DNA from: an uncultured Chloroflexia bacterium
GTDB taxonomy: Bacteria; Chloroflexota; Limnocylindria; Limnocylindrales; CSP1-4
Assembly (NCBI GenBank): GCA_963820735.1
Contig: CAWGBA010000008.1
Location: 5,326-69,325 of the forward strand
Reading direction: 5' to 3'
Length of the DNA: 64,000 nucleotides
Shown here: positions 1 to 64,000 of the stretch, piece after piece
How the letters are laid out: each line of letters opens with the position of its first letter
Numbering within the stretch: the first letter of the stretch is position 1
Notes under the pieces: model-generated
The model's input: the letters and a program-made list of their open reading frames with translations, nothing else
What the model was told of the DNA's origin: nothing
Database searches by the model: none
Program-made: the position numbers and the translations under genes

Positions 1-221
1 CAACGTGTGCCGTCACCGACACTCTCGTTGATCCCGAAGAGGATCAGGCCATCACCGCCTGCGCTCGTTTCCTGTGAGGCGGAAGGTGCCGACACGCTCG
101 TGGAAGGCGTTGGCGCGCTCTGGCCGAGCACAGGATTGGTCGCCGTCAGCGCCCAGACGACTACGCTGGTCACGACCGCGGCGGTGATCATCGCGCGAGC
201 AGCGTTCGACGGATATCGCAT
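1..221 (-). CDS. 5' part of a secreted TolB/PD40-like protein (runs off the window start); paralog of 10477-11598 and 11809-12990
   Basis: Manual translation MRYPSNAARAMITAAVVTSVVVWALTATNPVLGQ...GGDGLILFG matches the paralog N-terminus MRSRSLTARAIITVAVATSV...GDGLILF; GGAGG upstream. Confidence 0.75.
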   Translation of the reverse strand, partial: MRYPSNAARAMITAAVVTSVVVWALTATNPVLGQSAPTPSTSVSAPSASQETSAGGDGLILFGINESVGDGTR

Positions 222-375
222 CTCTACCGACCCTCCGGTTGCAGCGTGTTGGGCAGACCCAGTCCAGCAACTGGTACTGGTCGACTGCGTGGCAGCTCGT
301 TGGCCGTCCCGCCGACGTTGCGGGGTGCTCTCCAAGCTATTCGACGGCGGCTGCCGACGAGACGTCCATGCCCAT

Positions 376-402
376 CAGATGCCGCAGGGGCCGACGAGGT
401 TC
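376..402 (-). promoter_or_regulatory. Candidate ECF-sigma promoter GAACC-N16-CATCTG
   Basis: Same blocks and spacing at 11755-11781 and (CGTCAG) 14766-14792, while the spacer varies; GAAC/CGTC-type boxes are typical of ECF promoters. Confidence 0.4.
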
Positions 403-618
403 AGCACGGCGCGCAGGTTCATCGCGGCGGGGACGGACCGGGCCGCGTGATTCTTCGGTCGTGCGGCCTGTCCGACGGGTCGAGCTACACCGACGGACGG
501 CAGGGGACCGGACGCTGACCCTCCAATCGCAGGCATGACGACTGGCTGACCGTAGATGCCGGGTGAACGCCGATCAATAGGGCGGTTCGCGGGAGCCCTG
601 AAGCACACGGCAGTCAGT

Positions 619-685
619 TCACGCCGCGTACCAAGCGAGCAGATCCACTTCGGTTATAGGCGGTTCGAGTCTGTCCGGGGCGCAC
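619..685 (+). repeat. tRNA-3'-fragment repeat copy 1 (att-like)
   Basis: TCACGCCGCGTACCAAGCGAG...GGCGG-TTCGAGT-CTGTC-CGGGGCGCAC; T-arm pairs with G:U wobbles. Confidence 0.8.
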
Positions 686-811
686 TCATGCCCCAAATAG
701 TCGCCCCTTCCCGACACGATCGGTTGGGGCGGGACGGACGCTCCTTGCCGCGGCGCGATGACCGCAGGCGCTTCGGGCCGTACCTGACGAAGAGGAACCA
801 GAGCGCACCTG

Positions 812-829
812 TGTGCTATCTTCAGCACA
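812..829. promoter_or_regulatory. Inverted repeat TGTGCT-N6-AGCACA, likely vapBC autoregulatory operator over a leaderless start
   Basis: Palindrome overlaps a TATCTT -10-like box and the ATG; no SD sequence. Confidence 0.5.
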
Positions 830-1068
830 TGCGCACGCACATTGAAATGGACGATGCCCTGATTCGGCGCATCGATGCGGTCGCCGGCCGCCGGATGCGC
901 AGCCAGTTCGTGCGCGAGGCCGTCGAGGTGGCTCTTGATCAGGCGGAGCGAACACGCCGCCTGCTCGCGTCGTCAGGTTCCATCCCCGACCAGGGCCATG
1001 CATGGGATGACGATCCTGCGGGTTGGGTTCGCGCCCAGCGTCGCGGCGATGTGCGTCGCGTCGGGTGA
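829..1068 (+). CDS. vapB: VapB-type (RHH/CopG-like) antitoxin
   Basis: MRTHIEMDDALIRRID...RSQFVREAV; GTGA overlap with the downstream PIN gene. Confidence 0.85.
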   Translation: MRTHIEMDDALIRRIDAVAGRRMRSQFVREAVEVALDQAERTRRLLASSGSIPDQGHAWDDDPAGWVRAQRRGDVRRVG

Positions 1069-1451
1069 GCCTGGTCCTCGACACGACGGTCCTGATCGAT
1101 CACCTGCGCGGGCGGTCGGCCGCCGTGCGCGTGGCCGAACTTGCCGAGGGCGGCGAGGTCCTTGCAACGACGGCGATCAATGTCGAGGAGGTCGTGCGCG
1201 GCCTCAGGCAGGAAGAGCAGGATGCCGCCGACCAGCTGTTCGTGGGCCTCATCGTGCTCCCAATCGGCCTCGAAGAGGGTCGTCGTGCTGGCACGTGGCG
1301 ACGAGAGCATGCATCGCGCGGCGTCACTCTGAGTCAGGCCGATTGCCTGATCGCCGCCGCGGTCGTATCACTCGGGGCGAGGCTGGCGACGGGAAATCCC
1401 AAGGACTTCCCGATGATCGTCGACCGCGTCGATGTCTGGCCCGTGGGCTGA
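1065..1451 (+). CDS. vapC: VapC PIN-domain toxin
   Basis: LVLDTTVLID, EEVVRG, SQADCLIAAA, LATGNPKDF acidic PIN motifs. Confidence 0.9.
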   Translation: MSLVLDTTVLIDHLRGRSAAVRVAELAEGGEVLATTAINVEEVVRGLRQEEQDAADQLFVGLIVLPIGLEEGRRAGTWRREHASRGVTLSQADCLIAAAVVSLGARLATGNPKDFPMIVDRVDVWPVG

Positions 1452-1495
1452 GCCCGTCCATGACGAGTGCCCGATCCGGTCATCAAGTCTGACGG

Positions 1496-1566
1496 CTACG
1501 CGGCGTACCAAGCGAGGGGATCGTCCTGCGCACCCCGTGGGGGTCCGAGTCCGTCCGGGGGCGCCA
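1496..1566 (+). repeat. tRNA-3'-fragment repeat copy 2
   Basis: CTACGCGGCGTACCAAGCGAGGGGATCGTCCTGCGC...TCCGAGT-CCGTC-CGGGGGC-G-CCA. Confidence 0.85.
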
Positions 1567-1617
1567 GTTCCAGCCGTTTAGAGCGTCCCGTTTCGAGTCT
1601 GCCCACAACGTACGATC

Positions 1618-2097
1618 GTGAGCATGCCAGGTGAGGCGCTTCTCTTGGGGATCGCGACGATCGCCGTCGCGGTGGCCGGGTTCACCGCCGTGACGTCTAC
1701 CCTCGTACCGGGCGGCGGCTCGTGGAGTCCGGCCATGCGCATCCGACAGCGGGCGATCGTCTCGACGAGCTTCAACGTCGTGTTCGAGAGCCTCGTGCCC
1801 TTGATCGCGTTCGAATGGCTGGGTGATGTCCATGCGGCCGTCGTCGTCGCGAGCGCCGGCGTCGCCATCTACGCGACCGGTGTCGTCGCGTATCGGGGCC
1901 GCCAGTTCGTTCGCGCGGGTGGTTACCGGACGCGCTCAAGCCTGGTGCTCTTCTCGCTTGGGCCGACGGCAACCGTGCTCTTCGCCGCGAATGCGCTGGT
2001 TTTCGCCTCGGTTGCGGTATACGCACTGGCGCTCTGTGTTCAGCTATCCGTCGCGGTGATCAGCTTTTACACGCTCGTGTCGGCTGCACAGAGCTGA
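1618..2097 (+). CDS. Hypothetical multi-pass membrane protein
   Basis: About five hydrophobic segments; start may be ATG 1624; C-terminus duplicated at 38893-39003. Confidence 0.75.
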   Translation: MSMPGEALLLGIATIAVAVAGFTAVTSTLVPGGGSWSPAMRIRQRAIVSTSFNVVFESLVPLIAFEWLGDVHAAVVVASAGVAIYATGVVAYRGRQFVRAGGYRTRSSLVLFSLGPTATVLFAANALVFASVAVYALALCVQLSVAVISFYTLVSAAQS

Positions 2098-2222
2098 CTG
2101 GATCGCACCCAACCTGCGCGCACAGGGTTCCCGGATCAACGACGAAGACCATGAAGGCCGACTGACTGCGGTCGAGCGCGGGCGAACTTGGAGTCCCAGG
2201 GTCATCTCCAAGCTCGAGCACT

Positions 2223-3518
2223 CTATTCGGTCGTCTCCGGACGAAGGGTTGTTTCGGGCGGTTCCCCTCCATGCGGCAGTGACTGACTCTCGGTTGGGGT
2301 TGGGTGCAGTTCTGCCGCCACGGTCGACCAATTGCTTCCTGTGTCGTCACTCCATTGGATGGCCAGCGGCAAGACATCAGGTCTGACGCCCAGCCACGCA
2401 CCGGTCGCAGCCTCTGATCCGATGATCCACGGCTGGGGCGTGCTCGTGAGTGGCGTCGTGGAGACGTTCCGCCACGTCTTGCCGGCGTCAAGGGTCTGGA
2501 GCAACGATCCGCCGAGGCACCAGATCAGGCCGCTCCCATCGGCGTGCATCTCGATGTCCATCGGCAGATCGGACGTCGCGAGCGTCATGTCGTCCCGGGG
2601 ATCGAGCGGCCCAACCACGGAGACCGCCTCCCATGTCGCGCCGGCGTCAGTCGTCTCCATGACCATGCGCTGTTCGACGGGAAACGAGCCGCCGACGTAG
2701 CGCTCGCACAGGACCCAGCCATGGACTGCGGATACGAAGCTGATCCCGACTGCGCGCGGATCGCCGGCAGTCGTTGGGGTGCCACACGGCATGGCAGCCG
2801 GAACCGGGTTCCACGTGTATCCACCGTCGGCGGACCGCACGATCGACGAGTAGAACTCTGGTGTCCGACGGAGCGCAAACCCATGCTCTTCGTCACCAAA
2901 CGAGATCGAAGTCAGCGCTTCAGGCGACACCTTCACCCACGAACGACCCAAATCCGCGCTTTCGAAGAGAGCCGGCCCAAGTCTCGAGCCGATGCTTCCA
3001 CCAACGGCCCACGCGTGCGAGCCGTTGATCACGAGGTCCGTGCTACGCGCGACATCGAGCGAAGCGACCGTCCAGGTGACACCATCATTCATCGTCCGCC
3101 ACACCGCAGCGTTGTTGTGGATGTTGCCGGCTACGAGTCCGTCGGCTGCGTTGAAGTACGCAATCGCAGTCGGGTCGCTTGGAAACGCGGACGGCTGGTT
3201 CGCGACGATCGCCGAAGCTACGGGACTCGCCAGATCCGACGATGGGCTCGCTACTGAGGCTGCGCGACGGTCCCCGGCCGCGAAGGCAATGGCAAGTGCG
3301 GCAGCCACGACCACGGCCGTCGCAACCAATCCAAACCTCGGGATGGTGCTGCGACTCGCGCCGCGACGAACAGGAGTTGCGACCGGCCTGGCAGAGGCGG
3401 TGACTAGTTCCGCCTCCATACGAGAGACATAGCCCGACGGAGCGGGTCCGGGATCGAGGCGAGCGTAGTAGCCGCGCAACCCGTCTTCGGTCGGTGCAAG
3501 GGGCTGGGGGTCAGTCAC
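2223..3518 (-). CDS. Anti-sigma-like membrane protein with extracellular BNR/YCF48-like (sialidase-type) repeats
   Basis: GTGA overlap with the ECF gene; short N-domain, one TM helix, repeated (T/S)xDxGxTW motifs. Confidence 0.75.
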   Translation of the reverse strand: MTDPQPLAPTEDGLRGYYARLDPGPAPSGYVSRMEAELVTASARPVATPVRRGASRSTIPRFGLVATAVVVAAALAIAFAAGDRRAASVASPSSDLASPVASAIVANQPSAFPSDPTAIAYFNAADGLVAGNIHNNAAVWRTMNDGVTWTVASLDVARSTDLVINGSHAWAVGGSIGSRLGPALFESADLGRSWVKVSPEALTSISFGDEEHGFALRRTPEFYSSIVRSADGGYTWNPVPAAMPCGTPTTAGDPRAVGISFVSAVHGWVLCERYVGGSFPVEQRMVMETTDAGATWEAVSVVGPLDPRDDMTLATSDLPMDIEMHADGSGLIWCLGGSLLQTLDAGKTWRNVSTTPLTSTPQPWIIGSEAATGAWLGVRPDVLPLAIQWSDDTGSNWSTVAAELHPTPTESQSLPHGGEPPETTLRPETTE

Positions 3519-4096
3519 GCGGGCCACACCAAGCCCTCCTCGACGCGCTGCTCGGCGGCGAGCGCGGCGTCCATGCGCCGGAGCGCGGCGTGCAGCCGGC
3601 TCTTGACCGTGCCCTGACGTAACGCAAGTCGATCGGCGATCTGCGGCACCGATAGGTCTGCGCCGTAGCGGAGCGCGAGAAGCACCTGGTCGTCGCGATG
3701 GAGACGTCCGAGGGCAGCTGCTACGGTGTCTCGAACGGGCTCCTGTCGGGCAACAGCAGGACCGTCCGGCATCGCAACGGCTGCGATCAACGGTGCTGCA
3801 CGTGGTCGGCGGCTACGTCGTCGCAGCTCATCTCTGCACACGTTCACGACGATCCTGCCGAACCAGGCGTCGATCGCTGAGACGTCACGCAGTGCACTCC
3901 GACGACTCCACGCCAGCATCGCGGCCTCCTGTACCGCATCCTCAGCCGCTTCGAGGTCGTGCAGGATCCACGTGGCAACTCGCCGGGCCTCATCCAATCG
4001 CTCGACGATCAGATGAACCATCTCCTCGTGATCGAGCGTGTGCGGATCCGCGTTCGTGCCGCCATTCGAGCCTGATTTCGTCCGCTCAACTCCCAC
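3515..4096 (-). CDS. ECF RNA polymerase sigma factor
   Basis: AAEDAVQEAAMLAW, DAWFGRIVVNVCRD, LALRQGTVKSRLHAA (regions 2 and 4); start GTG 4096 inferred from the promoter position. Confidence 0.9.
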   Translation of the reverse strand: MGVERTKSGSNGGTNADPHTLDHEEMVHLIVERLDEARRVATWILHDLEAAEDAVQEAAMLAWSRRSALRDVSAIDAWFGRIVVNVCRDELRRRSRRPRAAPLIAAVAMPDGPAVARQEPVRDTVAAALGRLHRDDQVLLALRYGADLSVPQIADRLALRQGTVKSRLHAALRRMDAALAAEQRVEEGLVWPA

Positions 4097-4104
4097 TACT
4101 GGAA

Positions 4105-4132
4105 TTGACGCTCGCGCAAGCGGCAAACGTTC
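4105..4132 (-). promoter_or_regulatory. Candidate autoregulatory ECF promoter GAACG-N17-CGTCAA
   Basis: Motif lies just upstream of the inferred GTG start. Confidence 0.45.
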
Positions 4133-4251
4133 GTTTATCGAAGCTAATGGCGAATATGGCTGCCGCCGGGTCCATGCGACGCGCCACCCGACGTCACGAG
4201 GCAATCCCGACGTTCATGCACCAACGACGTCGCTGCGTGCTGGATGCAGCC

Positions 4252-4324
4252 TCACGCCGCGTACCAGGCAAGGGGACCGTCTTGCGCATCCCTGCGGTTT
4301 GTTCGAGTCCGTCCGGGGGTGCCA
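4252..4324 (+). repeat. tRNA-3'-fragment repeat copy 3
   Basis: TCACGCCGCGTACCAGGCAAGGGGACCGTCTTGCGC...TTCGAGT-CCGTC-CGGGGGT-G-CCA. Confidence 0.85.
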
Positions 4325-4600
4325 GGCTCCCGCGGACGACGGAGAACCCCACGATCGTCGCGGGCGCTGCGGAAGCCAAAGGGATCACTGCCACGTTGTC
4401 GCCCATCGAGGAATACCAGCGTGACCTTGACAGGGGACTTCGCGCAGCGCGCACGTGCGATCGGGACTGATGGTTGAGGGACACGAGCGCTACAAGCTCG
4501 CGATCCCCGAGAGACACCTTGACCCAAGGCTGATCATCGCGTAAGCGCCGGCTGACTCCGCCGTGGACGACCGCCAGGCGAGTTGTTGAGGTGCGGTGTC

Positions 4601-5398
4601 ATGGCGCTCGATGGAACACTCCGCCGCAGCCGCAGGAACGTCCTCTCTGCGGCGGCTGCAGCCATGGTGGGAGCCGCCGCAGCCACCTTGGCCGGCGCCC
4701 AGGCGGTGCTGGCCAGCAGCGATGACGGCAAGACCATCCACGTGGGCGACAACTACCAGCACGTGCGAGCAACCACGGAACTCCACAATCGCGCGAACAA
4801 TCAGTCGGTGGTCTCGGCAGTTGCGAGCCACGGGGGAACCGCCCTGTACGGCTTCAGTGGGTACGGCGGCGGAGCGACTGGCGAGAGCACCTCGGGGACC
4901 GGTGTCTACGGGGCGAGCCAGACGGGCAGGGGCGTATACGGCTGGAGCGTCGGGGACTGTGGCGTCTTCGGCTACAGCAGCTCCAACTCTGTCCCCGCGA
5001 GTCTGGCCTGGTCCTACGGCAACAGTACCGGTGTGCAGGGCCACAGCGGCACCAGCAACGCGCCTGCAGCACCGCTCAAGACGGGCGTGTATGGCTATGC
5101 CAACCAGGACGCCACCGCGATCGGAGCGCTCGGCGAGAGCCCGGTCGGCACGGGCATCCTCGGCAACAGCACCTCGGGCACGGGCATCCTCGGTACGAGC
5201 ACCTCGGGTGCCGGGGTGCGCGGCAACAGCAGCTCGCACCGCGGCGGCATCTTCACGAGCCCCGTCGCCCAGCTGCGGCTGTACCCCGCGAGCGCCGCTA
5301 CGCATCCCTCGTCGGGCCTGGTTGGTGATCTCTTCCTGGACTCTGCCGGCAACCTCTGGCTGTGCAAGGGCACAACCACCTGGGTCAAGCTGGGATGA
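4601..5398 (+). CDS. Tat-signal Gly-rich (GVxG-repeat) secreted protein, paralog 1
   Basis: RRSRRNVL twin-Arg signal, GVYG/GILG repeats, C-terminal AQLRLYP...GDLFLD...LWLCKG...W. Confidence 0.8.
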   Translation: MALDGTLRRSRRNVLSAAAAAMVGAAAATLAGAQAVLASSDDGKTIHVGDNYQHVRATTELHNRANNQSVVSAVASHGGTALYGFSGYGGGATGESTSGTGVYGASQTGRGVYGWSVGDCGVFGYSSSNSVPASLAWSYGNSTGVQGHSGTSNAPAAPLKTGVYGYANQDATAIGALGESPVGTGILGNSTSGTGILGTSTSGAGVRGNSSSHRGGIFTSPVAQLRLYPASAATHPSSGLVGDLFLDSAGNLWLCKGTTTWVKLG

Positions 5399-5515
5399 CA
5401 ACGACGCCCTACGTGACGTGGCCATCCGCGTAGCCTTGGTGTCGTGACCCACCCGAAGGTCACGCGGTCCACCTTCAAGATCCTCAGGCCGCATGCGCAC
5501 CTGACGACATCTCAG

Positions 5516-5532
5516 TGCTATCATTGATAGCA
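5516..5532. promoter_or_regulatory. FitAB-type operator TGCTATCA-T-TGATAGCA
   Basis: Perfect 8-bp inverted repeat just upstream of the SD of the fitA-like gene; TGCTATCA is the known Neisseria FitAB half-site. Confidence 0.7.
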
Positions 5533-5544
5533 AGGAGGTTGGTC

Positions 5545-5778
5545 GTGACGAAGCAACTCGTCGTGCGCAACGTTGATGAGGGTCTCGTTCGCGCTCTCAA
5601 GCGGCGCGCTTCAAAACATGGGCGCTCGGCCGAGGCAGAGCATCGCGAGATCCTCCGCAGTGCCCTGATTGGGGACCTCGAGCGACTGTCGTTCAAAGAG
5701 GCGCTGACCTCGATGCCCGACGTGGGTCGTGATCAGGACTTCATCTTCGTCCGGGACCTGCCGCGCGACATCGCATGA
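5545..5778 (+). CDS. FitA-like RHH antitoxin
   Basis: KQLVVRNVDEGLVRALKRRASKHGRSAEAEHREIL; GGAGG SD; ATGA overlap with the toxin. Confidence 0.9.
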   Translation: MTKQLVVRNVDEGLVRALKRRASKHGRSAEAEHREILRSALIGDLERLSFKEALTSMPDVGRDQDFIFVRDLPRDIA

Positions 5779-6185
5779 GCTGGCTGCTCGACACCAACAT
5801 CGTCTCGGAGCTTCGGAAGGCCGAGCGAGCCAATCAAGGCGTCCGAGAGTGGTTCGCAGAGGTTGAAGAAGAGTCACTGTTCACGAGCGTGCTCGTGGTG
5901 GGCGAGCTTCGCCGGGGAATCGAGTCGGTCCGCCGTCGAGACGTGCCGTCCGCACTGGCTCTGGACCACTGGCTGGCCAATCTCACGGATGCGTTCGCAG
6001 ACCGCATCCTGCCGGTGGATCGGCAGGTCGCTGAGCAGTGGGGCCGTCTGAACGTTCCGAACCCAGTCCCCACCGTCGATGGCCTGCTTGCGGCGACGTC
6101 ACTCGTCCATGGCCTGACGCTCGTGACCAGGAACACTCGCGACGTGGCTCGCACCGGAGTTCCTGTGCTCGATCCAACAACCTGA
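5775..6185 (+). CDS. vapC: FitB/VapC PIN toxin
   Basis: WLLDTNIVSEL, GELRRGIE, VDGLLAAT, LTLVTRNTRD. Confidence 0.92.
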   Translation: MSWLLDTNIVSELRKAERANQGVREWFAEVEEESLFTSVLVVGELRRGIESVRRRDVPSALALDHWLANLTDAFADRILPVDRQVAEQWGRLNVPNPVPTVDGLLAATSLVHGLTLVTRNTRDVARTGVPVLDPTT

Positions 6186-6400
6186 TAGGCACAACGTTGG
6201 CGGTGACAACGAACGGAACCACGTTCGACACGTAGCTCGTTTGCCAGCTGACGCCACCTCAGGCCCCCACGGGATCAGGTGGGACATCGAGACCCCCTTC
6301 GGACCGTCCTGATCGCGACGTCATTGGTCTGCGAACTAGGCTAGTGTGCCGGGCGACGGGATCGAGCGGCACGCTCGTCCGAGGACGAGAAAGGGATCCC

Positions 6401-8200
6401 ATGGGCGCAATGCGTCACCGGTTCGGCGTTGGTTTGACCCTGATTGCTGGGGTGCTGGTGGCTGCGGCGATGACCACGTCGGCGGTCACCGCGGCGGCCA
6501 CGCCGTCCACGGTCACGACCTGGGTCGCCAGGCCCTCCTGCTCCAGGCCAGCACAAGGCCGGATGACATGCTTCGCGATGCACCTGGTTCAAAAGCGAGT
6601 GCCCGCCGCGATGGCTCGTGGCGCGAGCACACGGCGGGTGACCGCGTCGCTGCCGAAGATTGCGGTCGGACTGGGCGGTGGGTACACGCCCGGTGACCTC
6701 GCAACCGCGTACGGTGTCAACCCGAATGCTGCGACCAACCAGGTGGTTGCCATCGTCGATGCATATGACGATCCGAACGTCAGATCGGAACTGAACGCGT
6801 TCAATAGCCACTACGGGTTGCCGCCCGAAACGGCGAGCTCTTTCAGGGTCGTCAACCAGTTGGGTGGCACGCAGCTTTCGGCGACGCCGGATAGTGGCTG
6901 GGCTGCCGAGATTGCGCTTGACGCTCAGGCGGTCCGAGGCCTCTGCCACAAGTGCAGGATCGTTGTCGTCGAGGCAGACGATTCCGACTCAACGAATCTC
7001 GGGACCGCGGTGAGCACGGCAGCAACGACCATACACGCGAACATCATCACCAACTCGTACGGCGGTAGCGGCATCGACCCTGCCGACCAGGCCAAATACG
7101 ACCACCCGGGCGTCGCGATCCTCGCCTCCACCGGGGACGACGGTTGGTACGACTATGACCAGATCAACCCTGGAGATCACTCGGGCCGCGGTCCGGGCGC
7201 CCCGGAGGTCCCGGCAGCGCTGAGCACGGTCATAGCCGTCGGCGGCACTTCCCTGTATTTGAATGACGACGCGACACGGTTGCGTGAAGACGTATGGAAT
7301 TCGAACGGCCCGAAGGACTACTACGGTTTTGTCGCAGGGTTGACGGGTGCCACGGGTGGCGGCTGCAGCTCGGACTATGCCGCGCCGGGCTGGCAGAAGA
7401 GTGTTGCCGGATACAGCACGCTGGGCTGCGCGACCGGCAAGCGGTCCGCCACCGACATTGCTGCCATCGGGGACCCGTTCACGGGTTTCGACATCTACCG
7501 CAGCTACGGCGTCAACACACCGGGATGGTCGACCTACGGCGGGACATCTTTGGCATCGCCGGTGGTCGCGGCGCTCTGGGCGCTTGCCGGGGGACCTGGT
7601 GCCGTCAAGTATCCAGCCCTTTCCCTGTACGGCCACTTCAAGTCGGACACGACCAGGCATCTGTTCGACGTCGCGTTCGGCGGGAATGGGCTATGCGACA
7701 CGGCAGGGACGGCTTCGTGCGCCGGAAACTGGGCCGGCGTAACCGGCAATCCAAACGTCGACACTGGATTTGGACCGGTCGACTGCGCGTGGGATTTCAC
7801 AACGCCCGGTCCGGTAACGCCACTCATCAATCGCAGCCAGTGCTACGCGAAGGCCGGCTATGACGGCCCATCGGGGGTTGGTGCGCCGATCGGCCTGAAT
7901 GCCTTCACGCCGTTGTTCCCGACCGTCGTGATCAAGCCGCCTGCCACGATGACGCACAACGTGTCCGCCACCTTCTCAGGCGCCGGTTCGAGCGATCCAT
8001 TTCCCGGCGGCGTCCTGACGCCAGGCGCGACAAACGTGCAGTACCGCTGGAACTGGGGCGACGGGCACGTCGACACCATCACCAACAGCACGTCCGCGAC
8101 GCACAGATATACGGCCCCCGGTCGGAAGACGATCACGCTGTCCATCACCGACAACTACGGTCAGGTCGGACGAAAGCAACTCGTCGTCACGATCCATTGA
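6401..8200 (+). CDS. Secreted S53/S8 subtilase-family protease with C-terminal PKD domain
   Basis: Signal peptide; EIALDAQAV, ASTGDDG, GGTSLASP; WNWGDG...HRYTAPG PKD motif. Confidence 0.85.
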   Translation: MGAMRHRFGVGLTLIAGVLVAAAMTTSAVTAAATPSTVTTWVARPSCSRPAQGRMTCFAMHLVQKRVPAAMARGASTRRVTASLPKIAVGLGGGYTPGDLATAYGVNPNAATNQVVAIVDAYDDPNVRSELNAFNSHYGLPPETASSFRVVNQLGGTQLSATPDSGWAAEIALDAQAVRGLCHKCRIVVVEADDSDSTNLGTAVSTAATTIHANIITNSYGGSGIDPADQAKYDHPGVAILASTGDDGWYDYDQINPGDHSGRGPGAPEVPAALSTVIAVGGTSLYLNDDATRLREDVWNSNGPKDYYGFVAGLTGATGGGCSSDYAAPGWQKSVAGYSTLGCATGKRSATDIAAIGDPFTGFDIYRSYGVNTPGWSTYGGTSLASPVVAALWALAGGPGAVKYPALSLYGHFKSDTTRHLFDVAFGGNGLCDTAGTASCAGNWAGVTGNPNVDTGFGPVDCAWDFTTPGPVTPLINRSQCYAKAGYDGPSGVGAPIGLNAFTPLFPTVVIKPPATMTHNVSATFSGAGSSDPFPGGVLTPGATNVQYRWNWGDGHVDTITNSTSATHRYTAPGRKTITLSITDNYGQVGRKQLVVTIH

Positions 8201-8261
8201 GCGAGTCGTCATCCCGACGCGCTGCATCGCCCGCATCAGACAGCGGACTGCACGGCGCCGG

Positions 8262-10188
8262 TCACTGCGGCACGATCCGCAGCACGTACGGCTGCCCGTC
8301 AGCTGTCACCCAGACCGCGCCACCGGCCACGACGACGTTGCCGCCATCGCCACCGAGATCGAGATGCCCGACGATGCGTCCCGTCGCCGGGTCGATCCGT
8401 GTCAACCCGCCGTCTGCGGATACCCAGACCGCTCCGAGGCCGACGGCAATGCCCCCGATGGCGTCATCGGCCTCGAGCTCGACCGCGGTGATGACCTGCC
8501 CGAGACCGGATCGATGCTGGACGACCTGGGACACGCCGTTCGGCCCTTCTTCGACGCCGATCCAGACCTGCTTGCCGTCGCTCGCCACCGGGCCGTCCAG
8601 CGGCACGCGCAGGCCGACCTTGTTGGTCGCGGCGTCGACCCGCACGTTCTCACCCGTGTGCTGGATCCCCACCCAGACACCGCCGGGTCCAGCCGACATG
8701 ATCTGCGGCCCATTCGGTGCGACCGGCCCGACCGGGATCGTCGCGACAACCTTGTTGGTCGTTGGATCGATGCGCTGGACCGACCCGTTGTGCTCGTTGG
8801 CCACCCACACCGAGCCCTCGGTGACGGCGACGCCGGCTCGGTGCCGCCGCGACCGGGATCCGCGTGACCACCTTGCCCGTGACCGGGTCGATCCGCACGA
8901 GGACGTCGTTCTCATTGTCGGTCTGCCAGACGGAACCGGCGCCGGTCGTGTCGTAGCCGTACTCCATCCAGGGCAAGGGGATGGTTCCCGTGACGGCGGA
9001 CGTCGCCAGGTCCACGCGCACCAGGCTGGTGGGCTGGTGGACCCACAGCGACGTGTCGTCGGCAGCGAACCAGCGTGGGGCGACGGCTTCGCCGACCTGG
9101 ATCCGGCCGTCGATGCGCGCCCCGGCCGGGATGGCGGCAGATAACGATGGGCTCGCAGCCTGCGAGGCGGCGGGAGTGACGCTCGGCGTCGCCACCCCGA
9201 CCGGCTGCCAGCCCGGCACGAACTGGATCGACGGGCTGGCGGCCATGAGGCGGTGCGGGTTCGCGCCGTCGGCGTTCATGATCATGACCGGGCGGTCCTT
9301 GCCGTCCGCGGACAAGGCCACGTAGGCGATCTGCGTGCCGTCGGGCGACCAGGTCGGTCCGAACAGGTCGCCGCCCGCGCAGGGCGACGGATCGGTCGCG
9401 GCGCAGCCGGCCAGCTGGTGCGGATCGGAGCCGTCGGCGTTCATGACCCAGATGCCGCCGCTGCCACCGGGTCCGCTCTCATAGGCGATCTGCGAACCAT
9501 CCGGGCTCCAGTCAGGCAGCTGGTCCTTGGGGGCTGCGTCGGTGGTGAGCGCGTGGGCGTTGCTGCCATCCGCGTCCATCACCCACACCTGTTCGTTGAT
9601 GAGGTTCCCATTGGCGTCGGCGTCGTCGGCATGGATGTAGGCGATCTTGCTGGCGTCGGGCGACCAGGCGGGGTACTGGTTGCCACAGCCGGCCTTGCCA
9701 CTCGCGCAACTGGTGAGCGGCGTGACGACGGCGCCGGTGGCCGTGTCGACGGTGAGGATCTCTGCGTGCGTGTCGGCTCCCTCCGTCCCGTCGAAGGCGA
9801 TCAGCGTGCCGTCGGGCGAGAAGTCCGGGAACGTCGCCGAGCCGCCCAGCCTGGTCAGCTGCGCCTGGTCGCTGCCGTCCTGGTTCATCGTCCAGATCTC
9901 GAACGCCCCGGTCTCGTTGGAGCAGTAGGCGATCTTGCTGCCGTCCGCCGAGTAGGCGGCGCAGGCGTGGAAATAGGCGCCGATTGTCAGCGTCTTGGCG
10001 CCGGTTCCATCCGGCGCGACGGTAGTGATCTGGGGGTTGCCGTCGGCGTCCCTGACTGCGAACGCGAGGTTGCCGTTGCTCGTGCCGGGGTAGGTCGCGG
10101 CGACCGGCGAGACGGCCACCGCCGCCAGGAGGGACGCAGCGACGAGTGAGCCGCTGAACACGACGCGAGAACGGTTGACTGCGCGCAC
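8262..10188 (-). CDS. Secreted TolB/PD40 propeller plus Vgb/YncE-like propeller, split by a frameshift near 8840
   Basis: WSPDG repeats in 8650-10188; 8262-8915 continues the domain and is homologous to the 13050-14147 C-terminus; compensating indels near 8490-8510. Confidence 0.75.
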
Positions 10189-10476
10189 GGGAGTGCTCCT
10201 TTCACAAGCTGAAGATGCGGATTACGGTCCCAAGCACACGGCTGCCGCCTGCGTGCCGTATCGCGGGCTGTTCCCGCCCCAAAGTTCAAGATCCGCTGGC
10301 GTCCTGGCAGTGGTAGCGCTCGCGGGCAGCTCCACGCCGAGGCGTCGGTCCCGTGACGCCCCTATTACCGGCGGAGTTGATGGGTTGCTACTGCCTATCG
10401 CTGGCGAAGACGCGCGGTGGCTGCCTTGTTAGCAGGACGACGGTGGCGATCGCCCCACGATTGACGGATGTCGCAT

Positions 10477-11598
10477 CTAGGGCACGTCCGTACGCGGCGG
10501 GCCCCAGTCCGGCGACTGGAACACGAAGCGCTGTCCCTCGGTGGCGGAAAGGAGGGTCGTGACGCCGCTGCCATCGGTGTTTGTGACCCGCAGGGACCGG
10601 ACACCAGTCCCGGGATCTATGTACGTGAAGACGATGCGCGATCCATCCGGGGACCAGGCGGCGTATTGATCCCAGGGGGTGATGCCCTGGCTGGTGATGC
10701 GGGTCAGGCCCGTGCCGTCGGCGTCGATGGCCCAGACATCCCTTTCCTCTCTCATCGCGGTGAACCCCGACGCGAGACCCTCGAACAGAAGGTGCGAGCC
10801 GTCAGGCGACCAGCGGGCGTGCCGAGACCTCACCACGTCGGTCAGCTGATGCAGGTTTGTGCCATCGGTGTTCACCATCCAGACGTCAGAGCCGTTCCCG
10901 CTGTACCGGTCGAACACGAGGCGCGAGCCATCCGGTGAGAAGCGCGGGTCGCGGGCCTCATCGTTGTCTGGTGGCAGGCTGACGAGCTGGCGCGGATGCG
11001 TGCCGTCAGCGGCGGCGATGAAGATGCCGTAGGTGGCTGGCGTGTCCCCGTCACCCATGTAGGCCATCTGAGTACCATCGGGCGAGAACCTGGGCTCGGA
11101 ACCGCCGGGCAAGGTCAGCAGCACCCGCGGCGAGCCACCGTCGGCGGCAATCTCGGAGACCTGGGTGCCGCCGGTCTCCGGGATGGTGCTGTCGATGATG
11201 GCGCCATCGCCCGTCGAGCTCCAGCGCGTCGGGCCCCAGCTCGCCTGGCCTTCGACCAGGCAGTCGGTGTTCAGCGTTTGCTCGTCGCTCCCATCCGGGC
11301 GGATGGTGTGGAAGGTCGTGCAGCGCCCAGATGTGCCTTCATCAGTCTCATCGATCAGATTGAGCTGTGCGAACAAGATGAGACCATCACCGCTCGCGGC
11401 GCTCGTCGCCGGCGAGGCGGACGAGGACGGGGACGGGACGGGGGCCGCGACCTCGGTCGAGGGTGCAGCCGGCACGTCCGGCGATGCTGCTGGTGCCTGG
11501 CCGAGCGCAGGAGCCGTAGCTGTCAGCGCCGAAGCCGCGACGCTGGTCGCGACCGCGACGGTGATGATCGCCCGCGCCGTGAGAGATCGAGATCGCAT
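10477..11598 (-). CDS. Secreted TolB/PD40-repeat protein
   Basis: Signal peptide; repeated FSPDG/WSPDG and ADGT motifs. Confidence 0.85.
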   Translation of the reverse strand: MRSRSLTARAIITVAVATSVAASALTATAPALGQAPAASPDVPAAPSTEVAAPVPSPSSSASPATSAASGDGLILFAQLNLIDETDEGTSGRCTTFHTIRPDGSDEQTLNTDCLVEGQASWGPTRWSSTGDGAIIDSTIPETGGTQVSEIAADGGSPRVLLTLPGGSEPRFSPDGTQMAYMGDGDTPATYGIFIAAADGTHPRQLVSLPPDNDEARDPRFSPDGSRLVFDRYSGNGSDVWMVNTDGTNLHQLTDVVRSRHARWSPDGSHLLFEGLASGFTAMREERDVWAIDADGTGLTRITSQGITPWDQYAAWSPDGSRIVFTYIDPGTGVRSLRVTNTDGSGVTTLLSATEGQRFVFQSPDWGPPRTDVP

Positions 11599-11601
11599 CT
11601 A
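11381..11601. repeat. 221-bp near-identical duplication (other copy 12773-12993)
   Basis: Three mismatches by my reading; covers the start, signal peptide and linker of two paralogs. Confidence 0.9.
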
Positions 11602-11754
11602 TCGAACCTCCCGTTGCAGTGTTGGGCGGGCACGAGTCCGCCACTGGTGCTCCTGTGTGTTGCCCATGGCAGCTCGGACGATGCGTCCCGACGACGTTGC
11701 GAGCGGCTCTCCGAGTGGTTCGAGGGCCGCTGCCGGCGTGATGTCCATGGCTAC

Positions 11755-11781
11755 CAGATGCCCAATGGCAGGCTGCGGTTC
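11755..11781 (-). promoter_or_regulatory. Candidate ECF promoter GAACC-N16-CATCTG
   Basis: Same motif as 376-402 within a homologous leader. Confidence 0.4.
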
Positions 11782-11808
11782 AGCAAGGCGCACAGATGGA
11801 ACGTGCAT

Positions 11809-12990
11809 CTATGGAGCCTCCGGTTTCGGTGTGTTGGGCAGACCCCAGTCCAGCCACCCGAACAGGCTCGGTTGGCCCGAGCCGGAAACGAGGGTCCTGG
11901 CGCTGCCGCTGCCATCGGCGTTCATGACACGCAGGGAGTTGTTGGGCCTACCGCCGAACTGGTGGAAGACGATGCGTGAACCGTCGGGAGACCAGTCGAA
12001 AGCGAACTCCACGGTCGCCGGGCGGCACGGCTGGCTGGGACTCACATAGGGAGGCACGGCTGGGCTGGGACTCACCCCCTCGCAGGGGATGCTGACGCGG
12101 GTCAGACCCGTGCCGTCGGCGTCGATGACCCACAAGCCCGCCTGCGCGTCGCTGAACAGGAGGCGCGAGCCGTCGGGCGACCAGCGTGCGGGGTATAACC
12201 ATTGCAGCCCGGTGGTCAGCCGATGCAGGTCCGTGCCGTCGGCGTTCACGATCCAGAGCTCGGACGTGCCAATCTGCGACCCGGAGGGGTCGCCGGTGGA
12301 CCGGGTGAATGCGAGGCGCGAGCCGTCTGGCGAGAAGCTCGGGTACGAGTCCGAGCTCTTGGTCGGGTCCGGCGTGCTCGTCAGCTGGCGCGGATGGGTG
12401 CCGTCGGCGGCGGCGATGACGATGCCGCCCGAGCCATCCACGTAGGCGATCTGGGAACCATCGGGCGAGAACGTGGGCGTGACGCCGGTCACCGTCAGCA
12501 GCACGTGCGGCGTGCCGCCGTCCGTGGCGACCTCGGAGATCTGGGTGGTGGTCGGGGTGTAGTCCCCACCGCTCTCGCTGTCGATGAGGATACCGTCGCC
12601 CGCGGGGCTCCAGCTCGCGCTACCAAAGACCGCAGTTCCTGGTGTGGGCGTTGCACAGCCAACGACCGGCGTCAGCTGTTGCTCGCCGCTGCCATCCGGG
12701 CGGATGGTGTGGAACGTCGAGCAGGGCGAGGGCCCGGCCGCCCCGGCCCCGTCATAGACGGTGAACAGGATCAGACCATCACCGCTCTCGGCACTCGTCG
12801 CCGGCGAGGCGGACGAGGACGGGGACGGGACGGGGGCCGCGACCTCGGTCGAGGGTGCAGCCGGCACGTCCGGCGATGCTGCTGGTGCCTGGCCGAGCGC
12901 AGGAGCCGTAGCTGTCAGCGCCGAAGCCGCGACGCTGGTCGCGACGGCGACGGTGATGATCGCCCGCGCCGTGAGAGATCGAGATCGCAT
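11809..12990 (-). CDS. Secreted TolB/PD40-repeat protein
   Basis: Same N-terminus as 10477-11598; WSPDG repeats. Confidence 0.85.
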   Translation of the reverse strand: MRSRSLTARAIITVAVATSVAASALTATAPALGQAPAASPDVPAAPSTEVAAPVPSPSSSASPATSAESGDGLILFTVYDGAGAAGPSPCSTFHTIRPDGSGEQQLTPVVGCATPTPGTAVFGSASWSPAGDGILIDSESGGDYTPTTTQISEVATDGGTPHVLLTVTGVTPTFSPDGSQIAYVDGSGGIVIAAADGTHPRQLTSTPDPTKSSDSYPSFSPDGSRLAFTRSTGDPSGSQIGTSELWIVNADGTDLHRLTTGLQWLYPARWSPDGSRLLFSDAQAGLWVIDADGTGLTRVSIPCEGVSPSPAVPPYVSPSQPCRPATVEFAFDWSPDGSRIVFHQFGGRPNNSLRVMNADGSGSARTLVSGSGQPSLFGWLDWGLPNTPKPEAP

Positions 12991-12993
12991 CTA
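12773..12993. repeat. 221-bp near-identical duplication (other copy 11381-11601)
   Basis: Direct sequence comparison. Confidence 0.9.
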
Positions 12994-13049
12994 CTGAGCC
13001 TCCAATTCCAGTGTGTAGGGCCGATCCCAGGCCAGCGACTCGTACTGGT

Positions 13050-14147
13050 TCATTGCAGCGAGACCCGAACCACATACGGCTTATCGCCCGCAGCGACCCA
13101 CACGGAGCCACCCGCCACGACCAGGTTGCCGTCGCCCCCTGTATCGAGGTGCTGGACGATGTCGCCCGTGGCGGCATCGATCTGGGTCAACCCGTTCCCG
13201 GACACCCAGACGGATCCGAGGCCGACGGCCAGGCCGCCGACTCCCGGGGTATCAAGCTCTACGGTGGTGATGACCTTGCCCGAGACCGGGTCGATTCGCA
13301 TGACCTGCGACCGTCCGCCTGGTCCGCCGTCGACCGCAACCCAGACCTCCGTGCCGTCGCTCGCTACCCAGCCTTCCAGTGGCACCAGCAGGCCGACAGT
13401 GTTGGTCGCAGCGTCGACCCGCACGATGGATTTGATGTTCTGGATGTCCACCCAGACACCGCCGGGTCCAGCGGTCAGGATCTGCGGTCCTGCGGATCCG
13501 GTGGGACCGACCGGGATCGTCGCGATGACCGTGTTGGTCGCGGGATCGAGGCGCGTGACCGCTCCAATGTGCTCGTCGGCGATCCACACGGAGCCATCGG
13601 TCACGGCGATGCCCGTCGGTGCGGATCCCGATGCGAGCGGGATCGTCGCAACGACCTTGTCGGCCTCAGGATCGATCCTCACAAGCGTGTCGCGGTCGTA
13701 GTCCGTCTGCCAGACAGCGCCGGCCCCGGCCGCGTCGTAGCCCCACTGCTGGTACATCAAGGGGACCGTTCCGGTGACGGCGGACGTCGCCAGGTTCACC
13801 CGCACCAGGCTCGTAGGTTGGTGGACCCAGAGCGACTGGTCGTCGGCCGCGAACCAGGCTGTTGACACGGAGCTGCCGAGTGGGATCCGGCTGTCTATCA
13901 ATCGCGGGATGCGGTACTGGGCACCCACGAACATCGCGGCAAGCGCTGCAGCGAGTAGCAGCGCAAGCAGGACGGCGAAAGGCACAGCCGGCCGGAAGCC
14001 AGGCAGAACCAGCCAGCGGCGCTTCGGCTTGCCTGCCAGCGCAATGGTTCGTGCGGCGGCCAGGACGTCGTCGGGCAGGCGGAGCGATTCCGACGGTCGC
14101 AATGCGGCGATCAGCTCGTCGTCGGTGATGGGACGCGTCGAGGTCAT
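13050..14147 (-). CDS. Anti-sigma-like membrane protein with extracellular Vgb/YncE-like propeller
   Basis: ATGA overlap with the ECF gene; N-domain, TM helix, GAGAVW/GSVW/RIDP repeats. Confidence 0.8.
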   Translation of the reverse strand: MTSTRPITDDELIAALRPSESLRLPDDVLAAARTIALAGKPKRRWLVLPGFRPAVPFAVLLALLLAAALAAMFVGAQYRIPRLIDSRIPLGSSVSTAWFAADDQSLWVHQPTSLVRVNLATSAVTGTVPLMYQQWGYDAAGAGAVWQTDYDRDTLVRIDPEADKVVATIPLASGSAPTGIAVTDGSVWIADEHIGAVTRLDPATNTVIATIPVGPTGSAGPQILTAGPGGVWVDIQNIKSIVRVDAATNTVGLLVPLEGWVASDGTEVWVAVDGGPGGRSQVMRIDPVSGKVITTVELDTPGVGGLAVGLGSVWVSGNGLTQIDAATGDIVQHLDTGGDGNLVVAGGSVWVAAGDKPYVVRVSLQ

Positions 14148-14755
14148 CGTTCTTCCTGCTCGAGTGCCCGCTGCAAGCGCTCGCGGGCGGTGTGGAGGCG
14201 ACGCTTCACGGTTCCTTCGGGGATCCGGAGCGCCACGGCCAGATCGGCGACGGACCGGGACTCCAGGTGGTGGAGGACGATCAATGAGCGGTCGTCGATC
14301 GACAGTCGACGGAAGGCCGCGACGATCAGCGCGGTTCGATCGTCACGCGACCCGTGGTCCGCGGCGGGAAGTCCCACCCACTCGCTGCTCGTTGGTTCGA
14401 GCACGGGTCGGATCTCCCGCACCTGTCGTCGTCTGCGGCGCCGGAGTTGATCGCGGCAGACGTTGACCAGGATCCGGTCCAGCCACGCGTCGAAGCTGCC
14501 TGAGGTCTGAAGGCGAGGGAGTTCGCGCCAGGCGCGGATCAGTGCCTCCTGGGCCGCATCGCGGGCATCCGGCTCGTCGCGCAGGATGGTGTACGCACGG
14601 CGGTACAGCCCATCACCAATGCGATCGGCTAGGGCATCGAAGGCTCGGGGATCGCCGCTGACGGCGAGCGCGACCAAGCTCGTAACGACCGACTCGTTCG
14701 AGCCTTCGAACGCCGTCGCGCCCTGGGTCATCGCCACTCCTGCATCGCGGGCCAT
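14144..14755 (-). CDS. ECF sigma factor
   Basis: DARDAAQEALIRAWRELP, AWLDRILVNVCRD, IPEGTVKRRLH. Confidence 0.92.
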   Translation of the reverse strand: MARDAGVAMTQGATAFEGSNESVVTSLVALAVSGDPRAFDALADRIGDGLYRRAYTILRDEPDARDAAQEALIRAWRELPRLQTSGSFDAWLDRILVNVCRDQLRRRRRRQVREIRPVLEPTSSEWVGLPAADHGSRDDRTALIVAAFRRLSIDDRSLIVLHHLESRSVADLAVALRIPEGTVKRRLHTARERLQRALEQEER

Positions 14756-14765
14756 CCTGAACTGT

Positions 14766-14792
14766 CTGACGACGGCCAAAGCCCTCGGGTTC
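14766..14792 (-). promoter_or_regulatory. Candidate ECF promoter GAACC-N16-CGTCAG
   Basis: About 10 nt upstream of ATG 14755. Confidence 0.5.
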
Positions 14793-14874
14793 GGTTGATC
14801 TCAACGCGGGCACAGCGACGTCCGTGGGAATCTGCCTTGGGCGCCACGAGACGAGCCTTGCCGCGCGCCCTTGG

Positions 14875-16152
14875 TCAGGCCTGCTCGCTCCTCCCGGCCG
14901 CTTCCTCGCGCGAGGCGGCCGATGCCTCCTTGACGTCAGATTGTCCCGGTGCGGCAGCCCTTGTCGGGTCGGCGTCGTGGGCAAGCTCGGCAAGCCACGC
15001 CTGGAACGGGTCCGGGCGAAGGCTGTCGGCCACGAACCGAGCGTGGCTGAGCAGTCCGCTCGCCTCGCGCCGGTAGGAGCGGGCGGCCATCTCATCGAGT
15101 CGGCTCTCGATGAGCGCCAGTTGCTCGTCCAGCACCTCGCGGGCGGACCGGCCGTCGAGCACGGGCTCGGAAGCAAGTTCAGACGGTAGCGCGATGTAGT
15201 GCTCCAGGGCACCTGGCAGGTACTTGATGCAGATCTGGCGCAGCAGCCACGTCTCGTGGTCGACCAGGTTGAGCGGCGCGTCGGTCGTCGGCAGAGCGAG
15301 CGCGGCCGTGTCGCGAATGCGCCGCAGTGTTGCCATGTCGGTCTCCGGCACCCACCCGCTCACGTTCGCGACGAGGCGATCGAGCACGGCCAGGACCTCG
15401 GAGCGGGTTCGTGGGTCGCCGTCCTCGATGAGCCTCGGCCGTTGGATGGTGGGTGTCGCCGTTACCGCCGGATTCGCAACGGCCGGGACAAGCTGCCCAA
15501 TGGCGGCCTCGCGAGCCATCGCGGGATCTGGAGGATGTTCGGTCGAGGAGAGGCTGGCGCGCGCGAGCTCGAGCTGGATCCGGCTTGCCTTGCGGCTGCG
15601 GTCCGTTACTCGGACTCGGTCCCCAAGCGAGCCACCGGCAATGAGGATCGCCAGCGGAACCGCAACGCCCAGCCAGCCAAACCCGCCGATCATCATCATC
15701 CCGAGCGCCACGATTCCCGCAAGGATGACTCCGCCGACCCGGACGAACGACGCGCCGGACGAACCAGGTTCCACCCGGCCGGCCAGCTTTAGCGCCTCTT
15801 CACGCGTCGGCGGCGAGACGTCCACCGGACGCCCCGCACGGGCTGTGACGACCGCGTGCTCGAGCTCCCGCATTCGCGCTTTCGCCGCAAGCCTCTCGCG
15901 GGCCTCGTCGGCCGCGACGGACACCGCCGTCAATGCCGCCGTCGCGGCGTCGCCCGCAGCTTCCATGAGTTGGTGGGTTCCCGACTGCTGACCTGCTGCC
16001 CGTCGCTGCGCCTCATGGACGCGCCGCGCTGCTCGGTCCGCTCGGCGGGCGGCGCGATCGGCTCGCTCTCGGGCCTTGCGGACCTCACGGGTTTCGAACG
16101 GTTCGCTCGGCGGCTGGAGCGGCTGCGGGTTCACGGCGTCAACTTGCGCCAT
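14875..16152 (-). CDS. Hypothetical membrane protein with coiled-coil N-terminus and XpaC-like C-terminal region
   Basis: Two TM helices; YLPGALEHYIALP...LDEQLALIESRL resembles XpaC-like domains. Confidence 0.65.
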   Translation of the reverse strand: MAQVDAVNPQPLQPPSEPFETREVRKARERADRAARRADRAARRVHEAQRRAAGQQSGTHQLMEAAGDAATAALTAVSVAADEARERLAAKARMRELEHAVVTARAGRPVDVSPPTREEALKLAGRVEPGSSGASFVRVGGVILAGIVALGMMMIGGFGWLGVAVPLAILIAGGSLGDRVRVTDRSRKASRIQLELARASLSSTEHPPDPAMAREAAIGQLVPAVANPAVTATPTIQRPRLIEDGDPRTRSEVLAVLDRLVANVSGWVPETDMATLRRIRDTAALALPTTDAPLNLVDHETWLLRQICIKYLPGALEHYIALPSELASEPVLDGRSAREVLDEQLALIESRLDEMAARSYRREASGLLSHARFVADSLRPDPFQAWLAELAHDADPTRAAAPGQSDVKEASAASREEAAGRSEQA

Positions 16153-16181
16153 GTTGGGTAACGGCGCAACAAGCCGGCAGG

Positions 16182-16319
16182 ATGGAGCGAAGGCGTCGCC
16201 TCCCCGTGAATGACATCTGGATTGCCGCCGTCACGTTGGAGACCGGTGGCACGCTGCTTACGTTCGACACGGAGTTTCGCCAGGTTCAGGGATTGGGTGC
16301 CTCAATCCTGGTTCCGTAG
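16182..16319 (+). pseudogene. vapC: Truncated VapC PIN toxin (C-terminal ~45 aa only)
   Basis: LPVNDIWIAAVTLETGGTLLTFDTEFRQVQGL matches the PIN C-terminal half; N-terminus and antitoxin are missing. Confidence 0.8.
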
Positions 16320-16374
16320 CTTTCCGGCCTCACCCAAGCGATGTGGCGAATCGCTGCAGCTGCGGGATGCCAAC

Positions 16375-16448
16375 CTACGCCGCGTAACAGGCGAGGGGAT
16401 CGTCCTGCGCGCCGCCCGGCGACGGTTCGAGTCCGTCCGGGGACGCCA
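16375..16448 (+). repeat. tRNA-3'-fragment repeat copy 4 (best-preserved T-arm)
   Basis: GACGG-TTCGAGT-CCGTC perfect T-arm, then CGGGGAC-G-CCA. Confidence 0.9.
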
Positions 16449-16635
16449 GTCGAATGCGCAGACTGCTTCAGCGGGTGCGCAAGCAGCGCTCAAGGTCGCG
16501 GCGCGGGACGATACCGAGGACGAGGATCGTGCGGTCCTCCGCGATGACGTCGTTGACTTCGGAACCGCCCGAGGTTGACCGGTCCCATAGGTTGTGAGCG
16601 CGGCCAGATGGGTCGCGCCGATGCTGAGGGCCCCG

Positions 16636-17187
16636 ATGCGACGGGATCTCGTCGAGCGAGCGATGGCGGGCGACCTGGAGGCGTTCTCGGAGCTGGCACG
16701 CCTTTCGATCGACCGGCTCTACGCCGTCGCGCGCCTGATCCTCCGCGACACCGAGAAGGCCGAAGATGCGACGCAGGAGGCACTCGTGGCTGCCTGGCGT
16801 GACATCGCGGGCCTGCGGGACCCGGACCGATTCGAACCTTGGCTTCGCCGTCTGCTCGTGCACGCCTGCTACCACGAGGCTCGCACGCACCGCCGCAGGC
16901 TGCACTACGAGGGACAGCTCAAGCCTCTTGACGAGGGCGCTCGCGACCCAGCCGTCGCATCGGCCGATCGCGATGAGCTTGAGCGAGGCTTCACCCGCCT
17001 CGCCCCCGAGCAGCGTGCCCTGATCGTGCTGCACTACTACCTGGGATTGCCGATGCAGGAGACTGCGCTGGCCCTCGGCCTGCCGGTCGGCACCGTCAAG
17101 TCCCGGTTGCACCGAACTACCCAGCAGATGCGCGCCGTCCTCGAGGCCGACGCCCGTCTGCCGCTTGCAGAGGGACGGCTGACATGA
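16636..17187 (+). CDS. ECF sigma factor
   Basis: DLVERAMAGD, AEDATQEALVAAW, LPVGTVKSRLHR; GAGGG SD. Confidence 0.93.
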   Translation: MRRDLVERAMAGDLEAFSELARLSIDRLYAVARLILRDTEKAEDATQEALVAAWRDIAGLRDPDRFEPWLRRLLVHACYHEARTHRRRLHYEGQLKPLDEGARDPAVASADRDELERGFTRLAPEQRALIVLHYYLGLPMQETALALGLPVGTVKSRLHRTTQQMRAVLEADARLPLAEGRLT

Positions 17188-18554
17188 GCCAGACCTCCGA
17201 CTTCGACAGCCTGATCACGGCCTGGCTGGACGAGCAGGCCCCCAAGCGCGCTCCCGATGCCCTCCTGGGGCGAGTCACCGAGGGTGCGACGAGAACCCGC
17301 CGTCGTCCGGCATGGGCCACCCTCGAAAGGTGGATCTCCATGGAAACACGTGCACAGCTCGGGGCGGTGCCCCGTGGCGCAATCGTGATCGCCACACTCG
17401 TGCTCCTCACTGCCATCGTTGCCTGGTCCGCGCTCGCCGCCGGCGGCCAGTCGACGCCGCCTTTAGTCCCTGTTGCGTCGCCGACGCCGAGTGTGTCGAT
17501 CGCCTCCGCGTTTCCGGGCGGGACGATCGTCTACCAGCGAACTGACCCCGATGGCGATCCGGAGACGATGTACGCCATCGCCGCCGATGGGACCGCGAAG
17601 CGGCAGCAACTCCTGACCTCGCAGCAGTTCTACTGCTGCCCGCAGCTCTCGCCCGACGGTTCGCGCATCGCGGCCTCGATCTCCGTGGGTGATCGTGTCA
17701 GCGAAGTCACCGTGAACACCGATGGCACGGACTACTCCGTCATGCCGCTCCCGGACGCGACCCTCAACCTCGCGCCGGACCTCTGGCTCAACGCGAACGA
17801 AGTCACCTTCACGGGCTGGGACGACAGCGACCCGACACGCAACGGCGTGTACGTCGCCGATCCCGCGCAGCCCGCCATGCTGCGGAGGGTTACGAGCGGT
17901 CCGAGCCTCCAGGACCAGGTGGTGGCGGTCACCGCCGACGGCTCGCGGATCGCCTTCGTCCGGGCTGCTCCCGGTGTCGACCAGGGTCCGTTGTTCACAG
18001 TGAACGCCGACGGCACGAACGTGAAGCAGGTCAGCCCGACCGAGGCGCTCGTATCTGGGTCGGGAGGCTGGGGCGGCAGCACCGCGACCTGGTCGCCGGA
18101 CGGGAGCCAGCTGACCTTCGCGGCTACCGTCGGCGGCTGCGCTTGCGCCGTCTATGTCGTCGATGCCGATGGTGCGGACCCGCGACAGATCTTCGACAAA
18201 TCGGGGCAAAACATCTTCGGTGCGCACTGGTCGCCCGACGGGCAGTGGATCGCCTTTGAGTCAGTACCCGACGGATCGGCACCGCGCAACGGGCCGAACG
18301 ACCAAGTCATGCTCATCCACCCCGATGGCACCGGCCTCAAGGCGATTACCGGCGACAAGACGCTGAGCGGATCGTGGAGCCCGCAATGGTCGCCTGACGG
18401 CAGCTGGCTGGTCTTCCAGAGCAGTGACCGCGACGGCAGCCACGCCGACCTGTGGACCTCGAACGCCGACGGCTCCGACCCCATGCAGCTCACGCACGAC
18501 CCGGGCCGCTACGACACCTACACCTGGACGTCGTGGTCGCCTCCGGCGAACTGA
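17184..18554 (+). CDS. Anti-sigma-like membrane protein with extracellular TolB/PD40 propeller
   Basis: ATGA overlap; FDSLITAWLDEQAP N-domain, TM helix, WSPDG repeats. Confidence 0.85.
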   Translation: MSQTSDFDSLITAWLDEQAPKRAPDALLGRVTEGATRTRRRPAWATLERWISMETRAQLGAVPRGAIVIATLVLLTAIVAWSALAAGGQSTPPLVPVASPTPSVSIASAFPGGTIVYQRTDPDGDPETMYAIAADGTAKRQQLLTSQQFYCCPQLSPDGSRIAASISVGDRVSEVTVNTDGTDYSVMPLPDATLNLAPDLWLNANEVTFTGWDDSDPTRNGVYVADPAQPAMLRRVTSGPSLQDQVVAVTADGSRIAFVRAAPGVDQGPLFTVNADGTNVKQVSPTEALVSGSGGWGGSTATWSPDGSQLTFAATVGGCACAVYVVDADGADPRQIFDKSGQNIFGAHWSPDGQWIAFESVPDGSAPRNGPNDQVMLIHPDGTGLKAITGDKTLSGSWSPQWSPDGSWLVFQSSDRDGSHADLWTSNADGSDPMQLTHDPGRYDTYTWTSWSPPAN

Positions 18555-18728
18555 CGCCATCTGCCGGTCGAGTCCCCGTGAATGAAAAAACGGTCGCCCG
18601 GCATCAGGCGGATCAAAGAGCTCCCGCCGCATCGGTGCCGCAGGTGCGGCGGGACTCGGTTCGCCACATGAACCATCTCGTGCCTATGGAAGCAGTGACG
18701 GGTCTCCGCTCTGTCGAAGCGGACGCGG

Positions 18729-18797
18729 CTACGCGGCGTACCGGCGAGCGGATCGTCCTGCGCGCCCTCTTGGGGGCTCGAGTCCGTCCGGGGACGC
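18729..18797 (+). repeat. tRNA-3'-fragment repeat copy 5
   Basis: CTACGCGGCGTACCGGCGAGCGGATCGTCCTGCGC...CTCGAGT-CCGTC-CGGGGAC-GC. Confidence 0.85.
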
Positions 18798-19048
18798 TCG
18801 CTCAGACCCGAACAAACGCTGGGAATCCGCGCCGGTGACATCGACCAATCGGCGACGGCATCGGTTCGGCCTCCCACCGGAAGGCTGCCGTCAGGGCCGA
18901 CCGAGTAAGACCTCGCTCCGCGAGCGTCGCGAGCGACGAGCGAGACGGTCGACCTGTTCGAACAGCTCATTGGGCACGGACACGGCAGTTTTCATACCGC
19001 GAGTATCACCCTACCGCAGTTCAAGCCCGGGCCGAGCCGACTTCTTCA

Positions 19049-19732
19049 ATGGATCGAAGGATTCACGGCTCGCCGTCGTCTAAGGTTCGATCGGGCCGCC
19101 ATGCCGGCTCGACGGCGACGAGGACAGCCGTGGGTTCACCCGCGACGGCCGCGACACCAGACCGAGGGTCTTTCACATCGGGGGAGACGGCTTGGGCTGC
19201 GCGTGCCGCTGGCTTCGTGGCCCTCTGCGCCGATGGGGGTGCGTTCCGTGCCTGGTATGACGCGGCGCTGCCTCGAGTCTTTGGCTACGTGCACGGTCGC
19301 GCGAGTGGCAATACCGCACTGGCCGAGGACATTACCCAGCAGGCGTTCATCTCGGCCATCGAGGCGCGCAACAGATACGACGGCCGAGCAGATCCGGTCA
19401 CCTGGATCTGCGCCATCGCTCGCAATGCCCTGCTCGACCACTACCGCCGCGCGTCGCGTGACGAGCGCTGGCATCTGGCGGTGGTGGTCCATGAGATCGT
19501 CGACCCGGGCGCACGCCTCGAACGACTGGATCAGCGCGAAGAGGTCATCGCGGCACTCCGTGCGCTCAGCGTCGACCAGCGGGGCGCGATTCTCTTGCGC
19601 TACGGCGACGGCCTTCCGGTGGGCGAGGTCGCACGTCTGATCGGCCGCTCAGAGGCAGCCACCGAATCGCTCCTCTCCCGGGCGCGCGAGCGCCTCCGCA
19701 CGGTGCTCGAGGTCCCGACCCATGACCGATGA
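19049..19732 (+). CDS. ECF sigma factor (start uncertain)
   Basis: LAEDITQQAFISA, WICAIARNALLDHYRR, SEAATESLLSRAR. Confidence 0.9.
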   Translation: MDRRIHGSPSSKVRSGRHAGSTATRTAVGSPATAATPDRGSFTSGETAWAARAAGFVALCADGGAFRAWYDAALPRVFGYVHGRASGNTALAEDITQQAFISAIEARNRYDGRADPVTWICAIARNALLDHYRRASRDERWHLAVVVHEIVDPGARLERLDQREEVIAALRALSVDQRGAILLRYGDGLPVGEVARLIGRSEAATESLLSRARERLRTVLEVPTHDR

Positions 19733-20726
19733 ACAGCTCGAACGCCGGCTCGGCGTTGTGAACGAGCCCGTCGATCCCGACCCACGCTTTGCCGCCGAGC
19801 TGTTCGCCGACCTTGCGGATCGTCTTGGACTGGAGCGGTCTCCGGGCCTGCTGTCGATCGTCGGGACGGAGGCGGTTCGTCTACCGCGCACCCGACGTGG
19901 CCCTCGCCCCTGGAAGTTGCTACTCGCAGCAGCGATCCTTGCGACCGCAGCCGCCGGAGCGGCGCTGGTGGCGGGCTCGTTGGTTCATCGCGACGACCTG
20001 CTGACCCGTCTCGAAGGCGCCGGTGTTGTGCGCATTGCTGTGCGACCAGATTTCCCGCAGTCCGCGGTTTCTGGACTCGCGGGCTTCGACGTCGACGTGG
20101 CAACCGCGCTTGCGCAACGACTGTCGCTAAACGAAGAGGTTCGACCTCTCAGCGCGAGTGACATGCTCGGTGGAGGCACTACATCCTGGGACCTTGCCAT
20201 GCCCTCGACGATCTTGACGAGCGAGCAAGCGCTCGGATTCGTCATGTCCCGGCCCTATTACGCCTGGCCTGTGTATCTCCTGGTCCGGTCCGACGACCAG
20301 GCCACAACGCCTGGTGACCTAGCCGGCCGCCGGGTTTGTGTCACTGCAGGATCGACCGGCGCGTCCTGGTTGACCGGGCGGCCAGTCGTGGCAGGTGCTC
20401 CTGCACCGCCGAGTGACGTCTCGGTGCGGATGGAAGCAGCGGACCGGGATTGCCTCGCAGCCCTGATCGCCGCCGACGTCGACGCGATGGTCAGCTCGAC
20501 AATGTCGGCAGCCGACCTCGCGACGCGACCGTCATTGCGGTCGATCGGTGCATTCCTGTACCAAGAGCCCCGAGCGGTCCTGGCGACGCGCGATGGCCCC
20601 GATCCCTCACGTCTGATGGACGCGGTGAGCGAGGCACTGTCAGCGATGTCCGCGGATGGCACGCTCACGAACCTGTCACGCAACCGCTTTGGTGGCGGTG
20701 ACCTGTCGGTCCCCGACGTCCCGTGA
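19722..20726 (+). CDS. Anti-sigma-like protein fused to an amino-acid-type substrate-binding domain (SBP_bac_3-like)
   Basis: Coupled to the ECF gene; TM helix, then VRIAVRPDFP...GFDVDVATALA...DLAGRRVCVTAGST. Confidence 0.75.
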   Translation: MTDEQLERRLGVVNEPVDPDPRFAAELFADLADRLGLERSPGLLSIVGTEAVRLPRTRRGPRPWKLLLAAAILATAAAGAALVAGSLVHRDDLLTRLEGAGVVRIAVRPDFPQSAVSGLAGFDVDVATALAQRLSLNEEVRPLSASDMLGGGTTSWDLAMPSTILTSEQALGFVMSRPYYAWPVYLLVRSDDQATTPGDLAGRRVCVTAGSTGASWLTGRPVVAGAPAPPSDVSVRMEAADRDCLAALIAADVDAMVSSTMSAADLATRPSLRSIGAFLYQEPRAVLATRDGPDPSRLMDAVSEALSAMSADGTLTNLSRNRFGGGDLSVPDVP

Positions 20727-20736
20727 GGAGGTCCTG

Positions 20737-22905
20737 ATGCGCTCCTACCGTCCGGTCACGATCTCTGCGCTCGTCGCGCTATGCATGTGCGTGGCTGCCG
20801 GAACCGCCGCGGCCGTCAACCCCACACGCACCGACGCGTCGCTTCCTCCGTTCACCGATGTGCCTGAATACCGTGCGGATGCAGCGAGGACCGGCCGAGA
20901 GGTCGGACCGGGCCCCGTGGAGAAACCGGTGCAGGTCTGGTCACGCACCGTGGACGGTGGGTTCGGCATGCGGCCCATCTTGGCCGACGGTCTGCTGCTG
21001 GTCGGGGGTGCGGACCACATTTTCTATGCACTCGACGCACGGACCGGCGCTGAGCGGTGGCGTTTCCAGGCCGACGATGCCGTCGACGGCATCGGCTCGG
21101 CAGGTAACGGCACCGTCGTCTTCGTCACCGACGGTGGGGTTCTGCACGCGCTCGCCCTGGACGATGGCCACGAACGCTGGAGTCGGCCGGGCATGGACTT
21201 CTACACGGTTATCGAGGGCGACACCGTCTATGCGCCCTCGACCGATCGACATCTCTACGGTCTCGACATCATGACCGGCGACGTCGTCTGGTCGTGGCAG
21301 GCACCGACTGACTTCAACGCCGCCGACACAGCGGCGCTATCCGCGACGGATGACACCGTATACGTCGGAGTCACCGATGGCCGGCTGTATGCGATCTCGA
21401 TCCCGGATGCCGCCGAACGCTGGCATGTGCAGACGGTCGGGAAGTACGCAAACGCAGTTTCTCTCTCCGCCGATCAGGCCTTCATCGCAACGCCGGCCCT
21501 GGGCGAACCCGTCGGTGAGATGTATGTCGCCGACCGCGCGACGGGCGCAGTTGCTTGGACGTTCCGGACGGCAAGCGGCCAGAACGTCGGCGTGGGTGCC
21601 CTCGGCGGCGGCGTCGCCTACGTGGGAACCGCGGACGACGGGGAGTACGCGTTCCCGATTTCCACGACGTCCGGGACTCAACCGGAATTCCTGTGGCACG
21701 TCCCGCTGAACGGCCGGAGCTTCCGGGGGCAGGTGCTTTCCAATGACACGCTCTACGTGCCCCTTCTTGACGCACCGGGACCCATCATCGCCTTCGACCC
21801 GGCCACCGGGGATCGACGCTGGGATCTGCCGGTCGCCGGCGGTCCCTCCGGGATCGTCGTCAGCGGCGGCATGCTCTTCGAGACCGATGATTCCGGCACC
21901 GTTGCCGCATATGCGGAACAAGGCATCAAGGACGCCATCGGCCCAACCGTATCGGGTCCTCTCGGGTCGTTCGCACGATCACAGCCGGCGGACCCCTTCA
22001 CAGTGATCCGAACGCTCGGGCCGGACGACATCGGGGTCAAGGTGCCGCTGGCCATGGACTTCGGGCCCGACGGATTGCTGTACCTGCTGGACACCAACCC
22101 ATCGGTCCGGGTGATCGACCCTGAGACCGACTCGGTCGTGCGGACCTGGGGACAACAGGGGACGGGCGAGGGGGAGCTTGATGTGGCGGACCACAGCGGG
22201 GTAAATCCCGGCAACGGCGACATCGCCGTCGGTCGCGATGGGCTGGTGTACGTCGCGGATGGCTCGAACCACCGAGTCCAGGTGTTCACGAGCGAAGGGA
22301 CCTTTGTCCGGCAGCTCGGCTCATACGGCACCGAGGAAGGGCAGTTTTCCCTGCCGGTTGCGGTGGTCGCCGATGACGTCGGAAACATCTATGTGCTCGA
22401 TGGGGGAACGTCTTCCGTGTCGAAGTTCGGCGCTGACGGCGCATTCGAGTGGCGCATCGGCGGCGCGTCGGCCGCGGACCGCGGGTTGCGCCATATCGAC
22501 GACATCGCATGGCTCCCGGACGGACGACTCGCCCTGGTCATCGAGACCGGTCGGATCGCATCCATCGATCCCGCATCGGGCAACGTCCTGGACTCCTGGG
22601 AGGATCCCGGATTCCAACCCGGTGAGCTCGGATCGAGTTGCCGCATGACACTCGACGGAGCGGGCAACGAGTACGTCTTCAGCTGCGATCCCAAAGAAAC
22701 GCAGCTATTCACCCCCGAGCATGCGTTGCTCGGAGGCAGTTATCAGCCTCGGGACCAGGTGTTCCAGCCGGTGTTCGGTCCCGAGGGTGCAATTTACGCG
22801 CTGGGTTGGGACGACAGCTTCGCGACCCAGATCTATCGATTGGGCGTCACCCTGCCGCAAGCGCAGACGGCTCGACCCTCGGCATCGCCGGCGGCACCCC
22901 GATGA
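20737..22905 (+). CDS. Secreted PQQ-like (BamB) repeat plus NHL-repeat protein
   Basis: GGAGG SD; YALDARTGAERWRF repeats; VYVADGSNHRVQVF NHL motif. Confidence 0.85.
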   Translation: MRSYRPVTISALVALCMCVAAGTAAAVNPTRTDASLPPFTDVPEYRADAARTGREVGPGPVEKPVQVWSRTVDGGFGMRPILADGLLLVGGADHIFYALDARTGAERWRFQADDAVDGIGSAGNGTVVFVTDGGVLHALALDDGHERWSRPGMDFYTVIEGDTVYAPSTDRHLYGLDIMTGDVVWSWQAPTDFNAADTAALSATDDTVYVGVTDGRLYAISIPDAAERWHVQTVGKYANAVSLSADQAFIATPALGEPVGEMYVADRATGAVAWTFRTASGQNVGVGALGGGVAYVGTADDGEYAFPISTTSGTQPEFLWHVPLNGRSFRGQVLSNDTLYVPLLDAPGPIIAFDPATGDRRWDLPVAGGPSGIVVSGGMLFETDDSGTVAAYAEQGIKDAIGPTVSGPLGSFARSQPADPFTVIRTLGPDDIGVKVPLAMDFGPDGLLYLLDTNPSVRVIDPETDSVVRTWGQQGTGEGELDVADHSGVNPGNGDIAVGRDGLVYVADGSNHRVQVFTSEGTFVRQLGSYGTEEGQFSLPVAVVADDVGNIYVLDGGTSSVSKFGADGAFEWRIGGASAADRGLRHIDDIAWLPDGRLALVIETGRIASIDPASGNVLDSWEDPGFQPGELGSSCRMTLDGAGNEYVFSCDPKETQLFTPEHALLGGSYQPRDQVFQPVFGPEGAIYALGWDDSFATQIYRLGVTLPQAQTARPSASPAAPR

Positions 22906-22995
22906 TCCCGCGGCTCGCACGCCTATGACAGCCTGACCCAGGTCCGCGACCGACTCGACCGACCCTCAAACAACCGCACCAGGGAGGTTCCCGCC

Positions 22996-25420
22996 ATGTC
23001 CCGCGTCCCGGGCATCCGTATGCCCATCATCCTGATGCTCGCGCTTGCGGTGCCGACCGCCGTGGTCGCCCAAAGCCCGTCACCGTCCGCCCCGACTCCA
23101 ACCTCAAGTTGGCCGTTGCTCCGGGGTGACGCTGGCCGGTCTGGCCTGGGCTCGAACGGTCCGGTCGGCACACCGACCCTCCGCTGGCGCTACCACGCGC
23201 AAGGGGCCGCAAACGGCCCGATCGTCACTTCGGGTGACCTCGCCTACACCTCGACCGACGACGGCGTGCTGCATGCCCTCTCGCTGGCTGACGGCTCCGA
23301 GCGCTGGAGCTATTCACCCCAGCACGTGCCCATCAGCGGACCCGCGATAGCCGATGGCGTGCTGTATGCCTTCGACGGCCTGGGCACCCTGCTCGCGCTT
23401 GACCCAACCACGGGCAAGGAGGAATGGCACTCGGCCTCCCAGGTCAGCGGACCCACAGCGCCCACGTTCGGTGACGGGGCCCTCTTCGTGGCCTCCGACG
23501 ACGGCGCGCTGCACGCCCTTGACCTGCCCGGCGGGACGGAGCGTTGGAGCCATCCCGTGCCCGGCGGGCAGGGACTGCACAACCCCGCCTATGCCGACGG
23601 GCTCGTGTACGTGGCCGGCGATCAGGGTGGCTACAGCGCCGTCGATGCCACCACCGGCAAGCTCGTCTGGCACCACGACATGGGCACCGATCTCACGGGT
23701 ACCGCGGTCGTCACGGACGGCATTGCGTTCGTGGGTGCGTCCGATGACCCGCCAGGCCATCTCGATGCCTTGGATGCGAAGACCGGCGAGTTGCTCTGGA
23801 GCGATGCCGAACAGGTGTTCTCCCCCGGCGTTGCCGATGGCATTGCTGTATCGCCTGGGGCCATCGGAGCCGTCGTCGCTCACGACGAGCGGAGTGGCAA
23901 AGAGTTGTGGCGGACTTCAATCGAGGGACATACACGACCGCTCGCCATCGCCGATGGCGTGGTGTACGTGGCTGCGGACACCAGTCACGACGTCGATGCC
24001 CTCGGCCTGCGCACCGGCCAGCAGCTCTGGACTTTCCCCGTCGACGGCGGTATCGACTGCTGCGACGCGGTCGCCGACGGTGCTGTTTTCGTCGGCACCG
24101 GGCAGGGTGGCGTGTACGCCATTGGCGGCGGGGGTGAGCGCGACAAGCGCGGACACGCCAATCGGCCGGCCGCCACGGCGCGCGGCCAGCGCATCTTCGT
24201 CGCCGAGCACCGCGGAAACGCCCGCCGTGCCTTCGGTCGCCGACATCTTGACGGGTCTCTGGCATACGGACACCTTGACGAAGGCCCAGATCGCGGCGGC
24301 CTACATCGCAGCTGGTGGCACCCAGGCGGACGGCGAGGCGTTCTTCGCTCAGCTGGGTGGCGGGGCGACCGAGTATGCCCGTATCGGTCTGCGGTTCGAC
24401 GACGGAGCCCTAACGCAGTACGAGCAGGGCGATGATCGACCTGAGGCAGTCGGCTCGCGAGGGCACTACACGATCACTCCGGCCGGCCAGTTCGTGATCA
24501 CTGACCCGATCGACGGCACCTTCACGTTCGACGTGGCCGTGGGCGAGGATGGACTGCGACTGACGCTTGTCGAAGCGCACCCCGAGACACCATGGACTGC
24601 CACGCTATTCGGATCATTCGAGTTCCGTCGCGATAGCGCTCCTGAACCGTCGCCGTCGCCATCTGTCGTCGCTGAAGAGAATGTCGACGGTACCTACACA
24701 GCCTTCGCGCCGAACTCGGCTTTCGTCCAGGCAGGCGGCGACTGGAAGTCTCCGTGTCCCCCGGATCAGCCTGGCGTAAATCTCAAGATCGTCCTCGACG
24801 GCGGTCGCTTGACGGAGTACGAGCGCTGCGCCAGCCAGCCCGAGGCCATCGGCGACACCGGTCGGTACACCCTCGACGGAAACAAGTTCATCAAGACCGG
24901 GGAAGCTGGCGAAGTTGAGACCTACTCCTGGTCATTCGCGAACGGTGTCCTCCACTTGAAGGACGATGCGGCCCAAAATCCCATCTACGACCACGATTGG
25001 ACCCTAGCGAACCCGCCAGCGGCATCGCCGAACGCGACGTCAATCGAGGGCCGTTGGTCATCGCCGCCCGAAACACCGGAGCAGATCAAGGCAGCAATCG
25101 AGGCGGCGGGCTACGACCCCTCGGCGTGGTCCACCAATGCCACGAGCATTGTTCAGACGCTCGACTTCGACTCCGGCCGTCTGACCGTATCCGAGTCCGA
25201 CGACGGCGGGCCGCTGATTTAGGGTTGGGAAGGCTCATATCAGGTCGTCGACGACCACACCTTGGTCGCCCACGACTCGATCTCCACCATCACATATGAC
25301 TATTCGCTCGACGGCGACGTGCTGACCCTGCGGATGATCAAGGACACGCTCCAAGACGCCGGCGAACTCGCCGCTCAAGCGGCGATCTTCGATACCGCCC
25401 CCTTCACCCGTGTGCGCTGA
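22996..25420 (+). CDS. Secreted PQQ-like repeat protein with three C-terminal beta-rich repeat domains; frameshift ~24130 and in-frame TAG at 25220
   Basis: ALDxxTGxxxW repeats; continues in the 23354 frame and past the TAG to TGA 25420, aligning with the paralog 25478-26434. Confidence 0.7.
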
Positions 25421-25477
25421 CCGATCCCTGTCGCGCAGCGCATTCCTTCTCGCCCTCGACACAGCGGAGGTAGTTCG

Positions 25478-26434
25478 ATGACTCGAAAGCTCGCCCTGGC
25501 CATCCCACTCGTACTGGCAATCGCGCTCCCGGCAGCCGCCCTCGCCCAGAGCCCATCCCCGTCGCCGTCGGTCACCCCGACACCGCCCCAGATCGCCACC
25601 CAACCGTTCTCGGGCCACTGGCAGACGGCACCCGTGACGAAAGCCGACCTCGAGGCGGTCGGGGTCTCGGCGGGCTTCATCGCCAGCTGGACCGACACCA
25701 TCATGAACCTGGGTCTCGATGACGGCAGCTACTGGACCGGGGGCGCCCCTACGGGCGGCGTGATGGAGATCGGCGACCGAGGCACCTATTCGGTCGGCCC
25801 GACAGCGCTCGTGACCACCTCGACCGACGGCGCACGCACGTACCTGGATTGGAAGCTCGACGGCGGAGCCCTCCGCTTTGTGCTCGACGAAGCGGCGACA
25901 CTCGCGGCCTACCCGAGCTGGGAGCCCGACCACGACCAGATCATCGACATTCTGCGGGCTGGCTTTGACGCGCAGCCCTACCGACCGACCGACCCAGCGG
26001 CCCTCCCGCCGACCGCAGCATCGCTGCCCGATGGCGTGTATCGAACGGCCGACCTGCCGACCTCGACCATCCTCGCCACGCTCGTCCGCGCCGGTTTCGA
26101 CCCCGCGGGCGCCGCGTCCTGGCTCGCTGACGCCTGGCCAGGGGCGACGACCGTTGCCCTCCAGGTGGCGCTCGACTCGGGTCGCCTGACCGAGTGGGAA
26201 ATCGTCAACGGCGGGCCGGCTTCGATCGGCTGGGAGGGCACCGAGCAACTCCAGGACGACCACACCCTGCTCGCCCTGGCGAGCGGTGGTGACGGCGCCG
26301 TCATCAGCTACGACTTCACCCTCGACGGTGACAGCTTGACGCTGAAGCTCTTGAGCGACAGCGACCAGGACCAAGGTGAGCTCATGGCCCAGACGGCCAT
26401 CTACGACACGGCGTCGTTTACACGGCAACCCTGA
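25478..26434 (+). CDS. Secreted protein with two copies of the same beta-rich (lipocalin-like?) domain
   Basis: GGAGG SD, signal peptide, SPSPSPS linker; LDxGRLT...GxY...LDGDxLTL repeated. Confidence 0.75.
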   Translation: MTRKLALAIPLVLAIALPAAALAQSPSPSPSVTPTPPQIATQPFSGHWQTAPVTKADLEAVGVSAGFIASWTDTIMNLGLDDGSYWTGGAPTGGVMEIGDRGTYSVGPTALVTTSTDGARTYLDWKLDGGALRFVLDEAATLAAYPSWEPDHDQIIDILRAGFDAQPYRPTDPAALPPTAASLPDGVYRTADLPTSTILATLVRAGFDPAGAASWLADAWPGATTVALQVALDSGRLTEWEIVNGGPASIGWEGTEQLQDDHTLLALASGGDGAVISYDFTLDGDSLTLKLLSDSDQDQGELMAQTAIYDTASFTRQP

Positions 26435-26445
26435 CGTCCCGTCCC

Positions 26446-26484
26446 GGTCCGGCGGTGGCGCTTCCTTCTTGCGACCGCCGGACC
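26446..26484. terminator. 11-bp stem-loop between convergent genes
   Basis: GGTCCGGCGGT...ACCGCCGGACC. Confidence 0.55.
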
Positions 26485-26524
26485 ACACCCCATACGGCCC
26501 CAGCATCAATCCTTGTGCTCAAGG

Positions 26525-27415
26525 TCATGCTGGCCCAGCCCGTGCCTTTGGGACGGACTCGGGTCCCATGGTCGGTCTCCAAATGCCCGCCCTTGTCGGT
26601 CGGCCCGCCACTACTGCGGTGGAAAGCCCCCGGATCACCTCGTCGAGCACACGATTGAACCGATCCGGCGACTCCAGCATCAGGAAGTGGCTGGACCTCG
26701 TCAGGATCCGGACGTCGACGCCGTGAGCGGCGAGGTTGCCGAGGTCTGTCGGCCTGTAGTCCGGGTTGATCGCGACAACCGGCACCTTCAAGAGCGGCAG
26801 AGCCCCGACGACCGGCGCTTCATTCGCCAATGAATGGACCATGGCATCGAGGGCGACCGTGGCGCAGCATGAAGCCATGTCTCCGGCCACCCACGCCACG
26901 AGCGCCTGGTCCGTGTCGTGGCTGAAGAGATCTTCGCGCACGAACTTCTCCGTCGCGCCACGGAAGTCGTGCCGGAATGGCTCGGCGAAAGCATCGATCT
27001 CTGCCGACGTCATCGGATCTCCGAGCGCACGATAGGTATCCACCCAGACGAGACCGCGAATGCGCTCTGGCAGCCGCAGCGCCGCTTCGACGATGACGTC
27101 CCCGCCCATCGAATGGCCGATGAGCACCATGTCGTCCAACCCGAGAGCGTCCACGACCGCGACCAGGTCCTCGCCGAACGCCGCGATGCTGAACGACGCA
27201 CGGTCTGTGTCCGATTCGCCGTGGCCCGCCAGATCGAGCGTGACGCATTGGTACCGAGAGGCAAAGAACGGCAGCTGCTCCCGCCAATAACGCCGGTCGC
27301 ACGACCAGCCATGGACGAACACGAGCGCAGGCGTTCCGACACCCTCTACCGCGAAGTGGACCTGCGTCCCTTCTCTCTCAATCACCCCATCGGTCACGGG
27401 CGCGCCTTGCCTCAC
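26525..27415 (-). CDS. Alpha/beta hydrolase
   Basis: FVHGWSCD, LAGHGES, GHSMGG nucleophile elbow, SHFLMLE. Confidence 0.92.
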   Translation of the reverse strand: MRQGAPVTDGVIEREGTQVHFAVEGVGTPALVFVHGWSCDRRYWREQLPFFASRYQCVTLDLAGHGESDTDRASFSIAAFGEDLVAVVDALGLDDMVLIGHSMGGDVIVEAALRLPERIRGLVWVDTYRALGDPMTSAEIDAFAEPFRHDFRGATEKFVREDLFSHDTDQALVAWVAGDMASCCATVALDAMVHSLANEAPVVGALPLLKVPVVAINPDYRPTDLGNLAAHGVDVRILTRSSHFLMLESPDRFNRVLDEVIRGLSTAVVAGRPTRAGIWRPTMGPESVPKARAGPA

Positions 27416-27491
27416 GATCTACCGGGTCAGCACTCCGTGAGCCGGAGGGGTTCCCCCGGTCCTGTCCATGATCGGTCTGGGCCAAGAGAGC

Positions 27492-28211
27492 TCACACGAG
27501 CGAGACCTGTTTCCAGATGCTGGTCGCGGCTGTCGTGCCGGTTTTCTTGCAGAACCACAGGCGGCCTGTCTTGTCCACGAACAGGTCCCCGAGAGCACCG
27601 GCGTCCGGGTGGCTCGTGGCGGACGAGGGCACGAGCCGCAGCTGGGCGGCGTTGCCACTGAACTGGCCGCCACGGCCGCCGGCCAGCGGAGCAGCACCGT
27701 ACACACCGGTATTCGCGGGAGCTGGCGGCAGGTTGCCGGAGCCATCATTGGAGTAGCCCAGGATCCCGGTCCGTTGCCCGGTGGACCAGCCCGCGGTGCC
27801 GGTGCCCGCCGTGCTCTTGGCCCAGCCGAGCACGCCTGACACAATCGCGCTGGTTGAGTCCGCGTAACCGAAGACGCCGGTATTCGAGTTCGAGCTGCCG
27901 TAGACCGCGGTGCCCGAGTCAGAGCTGCCAAACACTCCGAGGTCCGTGGTGCTGCTGCCCCACACTCCGGTGTGGAAGTCACTGTGGCCGTAGACGGCGA
28001 TTCCATGGCCCGAGCGGCTGCCTGCACCGCTGATGCTCCTGGCCCGGATCACCGTCGCTCCGTTCTCATCGTTGAGGTAACTCACGTGGTCGGTGGTCGC
28101 ATCGGCCGGGAGTGGTCGCGCAAGGGCGGTCACGACGGTAGCGGCCGCTGCGCCCGCGGCGGCACCCAGCAGGGCGCGACGGGACTGTCTGGGATCGCTT
28201 TGCTCAGCCAC
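27492..28211 (-). CDS. Tat-signal Gly-rich secreted protein, paralog 2
   Basis: SRRALLGAAAG; GVFG repeats; AQLRLVP...GDLFVD...LWFCK. Confidence 0.8.
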   Translation of the reverse strand: MAEQSDPRQSRRALLGAAAGAAAATVVTALARPLPADATTDHVSYLNDENGATVIRARSISGAGSRSGHGIAVYGHSDFHTGVWGSSTTDLGVFGSSDSGTAVYGSSNSNTGVFGYADSTSAIVSGVLGWAKSTAGTGTAGWSTGQRTGILGYSNDGSGNLPPAPANTGVYGAAPLAGGRGGQFSGNAAQLRLVPSSATSHPDAGALGDLFVDKTGRLWFCKKTGTTAATSIWKQVSLV

Positions 28212-28229
28212 GGCCTGCAACCTCTCCGA

Positions 28230-28280
28230 CGGTTGGCTCGTGGCGGACCTAGGGGTCCGCGCTCATCGGCCTCCGCGTCT
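28230..28280 (-). promoter_or_regulatory. Conserved 51-nt leader with covarying hairpin (copy A)
   Basis: 46/51 identical to 47835-47885; changes fall in or at the base of the hairpin and keep it paired. Confidence 0.55.
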
Positions 28281-28411
28281 CGATGAATCGTCAGGCCTCC
28301 GTCAACCGGCCACGCGAGCCGCCCCGAACGGTTCGACGGCGGTGCTACCCTCGCCCGAGCATCCCGGCCCAATGCCCTCGGTCAACCGCCCAAGTGCCCA
28401 AGGTCTGGCCG

Positions 28412-30587
28412 ATGCAACGACGAGTCGCGGGGAGGTCACCAGTCTTCACCCAACGGTACCGGGCTCCGGTGCTGCTGCTCGCCGCCGTGCTGCTGTTGGT
28501 CGGCGGCCCCGGCGTGGCGCAGGGGAACGCTCGCCCGAGCACGCCAAGCCAGGCCGTCGCTGCCTCCACTGAGCCCTCGGCCGACCCCATCGGCGACCTC
28601 GCGCACGACCTCGCGTACGACCCCGAACGGATCTTCCAATTCGTGGCGGACGAGATCCGCTACGAGCCATATCCGGGGATCCTGCGGGGTGCACGCGGCA
28701 CGCTCGAGGCTCGCGCGGGCAACTCGGTGGACAAGGCCCTGCTCCTGGCGGCCCTGTTCGACAAAAGCCTGGTCCCGTATCGGTTCGCACGCGGTCGACT
28801 CGACGAGGCGACCTCGGCCTCTCTCGTCGACTCCCTCGCGACCGATCTCGACAGTGCCCGGCGGACGGCAACGGACCCGCTGGTCCAAGGCCTGGACCAG
28901 GTCCGTTCGGCCGGCGAGGCGCTGCGACCGACGGACAGCGCTCGGCTCGCGGAGGTCGAACAGGACACCCACGCTGCCGAAGCAGACATGGCGAAGCGTC
29001 TCCACGCCACGAAGGCGCGTTTGGACGACACGGTCACGATGATCCAGGACGACCTCCATGGAGCCGGCATCGACCTGCCATCGGGCACCGATCTGTCCCT
29101 GCCACCCACCGAGACGACGGCTCACACCTGGGTGCAGATGGCGGATGGGCCGACGTGGGTTGATCTCGACCCAACGCTGGCCGGCACGCAGCCGGGTATC
29201 GCGCTGACCTCGCCCACGGAGACGCTCCCCGATCTGCCCGATGACCTCCGTTACAAGGTCGAGTTCGGGGTGCTGGTGGAGAACGTGTCGGGAGGTCAAC
29301 TGGCGACCGAACGAAGTCCTGACATACGACGGCTACGCGGACCAGCTCGCCGAGACGCCGGTGACGTTCGCGCAGGGCAAGCCGTCGGGCTTCAAGGCTC
29401 TCGGCGTCACGCTGGGCAACCTCTTCGGAGACGGTTGGATCCAGTACCGGCCGGCGCTGTTCGTCGCGGATCAGGCGTACGTGGCGGACGACAGCGTTGC
29501 CTTTCCGTCCGGCAATGGCTCCGATCCCCTCACGACGCAAGCGTCCGGCGCCCCGGCTGGTCCCGTCGAAGGCGAGGCAACGGCCGAGTGGCTCGAGGTG
29601 CGCGTGAGCCCGCCGGGCTCCGAGCCGCAGGTCGCGCGGCGCACGGTGTTCGATCGACTCCCCGCCGAGAAGCGTGCAGCCGGAGACCTGACGCCGAGCG
29701 CCGTCGCCCCGATCCAACTCGTCGATGACGGCAAGGGATCGGCCGATTTCCTTCCCATGCTGGGCGTTCGAACGTTCGCCATCGCCACGGGCCCGACGAG
29801 CCCGGCATCAGTCGCAGCGGTCTCCAAGGATTCGCTCGGCATGGTTGCCCTCGCATACCACACGATGCGGGATACGCTGGCCGCCGAGATCGGGCTCGAC
29901 GGGGGTGCTCGGACGTTCGTCGACGGCCCCAACATCGTGGCCCTCACCATCGACGTCGAGGACGACCACGGCGCTCCCGTCGCCCGGATGGGCCTGGACA
30001 TCTGGCGGCGCGAACAGGGCATCCTGCCGCTGAAGGGTTCGTCGATCGGGACCGCACAGGCCGAGCTCGTCGCGGGCGTGCTCGGCCAGGTCGCCGAGAA
30101 CTTCGTGATCGCGACAGGTGCTGACCCGCAGGCACCGGTCGCGGCGAGCGACGTCGGCGCCGTGTTCGAGGCGGCCGCGAGCCAGGGGATCCAGACGCTC
30201 GTCCTCCGCGGCTCGGTGCCGGACACGTTGGCGTATGGACCGGTGACGATGGGCCCGATCCGGGACGCAGTTGCCTCCGGAGACGTCGTGATCGTGCCCG
30301 CCGAACCCGTGAAGTTGGCCGGCCGCGAACGGGTGGGCTGGTGGAGGATCGACCCGCGCACAGGCGTCACGACAGACGTCATGGACGACGGGACCGGTCA
30401 ATCGATGGGCGAGTACGTCGTCATCGTCGACGAAGACCTCGGCACGCTCATTTGCCACGGGTTGTACGCGAGGAGGGTCGCGTTCCTGATCTACGTCGCC
30501 GCCCTGGCCGTCGGGGCCTACGGCTATACCGACATCTTCTGGCGGTACGAGGACGGTTATCAGGGCCTGCAATGCAGCGCCGGATGA
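28412..30587 (+). CDS. Secreted transglutaminase-like domain protein, split by a +1 frameshift near 29309
   Basis: IRYEPYPG...AGNSVDKALLL, HTWV, WVDLDP; removing one G joins GGQLAT to NEVLTYDG. Confidence 0.7.
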
Positions 30588-30606
30588 AGGCGCGCGAGGC
30601 AACGAC

Positions 30607-31611
30607 CTAGTTGTTGTGCGTGTATTCCTCGATCCGGTCGTTCTCGGTATCGACGACGAAGACGTGCGTTTGGGCATCCACGGCCACGCCCTCGGGGTGG
30701 CTCATCGGAGGACCGCCGTCCTGCGGCAGCCGGCTGTAGTAGACCCCCGTTGGGGTGAACTTCTCGATCCGGTTGTTGCCGGCATCCGCCACGTAGACGT
30801 AGCCGCCAGGTCCGACGGAGATGTGCCCCGCCTCATTGAACTGTCCGTGCGCGGAGCCGGCTGAGCCCCACTTGCGAACGAACCCGCCGGTGGACGTGAA
30901 CTCCTGGATCCGGTTGTTCCCGGAGTCAACTACATAGACCTTGCCACCCGATGAGACGGCCACTCCCGTAGGATCGTTGAACTCCCCGGAGGCGTGCCCA
31001 GAGCCGCCCCACATGCGCAGGAAGTGGCCCGTGGAGTCAAACTCGAGGATGCCGGGCGGCGCCACAGTCTGCGGTGCTGCGTCGAGCGGAAATCCGCCGA
31101 CGTTGGCGACGTAGATGTTGCCGCCGGGCCCAACCGCGATGCCGAAGGGATCCTCGAGCCGGGCGTTCGACGGACCGTGCCACTTGCGAACGAACCCGCC
31201 CGTGGATGTGAACTCCTGGATCCGGCTGTTGTCCGTGTCCGCGACGTAGACGTTTCCGGACGGGCCCACGGCGATGGCCTGCGGACCTTTGAACTGACCC
31301 GCGCCCGCACCATGCGTTCCCCACGCGCGGATGAAGTGCCCGGTCGGGCTGAATTCCTGGACGCGGTCGCCGCCGGCCTCGACCACGTACACGTTCCCCG
31401 AAGGTGCCACCGATGCGTCGGCCGGGACCGAGAAGTCGCCGTGGCTCAGCCCGGCGTGTCCCCACTGCCGCGTGAAGTCGTAGCTCCCGAACGCCACGGC
31501 GCTCATCAGGCCGATTGCTGCCACGGCGATCACGGCTGCGATCAGCGACTGTCGGCGCCGGCGGCGGTTGCCGCGTGCGAGGGCGCGCGCAGGTGTGTCG
31601 TTGGCGCTCAT
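30607..31611 (-). CDS. Secreted NHL-repeat beta-propeller protein
   Basis: VYVADTDNSRIQEF repeats; GGAGG SD. Confidence 0.9.
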   Translation of the reverse strand: MSANDTPARALARGNRRRRRQSLIAAVIAVAAIGLMSAVAFGSYDFTRQWGHAGLSHGDFSVPADASVAPSGNVYVVEAGGDRVQEFSPTGHFIRAWGTHGAGAGQFKGPQAIAVGPSGNVYVADTDNSRIQEFTSTGGFVRKWHGPSNARLEDPFGIAVGPGGNIYVANVGGFPLDAAPQTVAPPGILEFDSTGHFLRMWGGSGHASGEFNDPTGVAVSSGGKVYVVDSGNNRIQEFTSTGGFVRKWGSAGSAHGQFNEAGHISVGPGGYVYVADAGNNRIEKFTPTGVYYSRLPQDGGPPMSHPEGVAVDAQTHVFVVDTENDRIEEYTHNN

Positions 31612-31821
31612 GCCGCCTCCATGGTTGGTGGTTGCCTCTTCCACCCGGTTGTGGCCGGCGAACCGGTTGCCGTCACCAGACGTTCCCGCACCAACTCGGG
31701 GCGAGCGTACACCCACCGCTCGCGATGTCTGCGTCGAGCTGACTGCGCGGTCTGCCAGGAGAGGGGATCGTCCGGCGTTCGCGGACAGCGAGGATCAGTG
31801 TCTCGGCTAGCATGCCCTTCG

Positions 31822-32409
31822 ATGAGGCTTCCGACGGGCCGAACGGCGCGGGTTGACGTCGTCCTTGCTGGTTCGCTCACGTCGACCGGCGGCGGGGTCG
31901 TCAGCAGCTGCACGCTGATCCGCGATGGCGATCGGGTGATCATCGTCGACCCTGGGATGGCGCCGAGCGCGAGCTCGATCCTCGACTCCCTGGCGGCCCT
32001 CGGCGTCACGCCGGAGGACGTCACCGACGTGATCCTGAGCCACCACCACCCGGATCACACGATGCACGCCGGCCACTTTCCGCGCGCGGCCGTTCATGAT
32101 CACTGGGCGATCTATCGCGGCACGGATTGGGAGGATTCCGACGCCGACGGGCGCGAGCTGACCGATTCGGTCGTGCTTGCGCGGGCGCCCGGACACACGT
32201 CAGAGGACATCGCGGTCATCGTGGGCACGGGCGATGGCCTGGTCGTGACGACACACTGCTGGTTCCACGCTGACTCGAAGGTCGAGGATGAGGATCCCGA
32301 GGAGGCCGATCAGTTGCACTCCTCGCGCGCGGCGATCCTCGAGGTCGCGGACCGGATCGTGCCCGGACACGGACCGGCGTTCAGCCCGTCGGCGGTGACG
32401 CCGCGCTGA
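31822..32409 (+). CDS. Metallo-beta-lactamase-fold hydrolase
   Basis: IVDPG, SHHHPDH, APGHTSED, IVPGHG. Confidence 0.9.
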   Translation: MRLPTGRTARVDVVLAGSLTSTGGGVVSSCTLIRDGDRVIIVDPGMAPSASSILDSLAALGVTPEDVTDVILSHHHPDHTMHAGHFPRAAVHDHWAIYRGTDWEDSDADGRELTDSVVLARAPGHTSEDIAVIVGTGDGLVVTTHCWFHADSKVEDEDPEEADQLHSSRAAILEVADRIVPGHGPAFSPSAVTPR

Positions 32410-32486
32410 TCTCGAGCCCCGATATCGCGGGGTGGCTGGCTGGGACGACGCGCGAGATGCCGCGCTGCCGAGATCTTGAAGCGCTG

Positions 32487-32503
32487 AGATATCTGGGATA
32501 TCT
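32487..32503. promoter_or_regulatory. Tandem GATATC palindromes, possible RHH antitoxin operator
   Basis: AGATATCT-GG-GATATCT about 10 nt before the ATG. Confidence 0.4.
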
Positions 32504-32512
32504 TGCGGGCAA

Positions 32513-32758
32513 ATGGCCAAGGTGCTCGTGACACTTGAGGACGGACTCTTGCGCCGGATTGACAGGCTGGCCCGGTCCCGAGGGATGTCGCGCAGCGCGT
32601 ACATCGGCGAACTCGCGGAGCGTGATGCGATCCGTTCTGTGGGACCAGGCGCGACTCAGGCCGCCCAGAACGCGATGGAGCGTCTTGATCGTCTGTTCGA
32701 GTCAAGTCCCGCTGGCGACTCGACCGCGATGGTCCGTGCCGAACGCGACGCTCGGTGA
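32513..32758 (+). CDS. CopG/RHH antitoxin
   Basis: KVLVTLEDGLLRRIDRLA...SRSAYI; GTGA overlap. Confidence 0.85.
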   Translation: MAKVLVTLEDGLLRRIDRLARSRGMSRSAYIGELAERDAIRSVGPGATQAAQNAMERLDRLFESSPAGDSTAMVRAERDAR

Positions 32759-33240
32759 TCGAACTTGTCATCGATGCGTCAGTTCTCCTGAAGTGGTTTC
32801 GCAACGACGGCGAAGGTCGGCTCCTGGAGGCGCATGCCGTCCGGTGTGCGTTCGCGGCTGGCCGTCTGGTCGTTCATGCTCCGCCGTTCCTCAGGCTGGA
32901 GATCTTGAACGTCGCGGGCCGGCGCTGGGGTTGGGACGAGTCACGACTGCATGGTCTGGCCACATCGCTCGAAGGGCTCGGCATCCAATTCACAGAGCCC
33001 GACCTGCGCCTGGTTGGAATGTGGACCGCGAGGGGTTTGACGGCGTATGACGCGGCCTACGTGGCGCTCGCGGAGCAGGAGGCGATTCGCCTGGTGACCG
33101 ACGACGATCTCATCCTCGCCGTTGCTCCAGGCCTCGCGACGCCGTTGATCGACGTCTCGGACATGTTCATCTCTGTTCCCGAGTCCACGAACACGAACTC
33201 GCAGTCCGAGGCTGGGCCAGAGGCTGAGAAGGCCGAATAA
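32755..33240 (+). CDS. vapC: VapC PIN toxin
   Basis: LVIDASVLLKW, LEILN, LTAYDAAYVALA, LVTDD. Confidence 0.9.
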   Translation: MIELVIDASVLLKWFRNDGEGRLLEAHAVRCAFAAGRLVVHAPPFLRLEILNVAGRRWGWDESRLHGLATSLEGLGIQFTEPDLRLVGMWTARGLTAYDAAYVALAEQEAIRLVTDDDLILAVAPGLATPLIDVSDMFISVPESTNTNSQSEAGPEAEKAE

Positions 33241-33596
33241 CGAGCTCTGCGACCTGTGCCGTCTTGCGGCTGGTCGCCCGGTTCCGCCGCTACCAGTCGA
33301 GGAGGACGCACTCCCTGGTCGCCCCAAGCCGAAACCGGACAGTGGCGTGCTCTTCGGAACCGTAGGCTTGAGCTTCGTCCCTCACTTCGTCTCGTCGAAA
33401 AAGCTGATCGTGCGCTCACGGTCCGAGTCCCCGGGGAACGGTCGATGTGAGAGTCGTCGAGAACGGTGCTCAGAGCCCGCCGGTGAAAACAGACCGCTTC
33501 ACGTTCCCCTAGGACTGGCACGACAGGTCGGTGACATGTCAATGTGAGTGGACCCTGAGCCAGTGGCCCAGCACCGGGCCACGGCGACCCGCCTGA

Positions 33597-34268
<672 letters not shown>

Positions 34269-34489
34269 CCCCTCGCCGGCGCGTCCTGCGGGGCGTGGCC
34301 CTTCAGACCGCCATGCGCGTTCGACGAGGAAGGGCTGTGGATCGCCCGAAACGCATGATGGCGGTTGATAACTCCATGGAGAACGATAGATTGGGTGCGG
34401 GAGCCGTCGACCGACCGCGATAAGCGGAATTCACGGATCGTCTTACTCGGCGACGATCCAAACGCTGTGATTGAAGGGAGTCCCCGACG

Positions 34490-35707
34490 ATGGTTGTTGA
34501 GCTGGACCAGATTCTGGCCGTATTCCTCGTTGACAACGACGATACCGCCGAGCGCTTCCTGAAGAAGCTCCAAGCAATCGAGAAGGCCGATACGCGGGTC
34601 GAGATCGTCGATGCCGCGATTGCGCATCGCACCAAGTTGGGGCGGGTCAAGGTCCACCAGACAACGGACCGCGGCGCGATGAAGGGTGGCCTTCGCGGCG
34701 GTGCCTTCGGGGTCGTCGTCGGCACCATTCTGCTCGGGCCGGCGGGCGCCGTCGTCGGCGGTGCGGCAGGCGGAATGCTCGCCGGCCTGCACAACCGCTT
34801 CCACGACATCGGCATCAACGACAAGTTCATGCGCGAGGTCACCCACGAGGTCGAGAAGGGCAAGAGCGCCCTATTCGTCCTCTACCAGGGTGAGTGGGCG
34901 AATTCGATCGGTGCGGTCGAAGATGCGGTCAAGGCCGAGCACGCGCTGCTGATCCAGAGCACGATGTCACCCGAGAAGGCGGCCGAGCTCAAGGAGCTCG
35001 TGGAGCCAGCCGCGGAGGAGCTCGGTGGCGAGGAAGTGCTCGACGACTACGAAGTCGAGACGGAGCCCGAGCCGGAGGCCGAGGTTGCAGCCGTAGCCGC
35101 AGCGGCAAGTGAACCGGCCGCGCCGGCGCCCGCTGCCGCAGCGCCCGCGGTGGCCGAGGTCGTCAAGCCGGACGACCTGACGCAATTGGATGGAATCGGT
35201 CCCAAGACGGCCATTGCCCTGTCCGCGGCTGGCATCACGACGTACCGCGCACTCGCGGAGGCCAACGAGCCGCAGATCCGGCGCGCCCTCCACGAGGCCG
35301 ACATGACCGCACCTGCGAACGTGGGGACCTGGCCGATGCAGGCCGAGTTCGCCGCCAACGGGGACTGGCGCGGGCTCATGAGCTACCACGACAAGCACAC
35401 CGCGACCAGGACCGTGACGACGAAGGCTCCGGCAGCAGCCGCTGCGGCTCCCGTCGCTGAGTCTGCTGTCACGAAGCCTGACGACCTGACCAAGCTCAGT
35501 GGCATCGGCCCGCGGATCGAGGTGATCTTGGCGGAAGGTGGCGTGAACACCTACGACAAGCTGGCGCACACGACCGCCGACGAGCTTCGAGCCATCCTCG
35601 CCGCAAGTGGAGCGCTTCCGCCGTCCAGCCTTCGCACGTGGCCCGCTCAGGCCGCGTTCGCAGCGAAGGGCGACTGGGAGGGTCTCGCAAAGTACAACCA
35701 CCACTGA
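34490..35707 (+). CDS. DUF1269-like membrane domain plus two helix-hairpin-helix modules
   Basis: GGAFG...GAAGG...GINDKFMREV; DDLTQLDGIGPK and DDLTKLSGIGPR. Confidence 0.75.
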   Translation: MVVELDQILAVFLVDNDDTAERFLKKLQAIEKADTRVEIVDAAIAHRTKLGRVKVHQTTDRGAMKGGLRGGAFGVVVGTILLGPAGAVVGGAAGGMLAGLHNRFHDIGINDKFMREVTHEVEKGKSALFVLYQGEWANSIGAVEDAVKAEHALLIQSTMSPEKAAELKELVEPAAEELGGEEVLDDYEVETEPEPEAEVAAVAAAASEPAAPAPAAAAPAVAEVVKPDDLTQLDGIGPKTAIALSAAGITTYRALAEANEPQIRRALHEADMTAPANVGTWPMQAEFAANGDWRGLMSYHDKHTATRTVTTKAPAAAAAAPVAESAVTKPDDLTKLSGIGPRIEVILAEGGVNTYDKLAHTTADELRAILAASGALPPSSLRTWPAQAAFAAKGDWEGLAKYNHH

Positions 35708-35744
35708 TCCCAGGCGGCTTTGCCGCCTCATCGAGCCTCCGCGC

Positions 35745-35773
35745 GCGGCGTCCCGAGTCGTTCGGGACGCCGC
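35745..35773. terminator. 12-bp perfect stem-loop
   Basis: GCGGCGTCCCGA-GTCGT-TCGGGACGCCGC downstream of 35707. Confidence 0.5.
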
Positions 35774-35923
35774 TTCGATTCTGACGTCAGTGCTAGGCGC
35801 TGGGGCTTGAAAACAGTTGTCCGTAGCACCCGACCAGTGGGCTATCTATTTCTCAATCGGGCGCGCACACTCTCGGTCCCGACGAGGGGGCTTGACGCAA
35901 AGTCGGTCAGCGGAGGTGGAGTG

Positions 35924-37240
35924 ATGCGCTCCGTTCCCAGGCTCTTTGGTGTCATCGGCATGGTCGCGGTGCTCTCGGTCCCTGGACTCTCGGCCGCGGG
36001 CGCCTCCCCGGCCGCGGGTGCATCCCCGGCCGCGGGCTCCCCAGCCGTCGGCGGATCAGGCGTCAGCCCTGCCTCGGTCATCGCCTGGAACGAGATCGCC
36101 GATAACGCGGCGATCACGGTGGGCAAGCAGTCGCCGCCCGAGTCGGCGGTGACGCTCGGCATCGTCCAGTCGGCGGTCTACAACGCCGTGGTGGCGATCA
36201 TCGGCGGCTATCAGCCCTACGGGGAGCCGCTCGCCTCGCAGCCGACAGCCTCGGTCGACGCTGCGGTCGCGGCTGCCGCCCACGACGTGCTGGTGAACTA
36301 CTTCCCCGATCAGAAGGCGGACCTCGACACGGCCTACACCACGGCGCTGGCGGCGATCGCCGACGGTGACGCCAAGACGTCGGGCGTCACGCTGGGCGAG
36401 GCCTCGGCAGCCGCCACGATCGCAGCTCGCGCCGGTGACGGGATGTTCGGCCCCAGTACCTTCACGATGCCCGCCGCCGCACCCGGCGTGTGGCAGCTAC
36501 CCCCCGATCAGAAGCCGCTCGATCCGTGGATGGTCGCCCTGCGGCCGTTCATCCTCACCTCCGCGGACCAGTTCCTGCCCGGGCCGCCACCGGCCCTCGA
36601 CAGCGCCACCTACGCCACGGACTTCAACGAGACCATGAGCATGGGCGGCACCGATAGCACCCTGCGCACGCCCGAGCAGACGCTCGTCGCGCAGTTCTGG
36701 ACGGCTCCTGCGGTGGCCCAGTACAACACCGCCTTCGAGGGCGTCATCGCCGACCATGGCATGGATGCCATGCAGGCGGCGCGGCTGTACGCGATGGGCA
36801 ACATGATCGGGGCGGATGCGCTGACCGGGTGCATGAACGCCAAGTACCACTACCTCTTCTGGCGTCCTGTGTTCGCCGTTCCGGGCGCGGACACGGACGG
36901 CAACGATGCGACGACCGCGGACCCGAGCTGGACGCCGCTGGTCAAGACTCCCACCCATCCCGAGTACCCCTCCAACCACGCGTGCTACACCACGGCCGAG
37001 GCGATGGTCCTGGCCAACGTGCTGGGCAGCGACAACATCGATCTCACCGTGACCAGCAGCGTGACGGCGGACGGCCTGCCGTCCCAGCACTTCGCCACCG
37101 CTGCCGATCTCGTGAGTAACGTGTTCAACGCCCGCATCTGGGGCGGCCTCCACTACCGGAACTCCGAAGATGTGGGCGGTCTCCTTGGCAATGAGGTCGT
37201 CGATTACGCACTGACGCACGACTTCGCGCCCGTGCCCTGA
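35924..37240 (+). CDS. Secreted vanadium-dependent haloperoxidase/PAP2-family protein
   Basis: KYHYLFWRP, PTHPEYPSNHA, RIWGGLHYR. Confidence 0.85.
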   Translation: MRSVPRLFGVIGMVAVLSVPGLSAAGASPAAGASPAAGSPAVGGSGVSPASVIAWNEIADNAAITVGKQSPPESAVTLGIVQSAVYNAVVAIIGGYQPYGEPLASQPTASVDAAVAAAAHDVLVNYFPDQKADLDTAYTTALAAIADGDAKTSGVTLGEASAAATIAARAGDGMFGPSTFTMPAAAPGVWQLPPDQKPLDPWMVALRPFILTSADQFLPGPPPALDSATYATDFNETMSMGGTDSTLRTPEQTLVAQFWTAPAVAQYNTAFEGVIADHGMDAMQAARLYAMGNMIGADALTGCMNAKYHYLFWRPVFAVPGADTDGNDATTADPSWTPLVKTPTHPEYPSNHACYTTAEAMVLANVLGSDNIDLTVTSSVTADGLPSQHFATAADLVSNVFNARIWGGLHYRNSEDVGGLLGNEVVDYALTHDFAPVP

Positions 37241-37288
37241 TCAATCAGTTGAGACCGTCGGGTGCACAAGTCGGCCCGACAGCAGTGG

Positions 37289-37317
37289 CGCGATGGGGTC
37301 TGCGAGACCCCATCGCG
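37289..37317. terminator. 13-bp perfect hairpin between convergent genes
   Basis: CGCGATGGGGTCT-GCG-AGACCCCATCGCG. Confidence 0.6.
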
Positions 37318-37407
37318 TTCTCACTCACGCAGCTCGTGAACTGACAGCATCGTCGGGGGTCGTCGACGCTTCTGCGCTGGTCGCCTCCATGTCGGTGGCC
37401 AAGCCGG

Positions 37408-38283
37408 TCACGAGCCAGACGAGTCGGTCGAGATTGGCAGCGGGGTGTCCCAACGCCCGGTCCCGATCGACGTTGCCGCGAGAGCGTTGGCGAGTCGTCG
37501 GCGCAGCTCGCTCGCGATCGGGCCTGCAGTCCCGGTCGGCACCTGCCGTTGCAGCCTGAGCGATGCACCGTCAAGGCCCAGGCCGGTAACCCAGATGTCG
37601 GTCGGAGCATTGGCAGGCATGCGGTCCGACCACGCCGGGTTCTCGGACATCTCGCGAGTCACCCGTGTCGCAACCTCGATGGCCCGGTCGAGTTCGTGTG
37701 CATGCAGGACCTGGATCTCGACCGTGGCGACCGAGAACACCCGCGTGACGTTGGATGACAGCCGGATGAGCCCGTTCGAGACCGCGTGCACGGAGCCCAG
37801 GCTGTCGCGCAGCAACGTCCGGCGCAGGCCGATCTCCTCGACGGTGCCCTCGACGCCGCCCGGCGTTCCCACGGTGATCCAGTCGCCCTTGAAGTACGGT
37901 CCCTCGACCAGGATGAGGAAGCCCATCACGTAGTCGAGCACAACATCCTGCGTCGCGAACAAGAGGGCCGCGATGACGACGACGATCCCGGCCAGGATTG
38001 GCCACAGGCCGAAGACCGCAAGCGCCAGTGCAGCGATCAGCGCGAGAACCGTCACGCGAAGCAGCCGAGTAAGCAGATCCTCGATCGTCAAGACGCGCTT
38101 GTCGACCTCGTCCGTTGAGCTCGATCCGGACGGCAGATGGGCGGCTTGGGCACGGAGGAGCTGGGGCACGAAGCGATGGATTCCGGAGGCTCCGATCCGG
38201 TAAGCCAGCAGCAAGAAGACGACGCCGACCAGCAGCTGCAATCCCGCGGACACCGCCCACCGGATGATTTCGTTGAGATCCAT
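37408..38283 (-). CDS. mscS: MscS-family mechanosensitive channel
   Basis: QDVVLDYVMGFLILVEGPYFKGDWI...GTVEEIGLRRTLLR...NG. Confidence 0.9.
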   Translation of the reverse strand: MDLNEIIRWAVSAGLQLLVGVVFLLLAYRIGASGIHRFVPQLLRAQAAHLPSGSSSTDEVDKRVLTIEDLLTRLLRVTVLALIAALALAVFGLWPILAGIVVVIAALLFATQDVVLDYVMGFLILVEGPYFKGDWITVGTPGGVEGTVEEIGLRRTLLRDSLGSVHAVSNGLIRLSSNVTRVFSVATVEIQVLHAHELDRAIEVATRVTREMSENPAWSDRMPANAPTDIWVTGLGLDGASLRLQRQVPTGTAGPIASELRRRLANALAATSIGTGRWDTPLPISTDSSGS

Positions 38284-38561
38284 CCCGATCCTCCCTCGCA
38301 TGCCCGCCCGCCAGCCACGGTGCGATCTCGTCGATGCGCGACAGGTGGCAGGATGACACTCAGTGCGCAACGGTCGGGGACCCGATATCGGGTGCCTCGA
38401 CGGCTCAGCGTGTCAACGTCTTCTGTCAGGCCGGCCATAGTCGGTACAAAGAACGTTCCCGACGCTGGATTCGACACGCAGGCCGACCCCGTGGCGCTTA
38501 CCCTCAGATAGGGCGCTGCGCCGCACGCGCGATGCTGCCCAAAACGACGGAGGGCTCGCAA

Positions 38562-38816
38562 ATGATTCGGCGGATTACCGGGATCGTCCTTGGGGTGGTC
38601 GCTTTCTTTATCGTCTACTGGCTCACCGGTGGGTTCGCGACACCGGCCACGCCCAACTGGGCTCTGTCGGTTCTCGTCGGTTTGGTGGTGGCACTCATCT
38701 GGCCGTGGATCATGGGCCTGATCGTCGTCAGGCGAGCTCGACAGCGCCGTCAGAACGAGGTGGATGCGGAGGTCCAAAAGCAACTCGCCACCCAGCAGAA
38801 GACACCACCCTCTTGA
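38562..38816 (+). CDS. Small two-TM hypothetical protein
   Basis: GGAGG SD; two hydrophobic helices and a basic tail. Confidence 0.7.
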   Translation: MIRRITGIVLGVVAFFIVYWLTGGFATPATPNWALSVLVGLVVALIWPWIMGLIVVRRARQRRQNEVDAEVQKQLATQQKTPPS

Positions 38817-38892
38817 TCCACGGCGAGCACGCCGCTCGCATGAAGCTGTCCCCACACAACACGCCGGGCTGCCAACTCCCGGAGACGGACCG

Positions 38893-39003
38893 GCCAACGC
38901 GCTGGTGTTCGGGTCAGTTGCGGTCTATGCGCTGGCGCCCTGCGTGCGGCTGTCTGTCGCCGTGATCAGCTTCTCGACGCTGGTCTCGGCCATACAGGGC
39001 TGA
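38893..39003 (+). pseudogene. 3' fragment of a paralog of 1618-2097
   Basis: ANALVFGSVAVYALAPCVRLSVAVISFSTLVSAIQG* vs ANALVFASVAVYALALCVQLSVAVISFYTLVSAAQS*. Confidence 0.8.
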
Positions 39004-39056
39004 CTTCGGTCCTTGCGACCATCCGAGCCCCCGGCCCCGACCGGGGCGCACATTGC

Positions 39057-40100
39057 TTAATCGCCTTCGGGCAGGATCACGGTCATTCCAGCGAAAGGGT
39101 GCGGCTGATCCATGGATGCCAGCGCCGCAGGCGTGTCGTCGAGTGAGATCGTGCGACCGATGAGGCGGTCGGGCCGCAGCTCTCCGGCGGAGATGCGTTC
39201 CAGCATCGCGGGGTAGTCCGCAGCGGCCATCCCGTGGCTCCCGAGGATGGCAAGCTCCTTGCCGATCACGCGGTCCATGGCAACGGTGGGCGGCCCCGCT
39301 GCGGCCGGCAGCAGCCCGACCTGCACGTGACGGCCCCGTGTGCGAAGCGCGGACAATGCAGCGGCAAGCGTCTGCGGCGAGCCAATCGCGTCCATCGAGA
39401 CGTGCGCGCCACCGTCCGTCACCTCGCGCACGGCCTCCGCTACACCGTCGCGGAAGGGGAGAGCGACCTCCGCGCCGAGAGCCAGGCTCGCGTCGCGCGC
39501 TCGCTGGGCCACGTCGACCGCCACGACCCGGGCACCCTGGGCGGCAGCGATCTGAACGGCGGACAGCCCGACGCCGCCAGCGCCGAACACGACGAACCAC
39601 TCGTCCTTGACGAGGCCCCCGATTCCAAGGACGGCGCGGTACGCCGTCGCGTACCGACAGCCGAGCGAGGCCGCCGTCGTGAATGCCATGTCGTCCGGGA
39701 CACGCACCAGGTTGAAGGCTGCCCGCGGGATGGCCACGAGCGTGGCAAACGATCCCCAGTTCGAGAAGCCAGGCTGGAGTTGGTTCGGGCACGTGGACCC
39801 GTGGCCGGAGCGGCAGCTCTCGCACGCGCCGCACGCGAGGACGAACGGCACGGTCACGCGGTCGCCCCGAGACCAACCCGCGACCGACCGCCCCACCTCG
39901 ACGATCGTGCCCGACAGCTCGTGACCCGGGACATGTGGCAGGGTGATGTCGGGGTCGTGCCCCATCCAGCCGTGCCAGTCGGACCGGCAGAGGCCGGTGG
40001 CTCCGACCCTGACCACGACGGCGTCGTTGTCGCAAGCGGGATCCGGGAGCTCAACCACGGTCGGCGTCTCGGCGAAGGCGGTCACGAGGACGGCACGCAT
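39057..40100 (-). CDS. Zinc-binding alcohol dehydrogenase family protein
   Basis: GLCRSDWH, PGHELSG, CGACESC, FGAGGVG. Confidence 0.93.
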   Translation of the reverse strand: MRAVLVTAFAETPTVVELPDPACDNDAVVVRVGATGLCRSDWHGWMGHDPDITLPHVPGHELSGTIVEVGRSVAGWSRGDRVTVPFVLACGACESCRSGHGSTCPNQLQPGFSNWGSFATLVAIPRAAFNLVRVPDDMAFTTAASLGCRYATAYRAVLGIGGLVKDEWFVVFGAGGVGLSAVQIAAAQGARVVAVDVAQRARDASLALGAEVALPFRDGVAEAVREVTDGGAHVSMDAIGSPQTLAAALSALRTRGRHVQVGLLPAAAGPPTVAMDRVIGKELAILGSHGMAAADYPAMLERISAGELRPDRLIGRTISLDDTPAALASMDQPHPFAGMTVILPEGD

Positions 40101-40270
40101 GCTTCAGCGGCCTCGCTCAAAGGGGACCGACACGCGATCCTCCAGGATGATCACGGAGTTCGATGGTCGGGGACGGTATACACCCCCGTGACCACGCTCG
40201 AGCCGACCCACAATCCGGCCGACGTGATCGATCGATAGCATGGGCGTCGTTGCGCCACTGCCGACAGGAG

Positions 40271-41455
40271 ATGCGCATGGACGCCACTCGACCGACCATC
40301 CCTCCCGAGGAGTTTGCTGACCGCCTGAGGCGGGTCCAAAGGCTCATGCGGGCCGAGGGGCTCGACCTCGTGGTTGCCTATGGCAACGACCGTGCCGTCT
40401 TCGGGGCGGCGCATGTGCGTTGGCTGGCTGACATCCCGGTCCACTTCGAGGCCATGGCCGTCCTGGTCCCGCCGACTGGCAGCCCAGTGCTCGCGTGCGG
40501 GCCCGAGAGCGATCAGTACGCGCTACAGGTTGGCAAGATCCCAGACGTGCGGGTCCTGCGGGAATTCACGCACCCGGACGAGGACTACCCCTTCAGCCGG
40601 ATCGAGGGCCTGCAGGATGTCGTGGATGGGCTGGTGGGTTCAGCCCGGTCCGTGCGGCGACTTGGGGTCGCGGGCAACTCCCTGCTCGACGTCGGCATGG
40701 CAGCTGCTCTCAGGACGGCCGTGCCGGACGCGGAGTGGGTCGACATCGAGCACGAGTTGTGCGGGTTGCGAGCCGTGAAGACGCCCGCCGAGATCGCGGT
40801 GATCCGCCACGCCTACCGTATCGCCGAGGTCGGACTGACGGCCGCCGCGGCAAGCATCCGTCCCGGCGTCACGGAGCGCGCCGTTGCAGCAGAGGCGGAC
40901 GCCGCGATGCGCCGGGCAGGCGCCGAGGGCACCGGGATCGACACCATCGTTGCGTCCGGGCCCAACTCGCGGCCGATCCTCGGTCGCGCCACGTTCCGTG
41001 AGATCGGGCACGATGACCTCGTCGTGCTCACGGTGGCACCTCGATACGAGGGCTACCACGGAGCGATCGGTCGACCCGTCCTGGTGGGTGATCCGGGTCG
41101 CGAGGCGCGTGCCGCACTCGACGCGGCGCGCCGCGCCCAGGACGCGGTCCGGGCCCTCATCCGACCCGGGATCGAGGGCCGCGAGGCCGAGGCCGCCGGC
41201 CGCCGAGTGATGGATGCCGCCGGCCTCGGAGCTAATTTCCTGTACTCGGGCATCCACAGCGTCGGCGTCATCGAGTTCGAGCCGCCGATCTTCGGGCCCA
41301 CCAGCACGGGGATCCTGGGCGCCGGGATGGTCCTCTCCGTCGACATCCCGGTGTTCAACGCACCGTGGGGTGGGCTTCGCGTGGAGGACGGGTTCCTCGT
41401 AACAGCTGACGGCGCCGAGCGGCTCGACGAGGCTCCGTACGATCTGCGCGCCTAG
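40271..41455 (+). CDS. M24 family (Xaa-Pro-like) peptidase
   Basis: RAVKTPAEI, TIVASGPN, HSVGVIEFEPP, LRVED. Confidence 0.9.
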   Translation: MRMDATRPTIPPEEFADRLRRVQRLMRAEGLDLVVAYGNDRAVFGAAHVRWLADIPVHFEAMAVLVPPTGSPVLACGPESDQYALQVGKIPDVRVLREFTHPDEDYPFSRIEGLQDVVDGLVGSARSVRRLGVAGNSLLDVGMAAALRTAVPDAEWVDIEHELCGLRAVKTPAEIAVIRHAYRIAEVGLTAAAASIRPGVTERAVAAEADAAMRRAGAEGTGIDTIVASGPNSRPILGRATFREIGHDDLVVLTVAPRYEGYHGAIGRPVLVGDPGREARAALDAARRAQDAVRALIRPGIEGREAEAAGRRVMDAAGLGANFLYSGIHSVGVIEFEPPIFGPTSTGILGAGMVLSVDIPVFNAPWGGLRVEDGFLVTADGAERLDEAPYDLRA

Positions 41456-41622
41456 CGTCGAGAAGCGCACGCGAAGGTCATTCGGAGGCGCGCGGACACG
41501 CCTCTACGCCAAAGGATCGAGATTCGACCGACCTTTCAGCGCAACCCCAGCGGTCCTTGACCGGCCTCTGTTCCGATGTGTCGCGGTGGCAACCGCCACT
41601 GTCGACATGGAGGATCTGGGCG

Positions 41623-42111
41623 ATGCGCAAACTCATCGGATTGGCTGCCGGCCTGGTGCTACTCGCGTCGGTGGCGATTGCGCCACAAGCCCTCGCAACG
41701 CCTGCGGTGGGCGTCCAGAGCAAGACGCTTGCCACCGGTCATTTGCCGGCGGTCAGCGCACTGACGGAGACCGGACCGTGGCAGTCACTGCTTTGGACCA
41801 ACACGGACTCGACCCTGACCGTGACCGAGAACGATGTGGCACCCGGCGGCACCTTCGGCTGGCACAGCCACCCCGGGCCCAGTCTCGTCATCGTGGAGTC
41901 CGGAACGCTCACGTTCTACGACGGTGACGATCCCTCGTGCAGTCCCACGGTCGAGACTGCCGGCGACGCCTTCGTGGACCCCGGCAATCACGTTCACATG
42001 GGCGTCAACACGGGCACGGACCCGGCTGTCGTACTGGTGACGCGCCTGGTCCCGGTGGACGCAACGTCTGCCCGGATCGATCAGGACGCGCCATCGCAGT
42101 GCCAACTCTAG
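41623..42111 (+). CDS. Secreted cupin-domain protein
   Basis: Signal peptide; GWHSHPGPSLVIVESG, NHVHMG. Confidence 0.85.
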   Translation: MRKLIGLAAGLVLLASVAIAPQALATPAVGVQSKTLATGHLPAVSALTETGPWQSLLWTNTDSTLTVTENDVAPGGTFGWHSHPGPSLVIVESGTLTFYDGDDPSCSPTVETAGDAFVDPGNHVHMGVNTGTDPAVVLVTRLVPVDATSARIDQDAPSQCQL

Positions 42112-42183
42112 GGAACGAACGGCGCCGGGCGGCCCAGTTGGGTCGCCCGGCCGTCGGGCCTCGCGTCCGCGCGTTAGAACGAC

Positions 42184-44334
42184 CTACTCCGACCCCGGAG
42201 CAGTGGTCGTGCTCGCTCGAGGAAGCAGGCGGCCCAGGCGAGCGGGTAGCCACCAGTTGCGCCGCCCGAATAGATGCATGGCGGCCGGAACAAGGATGGT
42301 CCTCAGCAGCACAGCGTCGAGCAGGATCGCCGTCGCCAGCGCGAGCCCGAACTCGCCGATCGGTCGCCGGCCGCCGAGGACGAACGCGAGGAACACGGCG
42401 ATCATGATGGCTGCGGCCGCCGTAATCACACGCCCGGTCTCGGTTAGGCCGGTCCGGACCGCGTAGTCGTTGTCGCTGGTGCGGATCCATTCCTCATGGA
42501 TCCGACTCACCAGGAAGACCTGATAGTCCATCGACAGCCCGAAGAGGATCGCCACGAGCATCACGGGCAGGAATGCCTCGATCGGCCCTGGCCGTCCGAG
42601 CCCCAGCGCCTCCGATCCCCATCCCCACTGGAAGACCGCGACCACGACACCCACCGACGCTGCCGCTGCCAGCAGGTTCATGAGGGCTGCGGTCAGCGGG
42701 ATGACGATGCTTCGGAACGCCACCATCAAGAGCAGGCAGCCGAGCAGCACGACGACGAGGACAAACAGAGGCAACTTCCCGGCGAGCCCGTCCGCGAAGT
42801 CCTGAAAGATCGCGGTCTGGCCACCGACATAGACGCGCAGACCGGTGCCGACTTCGGAGACCGGGATGACATCGCGACGGAGGGCGTCGATCAGTGCGGC
42901 CGTGTCGGTCGACTCGGGTGCCGTCGACGGGATGACCTTCAGCAGCCAGATATCTCCGCCAGGGATGGGCGTAGGGGTCGAAACCGTGGCGACCCCCGGG
43001 GTCGATCGGATGGTCGACGCGAGGCCGATGAGGGCGGCCTGGTCCGCTTGCGCCGGGGCCTCGGCCACGAGCGTCAGTGGCCCGTTCGAGCCCGGGCCGA
43101 AACCGAGCGCGAGAAGGTCGTACGCCTTGCGCGTGGTGGACCCTGCCGGGTCATTGCCCTGGTCGGACGATCCGAGACGGAGGGACAGGGCCGGGACCAG
43201 GAGAATCACCATGATGGCGGTGGATGCGATACCAAGCGCCACAGGGTGGCGTTGCACCAGCGCCGCCCACGCCGCCCAGCGTCGTGACTCGCCGGGCTTC
43301 ACGACGCCGCCGGCGAGACGGCGACGCTCGCCCCGGCTGAGCACGCGCGCACCGAGTATGCCGAACAGCGCCGGCAGGAGCGTGATTGCGGCGACGACCG
43401 AATAGAGGACGACGATCGCGGCGGCGATACCGACCCCGGTGAGGAAGCTGACCTGCAGGACCGCCAGCCCAAGCATGGCAACGGCGACCGTACCGCCCGC
43501 GAAGACGACCGCACGCCCCGATGTGGCGATGGCGCGCGCGGCCGCGTCCTCAGTCGTCAAACCTGCGCTCAGGCCGCTGCGATGCCGGACCACCACGAAG
43601 AGCGCGTAGTCGATGGCGACACCAAGTCCGATCAAAGCCGCCACCGTCGGAGCGAGCGCATTGACCGGCAGGAAGTGGCTGAGCAGCGCGATGGTCTCCT
43701 CGCCGGTACCCACGGCGAACAGCGCGGCGATCAAGGGTGTGGCCGCCGACAGCAGCGATCCGAATGCGATGAGGAGCACGATCGCGGCGATGCCGATGCC
43801 CACGAGTTCGCTCCCAGACGTCGGGCTGCCCTTCAGACTCTGGAAGCCGAGGCCGCCGAATTCGACGTCCAGGGACGGGCTGAGCACGGAGGCCGCTTCC
43901 GACACGAGCGGCTGGACGTCCGACTGGGTCAGGTCCTGGTTCTGCTCACGGAAGGTCACGACCGCGAACGCCACCGTGTCGTCCGCGCTGAGTTGCGCGC
44001 CGCCAGGAGAAGCGAACGGGCTGGTGACCTCACTGACCAGTGGAAGTGTGCCGACGGATGCAAGCATCGCCTCGATGCCGGCCCTGATCTGGGGGTCGGT
44101 GATGCGTCCGGCCGTGCTGTGGAAGACGATGGTGTCGTCGCTGGCCGGGACGCCGAGCCCGCCCGCAGCGAGCAGGTCGAGCGCGCGCGTGGATTCGGTT
44201 CCCGGCAACGTGAAGCCATTCGCGAAATCGGTGCCGAGAGCGCGGCTGGCGATCGCCGTCCCGCCCAGCAGAAGGACCCAGGCAGCGAGGACCGTGAACC
44301 GGTGCCGGACACACCATCGGGCGATGCGAGTCAT
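42184..44334 (-). CDS. MMPL/RND family transporter
   Basis: GLGVAIDYALFVV, FGLSMDYQVFL, two TM bundles. Confidence 0.93.
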   Translation of the reverse strand: MTRIARWCVRHRFTVLAAWVLLLGGTAIASRALGTDFANGFTLPGTESTRALDLLAAGGLGVPASDDTIVFHSTAGRITDPQIRAGIEAMLASVGTLPLVSEVTSPFASPGGAQLSADDTVAFAVVTFREQNQDLTQSDVQPLVSEAASVLSPSLDVEFGGLGFQSLKGSPTSGSELVGIGIAAIVLLIAFGSLLSAATPLIAALFAVGTGEETIALLSHFLPVNALAPTVAALIGLGVAIDYALFVVVRHRSGLSAGLTTEDAAARAIATSGRAVVFAGGTVAVAMLGLAVLQVSFLTGVGIAAAIVVLYSVVAAITLLPALFGILGARVLSRGERRRLAGGVVKPGESRRWAAWAALVQRHPVALGIASTAIMVILLVPALSLRLGSSDQGNDPAGSTTRKAYDLLALGFGPGSNGPLTLVAEAPAQADQAALIGLASTIRSTPGVATVSTPTPIPGGDIWLLKVIPSTAPESTDTAALIDALRRDVIPVSEVGTGLRVYVGGQTAIFQDFADGLAGKLPLFVLVVVLLGCLLLMVAFRSIVIPLTAALMNLLAAAASVGVVVAVFQWGWGSEALGLGRPGPIEAFLPVMLVAILFGLSMDYQVFLVSRIHEEWIRTSDNDYAVRTGLTETGRVITAAAAIMIAVFLAFVLGGRRPIGEFGLALATAILLDAVLLRTILVPAAMHLFGRRNWWLPARLGRLLPRASTTTAPGSE

Positions 44335-44394
44335 TCCTGCACGCCCTCCGCACGGGCCCATTGAGCCCGGTCCTCGGAAATCGATGACCCGACT

Positions 44395-44868
44395 CTAGGC
44401 ATTCGGAGCCTCCTTGCTCGACCAGAGGAAATGGCGTCGCAACGGGGGCCGGGTGAGCAAGGCGAGTGCGGCCACGTCGACCACGATCCACGCGACGAGT
44501 GATGTGGTCGCCTCCGTCGCCGTCAGGTCGAGACCCCCGGGTGGCCCGATCGCGAGGTTGATGACCAGCCCACCGACGAAATCGAAGAGCGACAGCGACA
44601 GCCACACGATGCCGCCCACCCAGACGCCCAGTCCGGTCAGCCGCCACAAGGCGAGGGCCATGACGGGGGCCGTGATGCCGAATGCGAAGTCCGCGAGGGC
44701 AGGAAAGAACCAGGCGCCGGCCGCTGGGCTGTTCAGCGGATCCAGTGCGACGCCAAGTGCGGCGATGCGAAACGTCTGTACCAGGACGAGGCAGCACACC
44801 ACGACGAGGGCCGACGGGCGGGTGACGGGCTGTTCTCTCGGGGCTGCCTGCATCGGTCCACCCTGCAC
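44395..44868 (-). CDS. Hypothetical membrane protein
   Basis: Four hydrophobic helices; upstream of MMPL. Confidence 0.7.
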   Translation of the reverse strand: MQGGPMQAAPREQPVTRPSALVVVCCLVLVQTFRIAALGVALDPLNSPAAGAWFFPALADFAFGITAPVMALALWRLTGLGVWVGGIVWLSLSLFDFVGGLVINLAIGPPGGLDLTATEATTSLVAWIVVDVAALALLTRPPLRRHFLWSSKEAPNA

Positions 44869-45028
44869 GACAGCATCCGTCGGGTCATCCGCCCACGGGG
44901 CTCTCTACCCGTGATCGTTCCGCGGTACGACGGACATCCCTTGAGCCGGCGGGGTACTGCCCACGTCGTATGCGGCCGTACGCCACGGGTTGCATGACAG
45001 CGGAGCGAGCGGGCTCTACGGTTGACGG

Positions 45029-46192
45029 ATGAAGCCGTTGGCGCGTCGACACCTCGAACGGGTCACGCTGGCGGATGCGGTGTCCGCCGTCGGAGTCGCA
45101 GCGGCGACCATCCTCGTTGCGTCGTACCTGTCCGGCGGCCACGACCCGGATCCCCTCGGCGATGTCCTGCTCGCCGCATCGGCAGTGCCGCTGGCCCTGC
45201 GGCGCTCGGCTCCGGTGGCGTCCCTTGCTGCCATCGTCGTGCTCGCTGTCGCATACGCCGCGGTCAACGGACCAAACGCGGTGTATGCCCTGCCGCTGGG
45301 CGTCGCGCTCTATGCCGCCACGTCAGCCCGCGGCTGGCGGGTGGCTGCCACGGCGGTCGCGATGGTCGCGCTTGGTTCGCTCGTCGTCGGGTCCGTCACG
45401 GGACATGCCCATCTCGGAGACATGGGCAATGCCACCTGGGTCGCCGGATGGCTCGTGGCCAGCATCGTCCTGGGCGAGGAGAGCCGGGCGCGCCGTCAGC
45501 TGGTGCGTCAGGCCGAGCAACGAGTGGTCGAGGCGGAGCGCACACGAGAGGCCGAGGCCGTCAGGCGGGTCGGCGAGGAACGCATCAGGATCGCGCGAGA
45601 GCTCCATGACGCCCTGGCCCATCGCATCTCGGTCATCAACGTCCAGGCGAGCGCAGGCCTGCACCTGATGGATCGGCAACCCGAACAGGCACGTCTCGCG
45701 CTCACCGCGATCCATTCGGCAAGCAAGGAAGCGCTCGTCGAGCTGCGGGCGACACTCGGCGTGTTGCGTCAGGCGGACGAGCGAGAGCCGAGACCGCCGG
45801 ATCCCGGTCTGGCCCAGCTCGACGGGATCATCGAGGACGCCCGCTCCACGGGGCTGAGCGTGTCCATGTCGGTGGATGGGGCGCCCCGCGTCCTGCCTGC
45901 AGGCGTGGACCTGGCAGCCTACCGAATCGTGCAGGAGTCACTCACCAATGTGATCCGACACGGGCACGCGGCCACGACTCGGATCGCCATCGCATACCGC
46001 TCGAGGGACCTGACGATCGATGTCCAGGACAACGGCGCCGGGAACGGGACCTCGCCCGCGGGCGCACTCGGCAGCGGGCTGATCGGCATGCGCGAGCGCG
46101 CAGCCGCCCTCGGCGGGGAGGTCGAGGCAGGACCGGTCAGCGGCGGCGGGTTCCGCGTCCACGCACGCCTACCCATCGATCGCGTCACATGA
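45029..46192 (+). CDS. Sensor histidine kinase (HisKA_3, NarX/LiaS type)
   Basis: ERIRIARELHD, ESLTNVIRH, DNG, GSGLIGMRER. Confidence 0.93.
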   Translation: MKPLARRHLERVTLADAVSAVGVAAATILVASYLSGGHDPDPLGDVLLAASAVPLALRRSAPVASLAAIVVLAVAYAAVNGPNAVYALPLGVALYAATSARGWRVAATAVAMVALGSLVVGSVTGHAHLGDMGNATWVAGWLVASIVLGEESRARRQLVRQAEQRVVEAERTREAEAVRRVGEERIRIARELHDALAHRISVINVQASAGLHLMDRQPEQARLALTAIHSASKEALVELRATLGVLRQADEREPRPPDPGLAQLDGIIEDARSTGLSVSMSVDGAPRVLPAGVDLAAYRIVQESLTNVIRHGHAATTRIAIAYRSRDLTIDVQDNGAGNGTSPAGALGSGLIGMRERAAALGGEVEAGPVSGGGFRVHARLPIDRVT

Positions 46193-46863
46193 TCCGCGTC
46201 GTCCTGGCGGATGACCAGACGCTCGTTCGGGCTGGCTTTCGGGCCATCCTGGCAGCCGAGGACGATATCGAGGTCGTCGGGGAAGCGGCCGACGGCCACG
46301 CGGCGGTGGCGGTGGCGACGCGCGACCGTCCTGACGTGGTCTTGATGGACATCCGGATGCCCGAACTCGACGGCCTTGAAGCGACTCGGCTGATCGCCCG
46401 CGACCCCCGACTCGAGACCGTCAGAATCGTCATCCTGACCACGTTCGAGACGGATGAGTACGTGTATGCAGCGATCCGCGCGGGGGCCAGTGGGTTCCTC
46501 GTCAAGGACACGGACCCGGCCGACCTGCTGCGTGCCGTGCGCGTAGTGGCCCGCGGTGACGCGCTCCTGGCGCCGAGCGTCACCCGGCGTCTGATCGCCG
46601 ATGTCGCTGCGCGAACCCACTCCTCCGGGCCGATACCGAGCCTCGCAGGGGTCACGGAACGCGAATCCGAGATCCTTAGCCTCGTTGCCGGTGGCCTTTC
46701 GAACGACGAGATCGCCGACCGCCTCGTCATCAGCCCGTTGACGGTAAAGACGCACATCAGCCGCGTGATGGGCAAGTTGGCCGCACGGGATCGCGCCCAG
46801 CTCGTTGTGTTCGCCTATGAGTCGGGGCTGGTCAGCCCGAACAGGGCGCTCCGCGACCGGTGA
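46189..46863 (+). CDS. NarL/LuxR family response regulator
   Basis: LADDQ, DVVLMDIRMP, GFLVKD, TVKTHI...RDRAQLV. Confidence 0.95.
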   Translation: MIRVVLADDQTLVRAGFRAILAAEDDIEVVGEAADGHAAVAVATRDRPDVVLMDIRMPELDGLEATRLIARDPRLETVRIVILTTFETDEYVYAAIRAGASGFLVKDTDPADLLRAVRVVARGDALLAPSVTRRLIADVAARTHSSGPIPSLAGVTERESEILSLVAGGLSNDEIADRLVISPLTVKTHISRVMGKLAARDRAQLVVFAYESGLVSPNRALRDR

Positions 46864-47023
46864 GAGGGTCCATGTCAATCGAGCTCGTCGCTCGGCGGTC
46901 ATGTAGGGAACCGAGGGGGTCGGTCGAGCAAGGGTGTCTCTTCTATGGCACTGCCACGATGGGCGTCCAGTACCGCGTGCGGTGACCCTGAGGAAGGAAG
47001 GAACGCCCGGCGCACGCTCTTGA

Positions 47024-47818
47024 TCAAGCGAGCTGCACCCACGTCGTGCCGCCCTTGCAGAACCAGAGGCGCCTGGTGGCGTCCACGAACAGGTCGCCAA
47101 CCTGGCCGCTCGTGGGATGTGTGGCAGCGGTGGATGGCACCAGGCTGACCTGCGCTGCTCCGCCGCTGAACAGGCCACCGCGTCCGGCAGCCGCGGTTCC
47201 CTGGACGCCGACCCCTGTGGGGCTGTCCGCCATGCCCAGAATTCCAGGAGTCTGGCCGGTGCTGGCAGTGGCAAGGCCCATGACTGCCGCCTGGCTCGAT
47301 GGCCTGGAGACCTGCCCGAACACCCCACATCCGCCAGTTCGACTGCTGTGGCCAAAGACCCCAACTCTTGCGGGCGGAGCGGGCTGGGAGCCGTCGCCGC
47401 TCCGGCCATAGACCCCGGTCGACTTCGTGCTACTGCCGAAGACCCCGGTGCCCGTGCCGCTCTGTCCACGGATCGCATCGTCCGATCCGCTCGTGGCCCA
47501 GACACCGACACCCGTTCCGGACTGGGCGAAGACGCCGCTACCGGACGCGCTCATTCGGCGTAGACGGCGTCGGCACTGTGACTGGAGGCGGAGACCGCGA
47601 TCCCTCGGCCGGAGGCGGGAAAGCCGGTCCCGGTGGACACTTGCGGCCTCGATCACGACGACCCGCGTCTTCGTTGTTGATGTATTGGACATGGTCCGTG
47701 GAGGCCTGTGCCGGGAGTGGCCGCGCCAGGGCACTTACCACCGTCGCTGCGGCCGCTCCGGCCGCGGCGCCCAACAGGGCTCGGCGGGAACGCTTCGGAT
47801 CGTAGTGCTCAGCCATGG
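47024..47818 (-). CDS. Tat-signal Gly-rich secreted protein, paralog 3 (several indels at 47550-47670)
   Basis: MAEHYDPKRSRRALLGAAAG in one frame; GVFG repeats and GDLFVD...LWFCKG in another. Confidence 0.7.
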
Positions 47819-47834
47819 CCGGAATCCTCTGCGG

Positions 47835-47885
47835 CGGTTGGCTCGTGGCGATCCTGGGGGACCGCACTCATCGGCCTCCGCGTCT
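47835..47885 (-). promoter_or_regulatory. Conserved 51-nt leader with covarying hairpin (copy B)
   Basis: See 28230-28280. Confidence 0.55.
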
Positions 47886-47997
47886 GTGGCGCAATCGTCG
47901 GGCGCACGTCAACCGGGCGCGCGAGCAGTGTCGTTGCCGTGATGGATGCGGCGAGAGCTCCTACGACGCACCGCCATCGACGGTCACCGCGGCACCG

Positions 47998-48790
47998 TCA
48001 GGGGGATGGCGACGCCATCTGTGCCTGGACGTCGATGAGAGGCTGCTGGCTGACCTGCAGGAAGCCCTCGCGCGGCCGGTCGAGATCGGTGATCAACGTG
48101 ATCACGGCGCCCAGCACCACGATCAACACGATGGCCGTCGTGAGACTTCGGCGGCGCGTGAGTCCTGCCACGTACCCGACCATGGCAAGAGTGAGCATCG
48201 AGCCTCCGAAGGTCAGCAGGATGACGCTCTCGGGCACGCGTGCATACGCGAGCGCCGTGAGCCGCGTCTCCCCGATGTCGATGAGGTTGTTGAGCGAGTC
48301 GATATAGAGCGCCAGCATCTCCGACTCGCTGTCGGCCTTGGCCAGTGGTTCGGCGATGTTCCAGAGCTGTGACTGGAGTTGGTTCGACGCCGTGATGTTC
48401 GCTTCGAGTCGATCATCGCTGACTGATGAAACGCGCAACGGCGCGTATTCGCGGAGGATCTGGCGGCTCTCGTCGGACGCCGGCTGCGGGAGGAATCCGC
48501 GCGCAGGTAGGCGGTGCCGATCGCATTGGCCTCGTCGATCACCAGTTGGCGGCGATTGTCGAAGCGGTCCGATGCCATCCCCACCGTGATCGCCAGCAGG
48601 AACGCCATGAGTGCCAGGAGCGACCCGACCAGTGTGCCGGCAGGGCCTTCCTTCTCCTCCGGCGTGCGGTTCTGGCGCCAACGACCGATCCGGAACCCGA
48701 TCTCGTATGCAACGAGCGACAGCCCCGCGAACAGCACGAACACACCAAGGACCGGTATGGGGTCGAACAACTGCTGCGAGATCACCGCTG
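47998..48790 (-). CDS. DUF4239/bestrophin-like membrane protein, frameshift ~48500, start approximate
   Basis: LLAFLLAITVGMASDRFDNRR...EANAIGTAYLRA, then FLPQPASDE...DLDRPREG in the next frame. Confidence 0.75.
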
Positions 48791-48825
48791 CCCTCCGAGC
48801 GCAAATGCTTCCGCCACGCGCGCCG

Positions 48826-50214
48826 TCAGCCCTTCGCGCCCCCGGTGAAGTTCCAGCTGGCCAGGTGCAGCGAGGGAACGAGGTAGGCCGACTCCCAGCC
48901 ATCGCGGATGAGGGCTCGCTCGCGCGATGCGCCGCGGATGGCGCCGGGTGCCAGCGCCTCGACGTACGACTGGGTGAAGCGCAGGTTCGTGATCGGACGA
49001 GTCACCCGTCCGTTCTCGATCAGCCAGACCCCGTTGCGGGTGAGGCCGGTCACGACCTGCGTGCGCGGATCCAGGATCCGCGTGTAGTGGAAGTCGGTGA
49101 CGAGCACACCGCGGTCGACGTTGGCAACGAGGTCACCGTCCGTGGCCACCTGGCTCTCGAGAATGAGATTGCCGCCCACGACGCCCCAGGCCGCGCCCCC
49201 TTCGACGGCGTGGCCAGTGCTTTCCGTGCCCATCCGTTTCGCGGAGCGGCGCGTGTGGAGGAACCCGATGGTCGTGCCGTTCCGCACGAGGTCCCGCGGC
49301 TGCTTGGGCGTTCCTTCAATGTCGAACGGGATCCCCACGGTCGACGGGTCGGTCACGTCGTCGCGAAGGCTGATCGAAGGATCGAACTGGGCCTCGCCCA
49401 CTTTCGCGAACGACCGGCCTTCCTCAACGGCCTTGCCACTGAACCCGTACGTCGCCAGGAACGAGAGCATGTCGGCCACGCATGCGGGTTCGAGAACGAC
49501 CTCGTAGCGGCCGGGCTCGAGATCGGTTGCGTCGCTGGCAGTGCGAGCCTTGGTCGCCGCTCGAGCTCCGATCTCTGCGCCGTCGAGTATCGAGACGGCC
49601 ACCGAGGCTCGCCTCGCGCTGCCGTCCGCCGTCGGCGTTCGACAAATGCCGTCGAGCTCGGCCACGGTTGCCCGGCCGACCAGGCGCTGTCCGATGCTGT
49701 TCGCGAACGCGACGTGCTCTACCGCGGTCGAGCAGAAGCCGGCGCATTCCAGGCCTCCAGCCGCCCCAATGAAACCGGCGACCAGGCTTGCCCGCTCGTC
49801 AGGCGTCGCCGCGGCGGTCGCTCTGTCGTAGTGGTCTGCGTTGGGTGCGGCCTTTCTCGGCGCGAGCCCGGGCCAGTCCGGGTCGACGGGGAGGACTCGA
49901 GCGGCCTCCAGCACGCCCTGGATGATCGGGCCGAGGCTCTCGTCGTCCGCCGGGCCGTCGTACGCGGTGGTTGCGTTCCTGCCGTCCAGGGCAACACGGA
50001 GGAGCAGGTGGTTGACGTCGGAAGCCACGTTCTGATGGATGAAGCTGGTCGCGAAGCGCGTCAGCGACTCCTCGCCGCGGCGCACGGTCACTTCGACCTC
50101 GGCGTCGCCCGCACGAGCGCGAACCAGTCCGACGACATGGTCGGCGAGTTCTAGCGTGCGCTCCGCTGGCGTGCCGGGTTCCGGCCGGGTGTCGATGGTC
50201 GGCACGCTGATCAC
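48826..50214 (-). CDS. pmbA: PmbA/TldE-family protein
   Basis: LTRFATSFIHQN, LEPGRYEVVLEP, FDIEGTP, TGLTRNG; GTGA overlap with tldD. Confidence 0.85.
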   Translation of the reverse strand: MISVPTIDTRPEPGTPAERTLELADHVVGLVRARAGDAEVEVTVRRGEESLTRFATSFIHQNVASDVNHLLLRVALDGRNATTAYDGPADDESLGPIIQGVLEAARVLPVDPDWPGLAPRKAAPNADHYDRATAAATPDERASLVAGFIGAAGGLECAGFCSTAVEHVAFANSIGQRLVGRATVAELDGICRTPTADGSARRASVAVSILDGAEIGARAATKARTASDATDLEPGRYEVVLEPACVADMLSFLATYGFSGKAVEEGRSFAKVGEAQFDPSISLRDDVTDPSTVGIPFDIEGTPKQPRDLVRNGTTIGFLHTRRSAKRMGTESTGHAVEGGAAWGVVGGNLILESQVATDGDLVANVDRGVLVTDFHYTRILDPRTQVVTGLTRNGVWLIENGRVTRPITNLRFTQSYVEALAPGAIRGASRERALIRDGWESAYLVPSLHLASWNFTGGAKG

Positions 50215-51653
50215 CCCCTGACGCCGACGCGGATGCCACGGAAGCGGGCCGGCACCGCCGGATGTCCGGTGTGTCCGATCTGGATCGGCTGGCCCTTGCC
50301 GCAGTTTGGCGTGCCCCAGAAGGTCCACTCGTCGCGACCTCCGAGCATGTCCATGGATCCCCAGAAACGCGGACTGATTGCCGTGTAGGTCGGGTTCTTG
50401 AGCAATCGCGTCCGCTTGCCGCCCTTGATCTCCCAGCCGATCTCGCAGCCGAACTGAAAATTCAGGCGCTTGTCATCGATTGACCACGAGCGGTTGGTGT
50501 CCATGAGGATGCCGTCGTCCGTGGCGCCGACGATCTCATCGAGGGAGCTGTCGCCCGGCAGCAGTCCAACGTTGGTCATGCGCACCATCGGAATGCGGTC
50601 GAAACCGTCGGCCCGGACGGCAGCCGCAGAACGGTCCATCCCCGCCAGCGCGGCAGAGTCCCGGCCGCTGAGCGCGCCGACCCAGATGCCGTTCTTGACG
50701 ATATCGACGCGATGTGCAGGCGTTCCCTCGTCGTCATAGCCAAAGCTGCCGAGTGCGCCGGGAAGCGTCGCATCGGCGGTGATGTTCATGAGTTCGGAGC
50801 CGAAGCGAAGCGAACCGATCTGCTTGAGGTCGAGCCACGACGTCCCCGCGAACGCCGCTTCCCAGCCCAGGATCCGGTCCAATTCGGTGGCATGGCCCAC
50901 CGACTCGTGGATCTGAAGCGCCATCTGCTCGCTGCCCAGGATCAGGTCCGTCGTATCGAGAGCGGGACATGAGTCGGCGCTCAAAAGCGCGCGCGCCTCC
51001 TCGGCGATGCGCGCCGCGTTTCCCGGAAGATCCAGCTCGCGAACGAGTTCCCACCCGCGCGTGCCGTATTGGCCGCGGATGCCGGGGTAGCTGCGGCGCT
51101 GCGTTTCCCCATCGCCAACCGCGGTCGCGTTCATCGCGGCGCCGCACTCGACGATGCGCTGGTCCACGCGCGTCCCCTCCGACGAGACGAGCCACTTGCG
51201 CGTGTCCCAGATGCGATGGCTGGCTTCCGCAACGTCTGCGCCGTGGAGGAGCATCTCCCGCGTCACACCCTGGAGCAGGTCGCCCTTCTCGGCGAGGCTC
51301 ACCGACCAGGGGTCCTCGCGAACCTCGCTCTCCCAGTGGCCGGTGACCGGTTGTTCGGGAGCCAGCCGCATTGCCGGACCAGGGGCGCGGGTCGAGGCTC
51401 GAGAGATCGCCGCGGCCTGCTCGCCGGCGCGCCGCGCGGCGACCGAGCTCACATCCGGAACGGCGAAGAAGCCCCAACTGCTGCCGATGAGCGCGCGAAC
51501 GCCCAACCCCGATCGCTCCTCGCGATCGAGCGCCTCGACGACGCCGTTATGTGCGCTCATGGCCTCGGTGCGGATCTCCATGACGCGCGCGTCGGCGTAG
51601 CTCGCTCCGGCGGCGAGCGCGGCTTCGACGGCTGCGGTGGCGATGTCCTCCAT
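50211..51653 (-). CDS. tldD: TldD-family metalloprotease
   Basis: GASYADAR, IHESVGHATELD (HExxxH), CGKGQP. Confidence 0.93.
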   Translation of the reverse strand: MEDIATAAVEAALAAGASYADARVMEIRTEAMSAHNGVVEALDREERSGLGVRALIGSSWGFFAVPDVSSVAARRAGEQAAAISRASTRAPGPAMRLAPEQPVTGHWESEVREDPWSVSLAEKGDLLQGVTREMLLHGADVAEASHRIWDTRKWLVSSEGTRVDQRIVECGAAMNATAVGDGETQRRSYPGIRGQYGTRGWELVRELDLPGNAARIAEEARALLSADSCPALDTTDLILGSEQMALQIHESVGHATELDRILGWEAAFAGTSWLDLKQIGSLRFGSELMNITADATLPGALGSFGYDDEGTPAHRVDIVKNGIWVGALSGRDSAALAGMDRSAAAVRADGFDRIPMVRMTNVGLLPGDSSLDEIVGATDDGILMDTNRSWSIDDKRLNFQFGCEIGWEIKGGKRTRLLKNPTYTAISPRFWGSMDMLGGRDEWTFWGTPNCGKGQPIQIGHTGHPAVPARFRGIRVGVRG

Positions 51654-51724
51654 GGAGAGAGCGTAAGCCCCTCGGTGAGGCGGCGACGCCCGAAGGCGCG
51701 CCGCCTCGTTCCGGGTCGGACTCG

Positions 51725-52840
51725 CTATTGCAGGGCGGAGAAGACCTTGGCCACCTGGTCCTCTGTCACGTCGGACAGGCTCCACAGGGTGTCGCCGGAG
51801 GCATACAGGTACGTGACCGTGCCATCCGCATCGGTTGAGATGGTCACGTTCTTTCCGCCCAGGTTGGTCTGGGTCATGGTCGGCGCCGCGCTGGGAGCCG
51901 GCTGTCCCAAGGCAACATCGAGCGCGGCGGCAAGCTCGTTGTAATTGGCAACGATCTCGTCCGCGTTTGCACCGGGAGCTCGGAAGGCAGACAGCCGCAC
52001 GTCCGAGCCGTCCACGGTCGCATCGGCCGTGCCGGCGCTCAACGTGGTGACGTCCATGCCGAACTGCGAGAAGACCTGGGTCAGGGCCTGGATCTGCTGG
52101 TCGGTTTCGCCTTCGAAGCGCAGAACGTCGATGAAGAGGAACGTCTGGACGTTGGTGACGGGTTGTCCGTCGATGGTCGCCGGGAACTTGGCCACGAGGT
52201 CGGCGTCGGGCGCAAAGCTGGGGATCTCGAAGCTCGGGATCGCAAAGCTCGGGATCTCGAAGCTGGGGATGGCGAAGCTGGGAAGCTCGAACGTCGGCTC
52301 GCCGGAACCGCCGGCGACCGGAAGGATCTCGATCTTGAGGTCAGTGCCACCCGGCGCCTGCGCCGCGGTGACGTGGACCGACCGATTGTCGAACGTCTGC
52401 GTTTGGTCCTGGTCCTGGTTCGCCGCCGTTCCGATGGCAGCGATGACATAGAACTCACTGGCCAGCGAGTACTTGGTCAGGAACATCACCAGGTTGCTGA
52501 GCTGCGAGCTGGAGTCCGCGGCCGTCGGGATCGTGACCGCGTAAGTGACCTGCGAAAGGGCGTCCTGGGGACCGATCGCCTCGGCGGTGGCCCCGTCGGT
52601 TGCGCTCGTGGCGACCCAGCGGGGAGTGCCATCGGGCAGCGGCGAGTCCGCGCCGGTGAACCCGAGTGGCTGGACCAATGCCTGGAAATCGGCCAGCGTG
52701 CCGAGATCGCCCACGGCCGGCGACGACGACTGTGCCCGTGCAGCCGGGGTGATCGTGGTCTGGCTGTAGACGACAGCAAGGGCCAGCGCCAACAGGCCCA
52801 GCCACGCGAAACGAGCGGAACGCTTCATCGGAATCGACAC
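51725..52840 (-). CDS. Secreted hypothetical protein with F[EA][LI]PS pentapeptide linker
   Basis: Signal peptide; central repeat. Confidence 0.75.
   Translation of the reverse strand: MSIPMKRSARFAWLGLLALALAVVYSQTTITPAARAQSSSPAVGDLGTLADFQALVQPLGFTGADSPLPDGTPRWVATSATDGATAEAIGPQDALSQVTYAVTIPTAADSSSQLSNLVMFLTKYSLASEFYVIAAIGTAANQDQDQTQTFDNRSVHVTAAQAPGGTDLKIEILPVAGGSGEPTFELPSFAIPSFEIPSFAIPSFEIPSFAPDADLVAKFPATIDGQPVTNVQTFLFIDVLRFEGETDQQIQALTQVFSQFGMDVTTLSAGTADATVDGSDVRLSAFRAPGANADEIVANYNELAAALDVALGQPAPSAAPTMTQTNLGGKNVTISTDADGTVTYLYASGDTLWSLSDVTEDQVAKVFSALQ
52211..52291. repeat. 15-bp imperfect tandem repeat (about 5 units)
   Basis: Encodes FELPSFAIPSFEIPSFAIPSFEIPSFA. Confidence 0.85.
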
Positions 52841-52955
52841 CTCATCCCTTCCTTATCGAGGCACGAGTGTATCGAGTCGGCCGGATTGAGGCCCTTCGCA
52901 GTGTGGGCGAGCGTCCGCGTCCCGTCACTCGAAGCCTTCGCAACCGCGGGCCTTC

Positions 52956-53543
52956 TTATGGCCCAGGCGCGACCGACCGTGCCGCGTCGCGTCCGGCTTC
53001 GCCCGGCCCTTCGAACACGCGCCGGTGCGTCAAGGGGATGAACCAACGGTCGAGGCCGATCCAGCCCGCGTTGCGCCATGCGACGACGAGGAAGAGGCCC
53101 AGCACGATCAGCACGGGATTGGAACCGAGCACGCCGGAGAGCACGTAGTTCGCGCTCATGAACACCATGAAGAAAGCGGCGATCCCGGTGAGCAAACCGA
53201 CCAGCAGGCCGACTCCGACCGCGAACTCTCCCAACGCCACCAAGGTCGCGAAGATGCTCGCGTTGGGAACAACGAAGTTCTGCAGGAACGACGCGTACCA
53301 GGTCGGCGTGCCGGGGTCGGAGATGGCGCCGTTGAGCAGTCCCATGATCGGCGATCCGTCACCGAAGAGCCACTTCCCGCTGGTGATCTTCTCCCACCCG
53401 GCGGGCAGATAGACGGACACGATGTAGAGCCGAACGATCAACCACAGCCAGGCCGCTGTCGTGCTGGCGAACAGAAACCGAGCCCAGCGTGGCTCTCGAA
53501 ACTCTTCTGGGCGCATCGACGGGTGGATCAGTCGATCGAGCAT
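52956..53543 (-). CDS. DoxX/DoxD-family membrane protein
   Basis: LIVRLY...GWEKI, GEFAVGVGLLVGLLT, AGWIGLDRW. Confidence 0.88.
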   Translation of the reverse strand: MLDRLIHPSMRPEEFREPRWARFLFASTTAAWLWLIVRLYIVSVYLPAGWEKITSGKWLFGDGSPIMGLLNGAISDPGTPTWYASFLQNFVVPNASIFATLVALGEFAVGVGLLVGLLTGIAAFFMVFMSANYVLSGVLGSNPVLIVLGLFLVVAWRNAGWIGLDRWFIPLTHRRVFEGPGEAGRDAARSVAPGP

Positions 53544-53673
53544 CGGTGTCTCCTGCGTGGTCGGATCATGAACCTCCCTGGTGCGGCGCAAACGCGCAAT
53601 TCGGTCGCCAGTTGGGTGCCGAATGGGTTCCCGTTGAACCGCCAATTCCGTCATCCGCCGCCATTGTCACTGG

Positions 53674-53697
53674 CGCTGGTGCGAGAACGCACCAGCG
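53674..53697. terminator. 10-bp hairpin after the Psp/Lia-like operon
   Basis: CGCTGGTGCG-AGAA-CGCACCAGCG. Confidence 0.5.
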
Positions 53698-53858
53698 GAG
53701 TTGGGGTCCGGTGCGGTGAAGCGCGGTCTGTCGTCGTACCAACGACTACCCGAGTGGGCTATGTCCCCAGTACCCAATCGCTACTAACGTTCCACAAGTC
53801 GGTCAAGCGCACTCGATGACGCTGCGGGCAGGCTGTCGAAGCGGTCAGCCAGCCACAC

Positions 53859-54895
53859 TCACGAAACGCGAAGCGAACTGATCGCTCCCTGCAGATCGAT
53901 CTCGACCCGGTTCGGGTTGGTCGTTACGTCCACGGTCTCGTAGCCGTTGACGGTCGGCCGGAACCGGGTCGCGTCGACACTCACGGCAACGAGCGCCACC
54001 TTGGTGCGGACGCTTGCCGCGACGGACCGAGGAACCACGAGCGAGATCCTGGCGGCACCGGCCTCGATGCGAACGCGCGTCAGACCGGTCGTCGGGAGTG
54101 CGATCTGCGTGTCGTTCGCTCCGGCGTGCAGCTCGAGGGATGGCACCAGCATCGGTCCGAGGTCGATGTCCGAGCGACTGGCCCCGGCGTCGATCCGCAG
54201 GTTGATGGGATAGCCGAGCGCAAGGCCGAGCGTCCAGTCAATCGAACGGTCCATCCAGAGCGGCCAGCCATTCTCGTGCGCTGGGTTGAGCTCGACGGTA
54301 TTGGGCGGCGTGGTTCGAACGACCACGCCCCCAACGCAGTCACCCACGACCAGCATGCCCGGCGGTCCTGGCCGGATCGTGAGAGTGCCCGCTCCGTGCT
54401 TGACGACGATTCGAGCGTCCGGTGTGCCGGGCGGCAGTGGGACGGCGACGTGCTCGACGGGCTCGGCCTGTCCGGGGAGGACCGCCGCAACCAGCAACCA
54501 CGCGCCAAAGGCGACGGCGACCACCGGCCACCACGATGCGACCAACTCGAGCGTGCCCGTGGCGACGCTCCCGGTCGTCGTTGCCAGCAGGGCGACCCCC
54601 ACGAGCAGCCACGCGACCGACCATCCGACTGACCACGCCGTGACGGGACCATGCCGGATGCCGGACACCTGCGCGATCAGGCCCTCGACCCCGACGAGGA
54701 TGACGAACAGCGGCCACGCCTCCGTCCACGACCATCCGGTGAGCTCGCGTGCGAGGAGGACCGTCCCGAGCCCGATCAGCCAGGCGGCCGCAACCGCGAA
54801 GGCCCGGCTCTGACGGCGACGACGATCTGAGAACTGCGGCCAGTCGACCTGGCCGAACGTCTGTGGCGCGGTGGCGCGGGTGGCGCGCCGTTCAC
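53859..54895 (-). CDS. LiaF/DUF2154-like membrane protein; probable start GTG 54895 with a 1-nt deletion ~54870
   Basis: Frame open upstream of 54668 (AAWLIGLGTV...AWPLFVILVG); C-terminal GA(S/N/A) beta-solenoid repeats. Confidence 0.7.
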
Positions 54896-55461
54896 GGGTG
54901 CATCCCGGAACCCGCAGAGCCGCGCCCGACCGCGGCGACCAGGAACGCGACGCCCGCGCCGACGATGAACAGTGGCCAGACCATGTCGAAGTTGAGGCTC
55001 GGATAGAACTGCTCGAGCAGCAACCAGATGCCGATCAGGACCAGGAACGAGCCGACCACCAGGCCGCCGACGCCGGGCGTTTGATCTCGCTGGCCGTGCA
55101 TCCTCCGTGGCATGGGTCGCGATACGGGCTGGGCGGGCGGGATCGGCACGAACGCTGGTGGTGCGAGAGGAGGGGTCGTCACATCAGGCGGCGGCATCGG
55201 TGCCACCGGTGGCTGCGCCGAAAGGGGCGGTGGCGGTGGGTACGGGGCGCTCGGCTGCTGCCAGGACGTCCAATCGGGCTCCTCGGGCACCACCAGCGCC
55301 ATCACGACATAGACACCGAGTGCCAGGAAGCCGGTGAACGGCATGAGCAGCACCCAGACGATCCTGATCAGGGAAGGGTCGGCGTCGAGGCGCTCGGCCA
55401 GTCCGCCGGCCACTCCGGCAAGGACGCGGTCGTGCCGCGATCGATAGAGCCGCTCGTTCAT
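54892..55461 (-). CDS. pspC: PspC-domain protein with Pro-rich linker and C-terminal TM hairpin
   Basis: RLYRSRHDRVLAGVAGGLAERLDADPSLIRI...YVVMALVVPEE. Confidence 0.92.
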   Translation of the reverse strand: MNERLYRSRHDRVLAGVAGGLAERLDADPSLIRIVWVLLMPFTGFLALGVYVVMALVVPEEPDWTSWQQPSAPYPPPPPLSAQPPVAPMPPPDVTTPPLAPPAFVPIPPAQPVSRPMPRRMHGQRDQTPGVGGLVVGSFLVLIGIWLLLEQFYPSLNFDMVWPLFIVGAGVAFLVAAVGRGSAGSGMHP

Positions 55462-56408
55462 TGACAGCCTCCAGCGGGGTTCAGCGTGAAGCTCGCGGCG
55501 TTGCCCTGGACCGACAAGGTGATGGACGGACCGCCGGTCGCGGGCCGCGTCCACGTCGAGCCGTTGTGAGTCAGGCCGTTGTTGCCCAGGTCGGTTGCGA
55601 ACGTGAACTGCTCCTTCACGCTCAAGGTCAGGCCGGCGTTGGCGGGCACGCACAGGTCGATCGCGCCGGCATTCACCTGCAACTGGCCATCGGACACGGG
55701 CGCGTCGAGCGTGACCCGGCCGCGACCGGCATTGACCTGCAGGTCCAGCGTCTGGATGCTGCCGGCCTCGGCGAGGACCGTGATGTCGGCGGCGTTGCCC
55801 TGGATGGACGCGTCGCCCAGATTCATGCCCGAGATGTCCACGCTGCCCGAGCCCGCGCCGACCTGGACGTCAACCGAATGAGTCGAGGAGACCGGCAGGA
55901 AGACTGCCCAGTCCTGTCGCTGGAACGGTCCGTCCTGCCCCTCGATGTCGAGGTTCGTGGGACCGGACGAGATGTTGGGTGCAGGGCCGTGGTACTGCGC
56001 TGTCAGCGTCCACGAGGTGGCGCTGGTCGGACGGACGGTCACGTCTCCACAGCTGTGCCGCAGCTCGACCGCGGCGCCGGACGTGAAGGTCCCGGACCGT
56101 GACAACGCTTGCAGGTCCGAGCGCGGCCCGGCGCAGCCGATGCCACCAAAGAGGGCGCCGCCACCCGATGCCAGCGCCGTGCCGACGAGCCCTCCCAGCA
56201 GCATCCCCGCAAGCACCACCGCCGCGGCATTGAGCCGACTCCGCGCGAAGAGGATGGCGAGGCCGAGCACGATCAGGATCACTGGCCCCCACGACCACGA
56301 ACCGTCGATGCCGGTGATGTCGATCCCCGACCAGCGAACGAACAACGGAATTCCGCCGAGGAGGACCAGAAAGCTGCCCCAGAACAGGTAGCCCCGACGA
56401 ACTCGCAT
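55458..56408 (-). CDS. LiaI/LiaF-like (DUF5668/DUF2154) membrane protein
   Basis: LFWGSFLVLLG...WGPVILIVLG; GAG/NAG beta-solenoid repeats. Confidence 0.75.
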   Translation of the reverse strand: MRVRRGYLFWGSFLVLLGGIPLFVRWSGIDITGIDGSWSWGPVILIVLGLAILFARSRLNAAAVVLAGMLLGGLVGTALASGGGALFGGIGCAGPRSDLQALSRSGTFTSGAAVELRHSCGDVTVRPTSATSWTLTAQYHGPAPNISSGPTNLDIEGQDGPFQRQDWAVFLPVSSTHSVDVQVGAGSGSVDISGMNLGDASIQGNAADITVLAEAGSIQTLDLQVNAGRGRVTLDAPVSDGQLQVNAGAIDLCVPANAGLTLSVKEQFTFATDLGNNGLTHNGSTWTRPATGGPSITLSVQGNAASFTLNPAGGCQ

Positions 56409-56533
56409 AGAGGTCAGTCTGGAGTCGTCGGGGGCAGCCGGACACGTCCGTCCAGCCCCTTGGGCGTACGTCCGGATGTCACGCCGGCCTCGTTCGGGCC
56501 GAGTCCGGCATCCTCGGGCAAGATGGGCTGCAG

Positions 56534-58243
56534 ATGCTCGAAAGTCCATGGGGGTCCGCGCCCCCGACGCCACCACCTTCCCCGCGTCGAGGGCAACGCA
56601 CCGAGCTGATCGCTGGAATCCTGGTGCTCGCACTCATCGTCGGTGCGACCGGCGCCATCCTGTGGTCGTCCGGGAACGACCAGCGCCCCAACCATGTCGA
56701 GCCGACGCGTGCCCCACTTCGGACACCGTCCGGCAACTCCGGGCCGGCACCGACGTTGTCCGGCCAGTCGGCTGGCTCTGCGGTCATCGCAGGGTCGGCG
56801 CCCGTGAGCTGGGACCCGGCCGCCATCGGCGATGCCGGCTCTGCGAGCCTGCTGGCCCAGGTGTACGAGTCGCTCACGGCCCTCGACGCGCAGAACCGCG
56901 TCCAGCCGGCGTTGGCGAAGTCGTGGACCATCGCCAACGGCGGGACCTCGATCACGTTCCAGCTCCGTCCGGACGTCGCGTTCAGTGACGGCACGCCGAT
57001 CACGGCCGACGACGTGCGCCGGAGCTGGTTGCACGTTCTGGATCCCAGCCGGCCGAGCCCATTGGCCGACCTGCTCGCGGACGTGGTCGGCGCGAGCGAC
57101 TATGCGTCGGGTCGTGGGTCCGCGGACGGCGTCGGGATCGATGCCAGCGGCGACTCCATCACGGTCCACTTCCGCCGACCTGCGGCCTACTTCATCTCGA
57201 CCGTCTCATCCCCGACGCTGGCAATCGTCCCGCCACTGCCGGACGACGCTGAGGGACCCGTGCTTCCGCAGGCCCTGGTCGGCTCGGGCGCGTACGTGCC
57301 CACGTCCGAGTCCGGCTCGGCCATCCAGCTGACCGCCAACCCGCACTACTGGGCCGGGCCACCACCGATCCAGGACATCACCGTGGCGACCTCGTTCGAC
57401 GGCAACAGCCCGGTCGACGCGTTCCAGGCGCATTCGGTCGACTACACACCCATCTCGCGCGACGACGCCTCGTGGATCCGCTACGACGGCAGCCTTGGCC
57501 CTCAGCTTCGACAGACCGAGGACCTCTCGGTCCTGTACTACGGATTCACGACCACGACGCCGCCGTTCGACAACGCCGACGTGCGACGTGCCTTCGCGGA
57601 GGCGGTCGACTGGGACCGCATCGTCACGCTCGACGACCCGACAGCGACACCGGCGACCTCGCTGATCCCGGCGGGAATCGAGGGGAGGGGAACGACCGAC
57701 TACTCGCCGCCATACGACATCGCGGGCGCGAAGGCAGCCCTGGCAAAGGCGGGCTATCCGAATGCGTCGGGGTTCCCACAGGTCACGCTGGTCAGCCAGG
57801 GCGGCGGGTTCGAGGAGGCGGTGGCCGACGAGCTCCAGCAGAACCTTGGTGTCAAGGTGAGCATCGAGGTCATGTCGTTCGACGGGTACGCGGACCGTCT
57901 CAGCTCGGGTGATCCAACCATCTGGACCATCGATTGGGTCGCAGACTATCCCCAACCCGAGGACTTCCTCGGGCTACTGCTGGGATCGGGCAGCCGCAGC
58001 AACGTGGGCGGGTGGAGCGATCCGGCGTTCGACGCGGCGTTGGACCGTGCCGCGTCCACCGCCGATCCGGCTGCGCAGCAGCGGGCGTACGGCGACGCGC
58101 AGGCGATCGTGGCGGATCAGGTTCCCGTGGTGCCTGTTGAATACGGGGAGGATTGGGCGCTCAGCCGTGACGGACTGCTCGGCGCGCAGGAGAACGGCGA
58201 AGGCTTCGTCCGTTTTGCGGGCCTCGCGTGGGCGAGCCGGTGA
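56534..58243 (+). CDS. ABC peptide substrate-binding protein (family 5, OppA-like)
   Basis: VQPALAKSW, FSDGTPITADDV, GSGAY, ANPHYW, VRRAF. Confidence 0.92.
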   Translation: MLESPWGSAPPTPPPSPRRGQRTELIAGILVLALIVGATGAILWSSGNDQRPNHVEPTRAPLRTPSGNSGPAPTLSGQSAGSAVIAGSAPVSWDPAAIGDAGSASLLAQVYESLTALDAQNRVQPALAKSWTIANGGTSITFQLRPDVAFSDGTPITADDVRRSWLHVLDPSRPSPLADLLADVVGASDYASGRGSADGVGIDASGDSITVHFRRPAAYFISTVSSPTLAIVPPLPDDAEGPVLPQALVGSGAYVPTSESGSAIQLTANPHYWAGPPPIQDITVATSFDGNSPVDAFQAHSVDYTPISRDDASWIRYDGSLGPQLRQTEDLSVLYYGFTTTTPPFDNADVRRAFAEAVDWDRIVTLDDPTATPATSLIPAGIEGRGTTDYSPPYDIAGAKAALAKAGYPNASGFPQVTLVSQGGGFEEAVADELQQNLGVKVSIEVMSFDGYADRLSSGDPTIWTIDWVADYPQPEDFLGLLLGSGSRSNVGGWSDPAFDAALDRAASTADPAAQQRAYGDAQAIVADQVPVVPVEYGEDWALSRDGLLGAQENGEGFVRFAGLAWASR

Positions 58244-59418
58244 GCACGTGCATGCGACGGCAGCGGGTCTTCGTTTCGATTGCCGCGCTCCTGACGTTGA
58301 TTTGCCTCGTCGCCGGCGTCGGAGCCGAGTCGCGCGCGGCGTCACCGAACGGCACGGTCGTCTTCGACGCCCCGACCGCCAGTGCTGCCCTTGGCTCGGC
58401 ACTCCAGATCACGCAGACCTTTCACTCGCCCGCGTCGCCGACCCGAGTTGATCTGCTCAGCCACTTGCCGACCGATCCGATCCTGTCGGTCAGCACGGCC
58501 CTGGTTGCCAACGTCAATGGCGATCTCTACTCGGCGACGATCAACGATCCGTCGTTCGAGATGCCCAACACCACGTTCCTGTATCGCTTTCGGGTCACGC
58601 TGCCCGATGCCTCGGTCCAGCTGAGCCCGGAATCCTCGGTCACGGTCCAGGACACGCGTTTCACCTGGCAGACCCTCGAGGGCCAGATCGTCCGGCTGCA
58701 CTGGTACGACGGCGACCAGTCGTTCGCGCAGCACGCCGTCGACATCGGCGACAAGGCGATCGAGCAGGCAGAGCAGCTGCTCGGCGTGCAGGAGACCGAG
58801 AAGGTCGATTTCTTCATCTACGACAGCGAAGGACCGTTCCGCGATGCGCTCGGGCCGGGCACACGCGAGAACGTCGGCGGAACCGCCGTTTCATCCATCC
58901 GGACACTCTTCGGGCTGATCGAGCCGGGTGACATCAACTCCGATTGGGTGCGCATCCTGGTCACGCACGAGCTGACCCATCTCGTCTTCAACACGGCCGT
59001 CGACAACCCGTACCACCTGCCTCCGCGGTGGCTCAACGAAGGGCTCGCCGTGTACCTCTCCGAGGGCAACGACCAGTCGGAACGGGAGCAGATGAGCAGT
59101 GCCATCGACGGCGGCCAGGTCATTCCGCTGCAGGGGCTCGGCGGCCTCTTCCCCACCGGCGACGGCTTCGCGCTCGCCTACGCGGAGTCGGTCTCGGCTG
59201 TCTCCTATTTCGTGGACACCTTCGGAAAGGACGCGCTGGTCAAGCTCATTCGCAGCTACGCGGACGGCGTGACGGACGATCAGGCGTTCATTGCGGCGAC
59301 CGGCAAGGACCTCGGCACGTTCGACGATGGCTGGCTCGCGTCGCTGGGAACGACCGCTCCGCAGCCCATCGGGCCACAGCCGGCGCCACCCGGCCCGGTG
59401 CCACCGGACTGGCAGTAG
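58228..59418 (+). CDS. Peptidase MA-family metalloprotease
   Basis: LVTHELTH, PRWLNEGLAVY. Confidence 0.88.
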   Translation: MGEPVSTCMRRQRVFVSIAALLTLICLVAGVGAESRAASPNGTVVFDAPTASAALGSALQITQTFHSPASPTRVDLLSHLPTDPILSVSTALVANVNGDLYSATINDPSFEMPNTTFLYRFRVTLPDASVQLSPESSVTVQDTRFTWQTLEGQIVRLHWYDGDQSFAQHAVDIGDKAIEQAEQLLGVQETEKVDFFIYDSEGPFRDALGPGTRENVGGTAVSSIRTLFGLIEPGDINSDWVRILVTHELTHLVFNTAVDNPYHLPPRWLNEGLAVYLSEGNDQSEREQMSSAIDGGQVIPLQGLGGLFPTGDGFALAYAESVSAVSYFVDTFGKDALVKLIRSYADGVTDDQAFIAATGKDLGTFDDGWLASLGTTAPQPIGPQPAPPGPVPPDWQ

Positions 59419-59544
59419 CCCCGGTCGGACGACGGCGTTGCTCTGCTACGCTGACTCGCCGATGGACGCCGACTCCGCACCTGCCCGGAGCATCCGGGCG
59501 TCGATCCACTGAACCCCGCGACCCTGCCGCCAGGCGACGGTGCG

Positions 59545-59760
59545 GTGCTGGACGTCCGGCTCGACGATCGGTTGGTGCTGCGAAAGCCGCACCCCTGCGG
59601 TGGTGTCATCTGGACGGTCGTACGACTGGGCGCTGACATCGGCATCCGCTGTGAGACCTGCGGCCGCCGCGTGCTGATGCCGCGCAGCGAGCTGGAAGGG
59701 CGCGTCCGCAGCGTTCAACGTCAGACCGCCGAAAGCGCACCGCCCGAGGGACACTCATGA
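59545..59760 (+). CDS. DUF951 family protein
   Basis: LRKPHPCGG..W.V.R.GADIGIRC..CGRRVLMPR. Confidence 0.9.
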   Translation: MLDVRLDDRLVLRKPHPCGGVIWTVVRLGADIGIRCETCGRRVLMPRSELEGRVRSVQRQTAESAPPEGHS

Positions 59761-61373
59761 GCCAGGCGGCAAGCGCGGAGTTCCAGTCGGCGGGCGGCCT
59801 GCCGCGAAACGTCCTCGCGAACCCGCGCTTCTTTGCCCTGTACTTGTCGCAGATCCTGACCCAGGTCGGCGGCAACATGGTCCTCTACGGGCTCACCGTG
59901 ACCGTGACGGTGCTGACCGGCCAAGCGTCGTCCACGGGACTGCTGCTCCTGACGTTCCTCGTCCCGGCGGTGCTCTTCGGCGCCGTTGCCGGCGTGTACA
60001 GCGACCAGTACGATCGCCGGCGGATCCTGATCGCCTGCAACATCGCACGCGGCATCTGCTTCGTCGCGCTGCTGTTCACGGGCAACAACATCCTGGCCCT
60101 CTACCTGCTGGTGGCGATCGTGGCCACGCTGACGACATTCTTCGGGCCCGCGGAAGCGGCGATGATCCCGAGCGTCGTCGATCGCGAGCAGCTGATGCAG
60201 GCGAACGGCCTCTTCGTCTTCACGTTGCAGGCATCCTTCGTCGTCGGTTTCGCGGTCCTTGGACCGCTCTTCCTGCGCCTGCTCGGCCCGCAGCTCCTCA
60301 TCGTGGTGGTTGCCGGCTGCTACCTGATTGCCGCGGGACTCTGCTGGTCCCTGCCACCGTCGCCGCCGGCCGATCCGGTCGCCGGCGGCCTCGGCCTCGC
60401 GCGCCGGGCATTGGTCGCCACGGCCGACCAGCTGATCGAAGGTGTCGGCTACATCCGCGACCACCGATCGATCTCCTGGTCGCTGGCCTACCTTGCGATC
60501 ACCGCCTCGCTGATCGGCGTGCTCGGCACGCTCGGCCCGACCTTTGCGGTCAAGGTGCTGGGTTTGTCCGAACAGGACTTCGTGGTGGTCGTCCTGCCGC
60601 TCGCAGCCGGGCTGGTCGTCGGCATCCTGACCCTCAACGTCTACGGCAAGTACGCCCAGCGCCGCCGCCTGATCGAAGGCGGGTTGCTGACCCTGGGAAT
60701 CTCGCTCGCGATTCTTGGCTTCGCCCAGCGCGTCCAGTTCATCAAGGACGGCAGCGGCGCGCTCTCGCTGCTGACGGTCGTGATGGCGGTCGCGTTCACC
60801 GCTGGTATCGCCTATTCATTTGTCGCGGTGCCCGCCCAGACCCAGCTCCAGGAGGAGTTGCCGACCGAGGTCCGCGGCCGCGTCTTCGGCGTGCTCAATA
60901 CGCTGGTGAGCCTCGCGAGCTTCCTGCCGATCGTCATCGTGAGCGCTGTCGCCGACGCCATCGGAACGCCCGCCGTGATCGTCATTTCGGCGATCATCGT
61001 GCTTTCCCTCGGCGTCGCCTCGGTCCTGTGGGCGCATCCGATGGGCGCGATTGGGACTCCCGGCCACCTCGAGCAGCCGGTCGACCCCGTCGCGCTGGCG
61101 GTCAGCGCGGGCTCCACCATCACGCGGCCCGTGCGCCTCAAGCCGCGTCCCGACGGCGGGAATGCGATGGGTGAGATCGTCCTGGTCGACGACGCCAGCC
61201 GGCAGCTCGCTCAGCTGGCCAGACGAGAGCGCAGCAATGGCAGGAACGGGGGCAACGGCGCCGGTGAAGGGCCCGTACCCGCGACCGACGCGCACACGGA
61301 ATTGCCGGCGCATACACCCGTCGCGAGCCCGATCGGAGCGGAGCCCACGTCCAAGCCACCCGTCACGGACTGA
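59757..61373 (+). CDS. MFS transporter
   Basis: AGVYSDQYDRRR, FFGPAEAAMIP, RGRVFG; 12 TM helices. Confidence 0.92.
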   Translation: MSQAASAEFQSAGGLPRNVLANPRFFALYLSQILTQVGGNMVLYGLTVTVTVLTGQASSTGLLLLTFLVPAVLFGAVAGVYSDQYDRRRILIACNIARGICFVALLFTGNNILALYLLVAIVATLTTFFGPAEAAMIPSVVDREQLMQANGLFVFTLQASFVVGFAVLGPLFLRLLGPQLLIVVVAGCYLIAAGLCWSLPPSPPADPVAGGLGLARRALVATADQLIEGVGYIRDHRSISWSLAYLAITASLIGVLGTLGPTFAVKVLGLSEQDFVVVVLPLAAGLVVGILTLNVYGKYAQRRRLIEGGLLTLGISLAILGFAQRVQFIKDGSGALSLLTVVMAVAFTAGIAYSFVAVPAQTQLQEELPTEVRGRVFGVLNTLVSLASFLPIVIVSAVADAIGTPAVIVISAIIVLSLGVASVLWAHPMGAIGTPGHLEQPVDPVALAVSAGSTITRPVRLKPRPDGGNAMGEIVLVDDASRQLAQLARRERSNGRNGGNGAGEGPVPATDAHTELPAHTPVASPIGAEPTSKPPVTD

Positions 61374-61376
61374 CCC

Positions 61377-62372
61377 GTGACTCGGGTCGCGGTCGTGTTC
61401 ACCGGCGGCACGATCTCGATGCGCCTCGACGAGCGCGGAGCGGCCGTACCGACGCTGCGCGGGGCGGAGATCCTCGCGCGCACGCCGGGACTGGATGCCA
61501 TCGCCGATGTCGAACCGATCGATTGGGGCCTCGTCCCGGCATCGCATCTGTCGCTCGACCAAGTGCTGGATCTCGCGCGGATTCTCGGGTCGACGCTGGC
61601 CAGATCGGACATCGACGGGGCCGTCGTGGTGCAGGGGACCGACACGATCGAGGAGACCGCGTTCGCCTGGGATCTCCTGAGCGGCTCCGCGAAGCCGATC
61701 GTGGTGACCGGTGCGATGCGCAACGCGGACCAGCCCGACTACGAGGGCCCCGGAAACCTCCGTTCCGCGGTGGCCGTCGCGGCAAGCGAGGCGGCGCGCG
61801 GCCTCGGTGCCCTGGTGGTAATGGGAGACGGCGCGATCCTGCCCGGCGACGACGCACGAAAGATGCACACGCAGGCAATCGACGCCTTCAGCGCCCCGAA
61901 CCTCGCGCCCGTTGGCCGCGTCGGCAGAGCGAGCACGGTGGCGATTGGCATGGGCGCGGCGGAGATGCGGTCGAAACGGCGCCGGCTGGCCATCATCCCC
62001 GAGCACGCTGCGGAGCCGGTCCTGATCGTTGCGGCCTGGATGGGCTCGTCCGGCGACCTGCTCCGCGCGGCAATCGGTCTCGACCCAGCCGGGGTCGTCG
62101 TCGCTGCCACCGGTGCGGGAAACACCCATCCCGACCTGCTGGCAGCGGCGAAGGAGGCCATCGCCGCCGGCATTCCCGTCGCCCTTGCATCGCGCGCTCC
62201 CGTTGGCACGACTTCCGCCGGATACGGGTTCCCGGGTGGTAGCGCGACCTGGGTCGCCGCCGGTGCCCTGCCCACCGGCTGGCTCGGACCGGCCAAGGCC
62301 AGGATTGGGCTGGCGTTGGGACTCGGCGCCGGGCTCCGGGGCGTGAGCCTCGCCAGGTTGCTCGAGGGCTGA
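61377..62372 (+). CDS. L-asparaginase
   Basis: FTGGTIS, QGTDTIEETA, TGAMR, RKMHT. Confidence 0.93.
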   Translation: MTRVAVVFTGGTISMRLDERGAAVPTLRGAEILARTPGLDAIADVEPIDWGLVPASHLSLDQVLDLARILGSTLARSDIDGAVVVQGTDTIEETAFAWDLLSGSAKPIVVTGAMRNADQPDYEGPGNLRSAVAVAASEAARGLGALVVMGDGAILPGDDARKMHTQAIDAFSAPNLAPVGRVGRASTVAIGMGAAEMRSKRRRLAIIPEHAAEPVLIVAAWMGSSGDLLRAAIGLDPAGVVVAATGAGNTHPDLLAAAKEAIAAGIPVALASRAPVGTTSAGYGFPGGSATWVAAGALPTGWLGPAKARIGLALGLGAGLRGVSLARLLEG

Positions 62373-62405
62373 GGGCGCCTTCCGTTGCACCGCGTGGCAG
62401 AAGGG

Positions 62406-64000
62406 ATGGATCGCGCGCCCGCCCCGGCCGAGTGGCTGATCACCGGCCGCATCGCCACGCTGTCGGGCGAGGCCGGCTTCGGCTGGGCCGAGTCCGTCGC
62501 CATCGATCATGGTGTCGTCGTCGGGGTCGGACGTGCCACGGACGTCGCGCGGTTCCGGGGAGCGCGTACCCGGCACTGGGCGCTCCCGGATACGCAGGTC
62601 GTCATGCCTGGCATCACCGACGCGCACCTGCACCTGGTCTCGGCATCGCTCGCCGCGTCGCAACTGGACCTCGGGGGAGCGAAGAGTCTCGAGGACGCGC
62701 TCGGCGCCCTGGCTGATGCGCACCGCTCGCGCACGGACAGCGGCGACGCCGACGGCTGGTTGCTCGGACACGGCTGGTCGATGGATCTGTTTGGAGGGTG
62801 GCCGACAGCCGAGGATCTCGATCGCGTCTGCCCCGACCGGCCGGTCGCACTCTGGGCACACGACCACCATGCGCGCTGGGTCAGCGTGGCGGCGCTGGCA
62901 CGTGCCGGGATCACGGCATCGACGCCCGATCCCGAGGGCGGTTCGATTCGACGCGACGCGGGCGGACGTCCGACGGGGGTCCTGCACGAGCACGCCGCCA
63001 CGCTCGTGGATGGCGCGATTCCGCGGCCCGACGCCGAGGCAGTCGCGGAGGCGATCGTCGGGTACGCGCCGGTCCTGCACGCACTCGGCGTCACGGGCGC
63101 TCATGACCCAGGCGAGCTGCTGGACGACCCCAACGCCGCGGCTGGGCCATGGCTCTTCGCCGAGATGGCCGCAGACGGCCGCCTCCCGCTGCGGGTTGCC
63201 GGCTCGATCCGTGAGGGCCAGCTTGGCCGTGCGATCGACTGGGGAATGCGCAGCGGCCGCAGGGTCGGTCGCTACCGTGACGGCTGGCTGAAGCTGTTCG
63301 CCGACGGCTCGCTCGGTTCGCGCAGCGCCGCGCTGCTCGAGCCGTACGAACGTAACGATCCCGGCGGACCGCCGGTCGGAGGGCCGAGGGGCATGCTCCT
63401 GCAGCCCGCAGACGTCCTTCGCGACCTCGCTTCGCGCGCGGCCGCGGCGAACATCGCGGTGCAGATCCACGGGATCGGCGACGCCGCCGTCCGGGTGGCA
63501 CTGGACACCCTGGCGCAGATCCCTGTGCATCCCGACGGCGTCCACCATCGCGTCGAGCACGCGCAGCTCGTCCACCCGGACGATGTGCCACGTTTTGCCG
63601 AACTGGGAATCGTGGCGTCCGTCCAACCCTGCCATCGACTCAGCGACGCCCCAGCGCAGCGGTCCGCATGGGGAGAGCGCGCGACCTGGACGTTCCCATT
63701 GCGTGGCCTCGACAACACGGGCGCCTTGATCGCGTTGGGGACCGACGCGCCCGTGGAATTGCCCGACCCATGGCGAAACCTTGCGGCAGCGATCGGAGCC
63801 GCGGATGCATCCGTCGAGCAGGTCCTGCCGCTGTCTCGGGCCATCCGGGCAGCGACCGTCGATCCGGCACGCTCCATCGGCTCGAAGCTCGAAGGGCGCC
63901 TGGTTCCCGGCTCACCCGCCGACCTGATCGTCGTGCCGGCCGATCCGTTCCGCGACCCGGCACCGAACCCGGGCTCGTTCTTCGGCCTTCACGTCCTGGC
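62406..64000 (+). CDS. Amidohydrolase (YtcJ-like), runs off the window end
   Basis: Manual translation VVMPGITDAHLHL, KLFADGSLGSRSA, HGIGD, RVEHAQ, FGTD-like motif LGTDAPVE. Confidence 0.9.
   Translation, partial: MDRAPAPAEWLITGRIATLSGEAGFGWAESVAIDHGVVVGVGRATDVARFRGARTRHWALPDTQVVMPGITDAHLHLVSASLAASQLDLGGAKSLEDALGALADAHRSRTDSGDADGWLLGHGWSMDLFGGWPTAEDLDRVCPDRPVALWAHDHHARWVSVAALARAGITASTPDPEGGSIRRDAGGRPTGVLHEHAATLVDGAIPRPDAEAVAEAIVGYAPVLHALGVTGAHDPGELLDDPNAAAGPWLFAEMAADGRLPLRVAGSIREGQLGRAIDWGMRSGRRVGRYRDGWLKLFADGSLGSRSAALLEPYERNDPGGPPVGGPRGMLLQPADVLRDLASRAAAANIAVQIHGIGDAAVRVALDTLAQIPVHPDGVHHRVEHAQLVHPDDVPRFAELGIVASVQPCHRLSDAPAQRSAWGERATWTFPLRGLDNTGALIALGTDAPVELPDPWRNLAAAIGAADASVEQVLPLSRAIRAATVDPARSIGSKLEGRLVPGSPADLIVVPADPFRDPAPNPGSFFGLHVL

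Follow-up and report, generated by a model that had tools for sequence, protein, structure and literature searches.

What kind of element leaves co-oriented repeats with tRNA-like 3' ends, one after another, between small groups of genes that include no recombinase? The question arises from a 64,000-nt stretch of DNA (the window) from a Limnocylindria MAG, where five plus-strand copies had been predicted from the letters, delimiting units of 810, 2685, 12050 and 2280 bp; coordinates, strand and unit sizes all proved correct (Table 1). With a covariance model derived from the copies, the five reach 55-89 bits (E 1e-10 to 1e-18), copy 1 lowest, in keeping with its description as the most diverged, and no further copy appears in the window. 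Across the 4.23-Mb assembly (E<0.05) the model detects three more full copies, at positions 201 (u201), 881 and 3020 (u3020) of the same contig, C8, and the first 19 bases of C8 are the 3' end of another, i.e. the contig begins inside a repeat. All nine copies (eight full, one partial) are co-oriented and lie within C8:1-24125, with none at that threshold elsewhere in this 64% complete assembly; they form one array and not a genome-wide scatter. The DNA to the right of the last copy is not closed by a further detected copy.

Table 1. Repeat copies, units and genes of the array, in window coordinates
Feature	Coordinates	Strand	Description
Repeat copy 1	619..685	+	54.9 bits; most diverged; minus strand codes ...EVDLLAWYAA-stop; tRNA part retains T arm GGCGG/CTGTC, 3' end eroded (CGGGG-CGCA)
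Unit, 810 bp	686..1495	+	vapB-like antitoxin gene 829-1068 and PIN-domain VapC gene; no recombinase
VapC gene	ORF listed from 1023, end 1451	+	PF01850, E 1.7e-13
Repeat copy 2	1496..1566	+	88.8 bits; minus strand LAPPDGLGPPRGAQDDPLAWYAA-stop; 3' end ...CCGTCCGGGGGCGCCA
Unit, 2685 bp	1567..4251	both	ORF 1618-2097 (+), no family
BNR-repeat protein	2223-3527	-	overlaps ECF-type sigma 3515-4204 (-); both in 2685-bp unit
Repeat copy 3	4252..4324	+	77.5 bits; minus strand AQDGPLAWYAA-stop (TGA); acceptor strand CGGGGGT
Unit, 12050 bp	4325..16374	both	probably composite
vapBC	5515-6185	+	in 12050-bp unit
Possible decayed repeat	about 6225-6300		directly after vapC; L056 and L073 have an intact repeat there
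Subtilase-PKD	6344-8200	+	in 12050-bp unit
PD40 propeller proteins	8650-10188, 10477-11598, 11809-12990	-	in 12050-bp unit
Beta-propeller	13050-14147	-	in 12050-bp unit
ECF sigma	14144-14779	-	in 12050-bp unit
Gene of unknown function	14875-16152	-	in 12050-bp unit
Repeat copy 4	16375..16448	+	87.6 bits; minus strand AQDDPLACYAA-stop; acceptor strand CGGGGAC
Unit, 2280 bp	16449..18728	+	ECF sigma 16594-17187 and PD40-domain partner 17184-18554 (anti-sigma-like)
Repeat copy 5, last	18729..18798	+	82.5 bits; CCA lost (…GGGGACGCT)

At least eight recombinase-less units are stacked in series, each closed by a repeat and with its left end adjoining the CCA of the preceding one. Their cargo (VapBC, ParE/Phd, ECF sigma/anti-sigma pairs and peptidases over the whole array) lies on both strands, not uniformly co-oriented with the array. 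Pfam and tblastn searches bore out the view that the units hold complete toxin-antitoxin and ECF modules and no recombinase: PF00589, PF00239 and PF07508 had no match in the array, and tblastn with the large serine recombinase (LSR) described below found neither gene nor remnant in the units and gave 0 matches in the genome (assembly 64% complete). Array content differs between the relatives examined, in support of the original prediction.

In its right third the repeat consists of tRNA-Arg(CCT) 3'-end sequence, to which each copy is identical over 16-30 nt, upholding the idea of att-type junctions that carry a tRNA end; the perfect T arm GACGG/CCGTC seen in copy 4 is likewise real. Identity had been thought to start at the T loop, but the best copies match the tRNA over about 30 nt, from the T stem's 5' strand onwards. 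A Glu- or Arg-like tRNA gene had been placed upstream. It is Arg(CCT), and in relatives it is indeed upstream and co-oriented; in the array's own assembly (64% complete, the contig beginning inside a repeat) no tRNA-Arg(CCT) was found. A search of the species-genome collection for the strict pattern GCGTACCA-N20-50-CCGTCCGGGGGCGCC gave 75 stretches, by their titles nearly all from Chloroflexota, Chloroflexia or Limnocylindria/Limnocylindrales MAGs, where fewer than one was estimated by chance. In 37 of these 75 loci a tRNA-Arg(CCT) precedes the repeat by 0.5-6 kb in the same orientation; G001, G009, G014 and G027, counted apart from the 75, also have the tRNA in that orientation. In the relative G027, a true tRNA-Arg(CCT) (…GGCGGTTCGAGTCCGTCCGGGGGCGCCA) stands where our array has u3020; behind it come the DUF4760 gene also found here (82% over 512 nt) and, next, a copy of the repeat. 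Other repeat classes (class-B elements) share with the tRNA only its last 16 nt, the T loop excluded, and a repeat at tRNA-Glu(TTC) in G026 likewise has a 16-nt core in common with that tRNA; the tRNA-Glu(TTC) site of the array's own genome is empty.

Such tRNA likeness might also belong to the gene of a small structured RNA resembling a tRNA minihelix, or to a tRNA-derived dispersed repeat of MITE or SINE type. The last 40 nt would allow an acceptor/T-arm minihelix, and the T-stem pairs are compensatory between copies (GACGG/CCGTC, GGCGG/CCGTC, GCGGG/CCCGC, ACGGG/CCCGT). Shuffled sequences, however, fold with equal energies (z from -0.2 to +1.2), Rfam gives no match and ARAGORN no tRNA, copies occur solely downstream of one tRNA and never dispersed, and the variation of the left arm is periodic by codon on the opposite strand. 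We regard this reading as scarcely credible.

That codon periodicity identifies the rest of the repeat. In relatives, an LSR gene lies antisense directly after the tRNA with its end inside the tRNA, which puts attP within the LSR gene; six such genes (L035, L037, L060, L097, L098, L101) sit on the minus strand next to the tRNA, their last 11 or 34 nt falling within it, and an intact LSR ORF in G005 also has its end in the tRNA, although the distal repeat of that element was looked for and not found. The domain architecture is Resolvase, Recombinase and Zn_ribbon_recom (Pfam PF00239 at 3e-16, PF07508, PF13408), and the family profile matches SPbeta SprA and the A118 integrase most strongly, Bxb1-type and PhiC31 integrases more weakly. 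LSR elements lie between tRNA and repeat at five of these loci (all but L098), i.e. autonomous relatives share the att sites; minimal ones consist of the LSR and a sigma-like gene in 1.8-2.8 kb, and the ECF-type sigma gene of our 2685-bp unit adjoins its repeat as in those. Since tRNA and LSR are both absent from the array's own assembly, its link to them rests on the relatives.

As for the conserved left arm, it consists of the final LSR codons, displaced from their gene (...DDPLAWYAA-stop, minus strand). Over 77 distinct copies its variable columns are third codon positions, with the stop next: the Asp codon is GAC or GAT in 63, the Leu codon CTC, CTG, CTT or CTA in 71, and the Ala codon GCG, GCC, GCA or GCT in 49. 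Our own copies encode AQDDPLAWYAA and a stop; against the reference copy, their last 9 codons carry 7 synonymous and 4 non-synonymous changes. The 'YAC' of the original prediction is the stop codon of this tail on the minus strand. Two C-terminal classes occur among 109 LSR homologues: antisense tRNA-Arg tails were tagged in 27, with many more bearing tails such as CPQGDSNP, while native-type tails (DDPLAWYAA, DADALAWYAA, EDPLAWWAS) end about 15-20 as judged by eye, a strict W[YF]A pattern tagging only 3. An attP inside a coding gene and two classes of C-terminus are what an integration-dependent C-terminal switch displays.

The original prediction had instead taken the repeats for serial attR sites of islands whose tyrosine integrase crosses over in the T loop, and the whole for an integron-like array served in trans by a tyrosine recombinase. 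Co-oriented tRNA 3'-end copies around recombinase-less cargo fit that proposal, and the genome does have tyrosine recombinase genes elsewhere. Yet none (PF00589) occurs on the 161-kb contig C8, hence no IntI beside an attI, nor in the islands mapped in relatives (five of seven searched), where the nearest lies 14-39 kb away across the tRNA; the gene overlapping the tRNA there is the LSR, and the class-B core leaves the T loop outside. Nor is the left arm of arm-type or attC-like nature: it codes, on the opposite strand, for the C-terminus of the LSR. Hairpins of attC type were considered and rejected, with fold z-scores about 0 and the arm conserved as opposite-strand codons. With genes on both strands, all three integron features (IntI/attI, attC hairpins, cassette co-orientation) fail, and so does the T-loop tyrosine integrase; we consider this explanation very improbable. 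Our units do resemble integrons in being mostly small recombinase-less gene units, toxin-antitoxin modules included, each closed by one copy of the site, unlike them in lacking IntI/attI and attC hairpins, in having genes on both strands and in being anchored at a tRNA gene; they resemble cis-mobilisable elements (CIMEs) stacked by accretion more than integron cassettes.

In our preferred reading, the repeats are probably attR-type junctions of LSR elements that target the 3' end of tRNA-Arg(CCT), and the units accreted, recombinase-less, CIME-like passengers. The LSR-bearing integrative elements of Limnocylindria would each leave a ~72-nt attR-type (attP-like) junction as follows. (i) The LSR gene lies antisense to the tRNA and spans attP. 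(ii) Upon integration its last codons are read from the tRNA (...WRPRTDSNRR.. or ...APPDGLEPPTQALGR.RSIH, then a stop), and the native last 12-25 codons with their stop (...DDPLAWYAA) move to the far end of the element. (iii) There the displaced tail stands directly upstream of the copied last 16-30 nt of the tRNA, the composite being the repeat. (iv) Because each insertion would preserve the tRNA end, the gene would remain a target, and every new insertion would shift older material to the right, so that the array would be co-oriented and its newest unit adjoin the tRNA, here placed beyond the start of C8. Against this reading, canonical LSRs are not known to recombine attP with attL; repeated insertion at an occupied tRNA would need a tolerant right half-site. 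(v) A minimal LSR element docked at the tRNA would excise together with any downstream repeat, so units may be delivered, and possibly moved again, in cis; mobilisation in trans or in cis is plausible.

The same junctions could be inert: each unit might be the dead remainder of an autonomous LSR element that lost its recombinase by ordinary deletion, leaving functionless repeats and immobile units. Decay does occur, since many relatives hold decaying 3' remnants of LSR genes, and these genes are often frameshifted or cut to such remnants beside tRNA or repeat. The array has its own signs of wear, which fit inert scars: 3' ends are eroded or mutated in three of eight copies (u201, 619, 18729), a W to C change marks copy 16375, a 1-nt deletion disrupts the antisense frame of copy 18729, a decayed repeat possibly follows vapC (Table 1), and the assembly lacks any LSR. 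Random deletions, however, would be expected to cut repeats often or to leave LSR pieces. What we see is an LSR remnant after 0 of 9 copies, similarity ending at the CCA in 6 of 8 full copies, and cargo genes that begin or finish 10-150 nt from a repeat (the stop codons of ParE and DUF4760 lie 11 and 10 nt past the CCA). Compact single-gene units recur in relatives. In favour of our preferred reading, units mostly lack a recombinase: the gene for an LSR, or what is left of its 3' end, follows only 12 of 82 repeats and 11 of 29 tRNAs. We rate the scar explanation as possible but the less likely one.

Among the closest known counterparts of our array are the CIMEs and site-specific accretion of ICESt1/ICESt3 in Streptococcus thermophilus (PMC5704250). 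Like CIMEs, our units are bounded by att sites, have no recombination or transfer genes (lost or never present), line up one behind another at a single target gene's 3' end and have autonomous relatives with the same sites. Unlike those of ICESt1/ICESt3, they involve an LSR instead of a tyrosine integrase, come with no conjugation genes, are stacked at least eight deep and have an att site bearing the recombinase's own coding tail; cis-mobilisation, a property of CIMEs, is here a prediction. Of the Islander features of tRNA-targeting integrative elements (tDNA plus displaced fragment), the array shows the direct copy of the tRNA end on the distal side, but no integrase gene in each of the tandem islands. 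Prochlorococcus tycheposons, many with replication genes, carry tyrosine recombinases in 910 of 937 integrase-carrying elements and an LSR in 27 (bioRxiv 10.1101/2020.12.28.424599). In their islands too, one tRNA receives insertion after insertion while older elements move inward, partial tRNA copies form the boundaries, and degenerate elements and cargo compose the island, whereas here there are no replication genes, the LSR gene spans attP and the phylum is Chloroflexota.

With the integrases of SPbeta (SprA), A118/LI, Bxb1 and PhiC31 our LSRs share the Resolvase, Recombinase and zinc-ribbon domains and short att sites without arm sites, but unlike these phage enzymes they target a tRNA gene and have attP in their own 3' end, integration exchanging the C-terminus; their C-terminal extension (...RPFF...tail) lies outside any solved structure. 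Integrases of the SSV type have attP inside the integrase gene. In mycobacteriophage BPs, where immunity depends on integration, the split gene is the repressor, the lost tail a degradation tag and the integrase a tyrosine recombinase (PMC3694055). As in BPs and SSV-type integrases, attP lies in a coding gene and the C-termini of free and integrated forms differ; what is split here, unlike in BPs, is the gene of the serine recombinase. The tail ...LAWYAA resembles the ...ALAA end of this genome's tmRNA tag (GNRQPALALAA), and on that resemblance to ssrA-type ends might be a degron or activity switch; the tail swap may have a regulatory role.

More speculatively, and in our view rather doubtfully, the tRNA-Arg(CCT) locus of Limnocylindria might serve LSRs as a platform for gene capture. 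All 72-nt repeats would still function as attP-like sites, with no part missing. From its place at the tRNA, a minimal LSR element might use whichever repeat lies downstream for its excision, take along the recombinase-less cassettes in between (toxin-antitoxin pairs, ECF sigma/anti-sigma sensors, peptidases) to the tRNA of another cell, and later depart alone. By exchanging the ...DPLAWYAA tail for tRNA-encoded residues upon integration, the LSR would sense its own state. If true, the locus would work much as an integron does, but with another family of recombinase and with a tRNA gene as its anchor. Should the 72-nt site be enough by itself for recombination, engineering would gain compact pairs of serine-integrase sites.

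According to Islander (2015, PMC4383910), tRNA genes were not known to be targets of serine recombinases, a rule that fails for this LSR family, which targets at least tRNA-Arg(CCT) and tRNA-Glu(TTC) in Limnocylindria and, judging by protein tails, apparently several other tRNAs elsewhere. The stacked units show sensory ECF modules and toxin-antitoxin pairs gathering at one locus in organisms not yet culturable. Limnocylindria are an abundant, uncultured class of soil and freshwater. Since the LSR gene spans its own attachment site, the enzymes of the free and the integrated element differ in their C-terminus, a swap that could set the directionality or lifetime of a serine integrase without, or alongside, a directionality factor.

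The repeats on contig C8 are attR-type (attP-like) junctions, in which an arm coding for the C-terminal tail of a large serine recombinase (LSR) is joined to a copy of a tRNA 3' end. The window is C8:5326-69325. Direct sequence check located all five noted copies at their stated positions, each on the + strand (Table). Their alignment is sharply bounded, starting with (G)CTACGC or TCACGC and ending with GCCA, over a length of about 72 nt. A covariance model made from the copies was used to search the window and its own assembly (4.23 Mb) at E<0.05; it scored the window copies at 55-89 bits, added three full copies further upstream on C8, and found no others in the assembly or the remaining window. 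The repeats are thus not dispersed genome-wide, an observation that the original note had named as refuting. The contig itself begins within a copy, its first bases being the 3' end of one more, which indicates that the assembly broke inside the array; at least nine copies, all co-oriented, lie in C8:1-24125. A stretch with weak repeat likeness lies directly after vapC, at the point where the repeat is intact in the loci L056 and L073 of relatives; the stretch probably represents a decayed copy, in which case the 12-kb unit (a unit being the DNA between consecutive repeats) would be composite. In the relative G027, DNA only 3.2 kb right of the repeat is syntenic with window 48817-50639 (78.6% identity over 1.8 kb). 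Judged from this alignment, the variable region here may run well past the last detectable copy, as about 30 kb more of island with no recognisable repeats.

The Arg-type tRNA predicted left of the array is supported through relatives. No tRNA was found by ARAGORN in the window, and no tRNA-Arg(CCT) in the whole assembly, which is 64% complete. Within the same genus, the weak 69-nt matches of the covariance model proved to be genuine tRNA-Arg(CCT) genes, with ...GGCGGTTCGAGTCCGTCCGGGGGCGCCA as their end. In G027 this tRNA stands where our genome has copy C8:3020; after it come the same DUF4760 gene (82% over 512 nt) and, next, a strong repeat copy. The strict pattern GCGTACCA-N20-50-CCGTCCGGGGGCGCC retrieved 75 stretches from the species-genome collection, with record titles that almost all name MAGs of Chloroflexota, Chloroflexia or 'Ca. 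Limnocylindria/Limnocylindrales'. Of these 75 loci (8 kb each), 37 have a tRNA-Arg(CCT) in the same orientation, 0.5-6 kb upstream of the repeat. In several of the 75 there are two to four repeat copies. A tRNA-Arg(TCT) on contig C10, which has CGGGGACGCCA in common with copies 4 and 5, was rejected as the anchor, being mid-contig with no repeats nearby. tmRNA or tRNA-Sec as the source of the 3' end is excluded by direct reading of the acceptor sequence. The C10 gene, called at 82 nt, has six extra bases (GGGTGC) between variable loop and T arm; copies 4 and 5 finish in exactly the sequence of its 3' end, TCCGGGGACGCCA. Another assembly break at a tRNA occurs on contig C12, which starts within a tRNA gene (reverse complement of its first 30 bases, GGGCCCGTAGCTCAGCGGCAGAGCAGGGGA).

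The left arm reads as coding sequence. In 48 distinct copies of 63 nt taken from other genomes, its variable columns recur with a spacing of three: all four bases are seen at columns 9, 12 and 15, and only G or A at column 18. Read on the minus strand, the arm gives Asp (GAC/GAT) in 63 of 77, next a variable residue, usually Pro, followed by Leu (CTC/CTG/CTT/CTA) in 71 of 77 and Ala (four codons) in 49 of 77; Trp-Tyr-Ala comes after these, with a further two to four residues before the stop. The Trp, Tyr and first Ala were set by the search pattern and carry no evidential weight. The YAC noted at the left edge in the original prediction is the antisense of this stop codon (TAG/TGA). Copies of our array encode AQDDPLAWYAA-stop, and against the reference copy their last nine codons have seven synonymous and four non-synonymous changes plus one frameshift, which hints that several related functional genes, and not one scar copied repeatedly, gave rise to them. 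ACGCSGCGT was rejected as a palindromic protein-binding site, its central S being the third position in an Ala codon. A dyad of the left-arm TTGCTTCG/CCGTTC block with GAAGAACGG (P-F-F codons) right of CCA was dropped, since it lies at no constant distance from CCA (13-33 nt). A structured RNA was likewise rejected, since neither single copies nor the alignment folded more stably than expected (z ~0), and beyond the T arm the covariation was not convincing; the window has no Rfam match. Viral contigs gave 0 matches to the full pattern and five to the tail-coding arm, which appear to be chance.

Clustering of ORFs from the 75 loci into families identified the owner of the tail, one minus-strand gene family immediately right of the tRNA, with its stop 11 or 34 nt inside the tRNA. 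Members occur in six loci (L035, with a 649-aa ORF, L101, L098, L037, L060 and L097), and their Pfam domains (Resolvase, Recombinase, Zn_ribbon_recom) are the LSR architecture. A single LSR had no match in PDB; a profile of 26 homologues matched SPbeta SprA and the A118 integrase most strongly (E ~1e-17 to 1e-23), with Bxb1-type and PhiC31 integrases weaker (E ~1e-10). The tyrosine integrase that had been proposed is not borne out, as no tyrosine recombinases lie within the islands here or in those mapped in five of the seven relatives searched; the XerC/D-like genes that relatives have as a pair, 24-80 kb upstream of the tRNA, are syntenic housekeeping genes, and an integrase beside tRNA-Asn on contig C14, tried as a model, is an unrelated tyrosine-type remnant with no tRNA overlap.

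The C-termini of integrated LSR genes are antisense-tRNA residues, ending ...WRPRTDSNRRRQP or ...LAPPDGLEPPTQALGRPRSIH at the stop, and the far-end repeat of the same element keeps the LSR frame into ...VLGERASHEDPLAWYAGVA or ...LGGSESKAPDPLAWYATA at the stop. Because the frame is shared by gene and distal repeat, recombination at the shared core would restore one ORF across attP. In G005, of the same genus, an intact LSR ORF adjoins tRNA-Arg(CCT) and ends ...APPDGFEPPTRSLGRCRSIH at the stop. A database search with the L035 enzyme returned 109 homologues, 27 of them tagged with the two tRNA-Arg tails. Several dozen others end ...CPQGDSNP, and a few have further tails such as ...DSNPRHED or ...EPPTV/L; all resemble tRNA 3' ends read in antisense. 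Native-type tails (such as ...DDPLAWYAA, ...DADALAWYAA, ...EDPLAWWAS, ...PDPLAWWVA) were counted by eye in about 15-20 of the 109, only 3 of which the strict pattern tagged. One native-tail gene, in locus L109, runs through ...TCACGCCGCGTACCAGG..., the arm that our copies also have. L109 and L110, 2.9-kb contigs with native-tail LSRs, lack a terminal overlap that would mark them as circular.

The extent of identity to the tRNA differs among elements. In class-B elements, what tRNA junction and repeat have in common is precisely the final 16 nt of the tRNA, CCGTCCGGGGGCGCCA; the identity is longer in our array, about 30 nt, with the whole T arm included. The 16-nt rule is also valid at a second target, tRNA-Glu(TTC) in the relative G026, where a repeat with the same LSR-tail arm and the last 16 nt of that tRNA (CCCCTTGGGGGCGCCA) lies 1.8 kb downstream of it, in an island of about 7 kb. 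Our own tRNA-Glu(TTC) site is empty, with the syntenic gene 1.2 kb from the tRNA, versus 8 kb in G026.

Neither a tyrosine nor a serine recombinase gene or remnant was found in the array or the whole of contig C8. Units lacking a recombinase are the usual state across the class: among 126 core sites in the 75 loci, the LSR or the codons of its ...RPFF... 3' end follow only 11 of 29 tRNAs and 12 of 82 repeats. Certain relatives carry minimal elements, 1.8-2.8 kb long; the class-B ones in L037, L060 and L097 consist of the LSR and a translationally coupled ECF-sigma-like gene upstream, which overlaps the LSR start and is homologous to the ECF sigma genes of our array. A small HTH gene takes its place in L109, where it overlaps the LSR stop. 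Either gene could act as regulator or directionality factor. Tight single-gene units were also seen in relatives, as where a protein of 1000-1200 aa in either orientation fills the entire interval from tRNA-Arg(CCT) to repeat; by eye, its homologue in L081 looks like a cyclase-ATPase-TPR regulator. Cargo is common to several genomes at differing positions: our vapBC has 76% identical DNA directly left of the repeat in L056 and L073, and the 425-aa gene left of copy 4 has a counterpart left of the repeat in L063.

Features of the array and of related loci
Feature	Location	Strand	Content
Repeat copies 1-5	window 619, 1496, 4252, 16375, 18729	+	
Further full copies	C8:201, 881, 3020		
Partial copy	C8:1-19		3' end of repeat
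Probable decayed copy	window 6225-6300		
Cargo upstream of window	C8		ParE/Phd, split M13 peptidase, DUF4760 genes, PD40 propellers
M13 peptidase	L001:1005-1829, 1798-2994 (own C8)		two overlapping ORFs (frameshift or assembly error); occupies one entire unit
Cargo within window			VapBC; ECF sigma + BNR partner; 12-kb block; ECF sigma + PD40 partner
12-kb block			VapBC, subtilase-PKD, three PD40 proteins, another ECF sigma
252-nt direct repeat, 96% identity	window 11371-11622, 12763-13014		5' ends of two adjacent PD40 propeller genes, otherwise diverged
tRNA-Arg(TCT)	L002:2096-2177 = C10:90095-90176		
Empty tRNA-Glu(TTC) site	C9:28586		
tRNA-Glu(TTC) and repeat	G026:C2 (L028:6503-6579, 8417-8488)		
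ECF-sigma-like gene (repeat-oriented coordinates)	L097:2035-2583, L037:3919-4467, L060:3815-4363		overlaps LSR start
Single-gene unit	L038:3907-7479, L058:4742-7819, L062:1281-4913	+	1000-1200-aa protein
Single-gene unit	L057:3070-6501, L089:1958-5146	-	1000-1200-aa protein

Insertion of such an element would leave the tRNA intact, so that it stays a target and older units are shifted right by new insertions. That no LSR remnant follows any of the nine copies, that similarity ends at CCA in six of eight, and that cargo genes lie 10-150 nt off together suggest that site-specific recombination, not random loss of an LSR gene, made the junctions. A minimal LSR element at the tRNA might excise with any downstream repeat, taking the intervening units along, and could later depart alone. 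Substantial weight must be given to the alternative that repeats and units are inert scars of decayed elements, with which the frequency of decaying LSR genes among relatives and the erosion of some of our copies agree, but which sits poorly with the missing remnants. The CIME/accretion model, described for tyrosine-integrase elements (PMC5704250), would fit the array. The swap of the LSR tail recalls mycobacteriophage BPs, which loses a C-terminal degradation tag on integration (PMC3694055); the tail ends ...LAWYAA, compared with ...LALAA for our genome's own tmRNA tag, and any role as degron or switch would be a guess.

Tandem arrays of elements at tRNA genes, and att-bounded units lacking a recombinase, are already known (PMC4383910, PMC5704250, bioRxiv 10.1101/2020.12.28.424599). 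According to the Islander work of 2015 (PMC4383910), no serine recombinase was known to have a tRNA gene as its target, and in the tycheposon preprint (bioRxiv 10.1101/2020.12.28.424599) LSRs form a small minority (27/937); no account was found in the literature searched of an LSR gene that contains attP at the end of a tRNA. Particular to the window, as part of a Limnocylindria genome, is the size of its recombinase-less array: at least eight units.
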